Notes: generated by a model from the sequence alone, not told the origin. Counted from the first letter of the stretch, positions 1 through 64,000 are shown. The stretch is 64,000 nucleotides of DNA from Vicinamibacteria bacterium (GCA_963668695.2 CAXXLQ010000004.1:1-64000); one strand, 5' to 3'. Numbers and translations: made by a program.

Positions 1-123
1 ATGCCTATCGCTCGCGGACCTCTCGACGTCACCATCGAGGCCGAGCCTCCTTTCTTGGAGCAGGACGGCATCAAGCTCAACGAGGGAAAGCACTTCTACG
101 TCCTCGAGTACGAACATCGATGA
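1..123 (+). pseudogene. 40-aa mini-ORF resembling the fused N- and C-termini of a DUF3224 protein (internal deletion)
   Basis: Translates as MPIARGPLDVTIEAEPPFLEQDGIKLN-EGKHFYVLEYEHR*; both halves resemble DUF3224 ends from memory; ATGA overlap with the next gene; lies at the window edge. Confidence 0.45.
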
Positions 124-656
124 CCAAGCGCTATCTCGTGATGCCGCGGGGGATCAACGTCGGAACCCGCAATCGGGTACCTATGGCGGAACTCAGGTCG
201 AAGTTGGCCGACGAGGGCTACTCCGATGTGGCCACCGTCCTACAAAGCGGGAACGTGATCGTTTCCACTGAATCGACTCGTCCCGACCGGGTCGGCGGCG
301 CCGTGCAGCGGTTGCTCAGCGACGAGTTCGACGTCAACGTTCCCTGTGTCGTCCGAAGTGCGAATCAGGTTCGCAGGGTGCTTGAGCGCAACCCATTGCG
401 TGAGGTCGTCTCTGACCCATCGCGCTGCCTGGTGAATTTCCTCTCGCAGGAACCCAATCCCCAGCTGGTGCGGGCACTGCTGGAGGAGGACCACAGCCCC
501 GAGACCATCGCGATCGAAGGTACCGAGGCATACGTCTGGACTCCGGATGGCGTCAAGGCGATGGCCCTCTCGCATGTGTACCTCGAAGAGCGGTTCGGCG
601 TCACCGCCACGGCGCGCAACTGGAACACCTTGGAGAAGATCGTTGCCAAGTTCTGA
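120..656 (+). CDS. DUF1697 family protein
   Basis: N-terminal RGINVG..VPMAELR, T.LQSGNV and C-terminal TARNWNT motifs. Confidence 0.85.
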   Translation: MTKRYLVMPRGINVGTRNRVPMAELRSKLADEGYSDVATVLQSGNVIVSTESTRPDRVGGAVQRLLSDEFDVNVPCVVRSANQVRRVLERNPLREVVSDPSRCLVNFLSQEPNPQLVRALLEEDHSPETIAIEGTEAYVWTPDGVKAMALSHVYLEERFGVTATARNWNTLEKIVAKF

Positions 657-872
657 TGGCTGGCAGCTCGACCAGAGATCCCGCCATCAAGGGAGGTGCC
701 GGGCGCGATCCTCGACGGCCCGACGACGACGGGCGACCAGGTAAAGGTCACAGACCTGCCCTGCACCTTTCGCCCGCCTCCAGCGGACGATGCAGACCAC
801 AGGTCTGGCGCTCCCATGCCTGCGCGCGACGGTGCCGACCTGGAGGCCGGCGCCAGTCTCCCGGTAGGAGCC

Positions 873-935
873 CCCCTCCCCGCTCCGCCGTCAGCGCTGG
901 GCGGCTTCCCAGGCGCGGACGCGGCGGCGGGCGGC
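873..935. repeat. 63-bp direct repeat, copy 1 (copy 2 at 3456-3518); duplicate of the amidohydrolase 3' end
   Basis: cccctccccgctccgccgtcagcgctgggcggcttccca[g/a]gcgcggacgcggcggcgggcggc, one mismatch between copies. Confidence 0.9.
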
Positions 936-1026
936 CGCCACACCGGCGACCGCGAGGATGATTGGTCCGATCCCCAACTGACCAAGAAATCGAAAACGCC
1001 ACATGCCGCGGAAGTCTAAAGAAATC

Positions 1027-1181
1027 CCCGTCTACTCACCCGGGCGATGCGGATGGACAACGAAGACAGCTCGTTCTCGGGCCTAACGCCGGCACGGAAC
1101 CACACGCCAATCCACCGTCCAGTTCGTGGCGCCGTCGCCGCAATGCCGCTCCGCCATGATGTCGTCCCCGCCCGCGCCGAC
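1027..1181. repeat. ~150-bp imperfect direct repeat, copy 1 (copy 2 at 1464-1607)
   Basis: Shared blocks cccgtctactcacccgggcgatgcggatggacaacgaagacagctc, gggcctaacgccggcacggaaccacacgccaatccaccgtcca and aatgccgctccgccatgatgtcgtc, separated by indels. Confidence 0.9.
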
Positions 1182-1463
1182 GCCCGCGCTTGGGCTCCGC
1201 GATGTACGAACGGGCGAGACTTGTCACACACCAGGGACCGAGGCTTCTCCCCCTTCCTGCCGCGCGTGCCGCTTCGTCCACGACAGACCGTGAGCTATCG
1301 CTCCGCTCGCCAGATCCACCCGTGCTCCGCCACGCCATCCGCGTCCGCCATCATCAGCCGACCGATGCGTGCCTCGGAGTCCACCGGGCGTACCACTCCA
1401 AAGTTCCAGCTTCTTCCGCCATTGCGGTCGTAGCGCGCCACCTCTTCACGGTCGAGCTCGATA

Positions 1464-1607
1464 CCCGTCTACTCACCCGGGCGATGCGGATGGACAACGA
1501 AGACAGCTCCGCGGCAACGCCTCGGGGCCTAACGCCGGCACGGAACCACACGCCAATCCACCGTCCAAATGCCGCTCCGCCATGATGTCGTCGGCGCCCG
1601 CGCCGAC
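1464..1607. repeat. ~150-bp imperfect direct repeat, copy 2
   Basis: Matches 1027-1181. Confidence 0.9.
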
Positions 1608-1638
1608 AGCAGCGAGACCGTGGCCAGCGCGTGCCGCC

Positions 1639-3270
1639 TCATAGGATTCGGGTGGCGTACCACTCCAAAGTCCAACCCGCCACCTCCACATCTCTGGCGT
1701 GCTCTGCGTAATCAACACCCTCTTCCGGCAGGTGGTCTCCTCGATCAATCGCCTCGCAAACAACACGGAGTCCGCCGGCGTTCCGAATCCTGGATACAAG
1801 GTCAGTGCTTCTAACGAGCGCTACGTCGTCCGCCCTTGCCAAGCCGCATGCAATCGAACCTTCTGCCGAAACTGCGAAGTGGACAGCAAACGAGTCATCG
1901 ATGCTCAAGAATGTATTCAAGAATTCCCGATGTGTAGCTGCCCTTTGCCTCCTGCGTCGAATCTGTTTGATCCCCTTGAGGATTTCCTGAGACTTTTGAT
2001 AGACCTCTCGCGGGTCCGCTGGCTCCAAGAACGATTTCAGTTCTAGAATCAGACAACATCGACCTTCTTCATCTACGATTGCCAAATCTACGTCCGATGC
2101 AGTTCCCCACCCAGGAACGTGCCCCCAGGCGAAACGAAACCGCAGGTCCTTCAGCTCTTTTCGAATTCTCTCTCGATCCATTTCCTCTCGTTCTACACTC
2201 AATCTGCTGTAGGCATCTCGCGCTGGCTCTAGTCGATTGAGAAACACCAGTAAGTTCCTCTCGAGATATGAATTCGCGACAAGGCTCGGAGCTATGCCGT
2301 AGGAGTCGTTCGCAAGAGGAACGAGAGGCTGAAGAACGATGTCTGGCGTGTCCTGCCCACAGTTGCCAAGAGTGAGCTGGTCTAGGACTTCTCCCACGAC
2401 GTTCAGCTCCACTCCGGAGTATTGAGACACTTCGTTGAGAAGTCGCGATTTCCCGATCGTCATGACAGAATCCAGGTATCCGAGCCCTACGCACCCGGAA
2501 TCACATGCTATCCGTCTCGCGCACAGGTGAATGCAGCACATACACCACAGGACATGCACGATACAGAAATACTGGCGGAGAGAAATAACTGGGATCCTCC
2601 AATCCATAGGAAGTCGAAAACGATTGTCCAAAACAGGCCTAGAACGAGCCATGACACTACTCATGAGTCGTCTGCTAACCCTGTAATCAAATCTCGTCCC
2701 GTTCACTCTCACAAGAGGCTTCATGCGGTCCATGAGCCACGGTATGAAAGTAGGATCGGAATCCACCTTTTCCTTGGAGTTGACTATTCGATCGTAAGCA
2801 TCTAGGCGCGTATCCGAACGTACTACGCCACTTGGTCGAATTCGTTTTCCCTCGAGTTCCAGGCTCAGAGTATTCTTGCTCGCGTACGTGAATACAGTCT
2901 GGTAGTCAAGGTAGTTGTGCCCCAACTTGGCTAGTTCAAAGGCGGCACCATAGCTGTCGTCGGAGAATTCACGCCTGAAGCCACTAGAAGGGGCGCATGA
3001 CTTCCAGATCCATATCACTGGCCATTTGGCTAGATTGGCCAAGTAGTCCGCGACAGCCATTGGATCCTGAACGATCCCGTCACGCGATGATTGGTATCCG
3101 AGACGGATCGGAATCTCCTCACATTCCGCGAGGAAGTGCCAAATCGCCTGAGATCGTGGCAACGACATGAGTTGGTTGGCTCTGTAGGCAACATCGACTT
3201 CTGACTCGATTCGTCGCAGCGCGCCCGACACGCTGTCCTTCTCAGACATCGCCAGATGCGATTCCCGCAT
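1639..3270 (-). CDS. Hypothetical ~540-aa protein with a C-terminal PD-(D/E)XK-like nuclease motif; lower GC than surroundings
   Basis: Long ORF in visibly AT-richer DNA; motif SDVDLAIVD...LILELKS; start at 3270 or 3249. Confidence 0.7.
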   Translation of the reverse strand: MRESHLAMSEKDSVSGALRRIESEVDVAYRANQLMSLPRSQAIWHFLAECEEIPIRLGYQSSRDGIVQDPMAVADYLANLAKWPVIWIWKSCAPSSGFRREFSDDSYGAAFELAKLGHNYLDYQTVFTYASKNTLSLELEGKRIRPSGVVRSDTRLDAYDRIVNSKEKVDSDPTFIPWLMDRMKPLVRVNGTRFDYRVSRRLMSSVMARSRPVLDNRFRLPMDWRIPVISLRQYFCIVHVLWCMCCIHLCARRIACDSGCVGLGYLDSVMTIGKSRLLNEVSQYSGVELNVVGEVLDQLTLGNCGQDTPDIVLQPLVPLANDSYGIAPSLVANSYLERNLLVFLNRLEPARDAYSRLSVEREEMDRERIRKELKDLRFRFAWGHVPGWGTASDVDLAIVDEEGRCCLILELKSFLEPADPREVYQKSQEILKGIKQIRRRRQRAATHREFLNTFLSIDDSFAVHFAVSAEGSIACGLARADDVALVRSTDLVSRIRNAGGLRVVCEAIDRGDHLPEEGVDYAEHARDVEVAGWTLEWYATRIL

Positions 3271-3455
3271 GAGACTGCCCTGTCCCATCTGCTGACGGCA
3301 TCGAGGCGCAGAAGCTGATGGACCTAACCTGCCCACCGGCAATGCCCGGACTGTCGCTTCGGCTCAGGCTGAATGACTTCGCCACCTGTCTACCCATCGT
3401 TGTCACCGCGGTTTCGCCTCCCTTCGGTCGGGGGTGCCGGTCTGCAGGCCGGCGG

Positions 3456-3518
3456 CCCCTCCCCGCTCCGCCGTCAGCGCTGGGCGGCTTCCCAAGCGCG
3501 GACGCGGCGGCGGGCGGC
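3456..3518. repeat. 63-bp direct repeat, copy 2 (overlaps amidohydrolase stop)
   Basis: Matches 873-935. Confidence 0.9.
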
Positions 3519-4544
3519 GTCGAAGAGCCGTTCGTAGTTGCCCATCCGGACCCTGCGGCTCGCCTCCGGATCGAGACGGTCAAGGAGCGGCGCCCAAACA
3601 TCAAGGGCGCCCTGGTAGGCGGAAGCGTCCTTCGCCACCACGGAATCCGAACCGATGATGAACCGGTCCGGCCAGGCGTTCACAAGGGCGACCCAGGCCG
3701 CGCGCGTTTCCTCCGCCCCAGCGATCTGCTCGGCCACCACGTCCCAGGACAGATCGAAGTAGAGGTGGTCGAGGCCGTCGTCGCGCAGGATCTCCTCCAG
3801 CAACTCCACGTAGTCCGGGGTCGGCTCGACGAAGCGGCCGATGCCGGCGTGGGCCCAGACGAGCGTCGTCCCGGAATGCCGCCGGACCACCTCCACGAAG
3901 GCGTCGAGATGCGTCGGCCGCTCTCCCTCGCGCGGAAGGATCACGTCCACGTCGTTGTGGATCAGGGTCAGGAGGCCGACTTCCCCCGCAAACTCGAGGA
4001 TCCGGTCGAGTGCCGGATTGCGAAGGCTCGCACCGTGCCCCACCGTCTTGGGAGACACCACTTCCTTGTGGATGGAGAACTCCCCGATTCCCGAAAACAC
4101 GCCCGGATACAGGCGGAGCACCCGGCGGATGTGGTCCGCCGCGTACATGTCGGTCGGATTGAACCCGGTGATCATGGGATCGAAGCGCGCCCGCTGCTCC
4201 GGGGGCAGTGCGAGAACCGCCTCCGCCACCATCGCATCCACGAACGGGTAGTAGTAGAGCGCCGCGTCCGAACGCAGGTAGTAGTCGGGGGCGCGGTCGC
4301 CCGACTCGAACCAGTCCCACTTCTGCTGGAGGGGAATGCCCATCAGCGCCGCGCGGCCGACCCCGTCGCCCATCAACCCGAGAAACTCCGGGAGCGCCGT
4401 CTCGCGCTGGATGTAGTCGGTGGGGTGGTAGTGCGCGTCGTGGAAAACGGCGTCCGGTGGCCACGTCTGGGCGCTGAGGGAAGGCCCGGGTAGAGCCAGG
4501 AGAAGCATCCCCATCCAGAAGGTGCGGCTCCCGAAACGCAACAT
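3474..4544 (-). CDS. Secreted amidohydrolase family protein (TIM barrel)
   Basis: Signal peptide MLRFGSRTFWMGMLLLALP; DAHYH, GIGEF, LIHND, WAHAG and GSD motifs. Confidence 0.85.
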   Translation of the reverse strand: MLRFGSRTFWMGMLLLALPGPSLSAQTWPPDAVFHDAHYHPTDYIQRETALPEFLGLMGDGVGRAALMGIPLQQKWDWFESGDRAPDYYLRSDAALYYYPFVDAMVAEAVLALPPEQRARFDPMITGFNPTDMYAADHIRRVLRLYPGVFSGIGEFSIHKEVVSPKTVGHGASLRNPALDRILEFAGEVGLLTLIHNDVDVILPREGERPTHLDAFVEVVRRHSGTTLVWAHAGIGRFVEPTPDYVELLEEILRDDGLDHLYFDLSWDVVAEQIAGAEETRAAWVALVNAWPDRFIIGSDSVVAKDASAYQGALDVWAPLLDRLDPEASRRVRMGNYERLFDAARRRVRAWEAAQR

Positions 4545-4568
4545 CGAGGGAGAGAGTATCGGCCCGGA

Positions 4569-5480
4569 GTGGAACGGGATAGCCTTCGTCTCATGGCTTC
4601 GGAAGTGCCGCGACTGCTGGTCGCCGGGGAGACCTTCGAAGATCTCATCTTCGCCGGGTTGCCCCGTCTTCCTTTTCCCGGCGAGGAGGTCCGCACGAAC
4701 CTGTTTCGTCGTACCTTCGGTGGGGGGGCGCTGATCGCGGCTGCCTGGGCGCGGACCGAGGGTCTCGAGGTGGATGTGCTGTCGGCGCTCCCGCCGCGGG
4801 TCGGACGAATCCTGGCGCGCGAAGGCATCCGCTGCCGGGACCTCCGCCGGCCCAGGGAACCGCACGCGGTCACTGCCTCCCTGTCGTGTGGTGCGGAACG
4901 GAGCTTCACCACCTTTACGGGTGTGAATGCGGTACTCGAAGAGCGGCTCCATCTCACTCTGCGGCGGCACAACTCGACCGCCCCCTTCTCCGCGGTTTTG
5001 CTGGGCATGCCGCCGCACAGTTGTACGCCTTGGGCGGACGCGATGCGCAGGGTGAAGGACCGCACGGAGGTGTTTTGGGATTTCGGCTACGACGAAGAAC
5101 TCCCGGCGCGCGAAGGATTCGGCGACATCCTCGAAAACGCCGCCGGAATCTTCGTAAATGCCCAGGAAGCCGCGCTGTACAACGGCCCCGGCAAGTTGCT
5201 CCAGCGAGCCGTCGAAGCCGGAACGGTCGTGGTCGTGAAGCGGGGCCGTGACGGCGCCGAAATGTTCGGGAAGCCCGAGACCCGGGTTCCCGCGCCGATT
5301 CCGCTGCACGGCGTCCGAGACACCACGGGAGCCGGCGATGCCTTCGCCGCGGGTTTCCTCGCCCGGCGGCTCCGCGGGGGATCGCTCGAGGACCAGCTCG
5401 CCGCCGGAAACGTTTGTGGCGCCCGCTCCGTCCAGCATCTTGGCGGGCTGCCGGCGCGGCCCTGGGCGCCGAGAGCTTGA
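4569..5480 (+). CDS. PfkB family carbohydrate kinase
   Basis: DTTGAGDAFAAGFL signature, N..EA motif; alternative ATG at 4593. Confidence 0.9.
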   Translation: MERDSLRLMASEVPRLLVAGETFEDLIFAGLPRLPFPGEEVRTNLFRRTFGGGALIAAAWARTEGLEVDVLSALPPRVGRILAREGIRCRDLRRPREPHAVTASLSCGAERSFTTFTGVNAVLEERLHLTLRRHNSTAPFSAVLLGMPPHSCTPWADAMRRVKDRTEVFWDFGYDEELPAREGFGDILENAAGIFVNAQEAALYNGPGKLLQRAVEAGTVVVVKRGRDGAEMFGKPETRVPAPIPLHGVRDTTGAGDAFAAGFLARRLRGGSLEDQLAAGNVCGARSVQHLGGLPARPWAPRA

Positions 5481-6823
5481 AGGTCGCGCTCCTGGGCGGG
5501 GGCGGCCTGCGCAGCCCCCTGCTGGCGAGCGCCCTGGCCGGGAGTGGTCTCGGCGTTCAGGAACTGGCGCTCTACGACACGAATCGGGAGCGCCTGGCAG
5601 CGATCGCTCCGGTTGTGCGGGCCAACGCTCCAGCGATCCGGGTGCGCGTGACCCACGACGTAGCTGCGGCGGTGCGTGGGTGCCGGTTCGTAATCGCAGC
5701 CATTCGGGCCGGGGGGCAGGAGGCGCGTGCCCACGACGAGCATGTGTGTCTGGAGGCGGGAGTCCTCGGACAGGAAACCGTGGGAGCTGCAGGCGCGGCG
5801 CTCGCCATGCGGAACATCCCGGCGATGCTGCACTTCGCTCGGATCATCGAGCGGGTAGCGCCCGACACGACCCTGATCAACTATTCGAACCCGGCGGGAA
5901 TGGTCACCGAAGCCCTCCGCGACGAAACCTCCGTCGAAGTCGTCGGGATCTGCGACTCACCCGCCGAACTCATCGACCGGGTTGCAGGGCTTCTCTACCT
6001 CGACCGTGCCACGTGCTCCGCGGGCTGGTCCGGGATCAACCACTTGGGGTGGCTCACCGGGCTCTACGGGACGGAGCCCGCCGGTCCACTGCCGCCGGAG
6101 AACCATCTCGAAGACTTGTTCCGCGACCCGGACCGCCTGGCAAGGGTGCATCCACACCGCCTCTTCGAAGCCTCCGAAATGGCGCGCGCGGTCCCATCGG
6201 AGTACGTCTACCTGCATCTCCATTCCCAGCGGGCCGTCCTTCGCACCCGCGCTGCCGGAATGACCCGCGGCGCCGTCATACTCGACCTGGAAGGGAAGCT
6301 CTTCGCCGCGCTTGAAGCGGCAACGGGGAACCGCAGGCGCGCGCTCACGCGCTATTGGGAGTTCATCAACGCCCGCAGCGCCTCGTACTTCCAGATCGAG
6401 GCCCGAGGACATGTCCGGCAAGCCGGGCGCGTGCCCGTCGAGAGGGGACCTACCGGTTACGACCGCATCGGCCTCTCGCTCATGAAGGCGCTGGCTGAGC
6501 GAGAACCGGTCAGGATGGTGGTGAACACCCGAAACCGCACCCCGTCTGGCGGCGCGGCGGTCCCGGAACTGCCCGAAGGCGACATCGTCGAGGTGACGGC
6601 CGACGTCGGGCAAAACGGCATTCAACCGATTGCCCAGCCTCCCCTGCCGGTGTCGGCCGGCAAGTTGCTTCGGCGCGTGAAGGCGGCCGAGCGCGAGTTC
6701 GTCAGGGCCGCCGTGGCCGGGGATTCCCGGATCGCCGCGGAAGCTCTGCGCAAACATCCTGCCGGTGGCCCGGTCGCGGCCGGAATCTTCAGCCGGCTAC
6801 GAACCGGAGCAGAGCAGCCGTAG
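5477..6823 (+). CDS. Glycoside hydrolase family 4 (6-phospho-beta-glucosidase-like)
   Basis: KVALLGGGG NAD-binding start, GQETVG, NYSNP, GICD, GINH; TTG start overlapping the PfkB stop. Confidence 0.9.
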   Translation: MKVALLGGGGLRSPLLASALAGSGLGVQELALYDTNRERLAAIAPVVRANAPAIRVRVTHDVAAAVRGCRFVIAAIRAGGQEARAHDEHVCLEAGVLGQETVGAAGAALAMRNIPAMLHFARIIERVAPDTTLINYSNPAGMVTEALRDETSVEVVGICDSPAELIDRVAGLLYLDRATCSAGWSGINHLGWLTGLYGTEPAGPLPPENHLEDLFRDPDRLARVHPHRLFEASEMARAVPSEYVYLHLHSQRAVLRTRAAGMTRGAVILDLEGKLFAALEAATGNRRRALTRYWEFINARSASYFQIEARGHVRQAGRVPVERGPTGYDRIGLSLMKALAEREPVRMVVNTRNRTPSGGAAVPELPEGDIVEVTADVGQNGIQPIAQPPLPVSAGKLLRRVKAAEREFVRAAVAGDSRIAAEALRKHPAGGPVAAGIFSRLRTGAEQP

Positions 6824-7109
6824 AGTTCTTCCAACTGAGCGAACCGGTCCAGGGCGCTGTTTCCGCGTGGTTCCCGCGCAACCCGGCTGCGATGCCACGT
6901 ATTCGCCGTCCCCTGCTGACTTCCACTGTCCGACTTCGCCGCGCGAACACCCGGCGATCCGCGTCGTATCCCTTGGATGGACCGTCGCTGCAACGTCCCC
7001 TTATGACCTCGGTCCGAACCGACGGGGCGCCCGGCCTCCCGGGAAATCCGGGAGGTGGGCGCCGTGGCTACCAACAGGTGGCCGCTGTTGCCGGTCGTCG
7101 CTGCCGAGG

Positions 7110-8147
7110 TCACCTGAGGTGCCCTCGGATCACGAAGGAGTGATCGGGAAGGGCGTAGTAGCTCTCCCGGCGGCTTCCTTCGAGACTGAGCTGCAGCGAG
7201 GAACCCAGATCCAGACGGCTCCCGAGCCGGAGGACGCGGTTTCCTTGCTCCTGCCAGGAAACCCCGGCGAACGGGGTCACCGGACCGCCAGCCAGCGAAC
7301 CGAACCCATAGGCGAACTCCGCTTCGAGTTGCCCGCCGCCGTGAGGTGCAAACCGTGTCCGCTCGGCCAGCCGATCGCGGCCTTTCCACATCCGGTTAAC
7401 GCCGCTCAGGGCGTCACCGAGCGACGACGCAATCGTCAGTGAGGGCCCGCGGCGGTCCATGCCCGAGTCGAGGCTCACTTTGCCGCCGATTCCCCATTCC
7501 CGGTACGCCGTGTCCTGATGAGCAACCAGGGTGCGTCCGTTCAGCTCCACGCTAAGTCCGCTGGCGGGACGCTCATACCGGACTCCGGACCCGAATTCGA
7601 GGCCCAATCCAGTCTCCGCGTCCCCACCATCGTACCGAACCCCGGCTTCCAGGATCGGAGTGATCTCGCCTCCCCAGAGCGAGCCAAGCCGCCACGAGCC
7701 TTCCGTCAAGATCCGGCCGCGGGAAGCAACGCCCGTACTCGCCAGGCGTACCGCAGTGGCGCCGGCGTCCATCCTGGCCCAGAACATGTCCGCCTTCACG
7801 GCCACTCGCAAGCGGCGCGTCCCGGGCCGGAGGTCGGCGCGTACTCCAAGCGCCCCGAGAAGCATTGAGAGGTCGCTATCGGCGTCCTCGGCGGCTAGTG
7901 ACACCGTCCCGATCCCGTAGCCGCCAAGGCCCCAAACGGAGATCCGCTCGTTCAGCGGGACGCTTAGGTAGGGGCTCAAGGTGGCAATCCGACCATGCGC
8001 GCGACCCTCTCGCGCGGAGCCGTTGCCGTTCGAACCTGCGACCGTGAACGGGCCGTTACCGATGCTGTTGGCGAGCGCGAATCCGGCGAGCATCCGACCG
8101 CGCCGGTAATCCGCCCCGATCGTCGCGGTGAGGACATCCCCGCGCAT
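7110..8147 (-). pseudogene. Autotransporter-type beta-barrel domain without passenger or signal peptide (probable remnant)
   Basis: TATIGADY, G.R.DGGDAETG.G.E.G.G and R.LVAH motifs; no N-terminal leader; ends GHLR with no terminal aromatic residue. Confidence 0.6.
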
Positions 8148-8497
8148 GTTGATTCCATCGTCTTCGCCGCTGAAGCGAAGGGGGCGATCAGGCGGAAGCC
8201 CGCGATCAACCGCCCGACGGCGATCCGGTGGGCGGCGGCTGATCGTGCTGGAAGGGCTACGAGGCTCTGTCCTACGGCCCGCGGCAGCACCCTCGAGCCT
8301 GGACCAATGACCCCAAGTGCCAAATCCCCTGAGCCGGGACAGTTGCTACCTCAGAACGTAAGGTAAAGTCATTTTGGGAGGATCCCCCCTTTCTCAGTCC
8401 ACCCGGCAGGGTGCCAGATGGCGTCGCGACTATTGGGGTTGCTGGCCAGGCGCCCGGCGGAACGAGGCCGTCGGGTCGGGTTCGGGAGGACGGCCAG

Positions 8498-8839
8498 ATG
8501 AGCAACACAGGACGCCGATATTCGCCGGAATTCCGCCGGCAGATGATCGATCTTGTCCGACAAGGGAAAAGACCGGAAGAGCTCTCACGGGAGTTCGAGC
8601 CGAGCGCCCAGGCAATCCGGAACTGGGTAGCCCACGCAGATCGCGAACAAGGGCGCACTCCCGAGACATTCACGGCGCTACAGATGCAGCTCAAGGACGC
8701 CGGGGAGGAGATCCGCCGCTTGCGCGAAGAGCGAGCCATTCTCCGAGAAATGCTGAAAATGGCGGCCGTCTGGTTCGCACGGGATCGACCCGAAGACGCG
8801 GAAGACGAACGTGCCCTTCCATGGCGGATTCCTGAATAG
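8498..8839 (+). mobile_element. IS3-family transposase OrfA (HTH) without OrfB
   Basis: RRYSPEFRRQMIDLVRQG..PEELSREFEPSAQAIRNWV...EIRRLREERAIL...AAVWFAR; no DDE ORF follows. Confidence 0.8.
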
Positions 8840-9081
8840 AGGGACGGCCGAAACGCCGTCTCCCGCACCGCTTTCCTCCGGCGGGTTCTTCCGGCAAACC
8901 GTTCAGGCAGCCGGTCTCGGCCCCGAAAGCCGCTGGCGCCAGTGGCCCTCCGCCAACGCAAGGTGAGCAACCGGCAATGGCAGCCGCCCGGACGATCCGG
9001 TTGCCCGCCAGGGAACGGCACGAATCGGAAGATTTCGAGCCCATGCCGACCCGACCTCACCCGATCGCAGCGACGCGCTAA

Positions 9082-9279
9082 CAGCCTGTGGTGAAACCCA
9101 CGTGAGCGCCGAGGCTGGCCAGTTCTCCCGGTGGGGGCGAGGCGCCCGGCTGACAAGGCGCGTGAGGGAGGAATACCGAGTGTATTTCGACCGAAACGCA
9201 ACGATGAGCGGCGCGAAGCGACGCGGTTCAGCCGGGATGGATCGCCGGCCGAACGCCGCGTGGGTTTCACCACAGGCTG
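9082..9279 (+). mobile_element. MITE copy A
   Basis: Perfect TIR CAGCCTGTGGTGAAACCCAC / GTGGGTTTCACCACAGGCTG with CTAA on both sides; one 21-mer at 9118-9138. Confidence 0.85.
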
Positions 9280-9428
9280 CTAACACCGCGGAGACTCGGA
9301 GCGGCGCGGAACGGGACGCCCAGGCTCCATCCCGCCCGGTTCCATCTACCGGCGGACTGCTACGATGGCGGCGGACCTTTGGAGGCCCTTGCATCCTGGA
9401 CTCGGGGCCCCGGAACGGCAGGGATTCA

Positions 9429-10859
9429 ATGATGCCTCCTATGACCCCATCCTCGGCGCTCCTCGCCGGACTGCTCGTTTTCGCTACCGCCGCGCCACTC
9501 GGCGCCCAGCCCCCCACCCTGCCCGGAGACCCCTTCGGAGAGGACCCCTTCGGAAACCGTTTCGAGGAGCCGGACGCCGATGTCGACGCCATGGTCCGGT
9601 CCGCGTTCTTCGCGAGAGGCGGCGCGCAGCGGAACCGGGCGCTCCGCTTTCTGGTCGAACGCGACGAGAAGGACGTGATCCCGGCGTTCATCGCGGTCCT
9701 GCGGCTCCTGCCCGACGAGGACGGACGGCTCCTCGACGCGCTCCAGCAGCTCGCCCGGGCGAACATCCCCCGCGACTGGAAGGCGTGGACCGAGTGGCAG
9801 GAAGAGCACACCGAGATCCGTCCCTACCGCGGGTTCGTCTCCTTCAAGGCCGACGTCCTCGCCGGAATCGATCCCAACTTCCGCGACTTCCTCCACCGGG
9901 GGGTGCGGCACGAGATCCGGATCGAGGAGATCGTCTGGGGGGGCGTCAAGAAAGATGGCATCCCGGCGCTCGTGAACGCCAAGCAAATCCCGACCGCGGA
10001 AGCGACCTATCTCACGGACCGCGAATTGATCTTCGGAGTGAGCATCAACGGCGACTCGCGCGCCTATCCGCTCCGCATCCTGGACTGGCACGAGATGTTC
10101 AACGACGTAGTGGGGGGCGTCCCGGTGTCGCTGGCCTACTGCACGCTCTGCGGGTCGGGCATTCTGTTCGATACCCGGGTTCCCGGGCGCCGGGAACCCT
10201 TCGTGTTCGGCTCCTCGGGGCTGCTCTACCGGTCGAACAAGCTGATGTACGACACGGAAACCGAATCGCTCTGGAACCAGTTCACCGGCCGGCCGGTCGT
10301 GGGCGAACTCACCGGGTCCGGGATCGAACTCAAGATCCTGCCGGTGGTGATCACGAGCTGGAAGGACTGGCTCGCCGCGCATCCGGACACCACGGTGCTC
10401 TCGCTCGACACCGGTTTCGAGCGGGACTACCGGCCCGGACAGCCCTACGCGGACTATTTCGCGAGCCCCGAACTCATGTTTCCGGCAGTGGTCCGCGACC
10501 GCCGCCTCGACCCGAAGGACCGCATCTTCGTCCTCCGGGACGGGGACAACGAGATGGCGTGGGCCATATCGGTCTTCGGGAGCGGCGCCATCCTCCACGA
10601 CCGGGTGGGGTCGCTGGATGTCGTCCTCATCGGCAACGGCGAAACCGAAACCGTGCGCGCCTACGAATCCGGCGGGCGGACCTTCACCGCGGTGGAGGGT
10701 GATCCGGCGCGCGTCGAGAGCGACGGAGCGGGGTGGAACGTCACGGAAGACGCGCTGACCGGACCCGGGGGCGAGAGCCTCGTCCGGCTCCCGGGACACG
10801 TCGCCTACTGGTTCGCCTGGCAGAGCTACAAGGACGGACGACCGCTCAGGGTGGAGTAG
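9429..10859 (+). CDS. DUF3179 domain-containing exported protein
   Basis: Signal peptide; GGVKKDGIPAL, RAYPL.IL.WHE..ND, YCTLCGS, FG.SG.LY.SN.LMYD..T.SLW.Q. Confidence 0.9.
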   Translation: MMPPMTPSSALLAGLLVFATAAPLGAQPPTLPGDPFGEDPFGNRFEEPDADVDAMVRSAFFARGGAQRNRALRFLVERDEKDVIPAFIAVLRLLPDEDGRLLDALQQLARANIPRDWKAWTEWQEEHTEIRPYRGFVSFKADVLAGIDPNFRDFLHRGVRHEIRIEEIVWGGVKKDGIPALVNAKQIPTAEATYLTDRELIFGVSINGDSRAYPLRILDWHEMFNDVVGGVPVSLAYCTLCGSGILFDTRVPGRREPFVFGSSGLLYRSNKLMYDTETESLWNQFTGRPVVGELTGSGIELKILPVVITSWKDWLAAHPDTTVLSLDTGFERDYRPGQPYADYFASPELMFPAVVRDRRLDPKDRIFVLRDGDNEMAWAISVFGSGAILHDRVGSLDVVLIGNGETETVRAYESGGRTFTAVEGDPARVESDGAGWNVTEDALTGPGGESLVRLPGHVAYWFAWQSYKDGRPLRVE

Positions 10860-11089
10860 CGACGGCGGCCGGCGGGATGCCGCCGACGGCCGGAGGCCAG
10901 GTCCATGTTGCCTTGGCGACTTCTTCGGGAGACTCTCCCGCTTGGCGGATTCGCGTTACCCGCGACTCTGGACCAGCACGGAGAGCCTCGGTACCCGGGG
11001 CCGGCGGCACATCCGTTTGCCGCGACTCGACATCCCGGGAACAGCGTCTCGGATCTCACCAGCCTTCGGCTGGCGATGCCGGTCTGAAG

Positions 11090-11110
11090 GCCCCCACCGG
11101 GAGAACTGGC
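11090..11110 (-). repeat. Solo 21-nt motif GCCCCCACCGGGAGAACTGGC
   Basis: Exact copy of the motif found in the MITEs, 10 bp past the peroxiredoxin stop. Confidence 0.85.
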
Positions 11111-11120
11111 CGGCGCTCCC

Positions 11121-11780
11121 TTACTTGTTCGGCTGGGCGACCAGGCGCAGGTAGGGCTTCGGAGCCCGCCAGCCGCCCGGATACTTCGCGCGGGCCGCTT
11201 CGTCGGAGACCGCCGGGACGATGATCACGTCGTCCCCGTCCTTCCAGTTCACCGGGGTCGCCACCTGATGGGACGCCGTCAACTGCATGGAGTCGAGCAC
11301 CCGGAGAACTTCGTCGAAGTTGCGCCCGGTGGTCATCGGGTAGGTCAGGATCAGCTTGACGCGCTTGTCGGGTCCGACGACGAACACCGAGCGCACCGTC
11401 ATGTTGTCCATCGCCGTCCGGCCTTTCCGGCCGAGGGCATTGGGATGGATCATGTCGTAGAGCTTGGCCACCGCGAGGTCGTCGTCACCGATCATCGGGT
11501 AGTCCACGGCGTGCCCCTGGGTCTCCGCGATGTCGGCCTTCCAGCGCTGGTGGTCCTCGACCGGGTCCACGCTCAGCCCCATGATCTTGCAATTCCGTTG
11601 CGCGAACTCGCCCTGGAGCCCCGCCATGTAGCCGAGCTCGGTGGTGCACACCGGGGTGAAGTCCTTTGGATGCGAGAAGAGAATCGCCCAGCCGTCCCCG
11701 ACCCAGTCGTGGAAGCTGATCGTGCCCTCGGTCGTGCGGGCGGTGAAATCGGGCGCGATGTCGCCGATGCGGATAGCCAT
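11121..11780 (-). CDS. 1-Cys peroxiredoxin (Prx6)
   Basis: FSHPKDFTPVCTTELG, YPMTTGRNFDE, TPVNW. Confidence 0.95.
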   Translation of the reverse strand: MAIRIGDIAPDFTARTTEGTISFHDWVGDGWAILFSHPKDFTPVCTTELGYMAGLQGEFAQRNCKIMGLSVDPVEDHQRWKADIAETQGHAVDYPMIGDDDLAVAKLYDMIHPNALGRKGRTAMDNMTVRSVFVVGPDKRVKLILTYPMTTGRNFDEVLRVLDSMQLTASHQVATPVNWKDGDDVIIVPAVSDEAARAKYPGGWRAPKPYLRLVAQPNK

Positions 11781-11878
11781 GTGGTCCCCTCCTGAGGCTC
11801 TAAGAGCGCCGAGCGTTCGTCAGCACTCGGGAGAACGATAGCCCCACACCGCCAGCAGCCTGTGACACGCTTATTCCC

Positions 11879-13234
11879 ATGAGCAAGGCTGGATCGGGCG
11901 AGGGCCTGCAGCGGCGGATGGGGCTCCTCGGGGCCACCTCCACGAACATCATCGGAATGGTCGGGATCGGTCCCTTCCTGACCATCCCGCTCATGGTGTA
12001 CGCGATGGGCGGGCCGCACATCATCTGGGCGTGGCTGGTCGGAGCGCTGCTCTCGCTTGCCGACGGACTCGTGTACGCCCAGCTCGGGGCTGCGCTCCCG
12101 GGGAGCGGCGGACCGTACATCTATCTGCGGGAGGCGTTTCGTCCGTTCGGACTCGGGCGGCTCATGGCCTTCCTGTTCCTCTTCCACATCCTGCTGGTGG
12201 CGCCCCTCTCGCTCGCCGGCGGCGCGGTGGGTTTCGCTGACTACGTTGGCTTCTACCTGCCGGAGTGGAGCGGGGTGCCCCACCACCTCGCCGCCGCCGG
12301 GGTCTGTGTGCTCGTCCTCTTCCTTCTCTACCGGAACATCGACTCGGTCGAGCGGCTCTCGAAGGCGATGCTGGCGCTCGTGCTCGCCACCACCGGCTGG
12401 GTGATCGTGGCCGGCCTCATCGAGAGTCCGGGACTCCCCTCGTTCGTCCCGCCGCAGGGGTTCGACGCCAGCTTCTGGCCGGCGCTCGGAGCCGGGGCGG
12501 TGATCGCGATGTACAGCTTCGGCGGCTACAACCAGGTCTGCAACATCGCCGGAGAGGTGAAGGACCCGGAGCGCAACATCCCGCGCTCCATCCTGCTCTC
12601 CATCGCGGTAGTAGCCGTCATCTACATCGCCATGACCACCGTGATGCTCGAGCTCATCCCGTGGCAGGAAGCGGAGGCGAGCCGCACCCTGGCTTCCATC
12701 TTCATCGCCCGGACGGTCGAAGATCCCGGACTCGCGCAACTCGCCGGGTCGGTCATCACCGCGCTCATCCTCTTCGTGGCGGTCGCGTCCGTGTTCGCCT
12801 TTGCGCTCGGCTATTCGCGGATGCCGTACGCCGCCGCCCGCGACGGACAGTTCTTCCGCATCTTCGGCAAGGTCCATCCCACCCGGGGCTTCCCCCACGT
12901 TTCGCTGATCTGGCTCATCGCGGTCTCGATCCCGTTCTGCTTCTTCAGCCTCGGCCAACTCGTAAACTGGCTCATGCAGGTCCAGATCCTCCTGCGCTTC
13001 ACCTGGCAGTGCGTCGCGGTGCTGCTGATCGCCCGCTACCGGCCGGACATCCCCCAGCCTTTCCGGATGTGGCTCTACCCAATTCCGGCGCTGCTGTCGC
13101 TCGTCCTCTGGATCGCGCTCTTCTTCACCGGGCCGCCCACCGGAGTCTGGTTCTCGCTCGGATTCCTGCTCCTGGGCCTCGCGGCCTACTGGGTCTTCCG
13201 CAGGCGGGAGGGCCACCGCACTTCCGCCGGCTGA
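11879..13234 (+). CDS. APC family amino acid permease
   Basis: ~12 TM; GMVGIGPF, PGSGG.Y.YL, GEVKDPERNIPRSI. Confidence 0.9.
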   Translation: MSKAGSGEGLQRRMGLLGATSTNIIGMVGIGPFLTIPLMVYAMGGPHIIWAWLVGALLSLADGLVYAQLGAALPGSGGPYIYLREAFRPFGLGRLMAFLFLFHILLVAPLSLAGGAVGFADYVGFYLPEWSGVPHHLAAAGVCVLVLFLLYRNIDSVERLSKAMLALVLATTGWVIVAGLIESPGLPSFVPPQGFDASFWPALGAGAVIAMYSFGGYNQVCNIAGEVKDPERNIPRSILLSIAVVAVIYIAMTTVMLELIPWQEAEASRTLASIFIARTVEDPGLAQLAGSVITALILFVAVASVFAFALGYSRMPYAAARDGQFFRIFGKVHPTRGFPHVSLIWLIAVSIPFCFFSLGQLVNWLMQVQILLRFTWQCVAVLLIARYRPDIPQPFRMWLYPIPALLSLVLWIALFFTGPPTGVWFSLGFLLLGLAAYWVFRRREGHRTSAG

Positions 13235-13256
13235 ACCTGGAACGCGGGCGGCGCTT

Positions 13257-14141
13257 CTACCGCTGGACCCGTTTGTCGTTCCGATAGAACTCCTCCCGCA
13301 CCCCTCCGTTCTTCAGGTGGACGAGCCAGCGGCCCTCCCTCTTCCCCTCGAGGTAGTTCCCGCGGGCCACCCCGAGTCCGGGGAAGCGATGGACGAACGG
13401 CCCCTGTCTCTTTCCCGCCACCATGGGACCCTCTTCGATGCTGCCGCTCATGTAGGTGAAGACCCAGGGTCCTTCCGCCACTCCATCCACGTAGGGCCCC
13501 TCGGCCACGTCCCCGTCCGCCTCGCGGGAAACCCACTGGCCATGCCGCGCGCCCTGCACGAAAGGTCCTTCCTGCTCGCCACCGGCGGCGTCGCGAAGGG
13601 ACCACCTGCCGTGCCGCCGGCCAGCCACCAGCGGGCCCTCCTCGATCGCCCCGTCCAGAAACCGAAAGGTCCAATGGCCCTCCTGATCACCGTCCACGTA
13701 CGAGCCTTCCTCGACCTGTCCGTCAGCGCTGCGCTGGATCCAGTGCCCGTGGCGATCCCCGTCCGCAAAGGGCCCTTCTTCCACCCTACCGTCCCGCCAG
13801 CGGAGGACCCAGTGGCCTTCCCGCTCGCCATCCACATAGGCTCCCTCCTCTTCCTGTCCATTCGGGAAGCGGTGGATCCAGGGCCCCACCCGCTCGCCGT
13901 CCTCGAAAGCCCCTTCCTCGACCTGCCCGTTCGGCCAGCGGAACACCCAGCGGCCGTACCGCACCCCATCCAGGTAGGTTCCTTCCTCGACCTTGCCGCT
14001 CGCCAGCCAAATGGTCCAGCGACCATGGCGCTCGCCGTCCCGGAAGCTTCCGGTCGCTTCGACCTCTTGAGCGCGGGCGCCAACCACCAGACTCCCGCTC
14101 ATCATCACCGCCGCAACCGCAGCGTTTCGCAGTGCCCTCAC
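13257..14141 (-). CDS. Exported MORN-variant repeat protein (YwqK-like)
   Basis: Signal peptide followed by ~11 repeats of ~23 aa, EEG.(Y/F)..G.R.G.W. Confidence 0.85.
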   Translation of the reverse strand: MRALRNAAVAAVMMSGSLVVGARAQEVEATGSFRDGERHGRWTIWLASGKVEEGTYLDGVRYGRWVFRWPNGQVEEGAFEDGERVGPWIHRFPNGQEEEGAYVDGEREGHWVLRWRDGRVEEGPFADGDRHGHWIQRSADGQVEEGSYVDGDQEGHWTFRFLDGAIEEGPLVAGRRHGRWSLRDAAGGEQEGPFVQGARHGQWVSREADGDVAEGPYVDGVAEGPWVFTYMSGSIEEGPMVAGKRQGPFVHRFPGLGVARGNYLEGKREGRWLVHLKNGGVREEFYRNDKRVQR

Positions 14142-14154
14142 ACTGCGACGGAGC

Positions 14155-15492
14155 CTATCTGAGCCTACGGACGACGGGTACGCACCAGAAGTAGAGCGCC
14201 ACGAGATCCACTCCGCGCGCGACGAGCGTCGCCCAGGACGCCGCGTACACCCCGACCATGTTGACGGGTCGAATCAGCGCCCAGAGCACAAACAGGACCG
14301 CAACGGTTTCGATCAAGCCGGCCCAGGTGATGGCTCGGGTCTCGCCGCTCCACACGAGGAAGGCCCGATAGAAGGCGAGCAGAACCGAACACAGCGGCAT
14401 CGCGACCAGGATCTGAAGGGCGGGCACCGAGAGGTCCACGAGACTCGGCGTGAGTGCCGAAACCCCTCCGAACCAGAGGCCGGAGAGCGGAGTGAAGGCC
14501 ATGATGCCCTGCAGCACGCAGGCCACCACCCCGAGACCGACGGCGAATCGGAGCAGCGCCCGGAATCGCTGCCTGGTCCCGTCCATGAAGGCGATCGCCA
14601 CCTCCTGGAAGGACAGGCCCATGCTGCGGAACAGGAAGGAAAGGGCGGCCACCACCGGATAGGTCGCGAGAGACTCGAGCGCGAGGCGCGAGTGCCCGAG
14701 GAACAGGTTCACCAGCGGATGGATCGCGAGCGCGATTACCGAGCTCACGAGCAGAGGGATGTAGAAGTGGAGGATCTTGGGAAAGGTGAGCGGTTCGCCG
14801 CTCCTGGGAGTGGCGAGCACCTCGCGCACGCAGTCCGCCACCATGAAACGGGTCGCGATCGCTTCGACGACCACTGCCACCGAGAGCGCCGCGGCCCCGA
14901 TGAGGGCTCCGGGAACCTCCGCATCGAAGAACAGCCACGCGGTCACGCCCATGCCCGACAGACGGATGGTGGTGCCGTAGGCGATCCGCCGGGTATGGCC
15001 GTGCCGGATGAGGAGCCCCTGGTAGAAGCGGCGGAAGCCGATGGCCGCCGGCCAGGGAAGGAGGATGAGAAGGGCCTGACGGCTCAACTCCGAGATCTCC
15101 GGGTCGAGGCCCATCACGCTCTCCGCGAGCAGCGGATAGAGCGGCGAGAGGGCCCACGCGAGCATCAGGAGCGTGAGCCCCAGGTTCAACGTCGCACCGA
15201 AACGGCGGAGCGAACGGAATGCCTCCCGATCCTTGCAGAGGGCCGTGGAGGCGCTCAGGATCATGATGATCGGCGCCTCGAGGATCAGCGCGAAAGCGAA
15301 GGCGACCCCGTAAGCGGCGAGGTTCACGGTGGCGTCGGGAAGTCGGGCAACCACCGCGGCCACCAACAGCCCCTCGACGGACATCATGATCCAGGTGGCG
15401 GCCATCGGCAGCCAAACCCAGAAGATCCGGCTGGTGGTGAGTGGCGCTTGGGGCGGCGCCGCGACTGGGGTCTTGCCGAAGGTGGGGGTCAC
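14155..15492 (-). CDS. MATE-like multi-pass membrane protein
   Basis: Two hydrophobic halves (IFWVWLPMAATW... / ILHFYIPL...); GTG start overlaps hemW stop. Confidence 0.75.
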   Translation of the reverse strand: MTPTFGKTPVAAPPQAPLTTSRIFWVWLPMAATWIMMSVEGLLVAAVVARLPDATVNLAAYGVAFAFALILEAPIIMILSASTALCKDREAFRSLRRFGATLNLGLTLLMLAWALSPLYPLLAESVMGLDPEISELSRQALLILLPWPAAIGFRRFYQGLLIRHGHTRRIAYGTTIRLSGMGVTAWLFFDAEVPGALIGAAALSVAVVVEAIATRFMVADCVREVLATPRSGEPLTFPKILHFYIPLLVSSVIALAIHPLVNLFLGHSRLALESLATYPVVAALSFLFRSMGLSFQEVAIAFMDGTRQRFRALLRFAVGLGVVACVLQGIMAFTPLSGLWFGGVSALTPSLVDLSVPALQILVAMPLCSVLLAFYRAFLVWSGETRAITWAGLIETVAVLFVLWALIRPVNMVGVYAASWATLVARGVDLVALYFWCVPVVRRLR

Positions 15493-16747
15493 GCCGCGTG
15501 CCGATCTCCAAGCGCGTCGAGATCGACCTCGCGCGCCAGTGCGTCGGCGACGGCCAAGCCCTCGAGGGTGGGCCGCACCCAACCGCCTTCCGTGTCCTCG
15601 AGCCGCACGAGGCCGCGGGTCCCCCAATCCCGGAAGAGCGCCCGATTCGCCTGCAGAACCGTCTCTCCATAGCGGGAGGCGAAATCCCCGAGGGAGAGGC
15701 CGTCCGCCATGCGGAGGCGCAGAAACAGTTCTTCGAGCGCACGCTCGCCCGGACCGAGCGCCTCCCGCCCGGCGGTGGGGGTGTCTCCGCGGAGGACTGC
15801 GTCCTCCCAGTCTTCGAAGGCCCGCCGGTTCCAGGACCGTTCCGCCCGCTCCGGCGCGAAGGAATGGGCGGATGGCCCGACGCCGAGGTACTCCACCCCG
15901 GTCCAGTACTTCTGGTTGTGGCGGGATCGAAACGCGGGAGCCGCGGCGAAATTGCATGCCTCGTAGGCCGCCAGACCGGCGTCCGCGAGGGTCTCGTGAA
16001 CCACCCGGAAGAGCGCTCCCGCGTCTTCGGAACGAGCGGTGAGGTCCTCCCCTCGGGCCTGGCGGCGACCGAAGGGCGTTCCCGGTTCGATCGTCAACTC
16101 GTACGCGGAGAGGTGCCTCACCCCGGGCAGCACCGCTGCGGCCCTCAGTTCCGCCCGCAGGGAATCCGCCGTCTGTCCGGCGGTTCCGAAAAGAAGGTCG
16201 ATCGAGATCCAGGGGATCCCGGCCTCGGCGAGCCGGGAGACCGCGACCGTGACACCCGACGCGGTGTGCACGCGGCCGAGGAACCGCAGGCGGGAATCGT
16301 CGAGCGCCTGCACTCCGAGGCTGACGCCCCAAACGTCCTCGGCCGCCCACTGGCGGGCAAGACCCGGGTCTCGGACCAGATCCTCGGGGTTCGCCTCGAC
16401 GAATACGAACGGCGACGGAGCGGCGAGGCCTCTCTCGACCGCCGCGCCGACCATCTCCCGGAAGAAACCGGCGGGTGCCAGCGACGGGGTGCCGCCCCCG
16501 AAATACACGGTGTCCGCCCCGAGCGGCCCATCCCCGAGTTCTGCCCGGAGTTCCAACTCGGTGAGGAGGGCCCGCCGGTAGCGCTCGAGGCGCCGGGATC
16601 CCGACCGGCCGAGCGGCGTTACCGCGAAGTCGCAATACGGACAGATCCGCGAACAGAAGGGAACGTGAACATAGAGCCCCGGCGGCATCGATTCCGGAGC
16701 TTCGGAAGGCCGTTCGATCGTCCGGGACGTCGGGTCCGGACGTTCGG

Positions 16748-16751
<4 letters not shown>
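15489..16751 (-). CDS. hemW: Radical SAM heme chaperone HemW
   Basis: LYVHVPFCSRICPYCDF, YFGGGTPS, HNQKYW (HNxxYW); follows lepA; alternative ATG at 16688. Confidence 0.9.
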
Positions 16752-18570
<1,819 letters not shown>

Positions 18571-18574
<4 letters not shown>

Positions 18575-20433
18575 GGGCGCGCGGTGGGGACCAGCGTTAC
18601 GGTGCGCCGTTCCCCGTCGCGGAGGAACACCACGGTGAGCGGCTCGCCGATCCGGGCGGCCTCCAGCGCGTTCATGTAGTCGTAGATGTTGAGGACCGGA
18701 GCGCCTGCGAACTCGACGATCACGTCTCCCTTCTGAAGACCCGCCTTCTCCGCCGGCCCGCCGGCCATGACCCCGCCGAGCATCAACCCCAGGGTCTCGG
18801 TGGCGTACTCCGGGATGGTGCCGGTGTAAGCCCGCATCGAGGCGCGTGAGGCTGCGGTTTCCGGAGCGCGTTCCACCTGGCTGAATTCGGGGACCGGATC
18901 ACTCTCGGCTACCCGCCGGGCGATGAGCCCGGTGAAACGGACGATCCGCGCCAGCCCTTCGTAGTTCAGCTTATCGGCGGTATCCGAGGGCTTGTGGTAG
19001 TCGCTGTGGGTTCCGGTGAACAGGTTGAGGGTGGGCACGCTCTCACTGTTGAACCCCGAGGAGTCGGTGGGCAGATAGGGGTCGTCCGAAAGGGCCAGGT
19101 CGAAACCGCCCGGGATGTTGGCCCGCTCCACGAACCCCGGCCAGACGCTCGATGAACCCATCGCCTGCACCGTGAGCCGGTTCTCGTCGAGGCGGCCCAC
19201 CATGTCCAGGTTGATGTAGGCAAGAAGCTGCTCCGGTCGGATCTCGTTCCGGAGGAATGCCCGCGATCCGAGCAGCCCGGATTCTTCGCCGGACCAGAAG
19301 CCGATCAGCACCGGCCGGGCGAGCGGGGCCTCGGAGAGGCTCCGGGCCAGGGCCAGCACCGCCGCGGTCCCCGAGGCGTTGTCGTCGGCGCCCGGATGGA
19401 CGGCCGCCGGACCGTGCGGATTCAGCGAGCCGCTCCCGCCCATGCCCAGGTGGTCATAGTGCGCCCCAACGGCGACATAGGGCGGGGTGACGCTCCCATC
19501 CGCCGCCGGCAGGATGCCGATGACGTTGGCCCCGCTGCCCGGCGTTCGTTGGAGGTTCACGGACAGGGTGGCGACACCGGTGAGGGGAAATGAGCCGCCG
19601 TCCACGTCGCCCCGGTCGAGCGCCTGCTGGACCTCGGAGAGCGTGAACCCGCTACCCGCGAAGAGCCGGTCGCCGGCCGGCCCGTCAATGGAGACGGCGA
19701 GGATGCCCTGACTGCCCGGGGCGGCTATGTCGAAGCCGTCGGGCGCGAACTCCCCTGCCCCCTCGGACTCGGGACCGGTGACCACCACCATCGCGGCGGC
19801 GCCCCGGTCGCGGGCAGCCGTCGCCTTCGACCGGAAGTCGGCGTGACGATTCAGAATCGCCCGCGCCTCGTCCTCCACGTCGTCGGGGAAGTAGCGGAGG
19901 ACGACCACCACCTTGTCGCGTACCTCGTGGCCGGCGTAGCTGTCGTACTCATGGCCCGCATTCTCGGGCAGGCTGATGCCGTAACCGGCGAAGAACAACG
20001 CTCCCCGGGCCTCGCCGGTCTCCGAGAACGCGAACGCGCGAACCTGGTCGCTTCCGAACCGCTTGTGTCCCCCCGCGCGCAGCGTGGATCCGAGATCCTC
20101 CACGCCGGAAATGAAGCGGAATGGAACCCCGAGCTCCTCCTGTGCCGGCAGCGGCAGGGCCCCGGCGGCGCCCAGTTCGGACATCAGGTAGCGGCGGGCG
20201 GCCGCCGCTCCGGGGGTCCCCACCGCGCGACCCTCGGTGCCCGGCCCGGTCAGCGCGGCAACGTCGGTCCGCAGATCTTCCGGTGTCTGGTCTTCCGGGG
20301 TCTGGCCGAACGCCGGAGAAGGCGCCAGCGGCGCGAGCAGCAGTCCGGACGCGAGGCCGGCGGCCGCCAGACCGTGCGGAATCGCGCTGTCCCATTCCCG
20401 GGTTGGCCGGTGTGCGATGGGACGGCTGATCAT
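18571..20433 (-). CDS. M28 family peptidase with PA and PDZ domains
   Basis: GAHYDHLG, GADDNASG, SGEESGLLGS, NLDMVGR, H.DYH, C-terminal PDZ. Confidence 0.9.
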
Positions 20434-21617
20434 TCCGGTGTCTCCCCGCCGCCTCCGCGAGCCGGGGCCTCGCGGAGGGCAGCCAGCGCTTCTTCGTGGT
20501 TCCAGTCGGCCAGGTAGATCTGGCCCCCGGCCCCCCCGTGGCGGCTGGACGTCCAGGCGAGTCCCGTTCCCTCCGGGGTCGGGACCGGCAGGCCATCGAA
20601 CCCGTCGGTAGTGGTGATTCGGACCGGTTCCTTCTCCCCGGCGACGTCCACCATGTACACCTCGAAGTTGGTGAAACCGAGCTTGTTCGAGGCGAACAGC
20701 ACGTACTCGCCCGAGGGGTGGACGTAGGGGGCCCAGCTCATGGCCCCGAAATCGGTCATCTGACGCTGGTCGCTTCCATCCGGCCGCATCGACCAGACGT
20801 CCGCGATCAACCCGTCCTCCGAAAAGCGGCGCCAGATGATCCGCGAACCATCGGGAAAGAAGAACGGGCCGCCGTCGTATCCCGGAACATCGGTGAGCCG
20901 CCGCTGCTCGCTCCCGTCCGCCCGCATCACGTAGATCTCGGCGAAGTACGAGGGATCGATCTCGGCGAGACGCGCTTCCCGCTCGGAAAGCTCGCGCTCG
21001 AACATGTCCCGCATCGCGGTGAAGACGATCCATTCGCCGTCCGGCGACCAGCTTCCCTCGGCGTCGTATCCGTGGGCGTCCGTGAGACGCACCATTTCTC
21101 CATCGGAACGCCGTTCGACGAAGATGTCCATGAAGGGGTCGTAGTCCCACGCGTAACGGCGTTCCTGGCCGCTCTCCCGGAACGCGATCTCCTCCTGCTG
21201 CAACTCGACGGAACGCGGATCGAGATGCGTCGAAGCGAAGAGGATGTCGCCGTTCTTCCCCGAGATGAAGCCGCAGGTTGTCTTCCCCTGCCCGGGGGAG
21301 ATTCGCCGCACGTCGCCGGTCTCCATGGAGAGCAGATAGATCTGGAAGAACGGATTCCCCGGCTCCCGCTCCGACTGGAAGACCATCTCCTTCCCGTCCG
21401 GCGAGAAGTACCCCTCACCGGCACGCCTCCCCTCGACCGTCAGCCGCCGGATCCGGCTCAGGAACCGCGACTCGTCCTCATCCCCCTCCCCTGCGGAAAC
21501 GGGGACAGACAAGCCCCCACTCAGAGCAGCAATCAGAGCAGCAATCAGAGCAGCAGGCAGAGCAGCAAGGAGTACAAACACGAGGCGGCCGGAAACACGC
21601 CGCAACGACTGGAGCAT
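20430..21617 (-). CDS. TolB-like PD40 beta-propeller protein
   Basis: RAGEGYFSPDG, GYDAEGSWSPDG, GYDGGPFFFPDG; start uncertain (21617 or 21725). Confidence 0.85.
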   Translation of the reverse strand: MLQSLRRVSGRLVFVLLAALPAALIAALIAALSGGLSVPVSAGEGDEDESRFLSRIRRLTVEGRRAGEGYFSPDGKEMVFQSEREPGNPFFQIYLLSMETGDVRRISPGQGKTTCGFISGKNGDILFASTHLDPRSVELQQEEIAFRESGQERRYAWDYDPFMDIFVERRSDGEMVRLTDAHGYDAEGSWSPDGEWIVFTAMRDMFERELSEREARLAEIDPSYFAEIYVMRADGSEQRRLTDVPGYDGGPFFFPDGSRIIWRRFSEDGLIADVWSMRPDGSDQRQMTDFGAMSWAPYVHPSGEYVLFASNKLGFTNFEVYMVDVAGEKEPVRITTTDGFDGLPVPTPEGTGLAWTSSRHGGAGGQIYLADWNHEEALAALREAPARGGGGETPE

Positions 21618-21680
21618 AAGGAGAACGGGAACTGCGAATCGGCCGAACGGTAGCGAAGCACTGTACCACGCACCCCGGAC

Positions 21681-21767
21681 CGCGGGGTCGCCCGGCGGCA
21701 GGTGCACACACGAGTCATGGATCACGGATCGCCGGTCACCGCCTCGGCGGGTCGAAGGTCGGCGAGG
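21681..21767. repeat. 87-bp junction repeat (second copy 28664-28750)
   Basis: cgcggggtcgcccggcggcaggtgca.acacgagtcatggatca...tcaccgcctcggcggg...ggcgagg. Confidence 0.85.
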
Positions 21768-21775
21768 ACGCCAGA

Positions 21776-22242
21776 CTACTCGGAAACGAACCCCGGGCCG
21801 CGCAGCGCCCGGCCGGGAAGCGCCCGGGTGTACTCGCCCTCATCGACCACCAGGGCGCCGTTCACCAGGACGTACCGCATCCCGATCGAGTAGTGGAACG
21901 GGTCTTCGAAGGTGGCCACCCCGCGGATCGTCTCCGGATCGAAGATCGCCAGGTCGGCGAAGTTGCCTTCCACCAGCGTCCCCCGCTCCTCGAGTCCCAG
22001 GATCTCCGCCGGAAGCCCGCTCAGCTTCCGAATCGCCTCCTCCCAACTCAGCAGGCCTTCTTCGCGCACGTAGGTACCGAGGAGGCGGGGAACCGTCCCC
22101 AGATGCCGGGGATGCACGAGTGGGGGAAGGTTCTCCGAGTCGAGGTCGATGGTCCCGCCATCGGTTCCACCGGCCACCCGCTCAGGCCGGCGGAGACTCC
22201 GAACGCCCCCTCGGACATCGCGTCCCGCACCGGTCCCAACAT
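21776..22242 (-). pseudogene. Duplicated 3' fragments of the D-aminoacylase gene at 37656-39296
   Basis: 21776-22177 is near-identical to 37656-38057; 22180-22242 matches 38679-38741. Confidence 0.9.
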
Positions 22243-22321
22243 TCCTGAGGACCGGAGTGTTCCCGTAGTGACGGCACGCCGCCCCCGCCAGATCAGGATC
22301 CAGGCGGGGGTCCGGCTCCTC

Positions 22322-22756
22322 CTAACCGAGCCGTAGCAGACCGAATACTCCTGACGGGAGCGGCTGGGGCAGCAGTAGCCGGAAAAGCACCCAGACGAAA
22401 GCCGCAAGCGCGATCGCCATGGTGACCGAAGACAGCCAACCCTCGGCGCCCCGGATCCGCTGGAAGGCGACGACAAACAGCGCCGGACCGGCGACAAAAC
22501 CCAGCGTCGCGACGAGGGCGGGAAGGGCGGCAACCCATGCGCAGGCCGATACAACCTCGGTTCCGGACGGCCCGGTGCCGGTCTCGGCTCCGTCCCCGTC
22601 CCGATATTCCTGGTACAGCCGCCATCCCAGAACGGCGATCAGCGGCGCGAGCACCATCAGCGGGCCGCGACGCGCCTGGGCGCCGAGTGAGAGCGTCTGG
22701 ATCCCCGCCAGGGCAGTCGCTGCGGCAAGCAGGGCCGTAAACGGTTGGACTCTCAT
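22322..22756 (-). CDS. tctB: Tripartite tricarboxylate transporter small membrane subunit TctB
   Basis: ~4 TM, C-terminal LF..LL..PLP.G; ATGA-coupled to tctA. Confidence 0.7.
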   Translation of the reverse strand: MRVQPFTALLAAATALAGIQTLSLGAQARRGPLMVLAPLIAVLGWRLYQEYRDGDGAETGTGPSGTEVVSACAWVAALPALVATLGFVAGPALFVVAFQRIRGAEGWLSSVTMAIALAAFVWVLFRLLLPQPLPSGVFGLLRLG

Positions 22757-24261
22757 CGCGGTGTTCTGCGGTGGCTCAGCAACCGCGGCAAGATTACGGT
22801 GCCCATCACGAGCGCAGCGCCAACCAGCACCGAGGGCCGGGTCCAGAAATTCACGCGGCCGAGTTCGTGGAGCGTCATTGTGAGGCTTAGATTCACTTCG
22901 AGAAGCGGACCCAGAATGAGCGCCATCACGAAGGCGATTCGTGGCCACCCGTACCGCCGCATGCCGTAGCCAGCGATGCCGAAAGCGAAGGCCACGAAGA
23001 CATCGGCCAGACGCGCTCGATAGCCCATTGCGCCGACCGCCGCGAACACGAGCACGACCGGCACGAACTGCACGCTGCGGACCGTGGCCAGGCCGGCCAT
23101 CCGACCGGCGAGCGCCAATCCGAGCAGTGACGTGATCCAGTTGGAAAGAAAAAGCGCCCAGAGCAGCCCGAACACCAGATCGAGGTCGTTCTGGAGCAGG
23201 CCCGGGCCCATCTGCAGGCCATGCACCTCGAGCCCGGTGAGTAGCACGGCCGTACCGGCGCTTCCCGGAATTCCGAGGGCGAGGGTGGTGAGCAACGAAC
23301 CGCCGTCCTTCGCGTCGTTCGTTGCCTCGGGCGCCAGCACCCCGCGGACATCCCCCTTTCCGAAGCGCCCCGTCTCGCCTGCGGTGCGACGGGCCTCGTT
23401 GTAGGCAATGAAGGAGGCAGCGGTGCCCCCGATCCCCGGTATGACCCCCACCATGGTCCCGATGAGCGAACTGCGGAGGAAGACCCCCGGGAACCGAAAC
23501 ACCGAGAGTACGCCGTCGATCGCACTCCCCCCGAGCCCCTCCGAACCGATCCGCTCGGCGACGCGGTGACGGCGACTCGACACCAGCTCGATCGCCTCGG
23601 CAATGGCAAAAATGCCAATGAAAGCCGGGATCAGAGGAATGCCGTCGAGCAGATAGAGCGTCCCGAACGTGTAGCGGGCCTCGGCCGAGATGGGATCGAG
23701 ACCGACAAACGATCCCATGAGCCCCAACCCGACCAGGATGAATCCCTTCACCGGGATCGTTCGGATCACGGTGGCCACCGTGAGGAGGCCCCAGACGGTG
23801 AGCACGACCATCTCCGCGGGTCCAACCAGGTGCACAACGCTACTGATGACAGGCAGGAGCACCACCACCACCGCGATACCGACCGAGGACCCGAGCGCGG
23901 ACGCAGCCGCCGAACAGGCGATCGCTTCCTTCGCCCGCCCCTGCTGCGTCATCGCATGGCCGTCAATCGCGGTCGCGGCATTCGGGGCCGTTCCCGGGAT
24001 GTTGAAGAGAATCGCGGTGACCGAACCCATGAAGGTTCCGCCACCCACCAGCGCGCCGAAAACCACCAGTGCAGGCTCGAGTTCCCAGGAAAACGTCAGC
24101 GGCACGGCCAAGGCCAACAGGGTGATGGCGCTGACCCCCGGCAACGCGGCGACGACCATGGCGGCCATCGTCGCCAGCAGCAGATAGACCGGGTTCGGCC
24201 AGGAAAGCACCAAAACGAGACCGCGCCAGGCCCCGTCGAGGACCGGCGCCAGAACCTCCAC
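22753..24261 (-). CDS. tctA: Tripartite tricarboxylate transporter permease TctA
   Basis: AILFNIPGT, A.TAIDG, G.IPGIG, APEATNDA, LALGIPGS. Confidence 0.92.
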   Translation of the reverse strand: MEVLAPVLDGAWRGLVLVLSWPNPVYLLLATMAAMVVAALPGVSAITLLALAVPLTFSWELEPALVVFGALVGGGTFMGSVTAILFNIPGTAPNAATAIDGHAMTQQGRAKEAIACSAAASALGSSVGIAVVVVLLPVISSVVHLVGPAEMVVLTVWGLLTVATVIRTIPVKGFILVGLGLMGSFVGLDPISAEARYTFGTLYLLDGIPLIPAFIGIFAIAEAIELVSSRRHRVAERIGSEGLGGSAIDGVLSVFRFPGVFLRSSLIGTMVGVIPGIGGTAASFIAYNEARRTAGETGRFGKGDVRGVLAPEATNDAKDGGSLLTTLALGIPGSAGTAVLLTGLEVHGLQMGPGLLQNDLDLVFGLLWALFLSNWITSLLGLALAGRMAGLATVRSVQFVPVVLVFAAVGAMGYRARLADVFVAFAFGIAGYGMRRYGWPRIAFVMALILGPLLEVNLSLTMTLHELGRVNFWTRPSVLVGAALVMGTVILPRLLSHRRTPR

Positions 24262-24263
24262 GG

Positions 24264-25355
24264 CTAGTCGCTACCGCTCCGGCGGTGGTTTTCGAGCGCG
24301 CTCTGGAGGTGCGAGGCCGCCTTGCGTGCCGCCGCGATGCGGCGGCGAGCTTCAGCGGCCGGCAAGGGCGCCAAGACTTGCCCCACCCTCCTCGCGCGGT
24401 CGGCTACCGCCGGGGAGGCCGCGGCGGCAAAGACGGCGGACCCGAGGCAGCGTCGCAGGGATGGCGGCAGGCCGCGCGGGGCCGCGACGATCCTTCCAAC
24501 CTGCGCCAGCGTCTGGAGGGCCCGGGCGTGCTCGCGCGAAGACGACGGATCCCGGAGCCACTCCGGACGATTCTCGATGACGGAGTCGGGGCCGCTCAGC
24601 CCGGGCACCCGCTCCTCCCCTGGCGCCGAGTCTCCCCCCTGGGTCATCCGCAACAACGGAACCAATCCCGGCACACGGGCTATGTTGTGCTCGTCAAACA
24701 TGCCGCCGTCGATTTCGCCTCGCCGAATCGCCGCGAGCGTCGCGCTGGACCCTTGGTATCCCGCCACCAGACGCGTTTCGATGTCGAAGATCTCGCCGAA
24801 GAGCACCGCCATCAGCGTGGAAGTTGCCATCGTCCCATATCGGCCGAGCACCAGTGGCTTGCGTCTTTGCAAAACCTCTTCGAAAGTCCGGACCCCGAGG
24901 CGCCTCCCCACGGCCAAGGTGAAGCGATGGTCGCGGAGGCGCGTCAACACATCGAAGTCGCGCACCAGATCCAGCGCATGGCCCGGACTGGTATAGGGGA
25001 GCACCAGCAACCCCGACCCGTTCAAAAGCCCGATCGTACGACCGTCGGGCCGGGCGCGTGACAGCCGGTGAGCGCCCACCAGTCCCCCGGCGCCGGGAAT
25101 GTTCTCGACCACCACCTCAGCGCCGAGAGCCGCCTCCAGTTCCGGTTCGAGCAGGCGCGACAACCGGTTGTACGAGCCGCCCGGCGGGGCTCCCACGAGC
25201 CATCGGATCCGCTCGCCCTCGAGTACCGGGCAGGCGCCGCGCGCCGGCGCGCCGAGCGAATCCCGGCCGGCCACGAGCGCGCCGCAGCCGGCGGCGAGGC
25301 GCGCGAGGACGGCGCGACGGGTGGTCCGGGGCCGCTCACCCCCGCGAGATTCCAT
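24264..25355 (-). CDS. tctC: Tripartite tricarboxylate transporter substrate-binding protein (TctC/Bug)
   Basis: VGAPPGGSY, VVVENIPGAGG, ARPDG.TI, GY.G......AI.RGE.D; possible Tat leader TRRAVL. Confidence 0.8.
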   Translation of the reverse strand: MESRGGERPRTTRRAVLARLAAGCGALVAGRDSLGAPARGACPVLEGERIRWLVGAPPGGSYNRLSRLLEPELEAALGAEVVVENIPGAGGLVGAHRLSRARPDGRTIGLLNGSGLLVLPYTSPGHALDLVRDFDVLTRLRDHRFTLAVGRRLGVRTFEEVLQRRKPLVLGRYGTMATSTLMAVLFGEIFDIETRLVAGYQGSSATLAAIRRGEIDGGMFDEHNIARVPGLVPLLRMTQGGDSAPGEERVPGLSGPDSVIENRPEWLRDPSSSREHARALQTLAQVGRIVAAPRGLPPSLRRCLGSAVFAAAASPAVADRARRVGQVLAPLPAAEARRRIAAARKAASHLQSALENHRRSGSD

Positions 25356-25492
25356 GGGCCCTCGCCTCCCCGGCGTGAACCGCCCGACCACTCGGCCGTC
25401 TCGCCGGCGGCGTCTTCGAGCCAGTCATCCCAAGCTTCCCACCCCAAATTTGGCCCCAACGACCAAGTTGAGGATCATACAACCGGATCGTA

Positions 25493-27712
25493 ATGCGTTC
25501 GCTCGCGCTTGAACTTGTCGCCGACCTGCGATCCTCGAAGCTGACGGCCGCCCTCGCTATCGGGCTCTTTACGGCGCTCCGCCGTGTCGTTTCGGCGCTG
25601 TCGCAAGCCGCGATCATCTTTTCGGGACCGCTCGCGGCTTACGTGGTGCAAGGTGCCGGACCGCTGCTGTTCGGCGCGTGCGCCCTCTCGGTGACCACCG
25701 CGCTCTTGGGAGGCTTTCGCGGAGCGATCTCAGCGCCGACCTCCGCCCCGGCCGCCGCAATGTTCACCATCGGGATCGTGGTCGGGCCCGAGCTGGCGCA
25801 GTCGCCGGACGTGGCGTTCGTCACCATGCTGGCGATCATGGGTCTTTCCTCGGTGGCCACGGCGGTCTGCTTCCTCCTGATCGGGAGGTTCCGGCTGGCG
25901 AATCTATTCCGCTTCATCCCTTATCCGGTAACCGGAGGATTCCTCGCCGGCCTGGGATGGTCCATGGTCACGGGGGGTGTCACGGCGATGTGCGGCATCG
26001 TGCCGCGCTGGGAGACCCTTCCCCTGCTCTTCGACACCAATATCCTCCTCCGTTGGGCGCCGGGAGTTGTTATCGGCCTCATTCTGCTCTTCGTCACGAA
26101 ACGTTGGCGGCATTTCCTGATCTTCCCGGCGGTGGTGGTGCTCGTGACCGCGTCGTACCACGTGGTGCTGTATTCGCTCGGCATGTCCGTGGCGGAGTCC
26201 GGCGAAGCCGGCCTTCTGGTTGCCGGAATTCCGTCCGGGGCGCTTTGGCCCCCGGTCGCGCTCGGCGATCTGGCCCTCGTGGATTGGGGGGTCGTGGTGT
26301 CCCAGATTCCCGGAGTGTTGGGAGTCGTTTTGATCATGTTGGTGTATTTGGTGTTCACGGTTGGGACCGTGGAGGCCGGTACGGGGGTCGAGATGGATCT
26401 GAACCGCGAGTTCCGCGCGGCAGGCCTGGGTTGCCTGATTGCCGGACTCGGAGGAAGTACCCCCGGTTGCGCCACTACCGGGCGCGCCCTGGTCAGCTAC
26501 CTGGCCGGAGCCAACACCCGATGGACCGGAATCATCACCGGGCTCGCGGTGGGGGCGGTGATGGTCCTCGGCGGTGGCGTCCTGAACATCTTCCCGATGG
26601 CGCTGATTGGAGGGCTGATGGTTTTCGTCGGGGTCCGCCTGCTGCGTGACTGGCTGCTCAGCGCGCCGCGACGGCTGCCACGAGCGGACTTCGCCGCCGT
26701 CCTGCTGATCGCCTGCATCGTCGGCGCCGTCGGGTTCCTCGAAGGCCTTGCCGTGGGTCTGGTCGTCACCGTGATTTTCTTCGTCGTACGGTTCAGCGGC
26801 GTCGAAGTCGTTGGCGACTCGTTCACCGGCGAGGATCGCCACAGCAGGAGGATCCGCCCGGTCACCCACCGCGCCATCCTGCGGAACGAGGGAAAGCGAG
26901 TCCGTGCGTACAGTCTGCGCGGTTACCTTTTTTTCGGTAGCGCCTCCTCGCTGGGGGATCGGCTCAAGAACGCCCTGAAATCCGAACCGGCGCCGAAGTG
27001 CCTGTTGCTGGACTTCGGCGACGTGACCGGCTTCGATGTCTCGGCCATCAACGCGTTCTGCCGGGTGGTCCGGTTGGCGCGTGACACGCACACGCGCATC
27101 GTGCTCAGCGCCGCGACGGAAGCGTTCCGTTCCAGTATGCGGCGGAACCTCCCCGAGCGCTCCTCCGGGGACCTGTCCTGGGAGAGGGACCTGGATCACG
27201 GATTGGAGCGGTGCGAAGAGATCCTGATCGGGGAATGGACCCGAACTCACTCCGCGGTTGAGGAGCGGCGGGAGGCGCTTCTGGGACTGTCGTTTGACGA
27301 GGCCCTTCGCCAACTGGAACGCCAGGCCGCCTTCGAGGCGCTGGTCGATCGGTTGGAGCCCTGGTTGGAGGCCCGGACCTACGCCGCCGGCGAGAGCCTG
27401 GTGGTGCGTGGCGAGAGGCAGGAGGGTGTGCAGCTTCTGACCAGCGGCCGGGCGGTTGCGCGCTCGGATGACGACGAGACGCGCCTCCAGGAGTACGGAC
27501 CCGGTGATGCGATCACTCCCCAGGCGGCTTTCGGCGATCATGTCGCCGAAACCTCGGTCGAAGCCGAAATCCCCTCCCGCACGGCGCTGATGACCGCAGC
27601 CGCGCGCCGCTCGCTGGAGGGGCAGGATCTCGCCCTGGCCCTGGCGATGGACAAGCACCTGATCGAGGCCATCCTGAAGCGGCCGGCCGGCGTTCCCGGC
27701 GCCGGGCGCTAA
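25493..27712 (+). CDS. SulP family anion transporter with STAS and cNMP-binding domains
   Basis: RFIPYPVTGGFLAG, DLNREFRAAG, LRGYLFFGSA, LLDF..V..FD.SA. Confidence 0.9.
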   Translation: MRSLALELVADLRSSKLTAALAIGLFTALRRVVSALSQAAIIFSGPLAAYVVQGAGPLLFGACALSVTTALLGGFRGAISAPTSAPAAAMFTIGIVVGPELAQSPDVAFVTMLAIMGLSSVATAVCFLLIGRFRLANLFRFIPYPVTGGFLAGLGWSMVTGGVTAMCGIVPRWETLPLLFDTNILLRWAPGVVIGLILLFVTKRWRHFLIFPAVVVLVTASYHVVLYSLGMSVAESGEAGLLVAGIPSGALWPPVALGDLALVDWGVVVSQIPGVLGVVLIMLVYLVFTVGTVEAGTGVEMDLNREFRAAGLGCLIAGLGGSTPGCATTGRALVSYLAGANTRWTGIITGLAVGAVMVLGGGVLNIFPMALIGGLMVFVGVRLLRDWLLSAPRRLPRADFAAVLLIACIVGAVGFLEGLAVGLVVTVIFFVVRFSGVEVVGDSFTGEDRHSRRIRPVTHRAILRNEGKRVRAYSLRGYLFFGSASSLGDRLKNALKSEPAPKCLLLDFGDVTGFDVSAINAFCRVVRLARDTHTRIVLSAATEAFRSSMRRNLPERSSGDLSWERDLDHGLERCEEILIGEWTRTHSAVEERREALLGLSFDEALRQLERQAAFEALVDRLEPWLEARTYAAGESLVVRGERQEGVQLLTSGRAVARSDDDETRLQEYGPGDAITPQAAFGDHVAETSVEAEIPSRTALMTAAARRSLEGQDLALALAMDKHLIEAILKRPAGVPGAGR

Positions 27713-27946
27713 CCAGGCGAGGCGCCAAGGATCCAATTCCAAAGGCGGTAGCCGCCGGCCGGTTACGGAGTGAGAGCCATCGGCCTTGGGACGAGGCTTC
27801 TCGCCCGGATGGCGCCGCGGGTACGGGAACGCCGGACCTCACAGGTCGGCAACCGCCCGCCGAAGGTGGTCGAGATGCGCGACGTTGCGCGACGTCGTGT
27901 CGCCTCCTGCGCCGCAGCAAGAGCTCCCAGGTATCAGATATCCGGG

Positions 27947-28327
27947 CTACGCCTCGAGCACGCTGACCTCGTACTGCCGAATTCGGGAATCCCGGGTGAC
28001 GAGGATCAGGCCTTCCAGCTGCGCCTGGGCAATCAGAAACCGGTCGAAGGGGTTCCGGTGGTGCACTGGCAGCTTTCCTGCGTGCTCGGCATGACGGAAG
28101 GTCAGTGGCAAGTGCGAAAACCTCCGTTCCTCAACCGCCGACGCCAGGTCCGGCGGCGCTCGCAGGTCACCCTTTTCCCGTTTGACCGTGATTTCCCACG
28201 CCGTCACCGCGCTGACGAAGACGTCGTTCCGCGGATCAACGATCGCGGCCCGAGCACTCTCTCGTAGCCGCTTCACATCGGACAGCGCCCATACGAAGGC
28301 GTGAGTGTCCAGCAGCAAACGGGCCAC
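27947..28327 (-). CDS. vapC: Type II toxin, PIN domain (VapC)
   Basis: LLLDTH, VSAVT.WEI..K, HR.PFDR.LIAQA, LVT.D. Confidence 0.92.
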   Translation of the reverse strand: MARLLLDTHAFVWALSDVKRLRESARAAIVDPRNDVFVSAVTAWEITVKREKGDLRAPPDLASAVEERRFSHLPLTFRHAEHAGKLPVHHRNPFDRFLIAQAQLEGLILVTRDSRIRQYEVSVLEA

Positions 28328-28329
28328 GG

Positions 28330-28581
28330 TCAGCCTTCATCCGGGAAGATCTTCGAGTTTTCGATCTCCTCCTCGAGTTCCGGGATGGGATCGTCAAAGT
28401 TCGGAGACATCCAGATCCGCCCCTCATAGCCTCCCAGCTTCCGCTCCTCGCGGCGCTCCCGGTAAGGCTCAAGCCGCAGATACGGCTCTCCCGCCCTGGC
28501 GATCACGACTTCCTCTCCCTCCCAAGCCAGACGCCCCAACCGGGAGAGTTGGGACTTGGCCTCGTGCATGTTTACCTTCAT
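28330..28581 (-). CDS. Phd/YefM family antitoxin
   Basis: VNMHEAKSQLSRL....GEEVVIARAG.P. Confidence 0.92.
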   Translation of the reverse strand: MKVNMHEAKSQLSRLGRLAWEGEEVVIARAGEPYLRLEPYRERREERKLGGYEGRIWMSPNFDDPIPELEEEIENSKIFPDEG

Positions 28582-28591
28582 GGACGGATTC

Positions 28592-28611
28592 CTTAGCTAA
28601 GCTAGCCTAAG
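28592..28611. promoter_or_regulatory. Palindromic operator candidate of the TA operon
   Basis: Perfect palindrome CTTAGCTAAG (28592-28601) plus overlapping CTAG/CTAAG repeats, 10 bp upstream of the antitoxin ATG. Confidence 0.5.
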
Positions 28612-28663
28612 TCTTGCACAGGATTTCCGTCGCATCAAGTCGGTCAACCCCAGGGGAAATGTG

Positions 28664-28858
28664 CGCGGGGTCGCCCGGCGGCAGGTGCAGACACGAGTCA
28701 TGGATCACCGACTATCGGTCACCGCCTCGGCGGGCCGCAGGACGGCGAGGCCATCGGTTCCCCCGGCCACGTACGGTTGGGCCAGCACCTGCCGCAGAGT
28801 GTCCTCCTCGTTGTTCCAGTCGATGACGATGCCGCGGCCCTCCTGCTCCAGGACCACG
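28664..28858 (-). pseudogene. Second junction: 87-bp repeat followed by a 109-bp D-aminoacylase internal fragment
   Basis: 28664-28750 matches 21681-21767; 28750-28858 matches 38037-38145 (VVLEQEGRGIVIDWNNEEDTLRQVLAQPYVAGGTDG). Confidence 0.88.
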
Positions 28859-28937
28859 GGAATCCAGACCGCCAGACCCGTAACTTCAACAATCATCGAA
28901 AGATACATTCTGAGACCCTTTGACGTAACGTCCGGGT

Positions 28938-30215
28938 CTAGCCTGAATCCGTCGCCAACTCCTCTCGTGCATCCACCAGCGGGCGTGGATCGTCGGGGAT
29001 GGTCCCGGGGGGAACCACCTCCACGACCGGCCGGATCTTCACCGCCTCCTGGATGCGCCCGGCCAGCCCGGCAGTGTCGACCACGCGGCCGGGTACCGCC
29101 TCGACCCGCACGGTGAAGACGTCCCGCGCGCCTTCGGCGGACACCACCGCCTGGTAGCGCGCCACGGCCGGGTCGAGCCCCAGGGCCCCAGCCACCTCGC
29201 GTGGGTGCACGAACATTCCCCGCACCTTCACCCCCTCCCCCACCCTGCCCAGGAAGCCCGCCAGGCGGGGGTCGGGGCGGCCGCAGCGGCAGCGCGCGCG
29301 CTTCCAGGCGGAAAGGTCGCCGGTGCCGAAGCGCACCAGCGGGTAGACGTCGTTCGGGCTGGTGACCACCACCTGCCCCGTCGCCCCCTCTGCGGCCGGG
29401 CGGTCGTCTCCGGGCACCAGCACCTCGACCACCACCTGCGGTGCGACGTGCCATCCGTCCTTCTCGGCGCACTCGTACCCTAGCAACCCCGTGTCGGCTG
29501 CCGCGTAGGCCTGGTAGACGTCCACCCCGAAGCTGTCCTGGAGGCGGGCGCGTAGCGAAGGCGGCAGCGGCGCGCCCGACACCAGCGCGCGTTTGAACCC
29601 AAGAGCTTGGCCCGACTCCTCCGCCCGCTCGAGCAGGGTCAGGAGGAACTGGGGGGTGCCGGTGTACGCGGTCGCACCCACGGCACGGGCCGCCTCGATC
29701 TGGGCGGCGGCCGCGCCCACACCTCCCGAAATCACCACGCACCCGGCGGCACGCAGTCCCCCGTCAAGCATCAAGCCGCCCGGCGTCAGGTGGTACGAGA
29801 AGCTGTTGAGCACCACCTCGCCGGGACGGAAGCCAGCCACCTCGAGAGCCGCGCCCAAGCGCCAGAAGTCCGCGCCGGTCCCCTGCGGGTCGTTGATCGG
29901 CCCCGGCGAGCGATAGATGCGCGCGAGCGATCGGAGAGACACCGCAAGCATCCCCCCCAGGGGCGGATCGGCGGCCTGAAGCGCGGGCAGTTCGTCCTTG
30001 GTCAGAACCGGAATCGCCCGCAGATCGGCGACGCCGCCCACATCCTCCGGCGCAACCCCGGCCCGCGCGAGCCGCCGTCCGATCTCGCGGCTGTGCTCCG
30101 CCCCGTATGAGACCGCGCGCGCCGCGACCAGGTCCTGAAGCGCGCTCCAGTCCTCGGACGCCTTCCGCAGGGAGCCGCCGCCTGATGACGCTCGCGCTCC
30201 CCTTACGACAGCCAT
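28938..30215 (-). CDS. Phenylacetate-CoA ligase-like AMP-binding protein
   Basis: IPVLTKDEL, SPGPI.DP, YAAAD.G, YPLVRFGTGDLS, KVRGMFVHP; exact start uncertain. Confidence 0.88.
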   Translation of the reverse strand: MAVVRGARASSGGGSLRKASEDWSALQDLVAARAVSYGAEHSREIGRRLARAGVAPEDVGGVADLRAIPVLTKDELPALQAADPPLGGMLAVSLRSLARIYRSPGPINDPQGTGADFWRLGAALEVAGFRPGEVVLNSFSYHLTPGGLMLDGGLRAAGCVVISGGVGAAAAQIEAARAVGATAYTGTPQFLLTLLERAEESGQALGFKRALVSGAPLPPSLRARLQDSFGVDVYQAYAAADTGLLGYECAEKDGWHVAPQVVVEVLVPGDDRPAAEGATGQVVVTSPNDVYPLVRFGTGDLSAWKRARCRCGRPDPRLAGFLGRVGEGVKVRGMFVHPREVAGALGLDPAVARYQAVVSAEGARDVFTVRVEAVPGRVVDTAGLAGRIQEAVKIRPVVEVVPPGTIPDDPRPLVDAREELATDSG

Positions 30216-31069
30216 CGCTTCCGCCGCCGATAGTGCTTCACGTCCCGGTACGACCGGCGTCCCCCATCGCCCAGTCCCAAATAGAACTCCTTCACGTCCT
30301 CGTTGGCCGAGAGCTCCTCCGCGTCGCCCTCGAGCACCACCCGTCCCCCCTCCATGATGTACCCGTAGTCGGCTACCGACAGGGCGATGCGGGCGTTTTG
30401 TTCTACCAGGAGGATCGTGGTGCCCTCCTCGCGGTTGATGCGCTGCAAGGTTTCGAAGATCCTTTCCACGAGCCTCGGGGCCAGCCCGAGCGACGGCTCG
30501 TCGAGCAGCATCATCCGCGGGGAGGCCATAAGCGCCCGGCCCAGCGCCAGCATCTGCTGCTCGCCGCCGGAGAGGTAGCCCGCCAGCTGTCCCCGACGCT
30601 CCGCGAGCGCCGGAAAGTAGTGGTACACCTTGTCCGTTTCGGCCTCGACGGCGCGCCGGGTGCCGCGCGTGTATCCCCCCGCGAGCAGGTTCTCGCGCAC
30701 GGTCAGATGCTCGAAGACCCGCCGACCCTCCAGGACCTGGAAGATGCCCTTCTCCACGATGCGGTGGGCGTCCATCCCCTGGATCTCCTCGCCGTCGAAG
30801 ACGATGGTCCCGTCCCTGACCTCGCCATCCTCCACGTAGAGCAACCCGGAGCTGGCCTTGAGGGTCGTGGTCTTGCCCGCGCCGTTAGAGCCGAGCAGGG
30901 CCGCGATCTGTCCTTCGGCCACCCGCAGCGACAACCCCCGCAGCACGAGGATCACATCATCGTAGAGAACCTCGATGTTGTTGAGGCTCAGGAGCGGTGT
31001 CGCGTCCGCGCCCGGCTGGCCATTCGGGGCTCCCGGGACGGCTTCCCCGCCGGCGGAGACATCCGTCAT
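30203..31069 (-). CDS. livF: Branched-chain-type ABC transporter ATP-binding protein (LivF-like)
   Basis: GSNGAGKTT, LSGGEQQMLA, LLDEPSLGLAP, LLVEQN. Confidence 0.9.
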   Translation of the reverse strand: MTDVSAGGEAVPGAPNGQPGADATPLLSLNNIEVLYDDVILVLRGLSLRVAEGQIAALLGSNGAGKTTTLKASSGLLYVEDGEVRDGTIVFDGEEIQGMDAHRIVEKGIFQVLEGRRVFEHLTVRENLLAGGYTRGTRRAVEAETDKVYHYFPALAERRGQLAGYLSGGEQQMLALGRALMASPRMMLLDEPSLGLAPRLVERIFETLQRINREEGTTILLVEQNARIALSVADYGYIMEGGRVVLEGDAEELSANEDVKEFYLGLGDGGRRSYRDVKHYRRRKRWLS

Positions 31070-32406
31070 CGCGGCGCCTGGACGAAGTCCGTGAACGGCA
31101 CCCACATCCCTCCCTCGACCCGGAAGATGCGGAGCCCCTTCGACCCGCGGTGATCCGTGGGAGTGAAGGTCACGGGCGCGGTGACCCCCCCCATGTCGTA
31201 GTCGGACAATGTCTCCAAGGCAGCCTTGATGTTCGCCCCGGTGAAATCCTCGCCCGCAGCGAGCACCCGCCGCATGCCCTCGGCGAACGCCGCGAAGGTC
31301 CACCATCCCTGCGTGTACGCGTTGGTCTTCCCCTCGGGGGATTCGCCCTTCGACTCCAGATACTCCCGGATGACGCGCGTCCCGGGCACGTCCATGCCCA
31401 GGGGCGCGTACGGCATCGTCCCCATGACACCCTCGGCCGCGTCGCCGGCTAACCGGATCACCTGGGCGTTGGAACACCAGTTCAGACAGAAGAAGGTGAC
31501 GTCCAGCCCCAGACTGCGCGCGTTCTTGAGAGCCACCGCCGCCGGCCCCGAAGTGTTCTGAAAGACGACGTATTGTGCGCCACTCTGGCGGATGCGCGAG
31601 AACTCGGCGGTGAAGTCCACAGCCCCGCGGGGCATTTCGTAGAGGGTCAGGTCGATGCCCAGCGCCTCTGCGAACTCCGCCCCGCCATGCCGCGCCGGCG
31701 ACAGCCCGAAGGGACTCGCGTGGTGCATCAGCGCGACGATGGGCGTCCCCTCGCCGTGGTTCTCGGCGATCCATGCGAGGGCGATGCGAAACTGGTCGCT
31801 GTAGGTCGTGGCCAGCAGGAAATTGTAGGGAGCCTCCGCCGGGTCGCCCAGGCGATGCGAGAGGGACGCGGAACTGAACGGGATCTCGTCCTCGGCGATG
31901 CGCAACCGCAGGGCCTCGGTGTCGCCCGTGCCCCATCCCATGAAGATCACCGCGCCCTCGCCGACGAACTGGCTGTACAGCTGCTCGGCGCGGTCGACCT
32001 GGTAGCCGTAGTCCTGGTAGATGAGGTCGATCGGGCGCCCCTCGATGCCGCCCTGACTGTTGATCCAGTCGGCGAAGCCGCGCACGCCGTCGCCGTAGTC
32101 GGTCCCGACGTCGGCCGTGGGTCCGGTAAGGTCGAAGATCGCGCCGACCTTGATGCTGTTGTCGTCCGACTCCGCGCCGCCGCCACCGCAGCCGACGCAC
32201 AGGGACATGGTGGCGCCGAGCGCGACCGCCCCGTCCATCCGCGCCCGCACGCGACGGCCGATGCTCCGAGCCGCAATCGCGGTGCCCATCCTCGCCCGCT
32301 GACGCCTAGAGGTCACGCGAAGGGCCGCCGCCACCAGGCGATTCCGCATGCCTGTCGTGTCACTCATCTCTTTTTTTGATCCTTCACTCATCTTGCTCGT
32401 CTTCAC
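31066..32406 (-). CDS. Branched-chain-type ABC substrate-binding lipoprotein
   Basis: IKVGAIFDLTGPTA, IN..GGI.GR, WGTGDT; true start probably downstream of 32406. Confidence 0.88.
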   Translation of the reverse strand: MKTSKMSEGSKKEMSDTTGMRNRLVAAALRVTSRRQRARMGTAIAARSIGRRVRARMDGAVALGATMSLCVGCGGGGAESDDNSIKVGAIFDLTGPTADVGTDYGDGVRGFADWINSQGGIEGRPIDLIYQDYGYQVDRAEQLYSQFVGEGAVIFMGWGTGDTEALRLRIAEDEIPFSSASLSHRLGDPAEAPYNFLLATTYSDQFRIALAWIAENHGEGTPIVALMHHASPFGLSPARHGGAEFAEALGIDLTLYEMPRGAVDFTAEFSRIRQSGAQYVVFQNTSGPAAVALKNARSLGLDVTFFCLNWCSNAQVIRLAGDAAEGVMGTMPYAPLGMDVPGTRVIREYLESKGESPEGKTNAYTQGWWTFAAFAEGMRRVLAAGEDFTGANIKAALETLSDYDMGGVTAPVTFTPTDHRGSKGLRIFRVEGGMWVPFTDFVQAPR

Positions 32407-32418
32407 TCATCGCGCTCT

Positions 32419-33492
32419 TCAGCCGGCCCGGCTCTCGCCGCGCCGGTACGCAAACGGCCACATATGAAAGTAGTCTTTTGCGTTCTCCCATAGTTTGGAC
32501 AGTCCCCGGGGCTCGAAGATCAGGAAGAGGATAATCACGACCCCGAACACGGCCTGCTGCGCATAGGGGAGGAGGGACGCCGCCTGGGGCGCGATATCCT
32601 GGATGGTCCGGCCCAGGTTGGCGATCATCGCCGGGAGCAGCGTGATCAGCGCCGCCCCCAGGAACGATCCTCGGATCGAGCCCAAGCCTCCCACGATGAT
32701 CATCGCCAGAAAGACAATGCTGGTGCTTAGCGTGAAGCGCTCCCAGGTGATGATGTTGCGGTAGAAGGCGATCATCGCCCCGGCGAGCCCCACGAAGAAC
32801 GATGAAGTCGCGAAGGCCAGCAGCTTGGTGCGGAAGACGTCCACCCCGATGACGCTCGCCGCGGTGTCCTGGTCGCGCACGGCCTCGAAGGCGCGTCCGA
32901 TGCGGCTGCGGAAGAGGTTGGCCGCGAAGAGCGCGGTTCCGGCTGCCGTGAGCACCGCGAGCCAGTAGAAGTTGAAGTTGCTGTTCAGGCCCAGGCCGAA
33001 AAGACGTGGCGCGGGCAGAACGATCGCCTCGGTACCGCCCGTCACCGCGGTCCAGTGGGTCATGCCCCACTCCACGATCTCCTGGGCGGCAAGCGTGGCG
33101 ATGGCCAGGTAGAGCCCTTTGAGCCGGAGCGACGGGAGCCCGAAGAAGGTGCCCGCGGCGGCGGTGACAATGCAGGCGCAGAACACGCTCGCGCCCCAGG
33201 GGACGCCGAAGTTCAGGGTCAGGAGTCCCGCGGTGTATGCCCCGATCGCCATGAAGGCGCCCTGCCCGAGGGAGATCTGCCCGGTGTAGCCCACGAGGAT
33301 GTTCAAGCCGATTGCCCCCACCGTGGCAATGGCCACCTGGTTCGCCAGATCTAACCAGTAGGGACTGGCCACGAACGGAAACACGAGTACGAAGAGGGCG
33401 AAGACCCCCAGCCGGATGCGCTGGGCGGGCCGCGGGCGGAGACCCATGTCCGACTCGTAGCGCGTGTGGAAGACGCCGCACTCCATGCTCAT
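32419..33492 (-). CDS. livM: Branched-chain-type ABC permease (LivM-like)
   Basis: GYTGQISLGQGAF, LRLKGLYLAIATLA, IVGGLGS. Confidence 0.9.
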   Translation of the reverse strand: MSMECGVFHTRYESDMGLRPRPAQRIRLGVFALFVLVFPFVASPYWLDLANQVAIATVGAIGLNILVGYTGQISLGQGAFMAIGAYTAGLLTLNFGVPWGASVFCACIVTAAAGTFFGLPSLRLKGLYLAIATLAAQEIVEWGMTHWTAVTGGTEAIVLPAPRLFGLGLNSNFNFYWLAVLTAAGTALFAANLFRSRIGRAFEAVRDQDTAASVIGVDVFRTKLLAFATSSFFVGLAGAMIAFYRNIITWERFTLSTSIVFLAMIIVGGLGSIRGSFLGAALITLLPAMIANLGRTIQDIAPQAASLLPYAQQAVFGVVIILFLIFEPRGLSKLWENAKDYFHMWPFAYRRGESRAG

Positions 33493-33589
33493 CGGGATGT
33501 CCTCGCGCCCCTCGGGCGCTCCCCGGCTGCGACCGCGATGCGCCTACATCGGGTGAGCGCCGCCCGTCGGTCGGTCCGCTGCGCCGTCC

Positions 33590-34462
33590 TCATACCCGTT
33601 CGATGATCTCCTTTCCGAAGAGGCCGTAGGGCCGGATCATGAGCACCAGGATCAAGACCAGGTACGGGACCACCAGGTTGAGTCCGTGCCCCACGTAGAA
33701 GCCGATGTAGACCTCGAGCAGCCCGATGATGGCGCCCCCGACCAACGCCCCCGCAATCGAGTCCAGCCCTCCGAGGATCACCACGGGAAAGACCCGCAGA
33801 CCGATGGATGCCACGTTGGGGCTCACTCCCACGATGTTGCCGAGCATGATCCCGCCGATCGCGGCGGAGGCGGCCGCCAGCCCCCAGGCAACTCCGAAGA
33901 CGCGTGGGATGCTGATCCCCATGCTGAGCGCCGCCTGCTGGTCGTCGGCGATGGCGCGCATGGCGATGCCGTCCCGGGTGTAGCGGAAGAAGAGCCCCAG
34001 CCCCGCCAGCACCGCGAGGGCGATGGGAATGGAGAGCACTCGCCCGGTCGAGAGCGTCGCGGGCCCGAGCACGATGTCGCCAGCGGGCAGAAACGAGTCG
34101 AACGCGCGCGGATTCGGGCCCCAGATGGCGTTGATGGCCCCCCTGAGGACGGACGAGAGCCCGATCGTCACCATGATCATGGAGATGATGGGCTCGCCCA
34201 CCAGGGGACGCAGCACCAACCGCTCGACGGCGAGCGCCACGGCGACCGCGAGGAGCAGCGTCACCAGCACCCCGAGGCTCCAGGGCAGGCCGGACTGGGT
34301 CACCGCGAAGAAGATCAGGTAGGTCCCCAGCAGGAGCAGGTCTCCCTGGGCGAAGTTGATGACATCGCTCGCCTTGTAGATGACCACGAAGCCGGCCGCC
34401 GCCAGCGCGTAGATCATCCCGGTGCTGAGTCCGGATACCGTCAGCTGGAGAAATATGTCCAT
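33590..34462 (-). CDS. livH: Branched-chain-type ABC permease (LivH-like)
   Basis: G.IYAL.A.GF..IY...VINFAQG, G.AMRA.A.D, ILGGLDS, RPYGLFG. Confidence 0.9.
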   Translation of the reverse strand: MDIFLQLTVSGLSTGMIYALAAAGFVVIYKASDVINFAQGDLLLLGTYLIFFAVTQSGLPWSLGVLVTLLLAVAVALAVERLVLRPLVGEPIISMIMVTIGLSSVLRGAINAIWGPNPRAFDSFLPAGDIVLGPATLSTGRVLSIPIALAVLAGLGLFFRYTRDGIAMRAIADDQQAALSMGISIPRVFGVAWGLAAASAAIGGIMLGNIVGVSPNVASIGLRVFPVVILGGLDSIAGALVGGAIIGLLEVYIGFYVGHGLNLVVPYLVLILVLMIRPYGLFGKEIIERV

Positions 34463-34524
34463 GCTCAGCGGCCTCGAGCTCGCCCAAACGGTTCGCCGTA
34501 TGCGATGCGGCGGTTCGTCATCAA

Positions 34525-34721
34525 CAGCCTTTGGAGAAAGTGGCGTGAGCACCGAGAACGGCGAGGCGCCTGGCTGACAAGGCGCGTGAGGGAGGAATAC
34601 CGAGTGTATTCCGACCGAAACGCAACGATGAGGGCCGCGCAGCGCCAGTTCTCCCGGTGGGGGGCCGTTTCAGCCGGGATGCATCGCCGTTCGAATGCCG
34701 CGTGACTTTCTCCACAGGCTG
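34525..34721 (+). mobile_element. MITE copy B, inside the ABC operon
   Basis: TIR CAGCCTTTGGAGAAAGT / ACTTTCTCCACAGGCTG; flanks TCAA/TTAA; internal hairpin GGAATAC-CGAGT-GTATTCC; one 21-mer at about 34644-34665. Confidence 0.85.
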
Positions 34722-36644
34722 TTAACCCGTTCCGTCCATCGTCTGGATGCGAAGCTCGTGCTTCACCGCCGCTGTGCGGCCGTCCTGATAGGTGATCTCG
34801 GTCGCCACCGCAACCGAATCGCCGTCTCCCTGCAGGGCGCCGATAATGTCCGCGAAGCGGCCGGCGATGTGGCGGCGCCTCACCTTGCGAGTGCGGGTCA
34901 GCTCCGCATCATCCGCGTGAAGCTCCTTGTGCAACAGCAGGTAGCGGTGGATGCGCGCCGCGGGTGGGAGCTCCTCGTTCACCTTGGCCACCTGCTCGCG
35001 CACCAGGTCGTACACCTCGGTACGGCGGGCCAGGTCGGTGAAGGTCGTGTAAGGAATGCGGCGGCGCTCCGCCCATTGTCCGGCATTCTCCATGTCGATG
35101 GCGATCATCGCGGTTACGAACGGGGCCCCTGATCCTCCGAAGACCACCGCCTCGCCGACGTAAGGGCTGAACTTGAGTTTGTTCTCGACGAACTGCGGGG
35201 AGAAGTTGCTCCCGTCCGCGAGCCTCATCACGTCGGCCAGGCGATCGATTACGACCAGGTGGCCGTTATCGTCGAAGTAGCCCGCGTCGCCCGAGTGCAG
35301 CCAGCCGTCCTCGAGCGTCTCCGCCGTCGCCGTGGGGTTGCGGAAGTAGCCCTGAAACACAGCGGGGCTCCTGCAGAGGATCTCTCCCTGCTCCGAAATG
35401 CGGATCTCGGTGCGGGGCAGCGGCACGCCCACCGTCTGGAAACGGACGTCGTCGTCCCGGTGAACCGCGGAGATCCCGGACACCTCGGTCTGGCCGTAGA
35501 GCTGCTTCAGGTTCACCCCGATGGCGTGGTAGAAGCGAAAGACATCGGGGCCGAGCGCGGCGCCTCCGGTGTAGGCGCGCCGCACCCTGGCGAGTCCCAA
35601 CTGGTCGCGGACGGGACGGAACACCATCCAGTCGGCCAGTCGGTGGCCAACTCTCCGGGCGAAGCCGACTCTCCAGCCCTGGACGCGGGCTTCGGCACTG
35701 GCGACGCCCTGCTTCATCGACCAACGGTAGATCCAGCGCTTGAGGCGGGTGGTGTCTTCGGCCATGACCTGCACGTCCGAGACCATGTTCTCCCAGATCC
35801 GGGGCGGTGACATCAGGAAAGCCGGCCCGATCTCGCGTGTGTCCTTGCGCGCGGTCGCCGTCTCCTCCGGGAAGTTCACCGTGAATCCCGCCAGCAACCC
35901 GCTCGCCACCGCCACCATCTGCTCGCCGATCCACGCGAGCGGAAGGAACGACACAAATTCGTCGTCCGCGTGCATCGCATCCACGCTCTCGAGCTGCGAC
36001 GCCATGGCGAGCAGGTTCTCGTGCGAGAGCATGGCCAGCTTCGGGACGCTGGTCGTGCCGGAGGTCGTACAGAGCAGCGCGATGTCGCCGGGCTGGACCG
36101 CTGCCAGCCTGCGGTCGAACTCCTCGGGCGATCGGCCATGAAGTCGGTCGCCCAGCGCTTCGACCTCCTCGAAGGAGATCAAACCTGGCGCCTGGTAGCC
36201 GAACATGCCGCGCGGCTCGTAGTAGACGATGTACTCGAGCCCGGGCAGCCGTTCCCGCACTTCCAGCACCTTGTCGACCTGCTCCTGATCCTCGGCCACG
36301 ATGACACGCGCCTCGGCGATCTCCAGCATGCGGGCAAGTTCGTCGGCGATGGCATCCTGATAGAGCCCCAGGGGGAGAATGCCGGCGGTCTGGGAGGCCA
36401 GCTCCGCGATCACCCACTCCGGTCGGTTGTCCCCGATGATCGCGACCCGGTCGCCTTCTTCCACACCCAACTCCGTCAGCCCGAGTGAGAAACTCCGCAC
36501 CCGCGCCAGGTACTCCGCCCAGGTGATCTCCTGCCAGATCCCGAACTCCTTCTCACGCAGCGCAACGTCGCCAGGACGGCTCGCGGCGTGATTCGCGAGG
36601 AGGGCGGGCAGGGTCCCGATCACGGTGAGTCCTCGTCGCGGCAT
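34722..36644 (-). CDS. Long-chain fatty-acid-CoA ligase (AMP-binding)
   Basis: TSGTTSVPK, YGQTE, GWLHSGDAG, ELT.T.KVRR; start uncertain (36623-36644). Confidence 0.9.
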   Translation of the reverse strand: MPRRGLTVIGTLPALLANHAASRPGDVALREKEFGIWQEITWAEYLARVRSFSLGLTELGVEEGDRVAIIGDNRPEWVIAELASQTAGILPLGLYQDAIADELARMLEIAEARVIVAEDQEQVDKVLEVRERLPGLEYIVYYEPRGMFGYQAPGLISFEEVEALGDRLHGRSPEEFDRRLAAVQPGDIALLCTTSGTTSVPKLAMLSHENLLAMASQLESVDAMHADDEFVSFLPLAWIGEQMVAVASGLLAGFTVNFPEETATARKDTREIGPAFLMSPPRIWENMVSDVQVMAEDTTRLKRWIYRWSMKQGVASAEARVQGWRVGFARRVGHRLADWMVFRPVRDQLGLARVRRAYTGGAALGPDVFRFYHAIGVNLKQLYGQTEVSGISAVHRDDDVRFQTVGVPLPRTEIRISEQGEILCRSPAVFQGYFRNPTATAETLEDGWLHSGDAGYFDDNGHLVVIDRLADVMRLADGSNFSPQFVENKLKFSPYVGEAVVFGGSGAPFVTAMIAIDMENAGQWAERRRIPYTTFTDLARRTEVYDLVREQVAKVNEELPPAARIHRYLLLHKELHADDAELTRTRKVRRRHIAGRFADIIGALQGDGDSVAVATEITYQDGRTAAVKHELRIQTMDGTG

Positions 36645-36690
36645 GAAAGCGCCCGGCTCTCGCCGCTCGCGACCTCGCGCGAGATTCGGC

Positions 36691-37551
36691 TCACGACCGT
36701 ACATCCGTCTGTCTCCCGGCGCCCCCTGCGCCCGCCAGTTCCCGGGTGTCGGCCGCTCTCCTGCCCAGGTAGGCATCGATGACCGCAGGGTCGTCCCGGA
36801 CCTCATTCGGACTCCCCTGCGCAATCCGGCGCCCGAAATCCAGCACCACGACCCGGTCCGCGATATCCATGATCACGTCTATGTCGTGGTCGATGACCAC
36901 CACGGTAACGCCCTGCTCCTCGTGAATGTCGAGGATGAACCGCGCCATCGACTCTTTCTCCTCGGCGTTCATCCCGGCCGTTGGCTCGTCCAGGAGGAGG
37001 ATGTGCGGATCGAGCGCCAGAGCGCGCGCCATCTCCACCAGCCGCTGGTTTCCGTAGGCCAGATTCCCCACAACGGCGCTCCGCAGCGGCTCCAGGTTCA
37101 TGAAGTCGATGACCTGCTCCACGTACTTGCGGTGCTCGATCTCCCAGCCGCGCTGGCGGCCCAGGTACAGGCCGCCGCTGAGCACGCCTCCCTTCATGTG
37201 CACGTGGCGGCCCAGCATCAGGTTCTCAAGCACCGTCATGTGCTTGAAGAGCTCGATGTTCTGGAAGGTGCGCGCGACGCCCAGCTCCGCGATGCGGTGC
37301 GGCGCGAGTCGGTGGAGCGCGTGCCGCGCCCCATCGCGGCCGGTCAGGGTGATGCTTCCCTCCTGCGGGCGGTAGAGGCCGGAGACGCAGTTCAGGACGC
37401 TGGTCTTCCCCGCCCCGTTGGGCCCGATGAGGGCCAGCAGCTCGCCGTCCCGCACGTCCATCGTGAGACCCGAGAGTGAGGTCACGCCCCCGAAGCGGAG
37501 GGTGACGCCCGAGAGTTCAAGGATGGAGTGCTCTCCGGCGGCCGGTTTCAC
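36691..37551 (-). CDS. livG: Branched-chain-type ABC ATP-binding protein (LivG-like)
   Basis: LIGPNGAGKTS, ARTFQN, LLLDEPTAGM, V..AYLG. Confidence 0.9.
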   Translation of the reverse strand: MKPAAGEHSILELSGVTLRFGGVTSLSGLTMDVRDGELLALIGPNGAGKTSVLNCVSGLYRPQEGSITLTGRDGARHALHRLAPHRIAELGVARTFQNIELFKHMTVLENLMLGRHVHMKGGVLSGGLYLGRQRGWEIEHRKYVEQVIDFMNLEPLRSAVVGNLAYGNQRLVEMARALALDPHILLLDEPTAGMNAEEKESMARFILDIHEEQGVTVVVIDHDIDVIMDIADRVVVLDFGRRIAQGSPNEVRDDPAVIDAYLGRRAADTRELAGAGGAGRQTDVRS

Positions 37552-37580
37552 GGCTCGGTTCCTGCCCACGGGATCATTAA

Positions 37581-37605
37581 CAGCCTGTGGCAAAACTCAC
37601 GCGGC
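37581..37605 (-). repeat. Solo MITE terminus
   Basis: TTAA-CAGCCTGTGGCAAAACTCACGCGGC is the reverse complement of the MITE right end; the rest of the element is absent. Confidence 0.7.
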
Positions 37606-37640
37606 CCAGCGGGGTGGCGCACCCCGGCCCGCAGGGCCGC
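37600..37640 (-). terminator. GC-rich stem-loop downstream of the D-aminoacylase gene
   Basis: cggggtg-gcg-caccccg hairpin nested in cgcggccc...gggccgcg; no U-tract. Confidence 0.3.
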
Positions 37641-37655
37641 GGAATCTACGCCGGA

Positions 37656-39296
37656 CTACTCGGGAACGAACCCCGGGCCGCGCAGCGCCCGGCCGGGAAG
37701 CGCCCGGGTGTACTCGCCCTCATCGACCACCGGGGCGCCGTTCACCAGGACGTACCGCATCCCGATCGAGTAGTGGAACGGGTCTTCGAAGGTGGCCACC
37801 CCGCGGATCGTCTCCGGATCGAAGATCGCCAGGTCGGCGAAGTTGCCTTCCACCAGCGTCCCCCGCTCCTCGAGTCCCAGGATCTCCGCGGGAAGCCCGC
37901 TCAGCTTCCGAATCGCCTCCTCCCAACTCAGCAGGCCTTCTTCGCGCACGTAGGTACCGAGGAGGCGGGGAACCGTCCCCAGATGCCGGGGATGCACGAG
38001 TGGGGGAAGGTTCTCCGAGTCGAGGTCGATGGTCCCGCCATCGGTTCCACCGGCCACGTACGGTTGGGCCAGCACCTGCCGCAGAGTGTCCTCTTCGTTG
38101 TTCCAGTCGATGACGATGCCGCGGCCCTCCTGCTCCAGAACCACGTCCATGAAGGCTTCCTCAGCGGGTTGGCTCCGCATCTCCGCCACTTCTTCGACCA
38201 GCTTCCCGTTGACCTCCGGATCGTCGACGCCGAGCCGGACGCGGTGCCAGCCGATGTTCGCCAGGTAAGGCGGCTCGGTGACGAAGTCGCCGGCGATGCG
38301 CTCGCGCACCTCGGGATCGCGCAGCCGTTCGAGCATCGCTTCGACGCCGCCCTCCTGCGCCCAGGCAGGGATGTAGTCGCTGAGTCCGGTGATGCCCCAG
38401 GTATAGGTGTAGCTGTCTCCGGTGATCTTGAGGCCTCGATCCCGGGCTTCGTCGATGATGGCGAGGAAGGTGTCCGCCTCGGTGGAGGAGATCGAATTCA
38501 GGTGGAAGAAGTGGACCGGGGCGCCCGATCGTTCGCCGATGGCGATGGCCTCGCGGATCGCTTCCGGGTCGGTGCCGTTCATGGTGCGGGCGTGGTTTGC
38601 GAAGATGCCGCCAACCGCGGCTGCCTCAGAGACGATGGCGGCGAGCTCATCGGTCGACATGTAGATGTTGGGCACGTAGCTCAGGCCGGCGGAGACTCCG
38701 AACGCCCCCTCCGACATGGCGTCCCGTACCAGTCCCAGCATCTGCTCGAGTTCCTCGTCGGTGGGCGCGCGGTCCTCGTAGCCCAGGACGTAGGCCCGGA
38801 CCGTTCCGGAGGCGACGTAGGACACCACGTTGATCGCGATGCCGGTTTCCTCCAGGTAGTCGAGGAACCCGCCCAAGGTCTCCCACTTCCCCTCCAGTTC
38901 CTCAGGCAGGGTGCTCTCGATCCGGCCGCCCCGCGGACCCATCGAGAAGGTCTCCCCATAGATCTCGGTCGTGAGTCCCTGAAACGCGAACGAAGGACCC
39001 TGGCCGCCGTCGAGCAGGCGCCGGACCTCGGAGTGGCTGTGCATGTCGATGAACCCGGGGGCCACGTAGAGGCCGGCGGCATCGATCGTCCGTTCCCCCC
39101 TGCCGTCGATTTCGCCGATCGCAACGATGCGATCCCCGTCGATGGCCACATCGGCGACGACGCCCGGCGCCCCGCTCCCGTCGAAGACGGTGCCCCCCCG
39201 GATCACCAGGTCGTAGTCGGGCGCGCAACCGGGGAGGCACACCGCCAGCACGAGACCGGGCCACGGAATAAGTTGCCGCACGCGTCCCCGTGCCAT
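37656..39296 (-). CDS. N-acyl-D-amino-acid deacylase (D-aminoacylase) family lipoprotein
   Basis: Lipobox LPGC; YDLVIRGG.V.DG.G, VAPGFIDMHSH, GA.G.S.GL.Y.P, PR..GT.PR.LG.YVR. Confidence 0.92.
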   Translation of the reverse strand: MARGRVRQLIPWPGLVLAVCLPGCAPDYDLVIRGGTVFDGSGAPGVVADVAIDGDRIVAIGEIDGRGERTIDAAGLYVAPGFIDMHSHSEVRRLLDGGQGPSFAFQGLTTEIYGETFSMGPRGGRIESTLPEELEGKWETLGGFLDYLEETGIAINVVSYVASGTVRAYVLGYEDRAPTDEELEQMLGLVRDAMSEGAFGVSAGLSYVPNIYMSTDELAAIVSEAAAVGGIFANHARTMNGTDPEAIREAIAIGERSGAPVHFFHLNSISSTEADTFLAIIDEARDRGLKITGDSYTYTWGITGLSDYIPAWAQEGGVEAMLERLRDPEVRERIAGDFVTEPPYLANIGWHRVRLGVDDPEVNGKLVEEVAEMRSQPAEEAFMDVVLEQEGRGIVIDWNNEEDTLRQVLAQPYVAGGTDGGTIDLDSENLPPLVHPRHLGTVPRLLGTYVREEGLLSWEEAIRKLSGLPAEILGLEERGTLVEGNFADLAIFDPETIRGVATFEDPFHYSIGMRYVLVNGAPVVDEGEYTRALPGRALRGPGFVPE

Positions 39297-39495
39297 TAGC
39301 GGCGCCCGCTTCCGGGAAGCGTCGCGGTCCCGGGATCCGTCAGGACCACATGGGGAAGGAGGTCGTCCATCGCCAGGTCGGCGCGGCGGACGATCCGGGG
39401 GGGCAATCCGGGGGGGCAAGGTCGGGATGATGTCGGAATCTAACACCTCATCGGTGTTGCCGGCGAAGAGCCGCCCGAGGAACGCGGTGATGCTG

Positions 39496-40731
39496 CTACC
39501 TCTCCAGAGGCGCCGGGTCCGGTGCGCCTCCACCGCTGTCAGCCCAGCGCATCGCGGCAAACGCTGCCGCCCCGAAGACGGCAAAGGCGCCGATCTGGAT
39601 ATACATGGTCCCGTCGAAGCTTTGGCCCACGAGCGCACCGAAAAACACCGCGATGAACGTGGAGAGCGAAGCAACGACTGCCGCTCCCACCCCCGCGAGG
39701 TGGCCGAGGGGCTCCATCGCGAGCGCATTGAGATTCCCGAAGAGCACGCCGCAGCACAGGAAGACGACGAGCAGGTAGGCCATGAAGAGCCAGAAGGGGG
39801 GCAGCCCTTCGAAGGCGAATAGCAGCATCCACGCCGCAACCGAGGCCAGGGTGAAGGCCACCGTCGCCGCCATCGAGAGCCGGTGCATCCCGTGCTTCAT
39901 CACGAGGCGGCCGTTCACGAGCGAGGCGCCGCCGATCGCGAGCGCAAGCACTCCGAACCAGACCGGGAAGAGCGCCCCGGTTCGATAGGCGTCCTGGAAG
40001 ATCTGCTGGGCCGAACTCAGGTAGGCGACGAACGGCGCAAATACGCACCCAGTGGCGAGGGTGTAACCGAGCGCGGCCCGGATTTTCAGGACTTGCAGAA
40101 TGCCCCTGCCGATGTCCCGCAAAGAGAAGGGTCGCCGGCGGGAGGCAGGCAGGGTTTCCGGCTGGCGCAGCGCAAACCACGCGAAGGCGATCGCGGCGAT
40201 CGCGAAGAACGTGGTGAAAATCGAGCGCCAGCCTCCGAGCCACAAGATCCCCTGGCCGAGGGCCGGGGCAACGGCGGGAATGAGGATGAAGACAGCCATC
40301 ACGAATGACATGAGACGAGCCATTTGGCGGCCTTCGTACTGATCGCGCACCAGGGCCAGGGTCACGATGCGCGGTCCCGCGGCCCCGATGCCCTGCAGGA
40401 GACGGCCCGCGATCATCGCCGTGAAGGTGGGTGCGAAGATGCTCACGAGGCATCCGGCCATAAACAGGACGAGGCCGGCATGGATGGCGGGCCTTCGTCC
40501 AATGCGGTCCGAGAGCGGGCCGAAGAGCATCTGGCCGAAGCCGAGCCCCACGAACAAGGCCGTGATGACGAACTGGGTGTCGTTCGGGCGCGGCACCCCG
40601 AGGTCGCGGCCGATCGCGGGCAGCGCCGGCAGCATCGTGTCGATCGCGAGCGCGACGAGCGACATCAGGAGGGCGATGAGGGGAACGAACTCGCCGAGAC
40701 GAAGGGCCGGCCCGGCTGCCGTCCGGCTCAT
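39496..40731 (-). CDS. Bcr/CflA family multidrug MFS transporter
   Basis: AIDTMLPALP, GQ..FGPLSDR.GRRP, 12 TM. Confidence 0.92.
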   Translation of the reverse strand: MSRTAAGPALRLGEFVPLIALLMSLVALAIDTMLPALPAIGRDLGVPRPNDTQFVITALFVGLGFGQMLFGPLSDRIGRRPAIHAGLVLFMAGCLVSIFAPTFTAMIAGRLLQGIGAAGPRIVTLALVRDQYEGRQMARLMSFVMAVFILIPAVAPALGQGILWLGGWRSIFTTFFAIAAIAFAWFALRQPETLPASRRRPFSLRDIGRGILQVLKIRAALGYTLATGCVFAPFVAYLSSAQQIFQDAYRTGALFPVWFGVLALAIGGASLVNGRLVMKHGMHRLSMAATVAFTLASVAAWMLLFAFEGLPPFWLFMAYLLVVFLCCGVLFGNLNALAMEPLGHLAGVGAAVVASLSTFIAVFFGALVGQSFDGTMYIQIGAFAVFGAAAFAAMRWADSGGGAPDPAPLER

Positions 40732-40869
40732 GCGCTCACCTTGCCGTCCGATACGGTCTGGTTTGCCGCCAGCCCGATCGGAACCCGCGAGCACCGGGGC
40801 CGGGACCGGTCAGGGGGTACAGGCGTCACCGGTCGCCGAACGCACCGCTCGAGGGTCCGAAATCGCCTG

Positions 40870-42205
40870 CTACTGCGGGGGTTTCGGACGCGACCGGTAC
40901 TTCTCGTAGAGCTGTAAGTGCCGGTTGTCGAGCGAGACCGGAACTCCATTCACGAAGACGTGTTCCACCTCGGTGCGGATCTCGAGCGGGTCCCCGTTGA
41001 CCACGATCAGGTTCGCGACTTTCCCCTCCTCCAGGGTTCCGAAGTCGGCCTCCAGCCCGAAGAGCTGCGCGGGAACCAGGGTGATCGCGCGGATCGCGGC
41101 GTCCGCTGGCAGCCCGTAACCGACCGCGTGCCCTGCCTCGTACGGCAGGAGCCGTGAGTTCGAGGACCCGAAGCTCGCGAAGGCCACCGTTACGCCCGCC
41201 GCGTGCAGTTCGCCCGGGGTGGTGAAGGGCCGGTCGTAGGGATCGTCCTCCTCCCCGGGCAGCCTCTGGGTCGGCCCGAGAATCACCGGGACGGCGTTCT
41301 CGGCGAGAAGCTCCTTCACTTTCCAGGCTTCGTTTCCGCCGAGCAGGATCATCTTCACCCCCTGTTCCTTGGTGAACTCGACGGCGTGGCGGATCTCCCG
41401 AGCGCCCTGCGTCAGGATCAGCAGAGGCATTTCACCCCCGACGACCGGACCGAGGGCAGCGAGCCGGATGTCACGCTCCCGCGCATCGGCTTCGCCAGCG
41501 GCGGCGTAGCGCCGCGCCGCGTCCAGCACTGCCGCCAGTTCCGCCACCGCCCGGTCGTATTCTTCCTCGGCCTCGCTGAAGGACCGCCGTCCGGCCTGGA
41601 ACGAGCCCGGGTTGAATGTCCGGGTCGAGTAGGTGGGCCAGGTCAGAACCATCCCCGCGGACGCGTCGATCCATCTCTTCCACGGTCCAGCCGTCGAGGT
41701 GGACGATGGACGCCTGGCCGCTGATGCCGGCCCCACCGCCGCCGAAGCCTCCAAGCCGGCCCGGAGCCACCACCGCGTGAGTAATGCCGTTCGCGCGCGC
41801 AACCGGCAGGTGCTCACTCGAGGGATGGACCGCGGTCGCCGCCTTCAGATGCGGGTTCATCTCGCCCAGTTCGACGGTGTCCACCGTCGCGCTGACGGAG
41901 CCGATCTCGGTGAGGCCGAGCTGGCTCACCGAGTCCATCATGCCCGGGTAGACGTCGAGCCCGGAGGCGTCCACCACCGTCGCTCCCGCCGGCGCCGAGA
42001 TCTCGTCGCCGATCTCGACGATCCGGCCGTCCCGGATCAGAATGGATCCCGACTCGATGGGCGCCGCTCCCTCGACCAGGGTGTGGATTCGCGCGTTCTT
42101 GATGAGCCAGGACTCTTCTTCCTGAGCCGTCGCCAGACCGCCCGCAAGTGCGAGCGCCAGCGGAACCGCGGCGAGCCGAAGCGCGCCTTTTCCAAGACCG
42201 GTCAT
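40870..42205 (-). pseudogene. Secreted amidohydrolase-like protein, frameshifted near 41671
   Basis: N-half (MTGLGKG...LDGWTVEEM) and C-half (IDASAGMV...GTLEEGKVANLIV) lie in different frames across atgg|atc. Confidence 0.75.
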
Positions 42206-43575
42206 CGCCGGACTCCTTCCCGCGGTCCCCGCGGGCCGGGCCTGCCGGGGCCGGGCTCCGCGTCGTCCCCCTCGGACAACTTCTCTTCGAGTTCGGCGCG
42301 TTCGGCGGCAGCACTCTCCCGCATCGCCAGATCCTGCTCGCGGCTGAAGAGCATCTCCCCATCCACGAAGGTCATCTGGTTCACCGCGTAGGTGCTCAGC
42401 GGATGGCGGTCGAAGACCGCCAGGTCCGCGTCTTTCCCCACCTCGATCGAACCGATCCAGTCCCCGACCCCGAGCTGAATCGCCGGGTTGATGGTGATCA
42501 TGCGGAGCGCCTGTTCCTCGGTCATGCCGCCCCACTTCACGGTCTTGGCGGCCTCCTGATTCAGGTGCCGGGCTTCCTCCGCGCTGTCGGAGTTGATGGA
42601 TACCAGAATCCCCCGCTCGGTCATGAGCGCCGCGTTGTAGGGAATGGCGTCGTAGGCCTCGACCTTGTAGCCCCACCAATCCGAAAACGTTGAAGCCCCT
42701 GCCCCGTGCGCCGCGATCTCGTTCGCCACCTTGTAGCCCTCGAGCACGTGCTGGAGCGTCGCGATCCGGAACCCGAATTCCTCGGCGAGCCGCAGGAGCT
42801 GCAGGATTTCGTCCTGCCGGTAGCAGTGGGCATGCACGAGGCGCTCGCCCTCCAGAATCTCGACGAGCGGCTCGAGCTTCATGTCCCGCCGGGGGGGCAA
42901 CACCCGCTCGCCCCGGGCCTTCGCCACCTCGTAGTCGGCGAACTCCTGGCGGTAGGCCTCGGCGTCGGTGAACGCCTGCCGGATCACGTCCTGAACCCCC
43001 ATTCGGGTTGCCGGATAACGCCGCTCGACTCCCGCCGGCATGCCGCGGGACCGCTTCGGGTTCTCGCCGAGCGCGAACTTGATTCCCGGCGGCGCCCCCT
43101 CGAACACGAGCCCTTCGGCATCCGCTCCCCAGCGGTGCTTGATGACCACGTTCAGGCCGCCGATCGGGTTTGCGCTCCCGTGGAGGATGTTCGAAGTGGT
43201 CACCCCGCCCGCCAGCTCCCGGTAGATGTTGACGTCGTAGGGATCCACCACGTCACCGGTCCCGGTCATGGAGGAGACCGAGACGCTCCCCTCGTTGATG
43301 GACTCGGCGGCGATATGCGAGTGGGCGTCGATGATGCCGGGCATCACGAACATCCCGTCGGCCTCGATCACCTCGGCCCCCGCGGGGACCTCGACGCTCG
43401 CCCCCACTTCGGCGATCTTCCCGTCCCGGATCAGGATCGCTCCCGGCGACAGGATCCCCCCGGTCACGGTGAGCACCGTCGCTCCCCGGATCACGGTGGT
43501 TGCCTCCTGAACGGGGGCGGCGGCAAGCGGCGCGGCGGCGAGCGCCGCCGCCAGAAACAGACTCTTCAGTCGCAT
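42202..43575 (-). CDS. Secreted amidohydrolase family protein
   Basis: Signal peptide; PGIIDAHSH, KFALGENPK, HAHCYR.DE, HVLEGYK, NSD, GSIEVGKDAD. Confidence 0.92.
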   Translation of the reverse strand: MRLKSLFLAAALAAAPLAAAPVQEATTVIRGATVLTVTGGILSPGAILIRDGKIAEVGASVEVPAGAEVIEADGMFVMPGIIDAHSHIAAESINEGSVSVSSMTGTGDVVDPYDVNIYRELAGGVTTSNILHGSANPIGGLNVVIKHRWGADAEGLVFEGAPPGIKFALGENPKRSRGMPAGVERRYPATRMGVQDVIRQAFTDAEAYRQEFADYEVAKARGERVLPPRRDMKLEPLVEILEGERLVHAHCYRQDEILQLLRLAEEFGFRIATLQHVLEGYKVANEIAAHGAGASTFSDWWGYKVEAYDAIPYNAALMTERGILVSINSDSAEEARHLNQEAAKTVKWGGMTEEQALRMITINPAIQLGVGDWIGSIEVGKDADLAVFDRHPLSTYAVNQMTFVDGEMLFSREQDLAMRESAAAERAELEEKLSEGDDAEPGPGRPGPRGPREGVRR

Positions 43576-43579
43576 TGCG

Positions 43580-45067
43580 TTACTCCTCGCTCCCGCTCGG
43601 GGCGGAGCGGCCATCGGCCGAGCGTTCGGGCTCGTCGTCTTCGGTCTCGGCTTCGTCCTCCGCGTCCGGGCGGTGAATCACTCCGTCCACAAACACCGTT
43701 TCCACCCTCGCCCCGTCCTCGAAAATGTCCTTGTCCGCGATCACCAGGTTGGCGATCCGCCCTGTCTGGAGCGTCCCAACCCGGTCCGCCACCCCGAAGA
43801 TCTCCGCCGGGGCCAGAGTGAGCGCGGTCAGCGCCGCCTCCCGCTCGAGGCCGCGCTCGACGGCCTTCCGGACCGCCGCGATATCGCCGCCGGAACTCCC
43901 GGCGGAGGCACCGCGCCCACGCGGCCCTCCGCCCGCTGCCGGGCTCTCCCCCCGGTAGAAGGCGAAACGGACCCCCGCCGCGGCGAGCGCTGCGGGGCCG
44001 GCCGGCGCCTGGTCGCGGAGGCGAAGGGTGCGCAGCGGAATCTCCGCTTCGGGGTCTGCCTGCGGATCGACCTTCGGCCAATTCAGATCCACCAGGATGG
44101 GCACGCCGTGCTCCTTCAGGAACTGCGCGGATTCCCCTGCCTCGTGGCCCCCGTAGAGGACCGGGCGAATACCGAACTCTTCCGCGAGCCCCACCATCCG
44201 GCGCACTTCCTTGTCGAGGCTCGCCGGCAACAGCACCGGCTGGTCACCGGAAGCCGCCGCGGCGAGCGGGGCGAGGGTCCGGTCGTAACGCGGCCGCACG
44301 AGGCCCGCCGGATCCTCTTCGTACATGCGCCAAACCTCGCCGTAGTGCGAAACGTCGAGGAAGAGCTGCCGCAGGTAGGCGATCACCCCCATCAGGGAAC
44401 CGGGGAAGGAGCGGAAACCGCGCGTTCCGAGCCGGACCACCACCGCCACGTCCGGAGCGACCACCAGATCGCGTGAGTCGACTCCTTCGGGGCCGGCCAG
44501 GTTCAGCAAGGCTGCCCGGCCCGAGACGATCCCGTCCGGCGGCGCCGAGACCGCCGAGGTAAACCCGGTGCTCCGGCGCGCCGCGATCCGTTCGTCGCTC
44601 GCCCGCAGGTCGTCGGCGGCGAGTCGCCAGGAGAAGGTGTCGGGCCGGTCCTCGGGCCCCCGCGAAGGAGGCGGAGGCTGCGCGGCGCCCGCACCTGCGG
44701 CGCGTGGCCCCCGGGCCGGGCCGTCGGGCGAACCCCCGCCGAGGCCGAGATCGCTGAGCGCAGTGATGAAACCCGGATAGACGTGCTTCCCGGCCGCATC
44801 CATTCCGGCAGCCCCGGCCGGGACCTCGCCGCCCGCCTCGACCGAAACGATCAGCCCGTCCCGGATTACCACGGTGGCTCCCTCCAGGACGGTCCCGTCG
44901 CCGACGTGGACCATGCCCCCGGTGATCGCCCAGGCCCGCGGGCCCCGGTCGGCCACCTCCCGGGAGGAGAGCTGGGCGGCCGCGGTCGCCGGCCCTGCCG
45001 CGAGGAAGAGCACCGCCAGCGGTGCAAGCAGGCGGGAGGCGCGCCGCCGGAGGTTTCGTCTCGCCAT
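43580..45067 (-). CDS. Secreted amidohydrolase-like protein lacking the HxH metal motif
   Basis: YPGFITALSDLG, FPGSLMG..A.LRQ, G.L..G..ANLV. Confidence 0.85.
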   Translation of the reverse strand: MARRNLRRRASRLLAPLAVLFLAAGPATAAAQLSSREVADRGPRAWAITGGMVHVGDGTVLEGATVVIRDGLIVSVEAGGEVPAGAAGMDAAGKHVYPGFITALSDLGLGGGSPDGPARGPRAAGAGAAQPPPPSRGPEDRPDTFSWRLAADDLRASDERIAARRSTGFTSAVSAPPDGIVSGRAALLNLAGPEGVDSRDLVVAPDVAVVVRLGTRGFRSFPGSLMGVIAYLRQLFLDVSHYGEVWRMYEEDPAGLVRPRYDRTLAPLAAAASGDQPVLLPASLDKEVRRMVGLAEEFGIRPVLYGGHEAGESAQFLKEHGVPILVDLNWPKVDPQADPEAEIPLRTLRLRDQAPAGPAALAAAGVRFAFYRGESPAAGGGPRGRGASAGSSGGDIAAVRKAVERGLEREAALTALTLAPAEIFGVADRVGTLQTGRIANLVIADKDIFEDGARVETVFVDGVIHRPDAEDEAETEDDEPERSADGRSAPSGSEE

Positions 45068-45226
45068 GGCGGGCGAGTCTGTCCGAGCGGCAGGCAGCGG
45101 TCAACCGGGGCGGCACCATCTACGCTGGCGGCGATTCGCGGTTTCGCCAGCCGGCGGCTGGCCGTGCCGGTCGGAGGACCGGCGTTCCCTAACCTTCTTC
45201 CCCACGCGTAAGATTCCGGCCGCCTC

Positions 45227-46756
45227 GTGCCTCGCTTCTACCTGACCACCGCCATCGACTACGTCAACTCACCGCCGCACCTCGGCACGGCCTACGAGAA
45301 GATCACCGCCGACGTGATCGCGCGCTTCAAGCGGAGCGCGGGGTACGACACCCACTTCCTGATGGGGGCCGACGAGCACTCCCTCAACGTGCGCCGGAAG
45401 GCTGAAGAACAGGGCCTCGATCCGCTGGACTACTGCGCCAAGATGGAGGACACCTTCCGCGCGGTCTGGGCGAAGCTCGACGTCTCCTACGACGAGTTCA
45501 TCCGCACCACCGAGAAGCGGCACCACCTGGGGGTCCAGAAGCTGCTCAAGGCGATTCGCGCCCGGGGCGGCATCTACGAGGGAACGTACGAGGGTTGGTA
45601 CTGCGTCTCCTGCGAGGCCTTCAAACAGGAGAAGGATCTTGAAGACGGCACCTGCCCCCTCCACCGGGCAAAGCCGGACTGGATCTCCGAGAAGAACCAC
45701 TTCTTCCGCCTCTCGGCGTACCGCGACCGGTTGCTAGAGTTGTACCGGGACCAGCCGAGCTTTATCGAGCCCGAGACCCGGCGGAACGAGCTGACGAACG
45801 TCCTCGAAGCGGGGCTCCTCGATCTTTCGGTCAGCCGGCCGAGCACCGGCTGGGGAATCCCGGTGCCTTTCGACGACGCCAGCGTGGTGTACGTCTGGTT
45901 CGACGCGCTCATGAACTATCTCTCGGCAACCGGTTACGGGACCGACGAGGAAGGCTGGGAGGAGCGCTGGCCCGCCGACCTCCACATCGTGGGCAAGGAC
46001 ATCACCCGCTTCCACGCCGTGATCTGGCCGGCCATGCTGATGGCGGCCGGGCTTCCCATCCCGCGGCAGGTCTTCGGGCATGGCTTCGTGAACTTCCAGG
46101 GAGAGCGGATGAGCAAGTCGCTCGGAACGGCAGTGGACCCGCTCGAAGCGAGCGACCACTTCGGCCCCGACCCGCTCAGACTCTTCCTGGTCCGCGAAAT
46201 CCAGTACGGACAGGACGGTGACTTCTCCTGGGACCGTTTCGAGGCGCGTTACGACTCGGATCTCGCCAACGCGCTCGGGAACCTGGTCAGCCGCATCACC
46301 TCGATGGCCGCCCGCTATCGCGATGGCCGGCTGGCCGCTTCGGCCCGCTCGGCTCTTCCTGAAATCTCGACCCGGGCGGTCGCCGACTACCGCGAGGCGA
46401 TGGAGGGACTTCGTCTTCACGACGGGGCGGCCGCCGCCTTCCGGATCGTCGGGGCGGTCAACGAATTCCTGACCTTGCGCACTCCCTGGAAGCTCGCCAA
46501 GGATCCGGACGCCGGAGAGGCGCTCGACGAAGCTCTCTACGAAGCCGCGGAGGCAACCCGGATCGCCGCCGTCCTTCTCCATCCGGTCATGCCGAAGTCC
46601 ACCGCTCGCATTCTTGAACGCTTGGGCGGCGCGTCCGCCGATCCGATCCGCTTCGACGAGCACGCCGTCTTTCAGGGAGCCCGGGTCCTCGCCACGCAGG
46701 CGGGGGCACCCCTCTGGCCGCGGCTCTCCACCCGGCGATCAGGAAACCGGGGGTAA
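45227..46756 (+). CDS. metG: Methionine-tRNA ligase (short form)
   Basis: FYLTTAIDYVN..PHLG, YCVSCEAF, YVWFDAL, GKDI.RFH, RMSKS. Confidence 0.96.
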   Translation: MPRFYLTTAIDYVNSPPHLGTAYEKITADVIARFKRSAGYDTHFLMGADEHSLNVRRKAEEQGLDPLDYCAKMEDTFRAVWAKLDVSYDEFIRTTEKRHHLGVQKLLKAIRARGGIYEGTYEGWYCVSCEAFKQEKDLEDGTCPLHRAKPDWISEKNHFFRLSAYRDRLLELYRDQPSFIEPETRRNELTNVLEAGLLDLSVSRPSTGWGIPVPFDDASVVYVWFDALMNYLSATGYGTDEEGWEERWPADLHIVGKDITRFHAVIWPAMLMAAGLPIPRQVFGHGFVNFQGERMSKSLGTAVDPLEASDHFGPDPLRLFLVREIQYGQDGDFSWDRFEARYDSDLANALGNLVSRITSMAARYRDGRLAASARSALPEISTRAVADYREAMEGLRLHDGAAAAFRIVGAVNEFLTLRTPWKLAKDPDAGEALDEALYEAAEATRIAAVLLHPVMPKSTARILERLGGASADPIRFDEHAVFQGARVLATQAGAPLWPRLSTRRSGNRG

Positions 46757-47025
46757 CAGCCTGTGGTGAAACCCACGCGGCCCAGTTCTCCCGGTGGGGG
46801 CTCGAGCGGCGATCCATCCCGCCTGAACCGCCCCCCCACCGGGAGAACTGGCGCTTTGCGGCGCTCGACGTTGCGTTTCGGTCGAAATACACTCGGGCCA
46901 GTTCTCCCGGTGGGGGCTCCTCCCTCACGCGCCTTGTCAGGCGGGCCCCCACCGGGAGGACTGACCCCACCGGGAGAACTGGGCCTCACCGCTCTCGGCG
47001 CTCACCCGGGTTCCACCACAGGCTG
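46757..47025 (-). mobile_element. MITE copy C (inverted) carrying five 21-mer insertions
   Basis: GTAA on both flanks; TIR CAGCCTGTGGTG(A/G)AACCC; motifs at about 46781, 46833, 46897, 46945 and 46964. Confidence 0.85.
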
Positions 47026-47061
47026 GTAAGCGGGCAGGCCACGGCTCGCGGCGCCTCGGGA

Positions 47062-48357
47062 GTGGCGATGACCTCCAGCGCCGCCAATCCCTTCTCGCGG
47101 AATTGGTTGATGGGGTTCCGGGCGGACCTGATCTGGATCATCCTCTCGGCCGGCATCGGTTGGGCCTACCTGGCGCTCATCCTCGGGGTGGGCGCCGGGC
47201 TGGACAACCCGCTCCGGGACGCCTTCGCCACCCTGCGGGTCGGGGACTTCGCCCTCCCGGTGAGCCTGGGACTGGTAGTGGTCACGAGTTGGGCGGTGCT
47301 GCTCGACGCGCCGCACCTGTTCGCCACCCTGGCCCGCACGGTGCTGGATCCCGAGGAATGGCGCCTTCGTGGCGGGGTGCTGCTGGCTTCGTTCGGCTTC
47401 TTCCTGCTTGGCCCGGCCCTCATCCTGGCCCCCCGGCTGCTGGCTTCCGCCGGCGTCCTCCCGTCCGGCTGGCAAACCGCCGGAAGTGTCGTCTTCCTGG
47501 TCTTCTTCCGCCTGTGGGCCTACTACCACGTGGTGCGCCAGCACTGGGGGTTCTTGCGGCTCTACGCCCGCCGGAATCCGGCGGCGGAGGACGAGTTCGA
47601 GCTCCGCGTGGATCGGATCGTCTTCCCGATCGTCTTCTACCTGCCGATCGGGTGGTTCCTGACCGCTCCCTGGTACGGGGGGAGCGGGCTGCCGGAGTTG
47701 GGATTCGCCACCGAGATCGGCGGCCGGGCGCTCGGGTCCTGGCTCCACCTGCCGCTGGGATCGCTCTGGCTCCTCGCCGTGATCGGCTACGCCGCCTTCC
47801 AGTGGCGCCGTTACCTTCAGGGCAAGCCGAGAAATCTCCCCAAACTGCTGCTCCTGGCCGCCACCGTGCCGCTCCACGCCGCGGCGTTTTCGAACCCGCT
47901 TCTCGTCCTCTTCGTGGTGCCGCTGGTCACCGCCGGCCACAACCTCCAGTACCACCGGTTTGTTTGGGACTATGCGAAGCGCCGCTACCGTTCCGGACAC
48001 AGCGCCGCTGCCTTCTCGTTCCGGAGTCCGGCGATCTACTTCGCGCTCGGGCTGGTGTTCACCTTCCTCGCTTACCGGGGACCCCTGGTCCACTCGGTGA
48101 GCGGGATGCTGTCCGGGCTACTCAACCAGGTGCTGCTGCCGCTGGCAGGTCTGGTGGCCGGGGCCCCGGGCGACGGAGGGGGCGCCTTGGGAGCCGAGGT
48201 GGTAGCGGCTTCACTCCTCGGCTGGGCAATGCAGCACTACTACCTCGACGCCCGCATTTGGCGGGTCTCGAAGGATGAACGTCTCCGGAAGGTGCTCGAT
48301 ACGCCCCTTCCCGTGGGAACTACCGCTCCAGGGATTTCCGGAACGCTTCGATCGTAA
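47062..48357 (+). CDS. Uncharacterised integral membrane protein with several His motifs
   Basis: ~9-10 TM; DAPHLFAT, YHVVRQHWG, HNLQYH, QHYYLD. Confidence 0.8.
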   Translation: MAMTSSAANPFSRNWLMGFRADLIWIILSAGIGWAYLALILGVGAGLDNPLRDAFATLRVGDFALPVSLGLVVVTSWAVLLDAPHLFATLARTVLDPEEWRLRGGVLLASFGFFLLGPALILAPRLLASAGVLPSGWQTAGSVVFLVFFRLWAYYHVVRQHWGFLRLYARRNPAAEDEFELRVDRIVFPIVFYLPIGWFLTAPWYGGSGLPELGFATEIGGRALGSWLHLPLGSLWLLAVIGYAAFQWRRYLQGKPRNLPKLLLLAATVPLHAAAFSNPLLVLFVVPLVTAGHNLQYHRFVWDYAKRRYRSGHSAAAFSFRSPAIYFALGLVFTFLAYRGPLVHSVSGMLSGLLNQVLLPLAGLVAGAPGDGGGALGAEVVAASLLGWAMQHYYLDARIWRVSKDERLRKVLDTPLPVGTTAPGISGTLRS

Positions 48358-49183
48358 TCTCCGCCCGGCGCGCCACCATCGCCTGCCCGTTCGCAATCGT
48401 CTGATCGAGCGGGTCGAGCGAGACGCCGTTGATCTCGAAGAGGCCGGCCGCCCGACGTTCGCGCGCCCGGATCGTTCCCGGGTCCACCGTCGCCATGATC
48501 GCGTCGTAGTGATAGTCGTCGTGGATCCCGGCTCGCGACGCGGATTGGACGTCCGGCTCCTGGTGCACCCCGAGTTCCTTGAGCTGTTCGAAGCTCCAGA
48601 TGTCCTCCCGGTAGTACTCGAGGATGTGATGGAGGCGTACGCCGGCATGCGGCGGTTCGGCGTTCCAGCGCTCCGCAACCGCGGCCATTCCGCGCTGGTT
48701 CCCGCCGCTGTCACCGATCATGAGGATGTCGGTGAACCCACTGGTCGCGAGGCTTCGCGCCACGTCGGTGAGGACCATCTCGAAGGTCTCCGGGGTGAGG
48801 CTGAAGGTCCCCGGGAAGCGCATGTGACCGGTCGGGGGGTCGTGGTCCCCTTCGGGCACGAGCTTGACGATGGGAGCGACCAGCGCGTTGCCCAGCCGCC
48901 GGGCAATCGCCTCCGTAGTAGCCCTGAGCACCACGTTGTGCTTCCCGGTGACCACGTAGGGACCGTTCTGCTCGATGCCGCCGGTGGCGACGATCGCGGT
49001 GGTTGCTCCGCCGGCGATCCGGTCGCGCACCTCCATCCAGGTCAGCTCTTCAATGAAGACGCTGTCAAACGCCGCGATGGGCCGCTCGGCGTCGAGCGCG
49101 TTCCAGGGATGATCCTGGGCTCCGCCGCCGCAACTGAGCGTTGCCACCGAAAAAAGAAGAACGAAAAGGCACCGAACGGACAT
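48320..49183 (-). CDS. Creatininase family protein (probable lipoprotein)
   Basis: EELTWMEVRD, GGIEQNGPY, DSGGNQ, HDD; leader ending ATLSC. Confidence 0.88.
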   Translation of the reverse strand: MSVRCLFVLLFSVATLSCGGGAQDHPWNALDAERPIAAFDSVFIEELTWMEVRDRIAGGATTAIVATGGIEQNGPYVVTGKHNVVLRATTEAIARRLGNALVAPIVKLVPEGDHDPPTGHMRFPGTFSLTPETFEMVLTDVARSLATSGFTDILMIGDSGGNQRGMAAVAERWNAEPPHAGVRLHHILEYYREDIWSFEQLKELGVHQEPDVQSASRAGIHDDYHYDAIMATVDPGTIRARERRAAGLFEINGVSLDPLDQTIANGQAMVARRAEITIEAFRKSLER

Positions 49184-49249
49184 AGGGACCATTGTTGGCG
49201 GAGAAGGCCCGTAGCGCAACCGCATCGCGGGTCCAACCCGCGCCCGCCG

Positions 49250-50362
49250 CTACGCGGGAAAGACCGGCACCGGCCCCGCGGGACGAAGACCCACCCGCTG
49301 TCCCGGCCGGAGGAGCCCCTGCCAGATCTCTCGCGCCGGAGACCGTGCGGCAATGGAGTTTCCCGAGGGAAGACGCGCCTCGATGAGCTGGAAGGCTCCG
49401 TGGAACGATGTCCGGGTCAGCACCGCGGAGGTGGCCGCGGCGCGCTCTTCGTCCACGAAGGGCTCCACCAGCAGCCCGTCGAGCGGCAGGAGGACCTCGA
49501 CCGGACCCCGGGGCGGCGCTTCACCGGAAGCCGGCGCCAGGATCTCGACCCGACCAATCTCGCAGACCGCAGTCTTGCCGTCGCTCTCGCCCGGGAGGAA
49601 GTTGGTCTCCCCGAGGAACTCCGCGCCGGCGCGGCTTCCGGGATCCCGGGCGAGTTCCTCGGGCCTTCCGGAACGGACCACCCTCCCGTCCAGCAGGAGA
49701 ACGACCTGGTCCGCGAGCAGAAACGCCTCTTCCCGGTCATGAGTAACGAGTACCGCCGTCGTACCGAGGCGCCGGAGGAGTTGCGCCACTTCCTCCCGCA
49801 CGCCCGCCCGGCGGGGCGCGTCGAGGTTCGAAAACGGCTCGTCCAGCAGCACCACCGCCGGCTCGGGGGCGAGGGCGCGCGCGAGCGCCACCCGTTGCTG
49901 TTCTCCACCGGAGAGTTCGTGGGGCCGCTGCCCTGCCATTTCCGACAACCCGACCATCTGGAGAGCGCCCCAGGCACGCGACAGACCCGCCGGTCCCGGC
50001 ACTCCGAAGGCCACATTCCCGAGGGCGGAGAGATGCGGGAAGAGCGCGTATTCCTGGAACACGAGACCCACCCGCCGCGACTCCGGTGGAACGAACACGC
50101 CCTTTCCGCTCACCGTCCGCCCCAGCAGCCGCACTTCTCCCGCGTCCGCCGTTTCCAGACCGGCCACGATGCGGAGCAGGGTTGTCTTCCCCCCGCCGCT
50201 CGGCCCCAAGACGGCGGTCAGGCTGCCGGAAGGGACATCCAGATCCACTCCGGCCAGCACCGTGCGGTCCGGATCCCGATCCCCGTTGCCGCGAAAGCGT
50301 TTCTCGATCGCCCGGCAACAAAGCGCCGGTTCGTGGGCAGCGTCGCCGCCCGCACCACTCAT
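49250..50362 (-). CDS. fbpC: Fe3+ ABC transporter ATP-binding protein
   Basis: GPSGGGKTT, VFQEYALFPHL, LSGGEQQRVALARA, LLDEPFSNLD. Confidence 0.88.
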   Translation of the reverse strand: MSGAGGDAAHEPALCCRAIEKRFRGNGDRDPDRTVLAGVDLDVPSGSLTAVLGPSGGGKTTLLRIVAGLETADAGEVRLLGRTVSGKGVFVPPESRRVGLVFQEYALFPHLSALGNVAFGVPGPAGLSRAWGALQMVGLSEMAGQRPHELSGGEQQRVALARALAPEPAVVLLDEPFSNLDAPRRAGVREEVAQLLRRLGTTAVLVTHDREEAFLLADQVVLLLDGRVVRSGRPEELARDPGSRAGAEFLGETNFLPGESDGKTAVCEIGRVEILAPASGEAPPRGPVEVLLPLDGLLVEPFVDEERAAATSAVLTRTSFHGAFQLIEARLPSGNSIAARSPAREIWQGLLRPGQRVGLRPAGPVPVFPA

Positions 50363-51951
50363 CAGCGCACCGCCGGACGAAGTGGACGTCCCGGACGCAG
50401 GACGACGAGAAGCGCCACCGCGCAGAACAGGAGCAGGATCAGCGAAGCGGCCGCCGCCCGGCCGAGTTCAACGTTCTCAGCCGCACTCCAGACGGTGGTA
50501 GCGAGAGTGGTGTATCCGGTGGGCGCCAGCATGAGGGTGGCGGGCAACTCCTTGACGCTGGTCAGAAACACGAGGGCGAGTCCCGACGCCAGGCCGGGGC
50601 CGAGCAGGGGCAGCGTAATCTGCAGATGGCGGCGCATCCAGCGGGCGCCCAGGGAACGCGCCGCGTCGTCGAGCCGCGCGCTGAGCGGCGCGAGGGTGGC
50701 CTCGATCGGCGCGATCGCCTGCGGCAACATGTGAACTGCGTACGCGAAGACCAGCAGGGCCAGCGTCTGGTAGAGGAAGGGCGCCAGGTTCACCGCGAAA
50801 AAGACGAGCGACAGGCCGACGACGAGTCCCGGCAAACCGAAACCGATGTGCGAGATGGCACGGAGGGCGGAACTCCGCGGCGAGGGGAAGCGGACCGTCA
50901 GGAAGGCCACCGGGATGGCGAGCGCGGTCGTCACAACCGCGGCGAGCAGCGATACGAGTCCCGTTCGTCCCAGCGCGGGAACGAGCCCGGTCACCGCCCC
51001 GACAGGGGCCTGGACCAGCCAGTAGACACAGACCCCGACCGGAAGGACGAGCGCCGGCAGCAGAACCAGGAGGCACAGGAGCAGCCCCGCCCACTTCCAG
51101 CCGCCGAGCGCGTGGATGCGGGGCGGCCGGGCTTGCACGGCCCCGGGAGACGGGCCCGCGGAACTCTCGAACCGCCTGGCGGCGGCGAGCACCAGGAGGG
51201 TCGCGAACACCAGCAGGAGGGCAAGCCCGGCCGCCGTGTGGCGGTCCAGCGATCCGCGGAGCTGGTTGTAGATGGCCCAGGTGAAGGTCTCGTAGCGCAG
51301 CAGCGAGACGGCTCCGAAGTCGCTCAGGGTGTAAAGCGCCGCGAGCAACCCGCCCGACAACAGGGCCGTCGACAAGAGCGGCAGGGTCACCCGGGTGAAG
51401 CGCCGCCAGCGGCTGGCGCCGAGCACTTTCGCGGCATCGTCGAGCGATCCATCCATAACCGCAAACCGGGCACGGGCCGCCAGATACACGTAGGGGTAGT
51501 TGAGCAGCACGAGTACCAGAAAGGCGCCGGGGAAACCGTAGATCTCCGGAAGCCGTTCCCACCCCGTGAAAGGTTCCAACGCGCGTTGGAGCAGCCCCCG
51601 CGGGCCGAGCGCGGTAGCCACGGTAAAGGCCGCCACGTACGACGGCACCGCGAGCGGCAGCGCCAACAGGCCGGTCAGGATTCGCCGGCCGGGGAGGTCG
51701 GTCCTCGCAGTGAGCCAGGCCAACGGCAGCCCGAGCCCGGCGGCCCCCGTCGCCACCGCTGCGGTCAGGAGGAGGGTCCTGCCAGCGATTCCGATGCTGC
51801 GCTCTCTCAGCAGCACGTCGAACAATCCGCCGCCGCCCAGCGCCCGTCCCGCCAGATAGAGGAGCGGCAGGATGCACATCGCCGCGACAAAGATGCCCGA
51901 GGCCTGGAGAAGCCGGGAAGGCGGGCGGCTCCACCGGGCCGGAGCGCTCAT
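50362..51951 (-). CDS. fbpB: Fe3+ ABC transporter permease
   Basis: Two EAA-like loops; PLAVPSYVAA, LSDFGAV, KELPATL.L.P. Confidence 0.9.
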   Translation of the reverse strand: MSAPARWSRPPSRLLQASGIFVAAMCILPLLYLAGRALGGGGLFDVLLRERSIGIAGRTLLLTAAVATGAAGLGLPLAWLTARTDLPGRRILTGLLALPLAVPSYVAAFTVATALGPRGLLQRALEPFTGWERLPEIYGFPGAFLVLVLLNYPYVYLAARARFAVMDGSLDDAAKVLGASRWRRFTRVTLPLLSTALLSGGLLAALYTLSDFGAVSLLRYETFTWAIYNQLRGSLDRHTAAGLALLLVFATLLVLAAARRFESSAGPSPGAVQARPPRIHALGGWKWAGLLLCLLVLLPALVLPVGVCVYWLVQAPVGAVTGLVPALGRTGLVSLLAAVVTTALAIPVAFLTVRFPSPRSSALRAISHIGFGLPGLVVGLSLVFFAVNLAPFLYQTLALLVFAYAVHMLPQAIAPIEATLAPLSARLDDAARSLGARWMRRHLQITLPLLGPGLASGLALVFLTSVKELPATLMLAPTGYTTLATTVWSAAENVELGRAAAASLILLLFCAVALLVVLRPGRPLRPAVR

Positions 51952-52171
51952 TGTTTCCGGAAAGGGCTGTTCATGAGTGACTCATCACCGTGGCCAGTGC
52001 GGCCGTTCGGCGCTCCCCGGCGTAGAGGGCCAGAGGAGTCGGTGCCGGAGACCTGCCGGGCCGCTACCTCGCGGCGCGCAGCGCCGCGGGGGTGGGATTG
52101 GGATGCGGGGAGGGGTGTCCCCTCCCCGCAAAAAACGACGTCGCGAATCGCGCCGCGAATCGCGACATCAG

Positions 52172-52656
52172 CAGCCGGTGGGCAGAGTGGCGTGAGCACC
52201 GAGAGCGGTGAGGCGCCCGGCTGACAAGGCGCGCGAGGGAGGAGCCCCCACCGGGAGAACTGGCCCGAGTGTGTTTCGACCGAAGCGCAACGATGAGCCA
52301 CGCGAAGCGGGGCGGCCAGTTCTCCCGGTGGGGGCCAGCCGGGATGCATCGCCGCTCGCTTCCGGAGCGGGGCGCCAGCACCGCGGAGACCCCGGAGCGG
52401 AAGAGACGGGGGACGGGAGCACCCGACCCCCATCCCTCTTGACTCGGGCTTCCGGAGCGGGGCGCAAGCACCGCGGAGACCCCGGAGCGAGAGGGATGGG
52501 GGACGGGAACACCCGACCACCATCCCTCTTGACTCGGGCTTCCGGAGCGGGGCGCAAGCACCGCGGAGACCCCGGAGCGAGAGGGATGGGGGACGGGAAC
52601 ACCCGACCACCATCCCTCTTGACTCGGGAATGCCACGAGACTCTGTCTACAGGCTG
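52172..52656 (+). mobile_element. MITE copy D with two 21-mers and a 3x90-bp internal array
   Basis: CAGCCGGTGGGCAGAGT...ACTCTGTCTACAGGCTG; scaffold matches copies A and B. Confidence 0.85.
52358..52627. repeat. Tandem array, 3 x 90 bp
   Basis: Units start at 52358, 52448 and 52538: gcttccggagcggggcgcaagcaccgcggagaccccggagcgagagggatgggggacgggaacacccgaccaccatccctcttgactcgg. Confidence 0.95.
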
Positions 52657-52659
52657 CTT

Positions 52660-52750
52660 GCCCGTGGGGAACGCGCCCCGCATGCAGCGAACTCGGCAAC
52701 TGTGTCGTGTCCTTCATGTGGCGGTGATGCGGGGTGCTTTCCCCGCGGGC
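52660..52750. repeat. 24-bp imperfect inverted repeat (stem-loop) just after the fbpA stop
   Basis: gcccgtggggaacgcgccccgcat / atgcggggtgctttccccgcgggc, 3 mismatches. Confidence 0.7.
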
Positions 52751-52752
52751 GA

Positions 52753-53793
52753 TCAGATCGCCCCGACTTCGCGGAGGAGATCGAGCGTTCCCCGCAGGTC
52801 GTCCAGATCCCCGAGTTCGAGGTCCGGCGGATTGATTTCGGAGAGGGGCGTCACCGCGGGATCGGTAGGGATCCCCTCAACCAGCGGATACTCGAACGTT
52901 TCCCGGGCGAAACGCTCCTGCACCGATTCCGTGAGCAGATAGGCCAGGAACCGCTCGGCGGCTTCGGGGTTGGCCGCCGTGTTCACCACCCCGCCGCCGG
53001 AGATGTTGATGAGGCCTCCGGCTCCTCCTCCCGCCGGGCTCACGGTCCGCGCGGCGAACTCCGGTCCCTGCTGGACCAGGAAGCGGAAGAGGTAGTAGTG
53101 GTTCGACAGCGCCAGCTCCACTTCCCCGTCCGCAACCGCCTGGTAAATCGCCGAGTTGTTCGGGTAGGCCACCGGGTCGTTGGCCAGTACTCCTTCGAGC
53201 CATTCCCTGGCAGCGTCCTCTCCCTCGAGCCGCCGGACGGCCGTCACGAACGCCTGGAAGGATCCGTTCGTCGGCGCCCAGCCGATGCGGCCTTTCCAGC
53301 GAGGATCGGTCAGACCGTGGATCGTGTCCGGCAGATCCTCGGGGGTCAGGAGTTCGGTGTTGTAGACGAACACCCGGGCGCGGCCGGTGGTGCCCACCCA
53401 GCGCCCGTTCGGATCCCGGAAACGGGATGAAACCCGATCAAGGATCGACTCGGGAAGCGGACTCAGACGGCCTTCGCTCGCCAATTGGCCAAGGGCTCCC
53501 GCGTCTTGACCGTAATAGACGTCCGCCGGACTCTGGTCGCCCTCTTCGAGAATCTGGGCCGCGAGGTCCGCGGTCCCGCCGTACCGGATCTCCACCTGGA
53601 TCCCCGTCTCCTCCTGAAACGCCTGAACCACCGGCCCGACGAGCGACTCTCCTCGGCCACAATAGATGGTCAGGGTCTCGGGCTCGGGAGTGCCAGTGCA
53701 GCCGGCAACGGCGGTGAGGACAATTGCGGCGGCTCCAAGCTTCCCGAAATCGGTCGCCGAGAGCCGCTTTGTGATACTGAAAATGGCTTTCAT
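52753..53793 (-). CDS. fbpA: Fe3+ ABC transporter substrate-binding lipoprotein
   Basis: Lipobox VAGC; EG..SPADV, W.G...RARV.VYN, NHYY Tyr pair, FEYPL. Confidence 0.9.
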   Translation of the reverse strand: MKAIFSITKRLSATDFGKLGAAAIVLTAVAGCTGTPEPETLTIYCGRGESLVGPVVQAFQEETGIQVEIRYGGTADLAAQILEEGDQSPADVYYGQDAGALGQLASEGRLSPLPESILDRVSSRFRDPNGRWVGTTGRARVFVYNTELLTPEDLPDTIHGLTDPRWKGRIGWAPTNGSFQAFVTAVRRLEGEDAAREWLEGVLANDPVAYPNNSAIYQAVADGEVELALSNHYYLFRFLVQQGPEFAARTVSPAGGGAGGLINISGGGVVNTAANPEAAERFLAYLLTESVQERFARETFEYPLVEGIPTDPAVTPLSEINPPDLELGDLDDLRGTLDLLREVGAI

Positions 53794-53820
53794 AGTTGAT
53801 AACTCTACCAAAATTATTCC
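53794..53820. promoter_or_regulatory. AT-rich Fur-box-like site upstream of fbpA
   Basis: agttGATAACtctaccaaaATTATTcc in the 64-bp divergent gap; partial match to GATAAT...ATTATC. Confidence 0.35.
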
Positions 53821-53857
53821 GCCGGCGCGTTTCTTGCTAACACCACCTTCGCACCCC

Positions 53858-54958
53858 ATGCCAACCCGGACACTTGCGTCAGCCGTCCTGGTGGCCGCTG
53901 TGTTCGCAGGCCTCGCCGAGGGTGCCCAGATCGAGCTGGAACGGCGGATCTCGGCGGTCTACCGGACGGCCAGCCCCGCGGTCGTGAACATCACCGCTGA
54001 AATCCAGAGCTACGACTGGTTCCGGGGCCAGGTCACCCAGCAGGGCACCGGCTCCGGGTTCGTCTACGACGGCCAAGGGCACATCGTCACGAACTACCAC
54101 GTCGTGGAGGCGGCCGATCAGCTTCAGGTCACCTTCTCCGACGGCGAAGTGCGCGATGCCCGGCTCGTGGGAGCCGATCCCTCGAACGATCTTGCAGTCC
54201 TCGAAGTGGCGGCCGGCGCCAACGATCCGGAACCCTTGGCGCTCGGAGACTCCGACGCCCTCGAAGTAGGGCGGTTCGTGGTGGCCATCGGACATCCCTT
54301 CGGCCTCGACCAGACCTTGACCACCGGAGTCGTGAGCGGCCTCGGCCGCATCATCGAGAGTCCCGATCGGGGATTCATCGGCGAGATCATCCAGACCGAC
54401 GCGGCCATCAATCAGGGGAACTCCGGAGGGCCCCTGCTAGACCTCGATGGACGGGTGGTCGGTGTAAACAGCGCCATCGTGAGCCCCACCGGGACCTCCG
54501 CGGGAATCGGGTACGCCATTCCCGCCGCCACGCTGGCGCGCGTCGTGCCGGAACTGATCCGGAACGGCCGATACCCGCACCCCCACCTGGCGATTTCGGT
54601 CCAGGAGATCAACGAGCAGTTCGCGGCCTACTTTCGCCGGGTCGGAATCGCGGCCCCCCCGGAGGGAGGTCTCATGATCCGGGCGGTCGCGCGGGGCGGG
54701 CCCGCGGACCGCGCCGGGCTGCGCGGAGCGGGCCAGGTTGGACGAATCGGCAACCTGCGGATCCGCTACGGCGGGGACTACCTACTGGCGGTAGACGGAC
54801 ATGCCGTAGGTACGGAGCGCGACCTCCTGCTTCTCCTCGAAACGAACTACCGGGTAGGTGACGAAGTCGGCCTGCGGCTCTGGCGCGACGAGCGCGAACT
54901 GGAGGTACGGGTCCAGCTCATCGACCGCGACACCGTCGTGCGCAGGCGGCGCCGGTAG
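53858..54958 (+). CDS. HtrA/DegP-like S1C serine protease with one PDZ domain
   Basis: TNYHVV, DLAVL, QTDAAIN.GNSGGPL; signal peptide. Confidence 0.93.
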   Translation: MPTRTLASAVLVAAVFAGLAEGAQIELERRISAVYRTASPAVVNITAEIQSYDWFRGQVTQQGTGSGFVYDGQGHIVTNYHVVEAADQLQVTFSDGEVRDARLVGADPSNDLAVLEVAAGANDPEPLALGDSDALEVGRFVVAIGHPFGLDQTLTTGVVSGLGRIIESPDRGFIGEIIQTDAAINQGNSGGPLLDLDGRVVGVNSAIVSPTGTSAGIGYAIPAATLARVVPELIRNGRYPHPHLAISVQEINEQFAAYFRRVGIAAPPEGGLMIRAVARGGPADRAGLRGAGQVGRIGNLRIRYGGDYLLAVDGHAVGTERDLLLLLETNYRVGDEVGLRLWRDERELEVRVQLIDRDTVVRRRRR

Positions 54959-54966
54959 AACGCTAG

Positions 54967-55270
54967 CAGCCTGTGGTGGAACCCGGGTGAGCGCCGAGCC
55001 CGGGGAGGCCCAGTTCTCCCGGTGGGGCCAGTTCTCCCGGTGGGGGCCCGGCTGACAAGGCGCGTGAGGGAGGAGCCCCCACCGGGAGAACTGGCCCGGG
55101 TGTATGCCGACCGAAACGCAACGATGAGCGGCGCGCAGCGACGCGGTTCAGCCGGGATGGATCGCCGGCCGAACGCCGCGTGGGTTTCACTACCGGCTGT
55201 TTGGCCGGGATGGATCGCCGGGCGAGCCCCCACCGGGAGAACTGGGCCGCCTGGGTTTCACCACCGGCTG
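54967..55270 (+). mobile_element. MITE copy E with duplicated right end and four 21-mers
   Basis: Flanks CTAG/CTAA; right terminus occurs twice (ends 55199 and 55270); motifs at about 55009, 55027, 55075 and 55226. Confidence 0.85.
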
Positions 55271-57007
55271 CTAACTCCGGGCGGATAGCAGCCGGGTCAG
55301 CGCGAAGGCGGACGCCAGGGCGAGGAGAGCCCAGGACAGGGTGATGGCGAGACCGCGTCCGAAGAGCAGCGCCCCGCTCCCGAAGAGCACGGAATAGACC
55401 ATCACGCAGGCCACCGGCCACGCGAGAAAAGCGCGGGTGACGGGCTCGGGGCGCAACCGCGTACGAACGTAGGCGGCGTCCCAACCGGGACGCGGTGGCC
55501 GGGTTCGCTCGACGAAGGCGTCGAGCGTCTCCTTCGACTCGGCCGGGGTCACCAGAGTTGCGCCTACCCAAATCACCGTAGTGGCGGCCAGGCCGATCAC
55601 CAGTCCCCGAATCGAGCCCGGCTGGATCCCAAGAAGCGGAAGGGACACCGCCACCCCCAGCGATCCCGCCATGCCGGCGATCTCGCTCCAGGCGCTGATG
55701 CGCCACCACAGCCAGCGCGCGATGAAGAGCGGCCCGGTACCGGCCCCGATCTGGAGCAGCAACCCGAAACCTCCCCGCGCGGTGTCGATGAAGAGCGTGA
55801 GCAGTCCGGCCGCCGCCATCAGGAGGATGGTGGCGGCGCGCGCTACCGCAACGGATTCGCGAGCTCCGGCGGCGGGCCGGAAGAACCGCCGGTAGACGTC
55901 CTCCACCACATAGGAGGCGCCCCAGTTGAGGTGGGTGTCCACGGTGGACATGTAGGCCCCCGCGAGCGAAGCGGCGGCCAGACCCAGGAGTCCGGGCGGC
56001 AGGAGCCGGAGCATGAGGGGATAGGCGAGGTCGTCGCCGACAAGCGCCGGGTCGAGGCCGGGCAGCGCATCCCGGAGAGCGGCCAGATCCGGATAGACGG
56101 CCAGTGAGGCAAGGGCCACCAGGATCCAGGGCCAGGGTCTCAGGGTGTAGTGGGCGATGTTGAACCAGAGCGTCCCCCGGAGCGCGTCCTTCTCGCTCCG
56201 GGCGGCCAGCATCCGCTGGGCGATGTAACCGCCCCCCCCGGGCTCCGCTCCCGGGTACCAGACGCTCCACCACTGGAGCGCCACCGGCACCACGAACAGG
56301 ACCGCGAATGCTTCGGTCCCGGTCGGTGGAACGATGGCGAGGCGGTCCCCGAACTGCTCCACCAGCCCCGAAAGACCACCCACCGCCGGGTGTCCGAGCG
56401 CCCAGACCGCCGCCACCACGGCCCCCACCATGGACAGGACGAACTGCAGGAGGTCGGTGACCACCACTCCCCAAAATCCCGCGACCACCGCGTAGGCGGC
56501 CGCCAGCACGCCGGCGATCAGGACGGCGGTCGACTTGTCCAGTCCGAAAAGTACGCCGCCGATCTTGGCGCCCGCGAGGGTGACGGTGGCAATGACCACG
56601 CAGTTGAAGAAGACCCCGAGATACACCGCGCGGAATCCGCGCAGGAAGGCGGCCGGTTTTCCCGAGTAGCGGATCTCATAGAACCCCAGGTCCGTCGTGA
56701 GCCGACTCCGCCGCCACAGCGGCGCGAAGATAAACACCGTGAGCATGCCGGTGATGCAGAAGGCCCACCACGCCCAGTTGGCGGCCACGCCGTTCTGCCG
56801 GACAAGTTCGGCGACCAGGTTCGGGGTATCGGTCGAGAAGGTGGTCGCCACCATCGAGGTCCCGAGCAACCACCAGGGAAGTCGCCGCCCGGCGAGAAAG
56901 AAGGAATCGCTGTCCTTCGCCGCGAAGCGGACCGCCCACAGACCAATGGCGAGCACCGCAGCCAGATAGAGCCCGAAGACGATCCAGTCCAGCCCGCCGA
57001 AAGCCAT
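55271..57007 (-). CDS. Sodium:solute symporter family protein
   Basis: FFLAGR.LPWW..G.SMVATTF..DTP, GGGY..QRM.AA.SE, A.MST..T.LNWG.SY. Confidence 0.93.
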   Translation of the reverse strand: MAFGGLDWIVFGLYLAAVLAIGLWAVRFAAKDSDSFFLAGRRLPWWLLGTSMVATTFSTDTPNLVAELVRQNGVAANWAWWAFCITGMLTVFIFAPLWRRSRLTTDLGFYEIRYSGKPAAFLRGFRAVYLGVFFNCVVIATVTLAGAKIGGVLFGLDKSTAVLIAGVLAAAYAVVAGFWGVVVTDLLQFVLSMVGAVVAAVWALGHPAVGGLSGLVEQFGDRLAIVPPTGTEAFAVLFVVPVALQWWSVWYPGAEPGGGGYIAQRMLAARSEKDALRGTLWFNIAHYTLRPWPWILVALASLAVYPDLAALRDALPGLDPALVGDDLAYPLMLRLLPPGLLGLAAASLAGAYMSTVDTHLNWGASYVVEDVYRRFFRPAAGARESVAVARAATILLMAAAGLLTLFIDTARGGFGLLLQIGAGTGPLFIARWLWWRISAWSEIAGMAGSLGVAVSLPLLGIQPGSIRGLVIGLAATTVIWVGATLVTPAESKETLDAFVERTRPPRPGWDAAYVRTRLRPEPVTRAFLAWPVACVMVYSVLFGSGALLFGRGLAITLSWALLALASAFALTRLLSARS

Positions 57008-57082
57008 TAGCCTGCCAAACCGTAACCGAACCCCACGGCCGCCCCCGACTGACCTTGACCGCGCCCTAAACTCCCGTTCCTG

Positions 57083-57961
57083 ATGCGGGTGGCGACACTC
57101 CTCTGGATCTCGCTGGCGTTAGCAGCCGGTGGACAAAGTCAGGCCTCCGCCCAGGAAATTCAGATCGGGGGAAGGCGGGCTGCGGAAGCGTTGCTCGCGC
57201 GGGTGCTGGAACACCGCGAGGCCGTGCGGCGGCTGGAAGGCCAGCTGACCTTCCGGCAACTGATCACGACCGAAGCCCTCGACGAACAGCGGAACGTCGT
57301 CTCCACCGCCAACGCACTCTACGAATACGAGCCGGTGTTCGGCCGTCACCTCTGGAAGCTGCTCGAACTCGACGGCGAGGCGATCGGCGGGCGGCGGTTC
57401 CGCCGGGAAGAGCGGCGTTACCGGCGGGCCGTCGAAGCGGCAAAGGAGGAGGCCGAAGAGGACCGCCTGGCCCTGGAACGCCGGGATCCGGACTACGAAG
57501 TCCTCCCCAAGAACGGAATGGACCTCTTCTACGAGATCGCGAAGGACGCGCTCGAGCTCGAGATGTTCGAGGGAGAACTGTTCCGGGGCGCTACCTGGCG
57601 CGGCCGGCCCATGCAGATTGTGCGCTTCCGGCCTCGGCCGGGGTTCGAAGACGCTCCCAACCGGATGATGTCGGTCGTGTCCAAATGCGCGGGCGAGCTA
57701 TGGGTGGATCCGGAGAGTCTGCAGATCGCCCGGGTTCGGAGCGTCCTCCAGCAGGACGAGAACTTTGTTGCCGGCCTCTTCGGGCGTCTCCACCGCGGGA
57801 CGAGCACCGAGGTGGAAAGCCAGTTCGACGGAAGGATCTGGCTCCCGCAGCGAGTGACCATGACGGTGGACGCCCGGATGTACTTCATCCGCAGGATTCG
57901 CCGGCGGGTCCACTACGACTTCCTGGGTTTTCGTTCGTTCCCGCCGCCCACAGACCGGTAG
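57083..57961 (+). CDS. Hypothetical exported protein
   Basis: Signal peptide; beta-rich C-terminal half (G.LWVD......R, WLP). Confidence 0.75.
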   Translation: MRVATLLWISLALAAGGQSQASAQEIQIGGRRAAEALLARVLEHREAVRRLEGQLTFRQLITTEALDEQRNVVSTANALYEYEPVFGRHLWKLLELDGEAIGGRRFRREERRYRRAVEAAKEEAEEDRLALERRDPDYEVLPKNGMDLFYEIAKDALELEMFEGELFRGATWRGRPMQIVRFRPRPGFEDAPNRMMSVVSKCAGELWVDPESLQIARVRSVLQQDENFVAGLFGRLHRGTSTEVESQFDGRIWLPQRVTMTVDARMYFIRRIRRRVHYDFLGFRSFPPPTDR

Positions 57962-57980
57962 CATTATCTGTTCGTCGGCC

Positions 57981-58730
57981 ATGCTCACCCTCACCCCACT
58001 CGAAGGGATCCCGGAAGTCGAACCCGGATGCGATCTGGCCCACCTGCTGCTCGACGGCATGCTCCGAGCGCACCTGGACCCCGCCGACGGCGACATCCTC
58101 GTGGTGTGCCACAAGGTCGTTTCCAAGGCGGAGGGCCGCCTGGTCCGCCTCGACCGCATGCGGCCTTCCAAGATCGCCCGCGCCTGGGCCCGCGCGAACG
58201 GACGGGACGAACGCGAGGTCCAGGCAGTAATGGGCGAGGCGCACAGCATCGTCCGGGTGCAGCGCGGGGTTCTGATTACCCAGACCCGTCACGGCTTTGT
58301 GTGCGCCAACTCGGGCGTGGACCGCTCGAACGTGCCCGAAGGCCATGTGTGCCTGCTGCCGGAGGATCCCGACCGTTCGGCAGGCGAGCTTGCCGCGCGG
58401 CTGTCCTCAGCGACCGATGCGGCCCTGGGAGTCGTCATCACCGATACGTGGGGCCGTCCCTTCCGGTTGGGAGCGATCAACGTGGCCATCGGGATCGCGG
58501 GCGCCTGCTCGCTCCTCGACTATCGGGGGCAGCAGGATCCTGCCGGCCGCACACTCCGGTCGGCGACGACCGCCGTGGGAGACGAGTTGGCGGCAGCCGC
58601 GGGCATCGTGATGGGCAAGTTGAGGCGAATTCCGGCGGTCCTGGTAAAGGGGTTCCCGTCGGATCCGGCTGGACAGCGCGGCACCGGGGCTTCGCTGATT
58701 CGCGACCGCGGGGAAGACCTCTTCCAGTGA
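57981..58730 (+). CDS. cofE: Coenzyme F420-0:L-glutamate ligase
   Basis: GIPEV.PG.DL, K.VSKAEG, G.VCANSGVD.SN, LP.DPD.SA, DT.GRP.R.G, DELA.AA...MGK. Confidence 0.93.
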   Translation: MLTLTPLEGIPEVEPGCDLAHLLLDGMLRAHLDPADGDILVVCHKVVSKAEGRLVRLDRMRPSKIARAWARANGRDEREVQAVMGEAHSIVRVQRGVLITQTRHGFVCANSGVDRSNVPEGHVCLLPEDPDRSAGELAARLSSATDAALGVVITDTWGRPFRLGAINVAIGIAGACSLLDYRGQQDPAGRTLRSATTAVGDELAAAAGIVMGKLRRIPAVLVKGFPSDPAGQRGTGASLIRDRGEDLFQ

Positions 58731-59467
58731 GCGGCCCCCGCTTCGCGGTGCTGGGCGGGAGCGGACGGTTCGGACTCGGGCTCGCGTGGAGGCTTGCGGT
58801 CGGCGGAGCCGAGGTGGTGATCGGCTCCCGCGATGAGGGCCGAGCCATGGACGCCGCGACTCGAGTCCGCCGCGGGCTGGATCCCGCGGGCGGCGCTCCT
58901 TTCCCGGAACAGGAACTCACTGTGTCCGGGACGACCAATCTGGCGGCGGCGGGCGCTGCAGAAACAGTGTTTCTCAGCGTGCCTTTTTCCGCGCAGGAGG
59001 TCCTGCTGCACGAGGTCGGCCCCGCGCTCGAATCGAAAATGGTCATCTGCTGCGCCGTGATGTGGCCACCGGGTTCACGGCCGGAGACCTCAGCAGCCGA
59101 AGAAGCCGAGCGGACCCTCCGCCGGACGGGCGCCCGGAAGGTCCGCATCGCCGCCGCCTTCCAGACGATCGCCGCCGGCGTCCTGCGGCGCCTGCCGGAG
59201 CCGGCCTCCCGGGACGCATCACCGGATGTCCTCGTATTCGCCGACGAACCGGCGAACTGTGAGGCCGCCGCCCGGGCGGCGGCGTTCTCCGGGTTGCGGG
59301 CGGTACCCACCGGACCGCTGCGAGGATCCCGCGTCGCCGAGGCCGCCCTCTCGTTACTGATGGAGCTGAACCGGGGTCCCGCGCGCCACGCCGGGCTGAT
59401 GGTCACCGGTCTGGCAGCCGGTGGGCAAAGTCACGTGAGCACCGAAAACGGTGAGGCGCCCGGCTGA
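58727..59467 (+). CDS. npdG: NADPH-dependent F420 reductase; C-terminus now read from MITE copy F
   Basis: GGSGRFG.GLA.R, V.IGSR, SAAE, AAFQ, G.L..SR..E; GTG start overlaps the cofE stop. Confidence 0.8.
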   Translation: MSGPRFAVLGGSGRFGLGLAWRLAVGGAEVVIGSRDEGRAMDAATRVRRGLDPAGGAPFPEQELTVSGTTNLAAAGAAETVFLSVPFSAQEVLLHEVGPALESKMVICCAVMWPPGSRPETSAAEEAERTLRRTGARKVRIAAAFQTIAAGVLRRLPEPASRDASPDVLVFADEPANCEAAARAAAFSGLRAVPTGPLRGSRVAEAALSLLMELNRGPARHAGLMVTGLAAGGQSHVSTENGEAPG

Positions 59468-60061
59468 CAAGGCGCGCGAGGGAGGAGCCCCCACCGGGAG
59501 AACTGGCCCGAGTGTATTTCGACCGAAGCGCAACGATGAACGAAGCGTAGCGAAGTGCTTCAGCCGGGATGCATCGCCGGTCGCTTCCGGAGCGGGGCGC
59601 AAGCACCGCGGAGACCCCGGAGCGAGAGAGATGGGGGACAGGAACACCCGGCCCCGGTCCCTCTTGACTCGGGCTTCCAGAGCGGGGCGCAAGCACCGCG
59701 GAGACCCCGGAGCGAGAGGGATGGGGGACGGGAACACCCGACCACCATCCCTCTTGACTCGGGCTTCCAGAGCGGGGCGCAAGCACCGCGGAGACCCCGG
59801 AGCGAGAGGGATGGGGGACGGGAACACCCGACCACCATCCCTCTTGACTCGGGCTTCCGGAGCGGGGCGCAAGCACCGCGGAGACCCCGGAGCGAGAGGG
59901 ATGGGGGACGGGAACACCCGGCCCCGATCCCTCTTGACTCGGGCTTCCGGAGCGGGGCGCAAGCACCGCGGAGACCCCGGAGCGAGAGGGATGGGGGACG
60001 GGGACACCCGACCACCATCCCTCTTGACTCGGGAATGCCGCGTGACTTTGTCCACAGGCTG
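59415..60061 (+). mobile_element. MITE copy F with one 21-mer and a 5x90-bp internal array
   Basis: CAGCCGGTGGGCAAAGTCACG...CGTGACTTTGTCCACAGGCTG; flanks CTGG/CTAG. Confidence 0.85.
59583..60032. repeat. Tandem array, 5 x 90 bp (same unit as 52358-52627)
   Basis: Units start at 59583, 59673, 59763, 59853 and 59943, with few substitutions. Confidence 0.95.
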
Positions 60062-60089
60062 CTAGAAACCTGACCGGATTTACGGAAAC

Positions 60090-61190
60090 ATGGAATCCGG
60101 TTTCGGGGCGAAGCGGCTTCTCTTGGGGGCGCTCCCTTTCGTCGGAGCAGCCCTCATCCTCGCGCTCCTCTTCCGCCGGATCCCGCCGGACCGGATTCTG
60201 GATGCGCTGTCGGGAGCCGATCCGCTCCTCTTCTTCGCGGCGCTTCTGCCGGTCTCCATCCTCTACGTCTTGCTCGACGGCGCCCTCCTGACGGCGGTGC
60301 TCCGCTGGTTCCACCCTCCCGGGATCAGCTTCCGCGACTCGCTCGCGGTTCGCGCGGTGGACTATCTGGTTTCGCTCTGGAACGGGCGCGCCTCACAGGC
60401 CGCCATGGTGGGCACGCTGGGACGGCGCTTCGCGGTTGCCGAAAACAGCCCGAAATCGCACGCGGATTCCGGTTACTGGGAGTGCGCCGGGACGATCCTC
60501 TTTCTCGACCTCGGCCAGCGCGCCCACCTTCTGCTCTGGGCGGCAGGAGGGGCGGTCGTTCTGGGCGGCCAGGCGCCCGACCGTGTTCCCGCCGCCGCGG
60601 CGGTCGGTTTTCTGGGCCTCTGCCTGTTGGTCGCCTTCCTGCGCGGCCGTCTCCGAGGGGCCGGACTCGGACCACCTCGTTGGAGACTGCTGCGAACCCT
60701 CCGCCACGCCGCTCTCAAACACTACCTGTGGGTGCTCGCGTTCAAGGCGCCCCTGATCGTCGCCGCCGCGGTGGGACACCACTTCGCCCTCGGGGCCTTC
60801 GGCATCCAGATTCCGGTGGGCTCTCTCCTCGCCACCCTCCCGATCATCTTCCTCGCGGGCGCGCTGCCGATCGCGGTGGCGCGCATCGGAACGAGCCAGG
60901 CCGCCTGGCTCTTTTTCCACGCCGGAGCGGCCGCCGCCTCACCGGGTGGAGAAGCCGCCCTGCTCGCCTACAGCCTGTCCGCCCACCTGACCTTTCTGCT
61001 TCTGAACGCTGCGCTCAGCGCGCCGTTTCTTCCGGCGGCGTGGCGCACCGTCCGCGGCGCTTCCCGGGCGGGTTCTCCCGGTGGGGGTCTGCTCGGGAGA
61101 AAACCCGACGAGCCCGGAGGTGGATCCGCTACGGGATCCGCCGGTACACGCTCCGGAGAAGCACCGGATCCCCTCTCCGTGGCATCTTGA
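60090..61190 (+). CDS. Lysylphosphatidylglycerol synthase TM / flippase-like domain membrane protein
   Basis: ~8 TM; LPIAVARIGT.QAAW motif; low-complexity tail contains a degenerate 21-mer at 61072-61087. Confidence 0.7.
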   Translation: MESGFGAKRLLLGALPFVGAALILALLFRRIPPDRILDALSGADPLLFFAALLPVSILYVLLDGALLTAVLRWFHPPGISFRDSLAVRAVDYLVSLWNGRASQAAMVGTLGRRFAVAENSPKSHADSGYWECAGTILFLDLGQRAHLLLWAAGGAVVLGGQAPDRVPAAAAVGFLGLCLLVAFLRGRLRGAGLGPPRWRLLRTLRHAALKHYLWVLAFKAPLIVAAAVGHHFALGAFGIQIPVGSLLATLPIIFLAGALPIAVARIGTSQAAWLFFHAGAAAASPGGEAALLAYSLSAHLTFLLLNAALSAPFLPAAWRTVRGASRAGSPGGGLLGRKPDEPGGGSATGSAGTRSGEAPDPLSVAS

Positions 61191-61791
61191 GTTCGGTGCG
61201 CACAACGAGCACGTCGTCCGTGGCCTGAAGGGTGCGGAACACTTCGAGCTTTCCCGTCGGCAGCTCCCGGACCTCCCGCACCCGCACGATGCCGCCGCGG
61301 AATTCGGCCGCACTGGTGAATTTCCCTCCACGCCCGTCTTCCCGGACGTGTTCCTCGCCGTCCAGGTAGAGGATCTGGACCCGCTCGTCGAGGACGAGCC
61401 GCAATTCGCCGCCACCCGATTCGATCTCCAGCAGATCCGGCAGGCTCAGCAGGCTGTTTCCACCACCGCCCGGGCCACCGCCGGCCGCCCCCCCGCGCTC
61501 CATGCCGGCCCGGGCCCCCGGTCCCGGGCCGGCCCCGCGGCGGCCGCGGCCGCCTCGCCGTTCGTCGCCGCGCTCCGCCGCCTGCCGCATCACCTCGGCC
61601 GGATCGTCGCTTTCTTCGGGGTCGAGTTCCCAATATCCCGCCAGGAGCGCCAGCTCCTGTCCGGATTCCGGGCCGGATCCGGAGGTCGCCGGCGAGGCGA
61701 GCGCGACGACGGCCACGCACACCAGCAGGGCCGCAAGAGCCGGAGCGGGCGCAAGGCGCGAAATCGTGTCCGGGGAGGCGGAGATCGTCAT
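61129..61791 (-). CDS. Hypothetical exported protein with a Gly-rich linker
   Basis: Signal-like segment, LAGYWELDPEESDD, C-terminal VYRR. Confidence 0.7.
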   Translation of the reverse strand: MTISASPDTISRLAPAPALAALLVCVAVVALASPATSGSGPESGQELALLAGYWELDPEESDDPAEVMRQAAERGDERRGGRGRRGAGPGPGARAGMERGGAAGGGPGGGGNSLLSLPDLLEIESGGGELRLVLDERVQILYLDGEEHVREDGRGGKFTSAAEFRGGIVRVREVRELPTGKLEVFRTLQATDDVLVVRTELKMPRRGDPVLLRSVYRRIP

Positions 61792-61930
61792 TGCGCCGAG
61801 TCTAGGCGCAAGGTCCGTACCACCGGTTTTTTGGCGGCCGGAGAAAGCGGACTTGCCGCGTCCCGGGGTCCGTTTGACCCGGGTTCGGAACCCTCCATAC
61901 AATCACCTCTTCGGAGATGCTGACGCCCCT

Positions 61931-63877
61931 ATGTTGACCCCTGTACGCGTGGGCTTGATCACCGCTGCGGCGATGGTCTTCCCTCTTTCCGCGGTGGCGC
62001 AACCACCGACGAGCCAAGGCACACCGGACCAGCAGGAAGACCCACAGGAAATTCAGGATCGGCTGGCCGATCGGGCGCACCGGATCGCCGCTGAAGGCGA
62101 GACGGCGGGCGAGAAGGCGCGCCGGGCGATCGCCGCCGCGGGCCGGCTGCCGCGCGGCGCGGGCGCCGCCGCCGACCCGGTCAGCCAGGTTCTTCCACGG
62201 CGCACCCTGGTGGACGAGATCCTCGGAGCGCAACAGGAGGCGCTGGGAATCCCCCACGCCGCTCCGAGTTCCGACGCGGCCTTCCTCAGGCGCGCCATGC
62301 TCGACGCCACGGGACTCATTCCCACGCCGGAAGCAATCCGCGCGTTCCTCGCCGACGACCCTCGCGACAAACGGACGCGGCTCGTGGACGAACTGGTGGG
62401 TACGGATGAATTCGCGGAGCAGTGGGCGTGGTTCTTCGGGGATCTCTTCCGCCTCGCCCACCAGGTAGGCGCGGTTCGCAACCCGTTCCAGAGCTGGATC
62501 AAGGAGTGGCTCACCACCGACCGGCCCTACGACGAGGTGGTACGCGACCTCCTCACCGGAGTGGCCAAGGCGCACGGGAGCGTTCCTTCGCTGGCGTTGC
62601 TGGCGCGCTCGCACCAGGTCAAGAGCCGGATCGTCATGGGTCCGGACGACTACTCCATCCACAACCGGCTGGACGCGATCGACCAGTTCAACGTAGACGT
62701 TTCCCGGATCTTCCTTGGCATCAACACCTCCTGCTTCTCCTGCCACGACGGCGCGGCGCACCTCGAGCCAATGAACGAGTGGCTCTCGAAGCGAACCCGC
62801 GAGGAGTTCTATCGGCACTCGGCGTTCATGGGCAATGCCCGGCAGATCACGACCTGGGACGATCGGTCGAAAAACGTGGTGGTGGATCTGCTCGTGGACG
62901 ATCTTGCCAAGGGGTACGACACTGGAAACGACGCGCCGTACCACACCCTCTCCGAGGGACGCTTCCCCCGTCTCGAGGGGCTCGCTTACGAGCCCGCCTT
63001 CCTGCTGACCGGGGAGACGCCCCGCCCGGGGGAGAACCCTCGGGACGAGCTGGCCCGGATGCTCACCGAACACCCGCAGTTCGCGCGCGCCACCGTGAAC
63101 CTGGTCTGGGGCAAGCTGATGACGGTCGCCTTCGTGGAGCCGTACAACGCCTTCGATCTCGACCGGCTGGGACGGCTGGCCGCCGGCGAGGAGGATGCCC
63201 TGCCCCCACGTCCCCTGAATCCCGAACTCATGGACGCGTTGGCCGAGGACTTCCGGCAGAGCGGCTTCAGCTTCTGGCACCTGGTCAAGACGATCATGAA
63301 GTCAGAGACTTACGGCCTGTCGCCCCACTTCGATGGGGACTGGGACGAAGCCTGGACCGGCTACTACCCCCGCCGCTATGTCCGGGTGCTGACCGGGCCG
63401 GAGCTCGTGGACTCGCTGGCGCTCGCCACCGACGTCCCGACGGAGTTCTCGTTCGCCGGAACGACCGTCGGGCGCGTCAAGGAACTCACCACGCCCTCCG
63501 ATCTCGGAGGGCGGCGCGGGCGCGGCGAGGGCGCGGAGGTGGACGCTCTCATGCAGAGCTTCTTCCAGAGCAACCGGATGACCCCGGCGCCGGTCGGGAA
63601 CCGCGGTTCGATCCTGCAGGCGCTGCTCATGATGCAGTCGGGGGTCGTGAACCGCCGGGTTTCCAGCGATTCCGGAGGGCGGGTGGCCGACCTGCTTGCT
63701 TCGGACAAGGCCGACGGAGATTTCGTTAACGAACTGTTCCTGGGGACGCTCGGACGCCTGCCGACGGCGGCCGAAGCGGAACTCGGCGCCGCGCGGCTCG
63801 CCGAGGATCGCCACCAGGGCGCCCAGAACCTGCAGTGGGTGCTCCTCAACTCTCCCGAGTTCCTCCTGAACCACTGA
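61931..63877 (+). CDS. DUF1549/DUF1553 (PSCyt2/PSD1) domain protein
   Basis: FLRR..LD..G..PT, D.PYD..V.DLL, FLG....CFSCH, FARA.VN..W..L, W.LLNS.EF..NH. Confidence 0.9.
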   Translation: MLTPVRVGLITAAAMVFPLSAVAQPPTSQGTPDQQEDPQEIQDRLADRAHRIAAEGETAGEKARRAIAAAGRLPRGAGAAADPVSQVLPRRTLVDEILGAQQEALGIPHAAPSSDAAFLRRAMLDATGLIPTPEAIRAFLADDPRDKRTRLVDELVGTDEFAEQWAWFFGDLFRLAHQVGAVRNPFQSWIKEWLTTDRPYDEVVRDLLTGVAKAHGSVPSLALLARSHQVKSRIVMGPDDYSIHNRLDAIDQFNVDVSRIFLGINTSCFSCHDGAAHLEPMNEWLSKRTREEFYRHSAFMGNARQITTWDDRSKNVVVDLLVDDLAKGYDTGNDAPYHTLSEGRFPRLEGLAYEPAFLLTGETPRPGENPRDELARMLTEHPQFARATVNLVWGKLMTVAFVEPYNAFDLDRLGRLAAGEEDALPPRPLNPELMDALAEDFRQSGFSFWHLVKTIMKSETYGLSPHFDGDWDEAWTGYYPRRYVRVLTGPELVDSLALATDVPTEFSFAGTTVGRVKELTTPSDLGGRRGRGEGAEVDALMQSFFQSNRMTPAPVGNRGSILQALLMMQSGVVNRRVSSDSGGRVADLLASDKADGDFVNELFLGTLGRLPTAAEAELGAARLAEDRHQGAQNLQWVLLNSPEFLLNH

Positions 63878-63896
63878 GGCCCCTGGATGTATCTTT

Positions 63897-64000
63897 ATGT
63901 GTAGTCACGAACCCCGCGTCGCCGACCTCTTCCCGGCTCGCCGGGAAGTCCTGAAACTCGGAGGCTTGGCGCTGGCCGGAACCTTCGCGAACCAGGTCAT
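63897..64000 (+). CDS. 5' end of a Tat-exported protein, probably DUF1501 (truncated by window)
   Basis: MCSHEPRVADLFPARREVLKLGGLALAG; DUF1501 genes typically follow DUF1549/1553. Confidence 0.55.
   Translation, partial: MCSHEPRVADLFPARREVLKLGGLALAGTFANQV

Follow-up and report, generated by a model that had tools for sequence, protein, structure and literature searches.

Copies of the Block in the Window

The window analysed here, a stretch of 64,000 nucleotides, belongs to the 4.1-Mb acidobacterial genome G000 and contains MITE copies, designated A to F, a REP-like double hairpin and, within them, repeated copies of a 20-nt block, CCAGTTCTCCCGGTGGGGGC, which with its 18-nt core is the nano-element of this genome. 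The first-pass annotation had described a 21-mer recurring in MITE copies, an observation upheld by 15 matches to the 21-mer in the window (at most 2 mismatches) against 0 in 100 shuffles; 14 of the 15 lie in MITE copies and one in the REP-like hairpin.

MITE copy A (9082-9279, plus strand) measures 198 bp, or 179 + 19, and carries a plus-strand nano-element (9118-9138) at site A1, which follows the CCGG|N rule described below; its sites B, C and D have no insert. Directly past a minus-strand gene lies the REP-like double hairpin (11060-11122, minus strand), where a minus-strand nano-element (11090-11110) takes the place of one loop base beside the CCGG stem. Copy B (34525-34721, plus strand, 197 bp) has a plus-strand nano-element at site C (34644-34664) and an empty site B (ATA). 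Copy C (46757-47026, minus strand, 270 bp) is flanked by a TAA duplication at a locus that is empty in G001 and G004, and holds single nano-elements at sites D (46781-46801), C (46832-46852) and B (46897-46917) as well as a tandem pair at A2 (46945-46965 and 46963-46983). The other haplotype of this copy, at the contig's far end, has a 15-nt deletion within the site-B nano-element and one tandem unit less. The composite MITE D (52172-52656, plus strand), missing in its entirety from G001 and G004, contains nano-elements at site B (52244-52264) and at a further site where TT is replaced (52315-52335), and its right arm contains about three tandem units of a ~90-nt module. In MITE E (54967-55270, plus strand), whose right end is duplicated, a tandem pair at A2 (55009-55029 and 55027-55047) is accompanied by nano-elements at site B (55075-55095) and at site D of the second end (55226-55246). 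MITE F (59415-60061, plus strand) carries a site-B nano-element (59487-59507), followed by about five tandem units of the ~90-nt module. A degenerate core with 2 mismatches (61069-61086, plus strand), situated in unique DNA, may be a chance match or a decayed copy. No Rfam families were detected in the window.

Reading copies A to F against one another confirmed the filled and empty alleles that had been proposed: copies C-F carry the insert at site B, GGAGGA[ATA]CCG, where A and B have none; AGCG[ACG]CG has it in B and C, GCG[GTT] in D, and the right-end site in C and E. The 2x18 tandem units of C and E and the +19 variant of A are also present as described. The claim of a net gain of 18 bp holds for most MITE sites, but CCGG|N sites gain 19.

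Abundance, Sequence and Distribution

Counting the core throughout G000, as had been proposed, yielded 1,288 exact copies, making it the most frequent 18-mer of the genome (1 per 3 kb), and 1,630-1,631 matches at up to 2 mismatches; the top MITE-backbone 18-mer, for comparison, has ~440 copies on both strands. Of 1,630 matches, 1,362 fall within or close to MITE homology and 268 elsewhere. Half-motifs seldom occur alone (1,365 left halves versus 1,288 full cores), the two strands carry 648 and 640 cores, and no replichore orientation bias was found. Most copies are single and dispersed, with 140 doubles and just four longer runs, a pattern other than the exclusively tandem arrays at few loci of a plain minisatellite. 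Two variants, one of a single base (156 copies) and one of two bases found chiefly in another genus, were each seen in several contexts. The copies are cleaner than their host MITEs: at 246 filled D sites the minor-allele share of each insert column is at most 0.01, compared with rare variants averaging 1.18% per column in the MITE backbone. A search of a viral collection returned one match, which is chance-like.

The mini-hairpin attributed to the 21-mer was not borne out, as folding gave no significant hairpin on either strand (z 0.5 and 0.0), and compensatory support is absent, the paired changes in one block variant forming no base pair. The 21-mer does lack stop codons in every frame, a property that we estimate for ~4 in 10 random 21-mers at 67% G+C. 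The 179-bp host MITE possesses terminal inverted repeats and a target-site duplication; of such features the block has only GCC/GGC ends, and target bases are lost at its insertion, none being duplicated.

The core is present in 21 of 41 related genomes, assembled separately, and in other public records, and its exact sequence is common to five genera, as ascertained through exact-match search. Congeners have between 6 and 1,288 copies and sister genera between 0 and 220, complete genomes included; three complete genomes of the family have 0 cores, and closed or nearly closed sister genomes span 0 to 1,288. MITE motifs and cores number 629 and 1,288 in G000, 98 and 6 in G010, 56 and 1 in G020, and 52 and 5 in G007. 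Since relatives hold many MITEs and almost no block, the empty MITE is ancestral.

Sites within the MITE

From a base length of 179 bp, the MITE forms a ladder in 18-bp steps. Among 333 clean pairs, lengths of 179 (62 copies), 197/198 (45), 215/216 (37), 233/234 (44), 251/252 (36) and 269/270 bp (15) were observed, and none of the 62 copies of the 179-bp class contains the core. The block occupies at least five MITE sites in both orientations, and 27 of 32 combinations of site states occur. Flank variants at 2-5 nt distance are common to filled and empty copies, and three backbone haplotypes bear a filled site C, with empty copies that match each of them. The fill states are near equilibrium; those of B and D are positively associated (odds ratio about 5, by our own arithmetic). 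A MITE backbone tree requires 86-90 changes per site, versus ~98-100 with shuffled labels, the tree being a weak one in which median support is 0.76 and one control SNP column is almost as scattered as the fill states.

Insertion outside the MITE

The 218 regex-anchored REP-like hairpins include 98 with an inner part of 8 nt and 56 with one of 27 nt. In the filled hairpins, where the block lies either way round and the loop has several variants, the 20-mer invariably comes after CCGG and substitutes for one base. MITE site A1 obeys this rule, as do nested self-insertions (block within block, CCGG|T) in loci of another genus; 0 such nested cases were found in G000. A transporter gene of the AcrB family (ACR_tran, E 1.7e-133) contains the 20-mer in G000 and G001 in place of CG within the palindrome CCCG|CG|CGGG, in frame, so that seven codons replace one. 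The flanking context around this core was found likewise on contig C1, and the site is without the block in all four other genomes aligned (G004, G008, G010 and G014). Because these four outgroup genomes lack the block there, the AcrB case is a polarised gain.

Each insertion costs the target one, two or three bases (20-for-1, 20-for-2 or 21-for-3). The left junction is almost always GG|CC, and the right one reads GGCC in about one fifth of copies, its end varying by site (final GC, GT or GG; 20- or 21-mer). The block has entered many unrelated sites as one discrete unit whose ends are constant, in either orientation and with no target duplication. Its preferred targets appear to be short GC-rich stem-loops, a putative rule based on about ten independent site types, and the insertion point usually lies immediately behind a stem arm reading CCGG, CGGC or CCCG, whether in the loop of REP-like hairpins, in internal hairpins of the MITE, in the block's own CCGG|T or in the AcrB palindrome. 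Three other junction models were set aside. A split "+3/+15" insertion on either side of a GTT(C)/GAAC already in the target accounts for site D, for the second A2 unit and for one CDS comparison, yet fails for the hairpin, A1 and AcrB cases; a 15-nt element with a 3-nt duplication was rejected, as the ends do not repeat; and blunt GG|CC cutting and ligation explains the left junction alone.

Turnover between Haplotypes and Species

In haplotype pairs of ~99% identity, 49 repeat loci were mapped and 11 had indels, which include six clean nano-only events at four loci, against 26 substitutions. Clean presence or absence at orthologous loci was seen between near-identical haplotypes and between sister species of 95% identity, and a MITE common to G000 and G001 and missing in G004 differs at sites B and A2. 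At some changed loci the surrounding MITE has zero or nearly no substitutions; at two others, subfamily SNPs were altered together with the block, so that the whole copy was likely converted or replaced. Ordinary deletion or slippage accounts for some of the differences, and deletions between two direct copies also occur. Insertion polarity was obtained at one site only, that in the AcrB gene, because the polymorphic MITEs are absent from G001 and G004 or their flanks are unplaceable. The repeated invasion of the MITE claimed in the first-pass annotation needs qualifying: in view of the fixed junction of each site, the co-changed subfamily SNPs and the plain deletions, much of it may be inheritance, conversion between paralogues or slippage and not new insertion.

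Search for an Enzyme

The enzymes suggested with the motif were a reverse transcriptase, an HUH/RAYT transposase and IS110. RVT_1 gave no matches and no first-look candidates in G000, G004 and G008, which contain 525-1,288 cores, and is present in only 2 of 15 congeners scored. Y1_Tnp (RAYT/IS200) was without matches in G000, G004, G018 and G019; many low-copy relatives have one, and there is no correlation with block copy number. A reverse-transcriptase or HUH/RAYT route is accordingly unsupported in the genomes named. The link to IS110 is loose at most: the one copy in G000 sits in a REP-like hairpin and has ends unlike those of the block, the distribution of the family tracks the block just loosely, and the G004 copy is without flanking half-blocks.

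The Y2_Tnp search returned no match, its control likewise matching nowhere, and nothing of TnpB type scored above the cut-off. A Cas1-like gene is a weak match (C4:3284095-3284739), and a scan of the adjoining repeats found only MITE material. None of seven DDE_Tnp_1 matches has MITE ends flanking it. Long-repeat self-comparison revealed no obvious multi-copy IS of at least 700 bp, the five top loci inspected being satellites and a repeat-domain protein. Ku, found in G000 and 39 of 41 genomes searched, is too widespread to discriminate, and it does not track copy number. A master copy of the block was not found. The G000 assembly is 92% complete, and the enzyme gene could be absent from it.

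Origin of the Copies

An assembly or adapter artefact can be dismissed with near certainty, given the occurrence of the core in separate assemblies and public records and given independent runs, whose contigs break at MITEs, that cover the unique parts of the window as far as the MITE edges. The block might instead be purely a passenger that arose once or a few times in the MITE and owes its diversity to MITE amplification, recombination or conversion, and deletion, with no mobility of its own. The single fixed junction of each MITE site, the association of B and D fills, the two loci with co-changed SNPs and the deletions between direct copies would all follow, but this explanation is very improbable in the face of the same 20-mer in itself and in REP-like hairpins, the AcrB gain with its four empty outgroups, the 1-6 cores of genomes with 56-98 MITE motifs, and clean changes in MITEs with few or no substitutions. 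Retro-insertion through an RNA intermediate and reverse transcriptase, proposed by analogy, would be more improbable still: RNA-library contigs do cover MITE bins, at a depth that is pooled over hundreds of copies, may include DNA and is not evidence of transcription, and against this stand the missing RVT_1 matches and the lack of a significant fold on either strand.

The block could also be a host signal, either an uptake site of DUS/USS type or one bound by a nucleoid or RNA-binding protein, kept and spread by selection or biased conversion and not by selfish copying. The cleanness of the copies relative to the MITE backbone, the exact core in five genera, the equal strand counts and the many copies in 3'-flank hairpins speak for such a role. 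We nonetheless think it unlikely, because copy numbers so variable among congeners and sister genera misfit a conserved host function, the conservation across genera was ascertained by exact match, and point mutation cannot create a 20-nt block at new sites, so that an insertion mechanism is still needed. Slightly less unlikely is capture during repair, in which breaks at palindromes or hairpins are healed by end joining or template switching that picks up an 18-20-bp fragment, released or copied, with no dedicated enzyme. This fits the loss of 1-3 target bases with no duplication, the two orientations, the hairpin and palindrome targets, the widespread Ku and the nearly invariant left junction; end joining or microhomology switching would not, however, be expected to give constant block ends over independent contexts and identical junctions in hundreds of copies, the right junction is GGCC in just ~one fifth of them, and Ku does not follow copy number.

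The explanation that we consider probable, taken as a whole, is an ultra-short insertion element with structure-directed insertion and second-hand multiplication in repeats. That the block inserts on its own is argued by unrelated scaffolds with the same ends (MITE, REP-like hairpin, the block itself and a CDS), by the polarised CDS gain and by MITEs without the block in relatives; the independent mobility originally claimed is supported to this extent, with the reservation already made for MITE diversity. Primary insertion would act on DNA, directed by structure, with a donor of defined ends and a putative enzyme as catalyst, at GC-rich stem-loop junctions that lose 1-3 target bases. Once inside a repeat, copies would multiply mainly second-hand, through transposition of the host MITE (recently active, with 3-bp TAA/TAG/TAC duplications), through slippage of exact 18-nt units, and through homology-driven short-patch conversion among ~600 MITE and ~200 hairpin paralogues. 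Such conversion would produce a reproducible junction per site and frequent gain and loss in situ, and the site-specific MITE junctions fit single origins plus conversion as well as repeated insertion. It is conceivable, though we hold it doubtful, that a dedicated putative enzyme writes or pastes the 20-nt cassette into the loop side of GC-rich stem-loops in genes and repeats, with neither reverse transcriptase nor HUH transposase, in a new structure-directed "nano-transposition". Such an activity would be on in some sister species and off in others, and its gene could be sought by comparing complete genomes with 0-6 and with 500-1,300 copies.

Comparison with Known Systems

Small dispersed repeats (SDR1-8) were reportedly described in Nostoc-type cyanobacteria by Elhai et al. 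2008 (Genome Res 18:1484); they are said to be about 21-27 nt long, with SDR5 targeting HIP1 and SDR4-6 sharing a secondary structure with compensatory changes. An RNA intermediate and reverse transcriptase were reportedly proposed for them and never shown. The analogy drawn in the first-pass annotation fits in size, dispersal, nesting, unrelated contexts and filled/empty alleles at orthologous sites, the SDR type being a descriptive class and not a homology family. Both kinds of repeat are ~20 nt long, number in the hundreds as dispersed copies, lie inside mini-transposons and other repeats, insert into themselves, belong to a single coherent clade and have a short preferred target (HIP1 for SDR5, one SDR family; CCGG|N for the block). 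The block differs in its phylum, its unrelated sequence, its lack of a significant fold (z 0.5, 0.0) and of RVT_1 in the richest genomes (G000, G004, G008), its higher density, its exact 18-nt tandem units and a single polarised gain, in frame, within a conserved gene. Later literature cites the SDRs in passages that describe no mechanism (PMC5861425, PMC2884548, PMC3116915).

REP/REPIN elements are short, very abundant, extragenic, hairpin-linked and clade-specific, and their RAYT is a Y1 HUH enzyme (PMC3116915). The block resembles that description in all five traits, but it is not a palindrome, whereas REPs are imperfect palindromes bearing a conserved tag; it forms single units either way round and direct tandems instead of inverted doublets, and inserts into hairpin elements, whereas REP/REPIN are such elements; a cognate Y1 gene was not found in G000, G004, G018 or G019. 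Mosaic intergenic repeats built from short modules, such as E. coli BIMEs, pneumococcal BOX and neisserial NIME/dRS3, share variable module numbers and slippage with the present MITEs, but the block, its ends unchanged, is also met beyond the host repeat, both in a gene and in other repeats. Uptake sequences (DUS/USS) are uniformly abundant in a clade and arise through point mutation; they too occur about once per few kb, equally on both strands, often in terminator-like hairpins and in clade-specific "dialects", whereas the block varies from 0 to 1,288 copies among close relatives (6-1,288 within the genus) and enters a site as an indel. Rickettsia palindromic elements are 100-150 bp palindromes in frame within genes, and the block is likewise tolerated in frame in a conserved protein gene, where it exchanges seven codons for one.

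Significance

The block is among the smallest insertion elements seen. To our knowledge, the one earlier description of self-moving ~20-nt elements dates from 2008 and concerns cyanobacteria, and their mechanism is not known to have been solved; the present element would be a second, unrelated case, now in Acidobacteriota and denser than the cyanobacterial one. The polarised CDS gain, the clean differences between haplotypes of 99% identity and the sister genomes with 0-1,288 copies make the insertion mechanism and its hairpin-finding directly testable. In practical terms, such blocks break up short-read assemblies, put seven codons into proteins, and seed deletions and MITE rearrangements.

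Abundance and sequence of the block

The 21-mer GCCAGTTCTCCCGGTGGGGGC and its reverse complement match the window 15 times at two or fewer mismatches, as against no matches in 100 shuffles. Fourteen of these copies lie inside six copies of one 179-bp mini-transposon (MITE), while the lone copy outside it, at 11090-11110, belongs to a small REP-like hairpin, an unrelated short double-hairpin repeat, after a gene. The alleles with and without the block (filled and empty) that the first-pass annotation had described in the MITE copies were read directly from the window and match that description.

The 18-nt core of the block, CCAGTTCTCCCGGTGGGG, is the commonest 18-mer of the source genome (GCA_963668695.2), with 1,288 exact copies, divided 648 to 640 between the plus and minus strands, and 1,631 at two or fewer mismatches; the best MITE backbone 18-mer has ~440. 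Half-motifs of the core are seldom found alone in this genome, and a logo lengthens the core to GG[G/C]-core-GC. Among 246 filled D sites of the MITE, picked by length alone, the minor-allele share is at most 0.01 in each of the 21 insert columns; the MITE backbone columns have a mean rare-variant rate of 1.18%, those near the ends being as clean as the block. Two subfamilies, a T-to-C form (156 copies) and a two-base form found mainly in another genus, each occur in several contexts. No significant fold of the block was found, nor any replichore bias of its orientation in the source genome; the window contains no Rfam families, and a search of a viral collection for the block returned nothing except one chance-like match.

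The source assembly comprises 4.10 Mb (67% G+C) in four contigs, the window being the start of contig C4, with a completeness of 92% and a “contamination” of 9%. Pairs of ~99%-identical haplotypes are present at both C4 ends, C1, and C3, so that the “contamination” probably represents duplicates of strain haplotypes retained within one assembly. The C4 ends overlap by ~135 kb at ~99% identity (window 13600-64000 was compared with C4:3783000-3838000), contig C1 is a ~99% copy of C4:304-421 kb, and contig C3 is a 97.6-99.7% copy of C4:3505-3538 kb. Kilobase-scale satellite arrays with units of ~24-27 nt were seen at C4:121000-124000 and 2329000-2331000, and the long repeats in the five top loci inspected are satellites and a Calx-beta-like repeat protein, not insertion sequences.

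The host MITE and its sites

The MITE, with ends CAGCCTGTGG..., is matched 1,049 times at its ends, and its 591 homology intervals make up 3.3% of the source genome. The 333 clean end pairs form a length ladder of 179, 197/8, 215/6, 233/4, 251/2, and 269/70 bp, and the core is absent from all 62 copies of the 179-bp class. Its target duplication is 3 bp; of 11 comparisons with empty sites, the four clearest gave TAA, TAG, or TAC. The duplications (46754-46756 and 47027-47029 in the window, and 10 other loci) often lie at or beside gene ends. The 179-bp MITE has been recently mobile, since ~15 of 44 mapped loci carry it in the source genome and are empty in G001, a 95%-identical sister species. 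No transposase gene flanked by MITE ends was found in the source genome.

Site occupancy was counted with anchors that exclude the block motif and hence without ascertainment by it. Of 603 copies anchored at site B, 297 hold the block and 289 lack it; at site D the split among 478 copies is 246 filled to 214 empty, and at site C ~67 of 472 are filled. Region A has no insert in 241 of 651 copies, the others carrying +18 (76), +19 (112), +36 (95), +37 (34), or +54/55 (47). The junctions differ from site to site: at A1, GCCGG[N] becomes GCCGG[20-mer], a 20-for-1 exchange; a single block at A2 is 20-for-2 with a final T, and a double there adds 36 nt and removes none; at B, C, and D the exchange is 21-for-3. 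Doubles of the block (140, with four longer runs) are exact 18-nt head-to-tail units.

Other small inserts in MITE copies of the source genome, with 2-6 copies each, comprise an 18-nt G/C-rich palindrome-like sequence, a 21-nt C-rich sequence, a 34-nt perfect hairpin, and a 13-nt block, and the MITE may receive small inserts of more than one kind. Two MITE copies also carry in the right arm a ~90-nt module, GCTTCCGGAGCGGGGCG...CTCTTGACTCGG, in 3-5 tandem units (52340-52630 and 59575-60035); one haplotype differs by one unit.

Turnover at orthologous loci

Between haplotype pairs, 49 of 52 repeat loci could be mapped, 38 of them structurally identical and 11 with indels, and six clean block-only events were found at four loci, where this DNA shows 26 substitutions in all. 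The sole difference at one locus is GAGG[CGC]CCGG versus the 21-mer; at another, two adjacent B sites are both empty in one haplotype and both filled in the other, with three substitutions across 400 nt. Loss can be imprecise, as at a locus with a 15-nt deletion within the block and one tandem unit fewer.

The sister species is 95-98% identical, and 44 of 71 repeat loci could be placed in both genomes; only 33 of 113 mapped cores are common to both. In one MITE shared by the two and absent from the relative G004, the states of sites B and A2 differ. In another shared MITE three sites differ, and conversion or replacement is the likely cause, since subfamily SNPs differ too. Two direct copies of the block act as deletion end-points as well.

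A block at C4:394435 lies inside an AcrB/AcrD/AcrF-family gene (ACR_tran, E 1.7e-133). The source genome and its sister carry the filled allele, ...GAGCCCG-[20-mer, reverse orientation]-CGGGATG..., and contig C1 has identical flanking context around the core; four relatives (G004, G008, G010, and G014) have ...GAGCCCG-CG-CGGGATG or near variants, 18 nt shorter. The block has thus taken the place of the central CG in the palindrome CCCG-CG-CGGG, in frame (HGGEP-GPHRENW-RDAA), a gain that dates to the common ancestor of the source genome and its sister. This is the only polarised event (n=1); a second coding-sequence case, between a G012-type allele and the source genome, likewise shows a +18 difference.

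The block outside the MITE

In the source genome, 268 of 1,630 block matches fall outside MITE homology, the majority in the REP-like double hairpin GATGCCGG-TCTGAAGA-CCGGCGTTCC. Among 218 such hairpins anchored by regular expression, the inner part is 8 nt in 98 and 27 nt in 56. In the filled ones the 20-mer sits right after one or the other CCGG arm, where it replaces the first base of the loop, in both orientations and with several loop variants; in low-copy relatives the second hairpin also holds the block, and in another genus a nested block lies at its own CCGG/T. Across ~10 site types, as read from sequences, insertion would in most be in the loop adjoining a 4-5-bp GC-rich stem.

The empty hairpin GCCGGTCTGAAGACCGGC (11076-11093) resembles an inverted pair of neisserial uptake sequences plus one base, presumably by coincidence. 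In the low-copy relative G010 (locus L105, ~1501), one core falls within a CoaBC-like flavoprotein gene, in its variable linker, and reads SSPGGG; this linker in the source genome is too divergent to define the block junction.

Repeated insertion, conversion, and candidate enzymes

The first-pass annotation had proposed an independently mobile ultra-short element that invades the MITE repeatedly. The fill states of the MITE sites show hardly any linkage, with 27 of 32 combinations seen among 304 MITEs, and the same flank variants 2-5 nt from the junction recur in filled and in empty copies. Filled copies of site C stand on three backbone haplotypes, distinct at 5 of 17 adjacent bases, and empty copies matching each of the three also exist. 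On a backbone tree, 86-90 state changes per site were counted as against ~98-100 with shuffled labels, on a weak tree (median support 0.76) across which one control SNP scattered alike. Every MITE site has a single idiosyncratic junction, which fits one founding event each followed by homology-driven spread. We therefore attribute most of the pattern within the MITE to second-hand spread, by transposition, short-patch conversion, and slippage. The coding-sequence cases cannot be explained as repeat-to-repeat conversion, and we estimate the primary insertions at ~15-20 distinct site types across the family. That the block keeps the same ends in unrelated contexts favours a donor with defined ends over microhomology switching. 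The loss of target bases without target duplication argues against DDE-type transposition.

Y1 HUH transposases were not found in four genomes (G000, the source, and its relatives G004, G018, and G019), nor RVT_1 in G000, G004, and G008. The single IS110-family element of the source genome (C4:482125-483892; L178 1227-2994), which encodes a 415-aa transposase and lies within a REP-like hairpin, has a 92%-identical copy at a non-syntenic place in G004 and has been mobile between the two; G004, G008, and G014 have 10-11 IS110-family matches each. It was rejected as the mover of the block, which its ends do not resemble and which it tracks only loosely in distribution. Ku does not discriminate, since 39 of the 41 genomes searched encode it. 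A Cas1-like match at C4:3284095-3284739 is weak (26 bits, barely above the cut-off), and a simple scan found no CRISPR-like array within 20 kb, only MITE material.

Among known classes, the small dispersed repeats of Nostocaceae come closest: the block shares their size, dispersal, presence in mini-transposons, short preferred target, nesting, and restriction to one clade, but not their conserved fold or proposed RNA route. No account of the block was found in the literature on Marinacidobacterium and on MITEs of sponge Acidobacteria.

Distribution among relatives

The motif is also present in public MAGs of relatives (Vicinamibacteria, ‘Candidatus Marinacidobacterium’), and the sequencing runs containing window DNA include some labelled sponge metagenome. 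The core was present in all 15 congeners and in four further genera of the family, and in none of 16 genomes searched from two other families (a tally that includes the unpublished G033). Counts of MITE backbone motif and core are 629/1,288 in the source genome, 306/564 in its sister, 421/631 in G004, and 383/525 in G008; they are 98/6 in G010, 56/1 in G020, 52/5 in G007, and 20/220 in G018. These counts rule out, at family level, the opposing history in which one ancestral MITE held every block and losses followed. The MITE without the block is thus the ancestral form, and the same counts show lineage-specific bursts.
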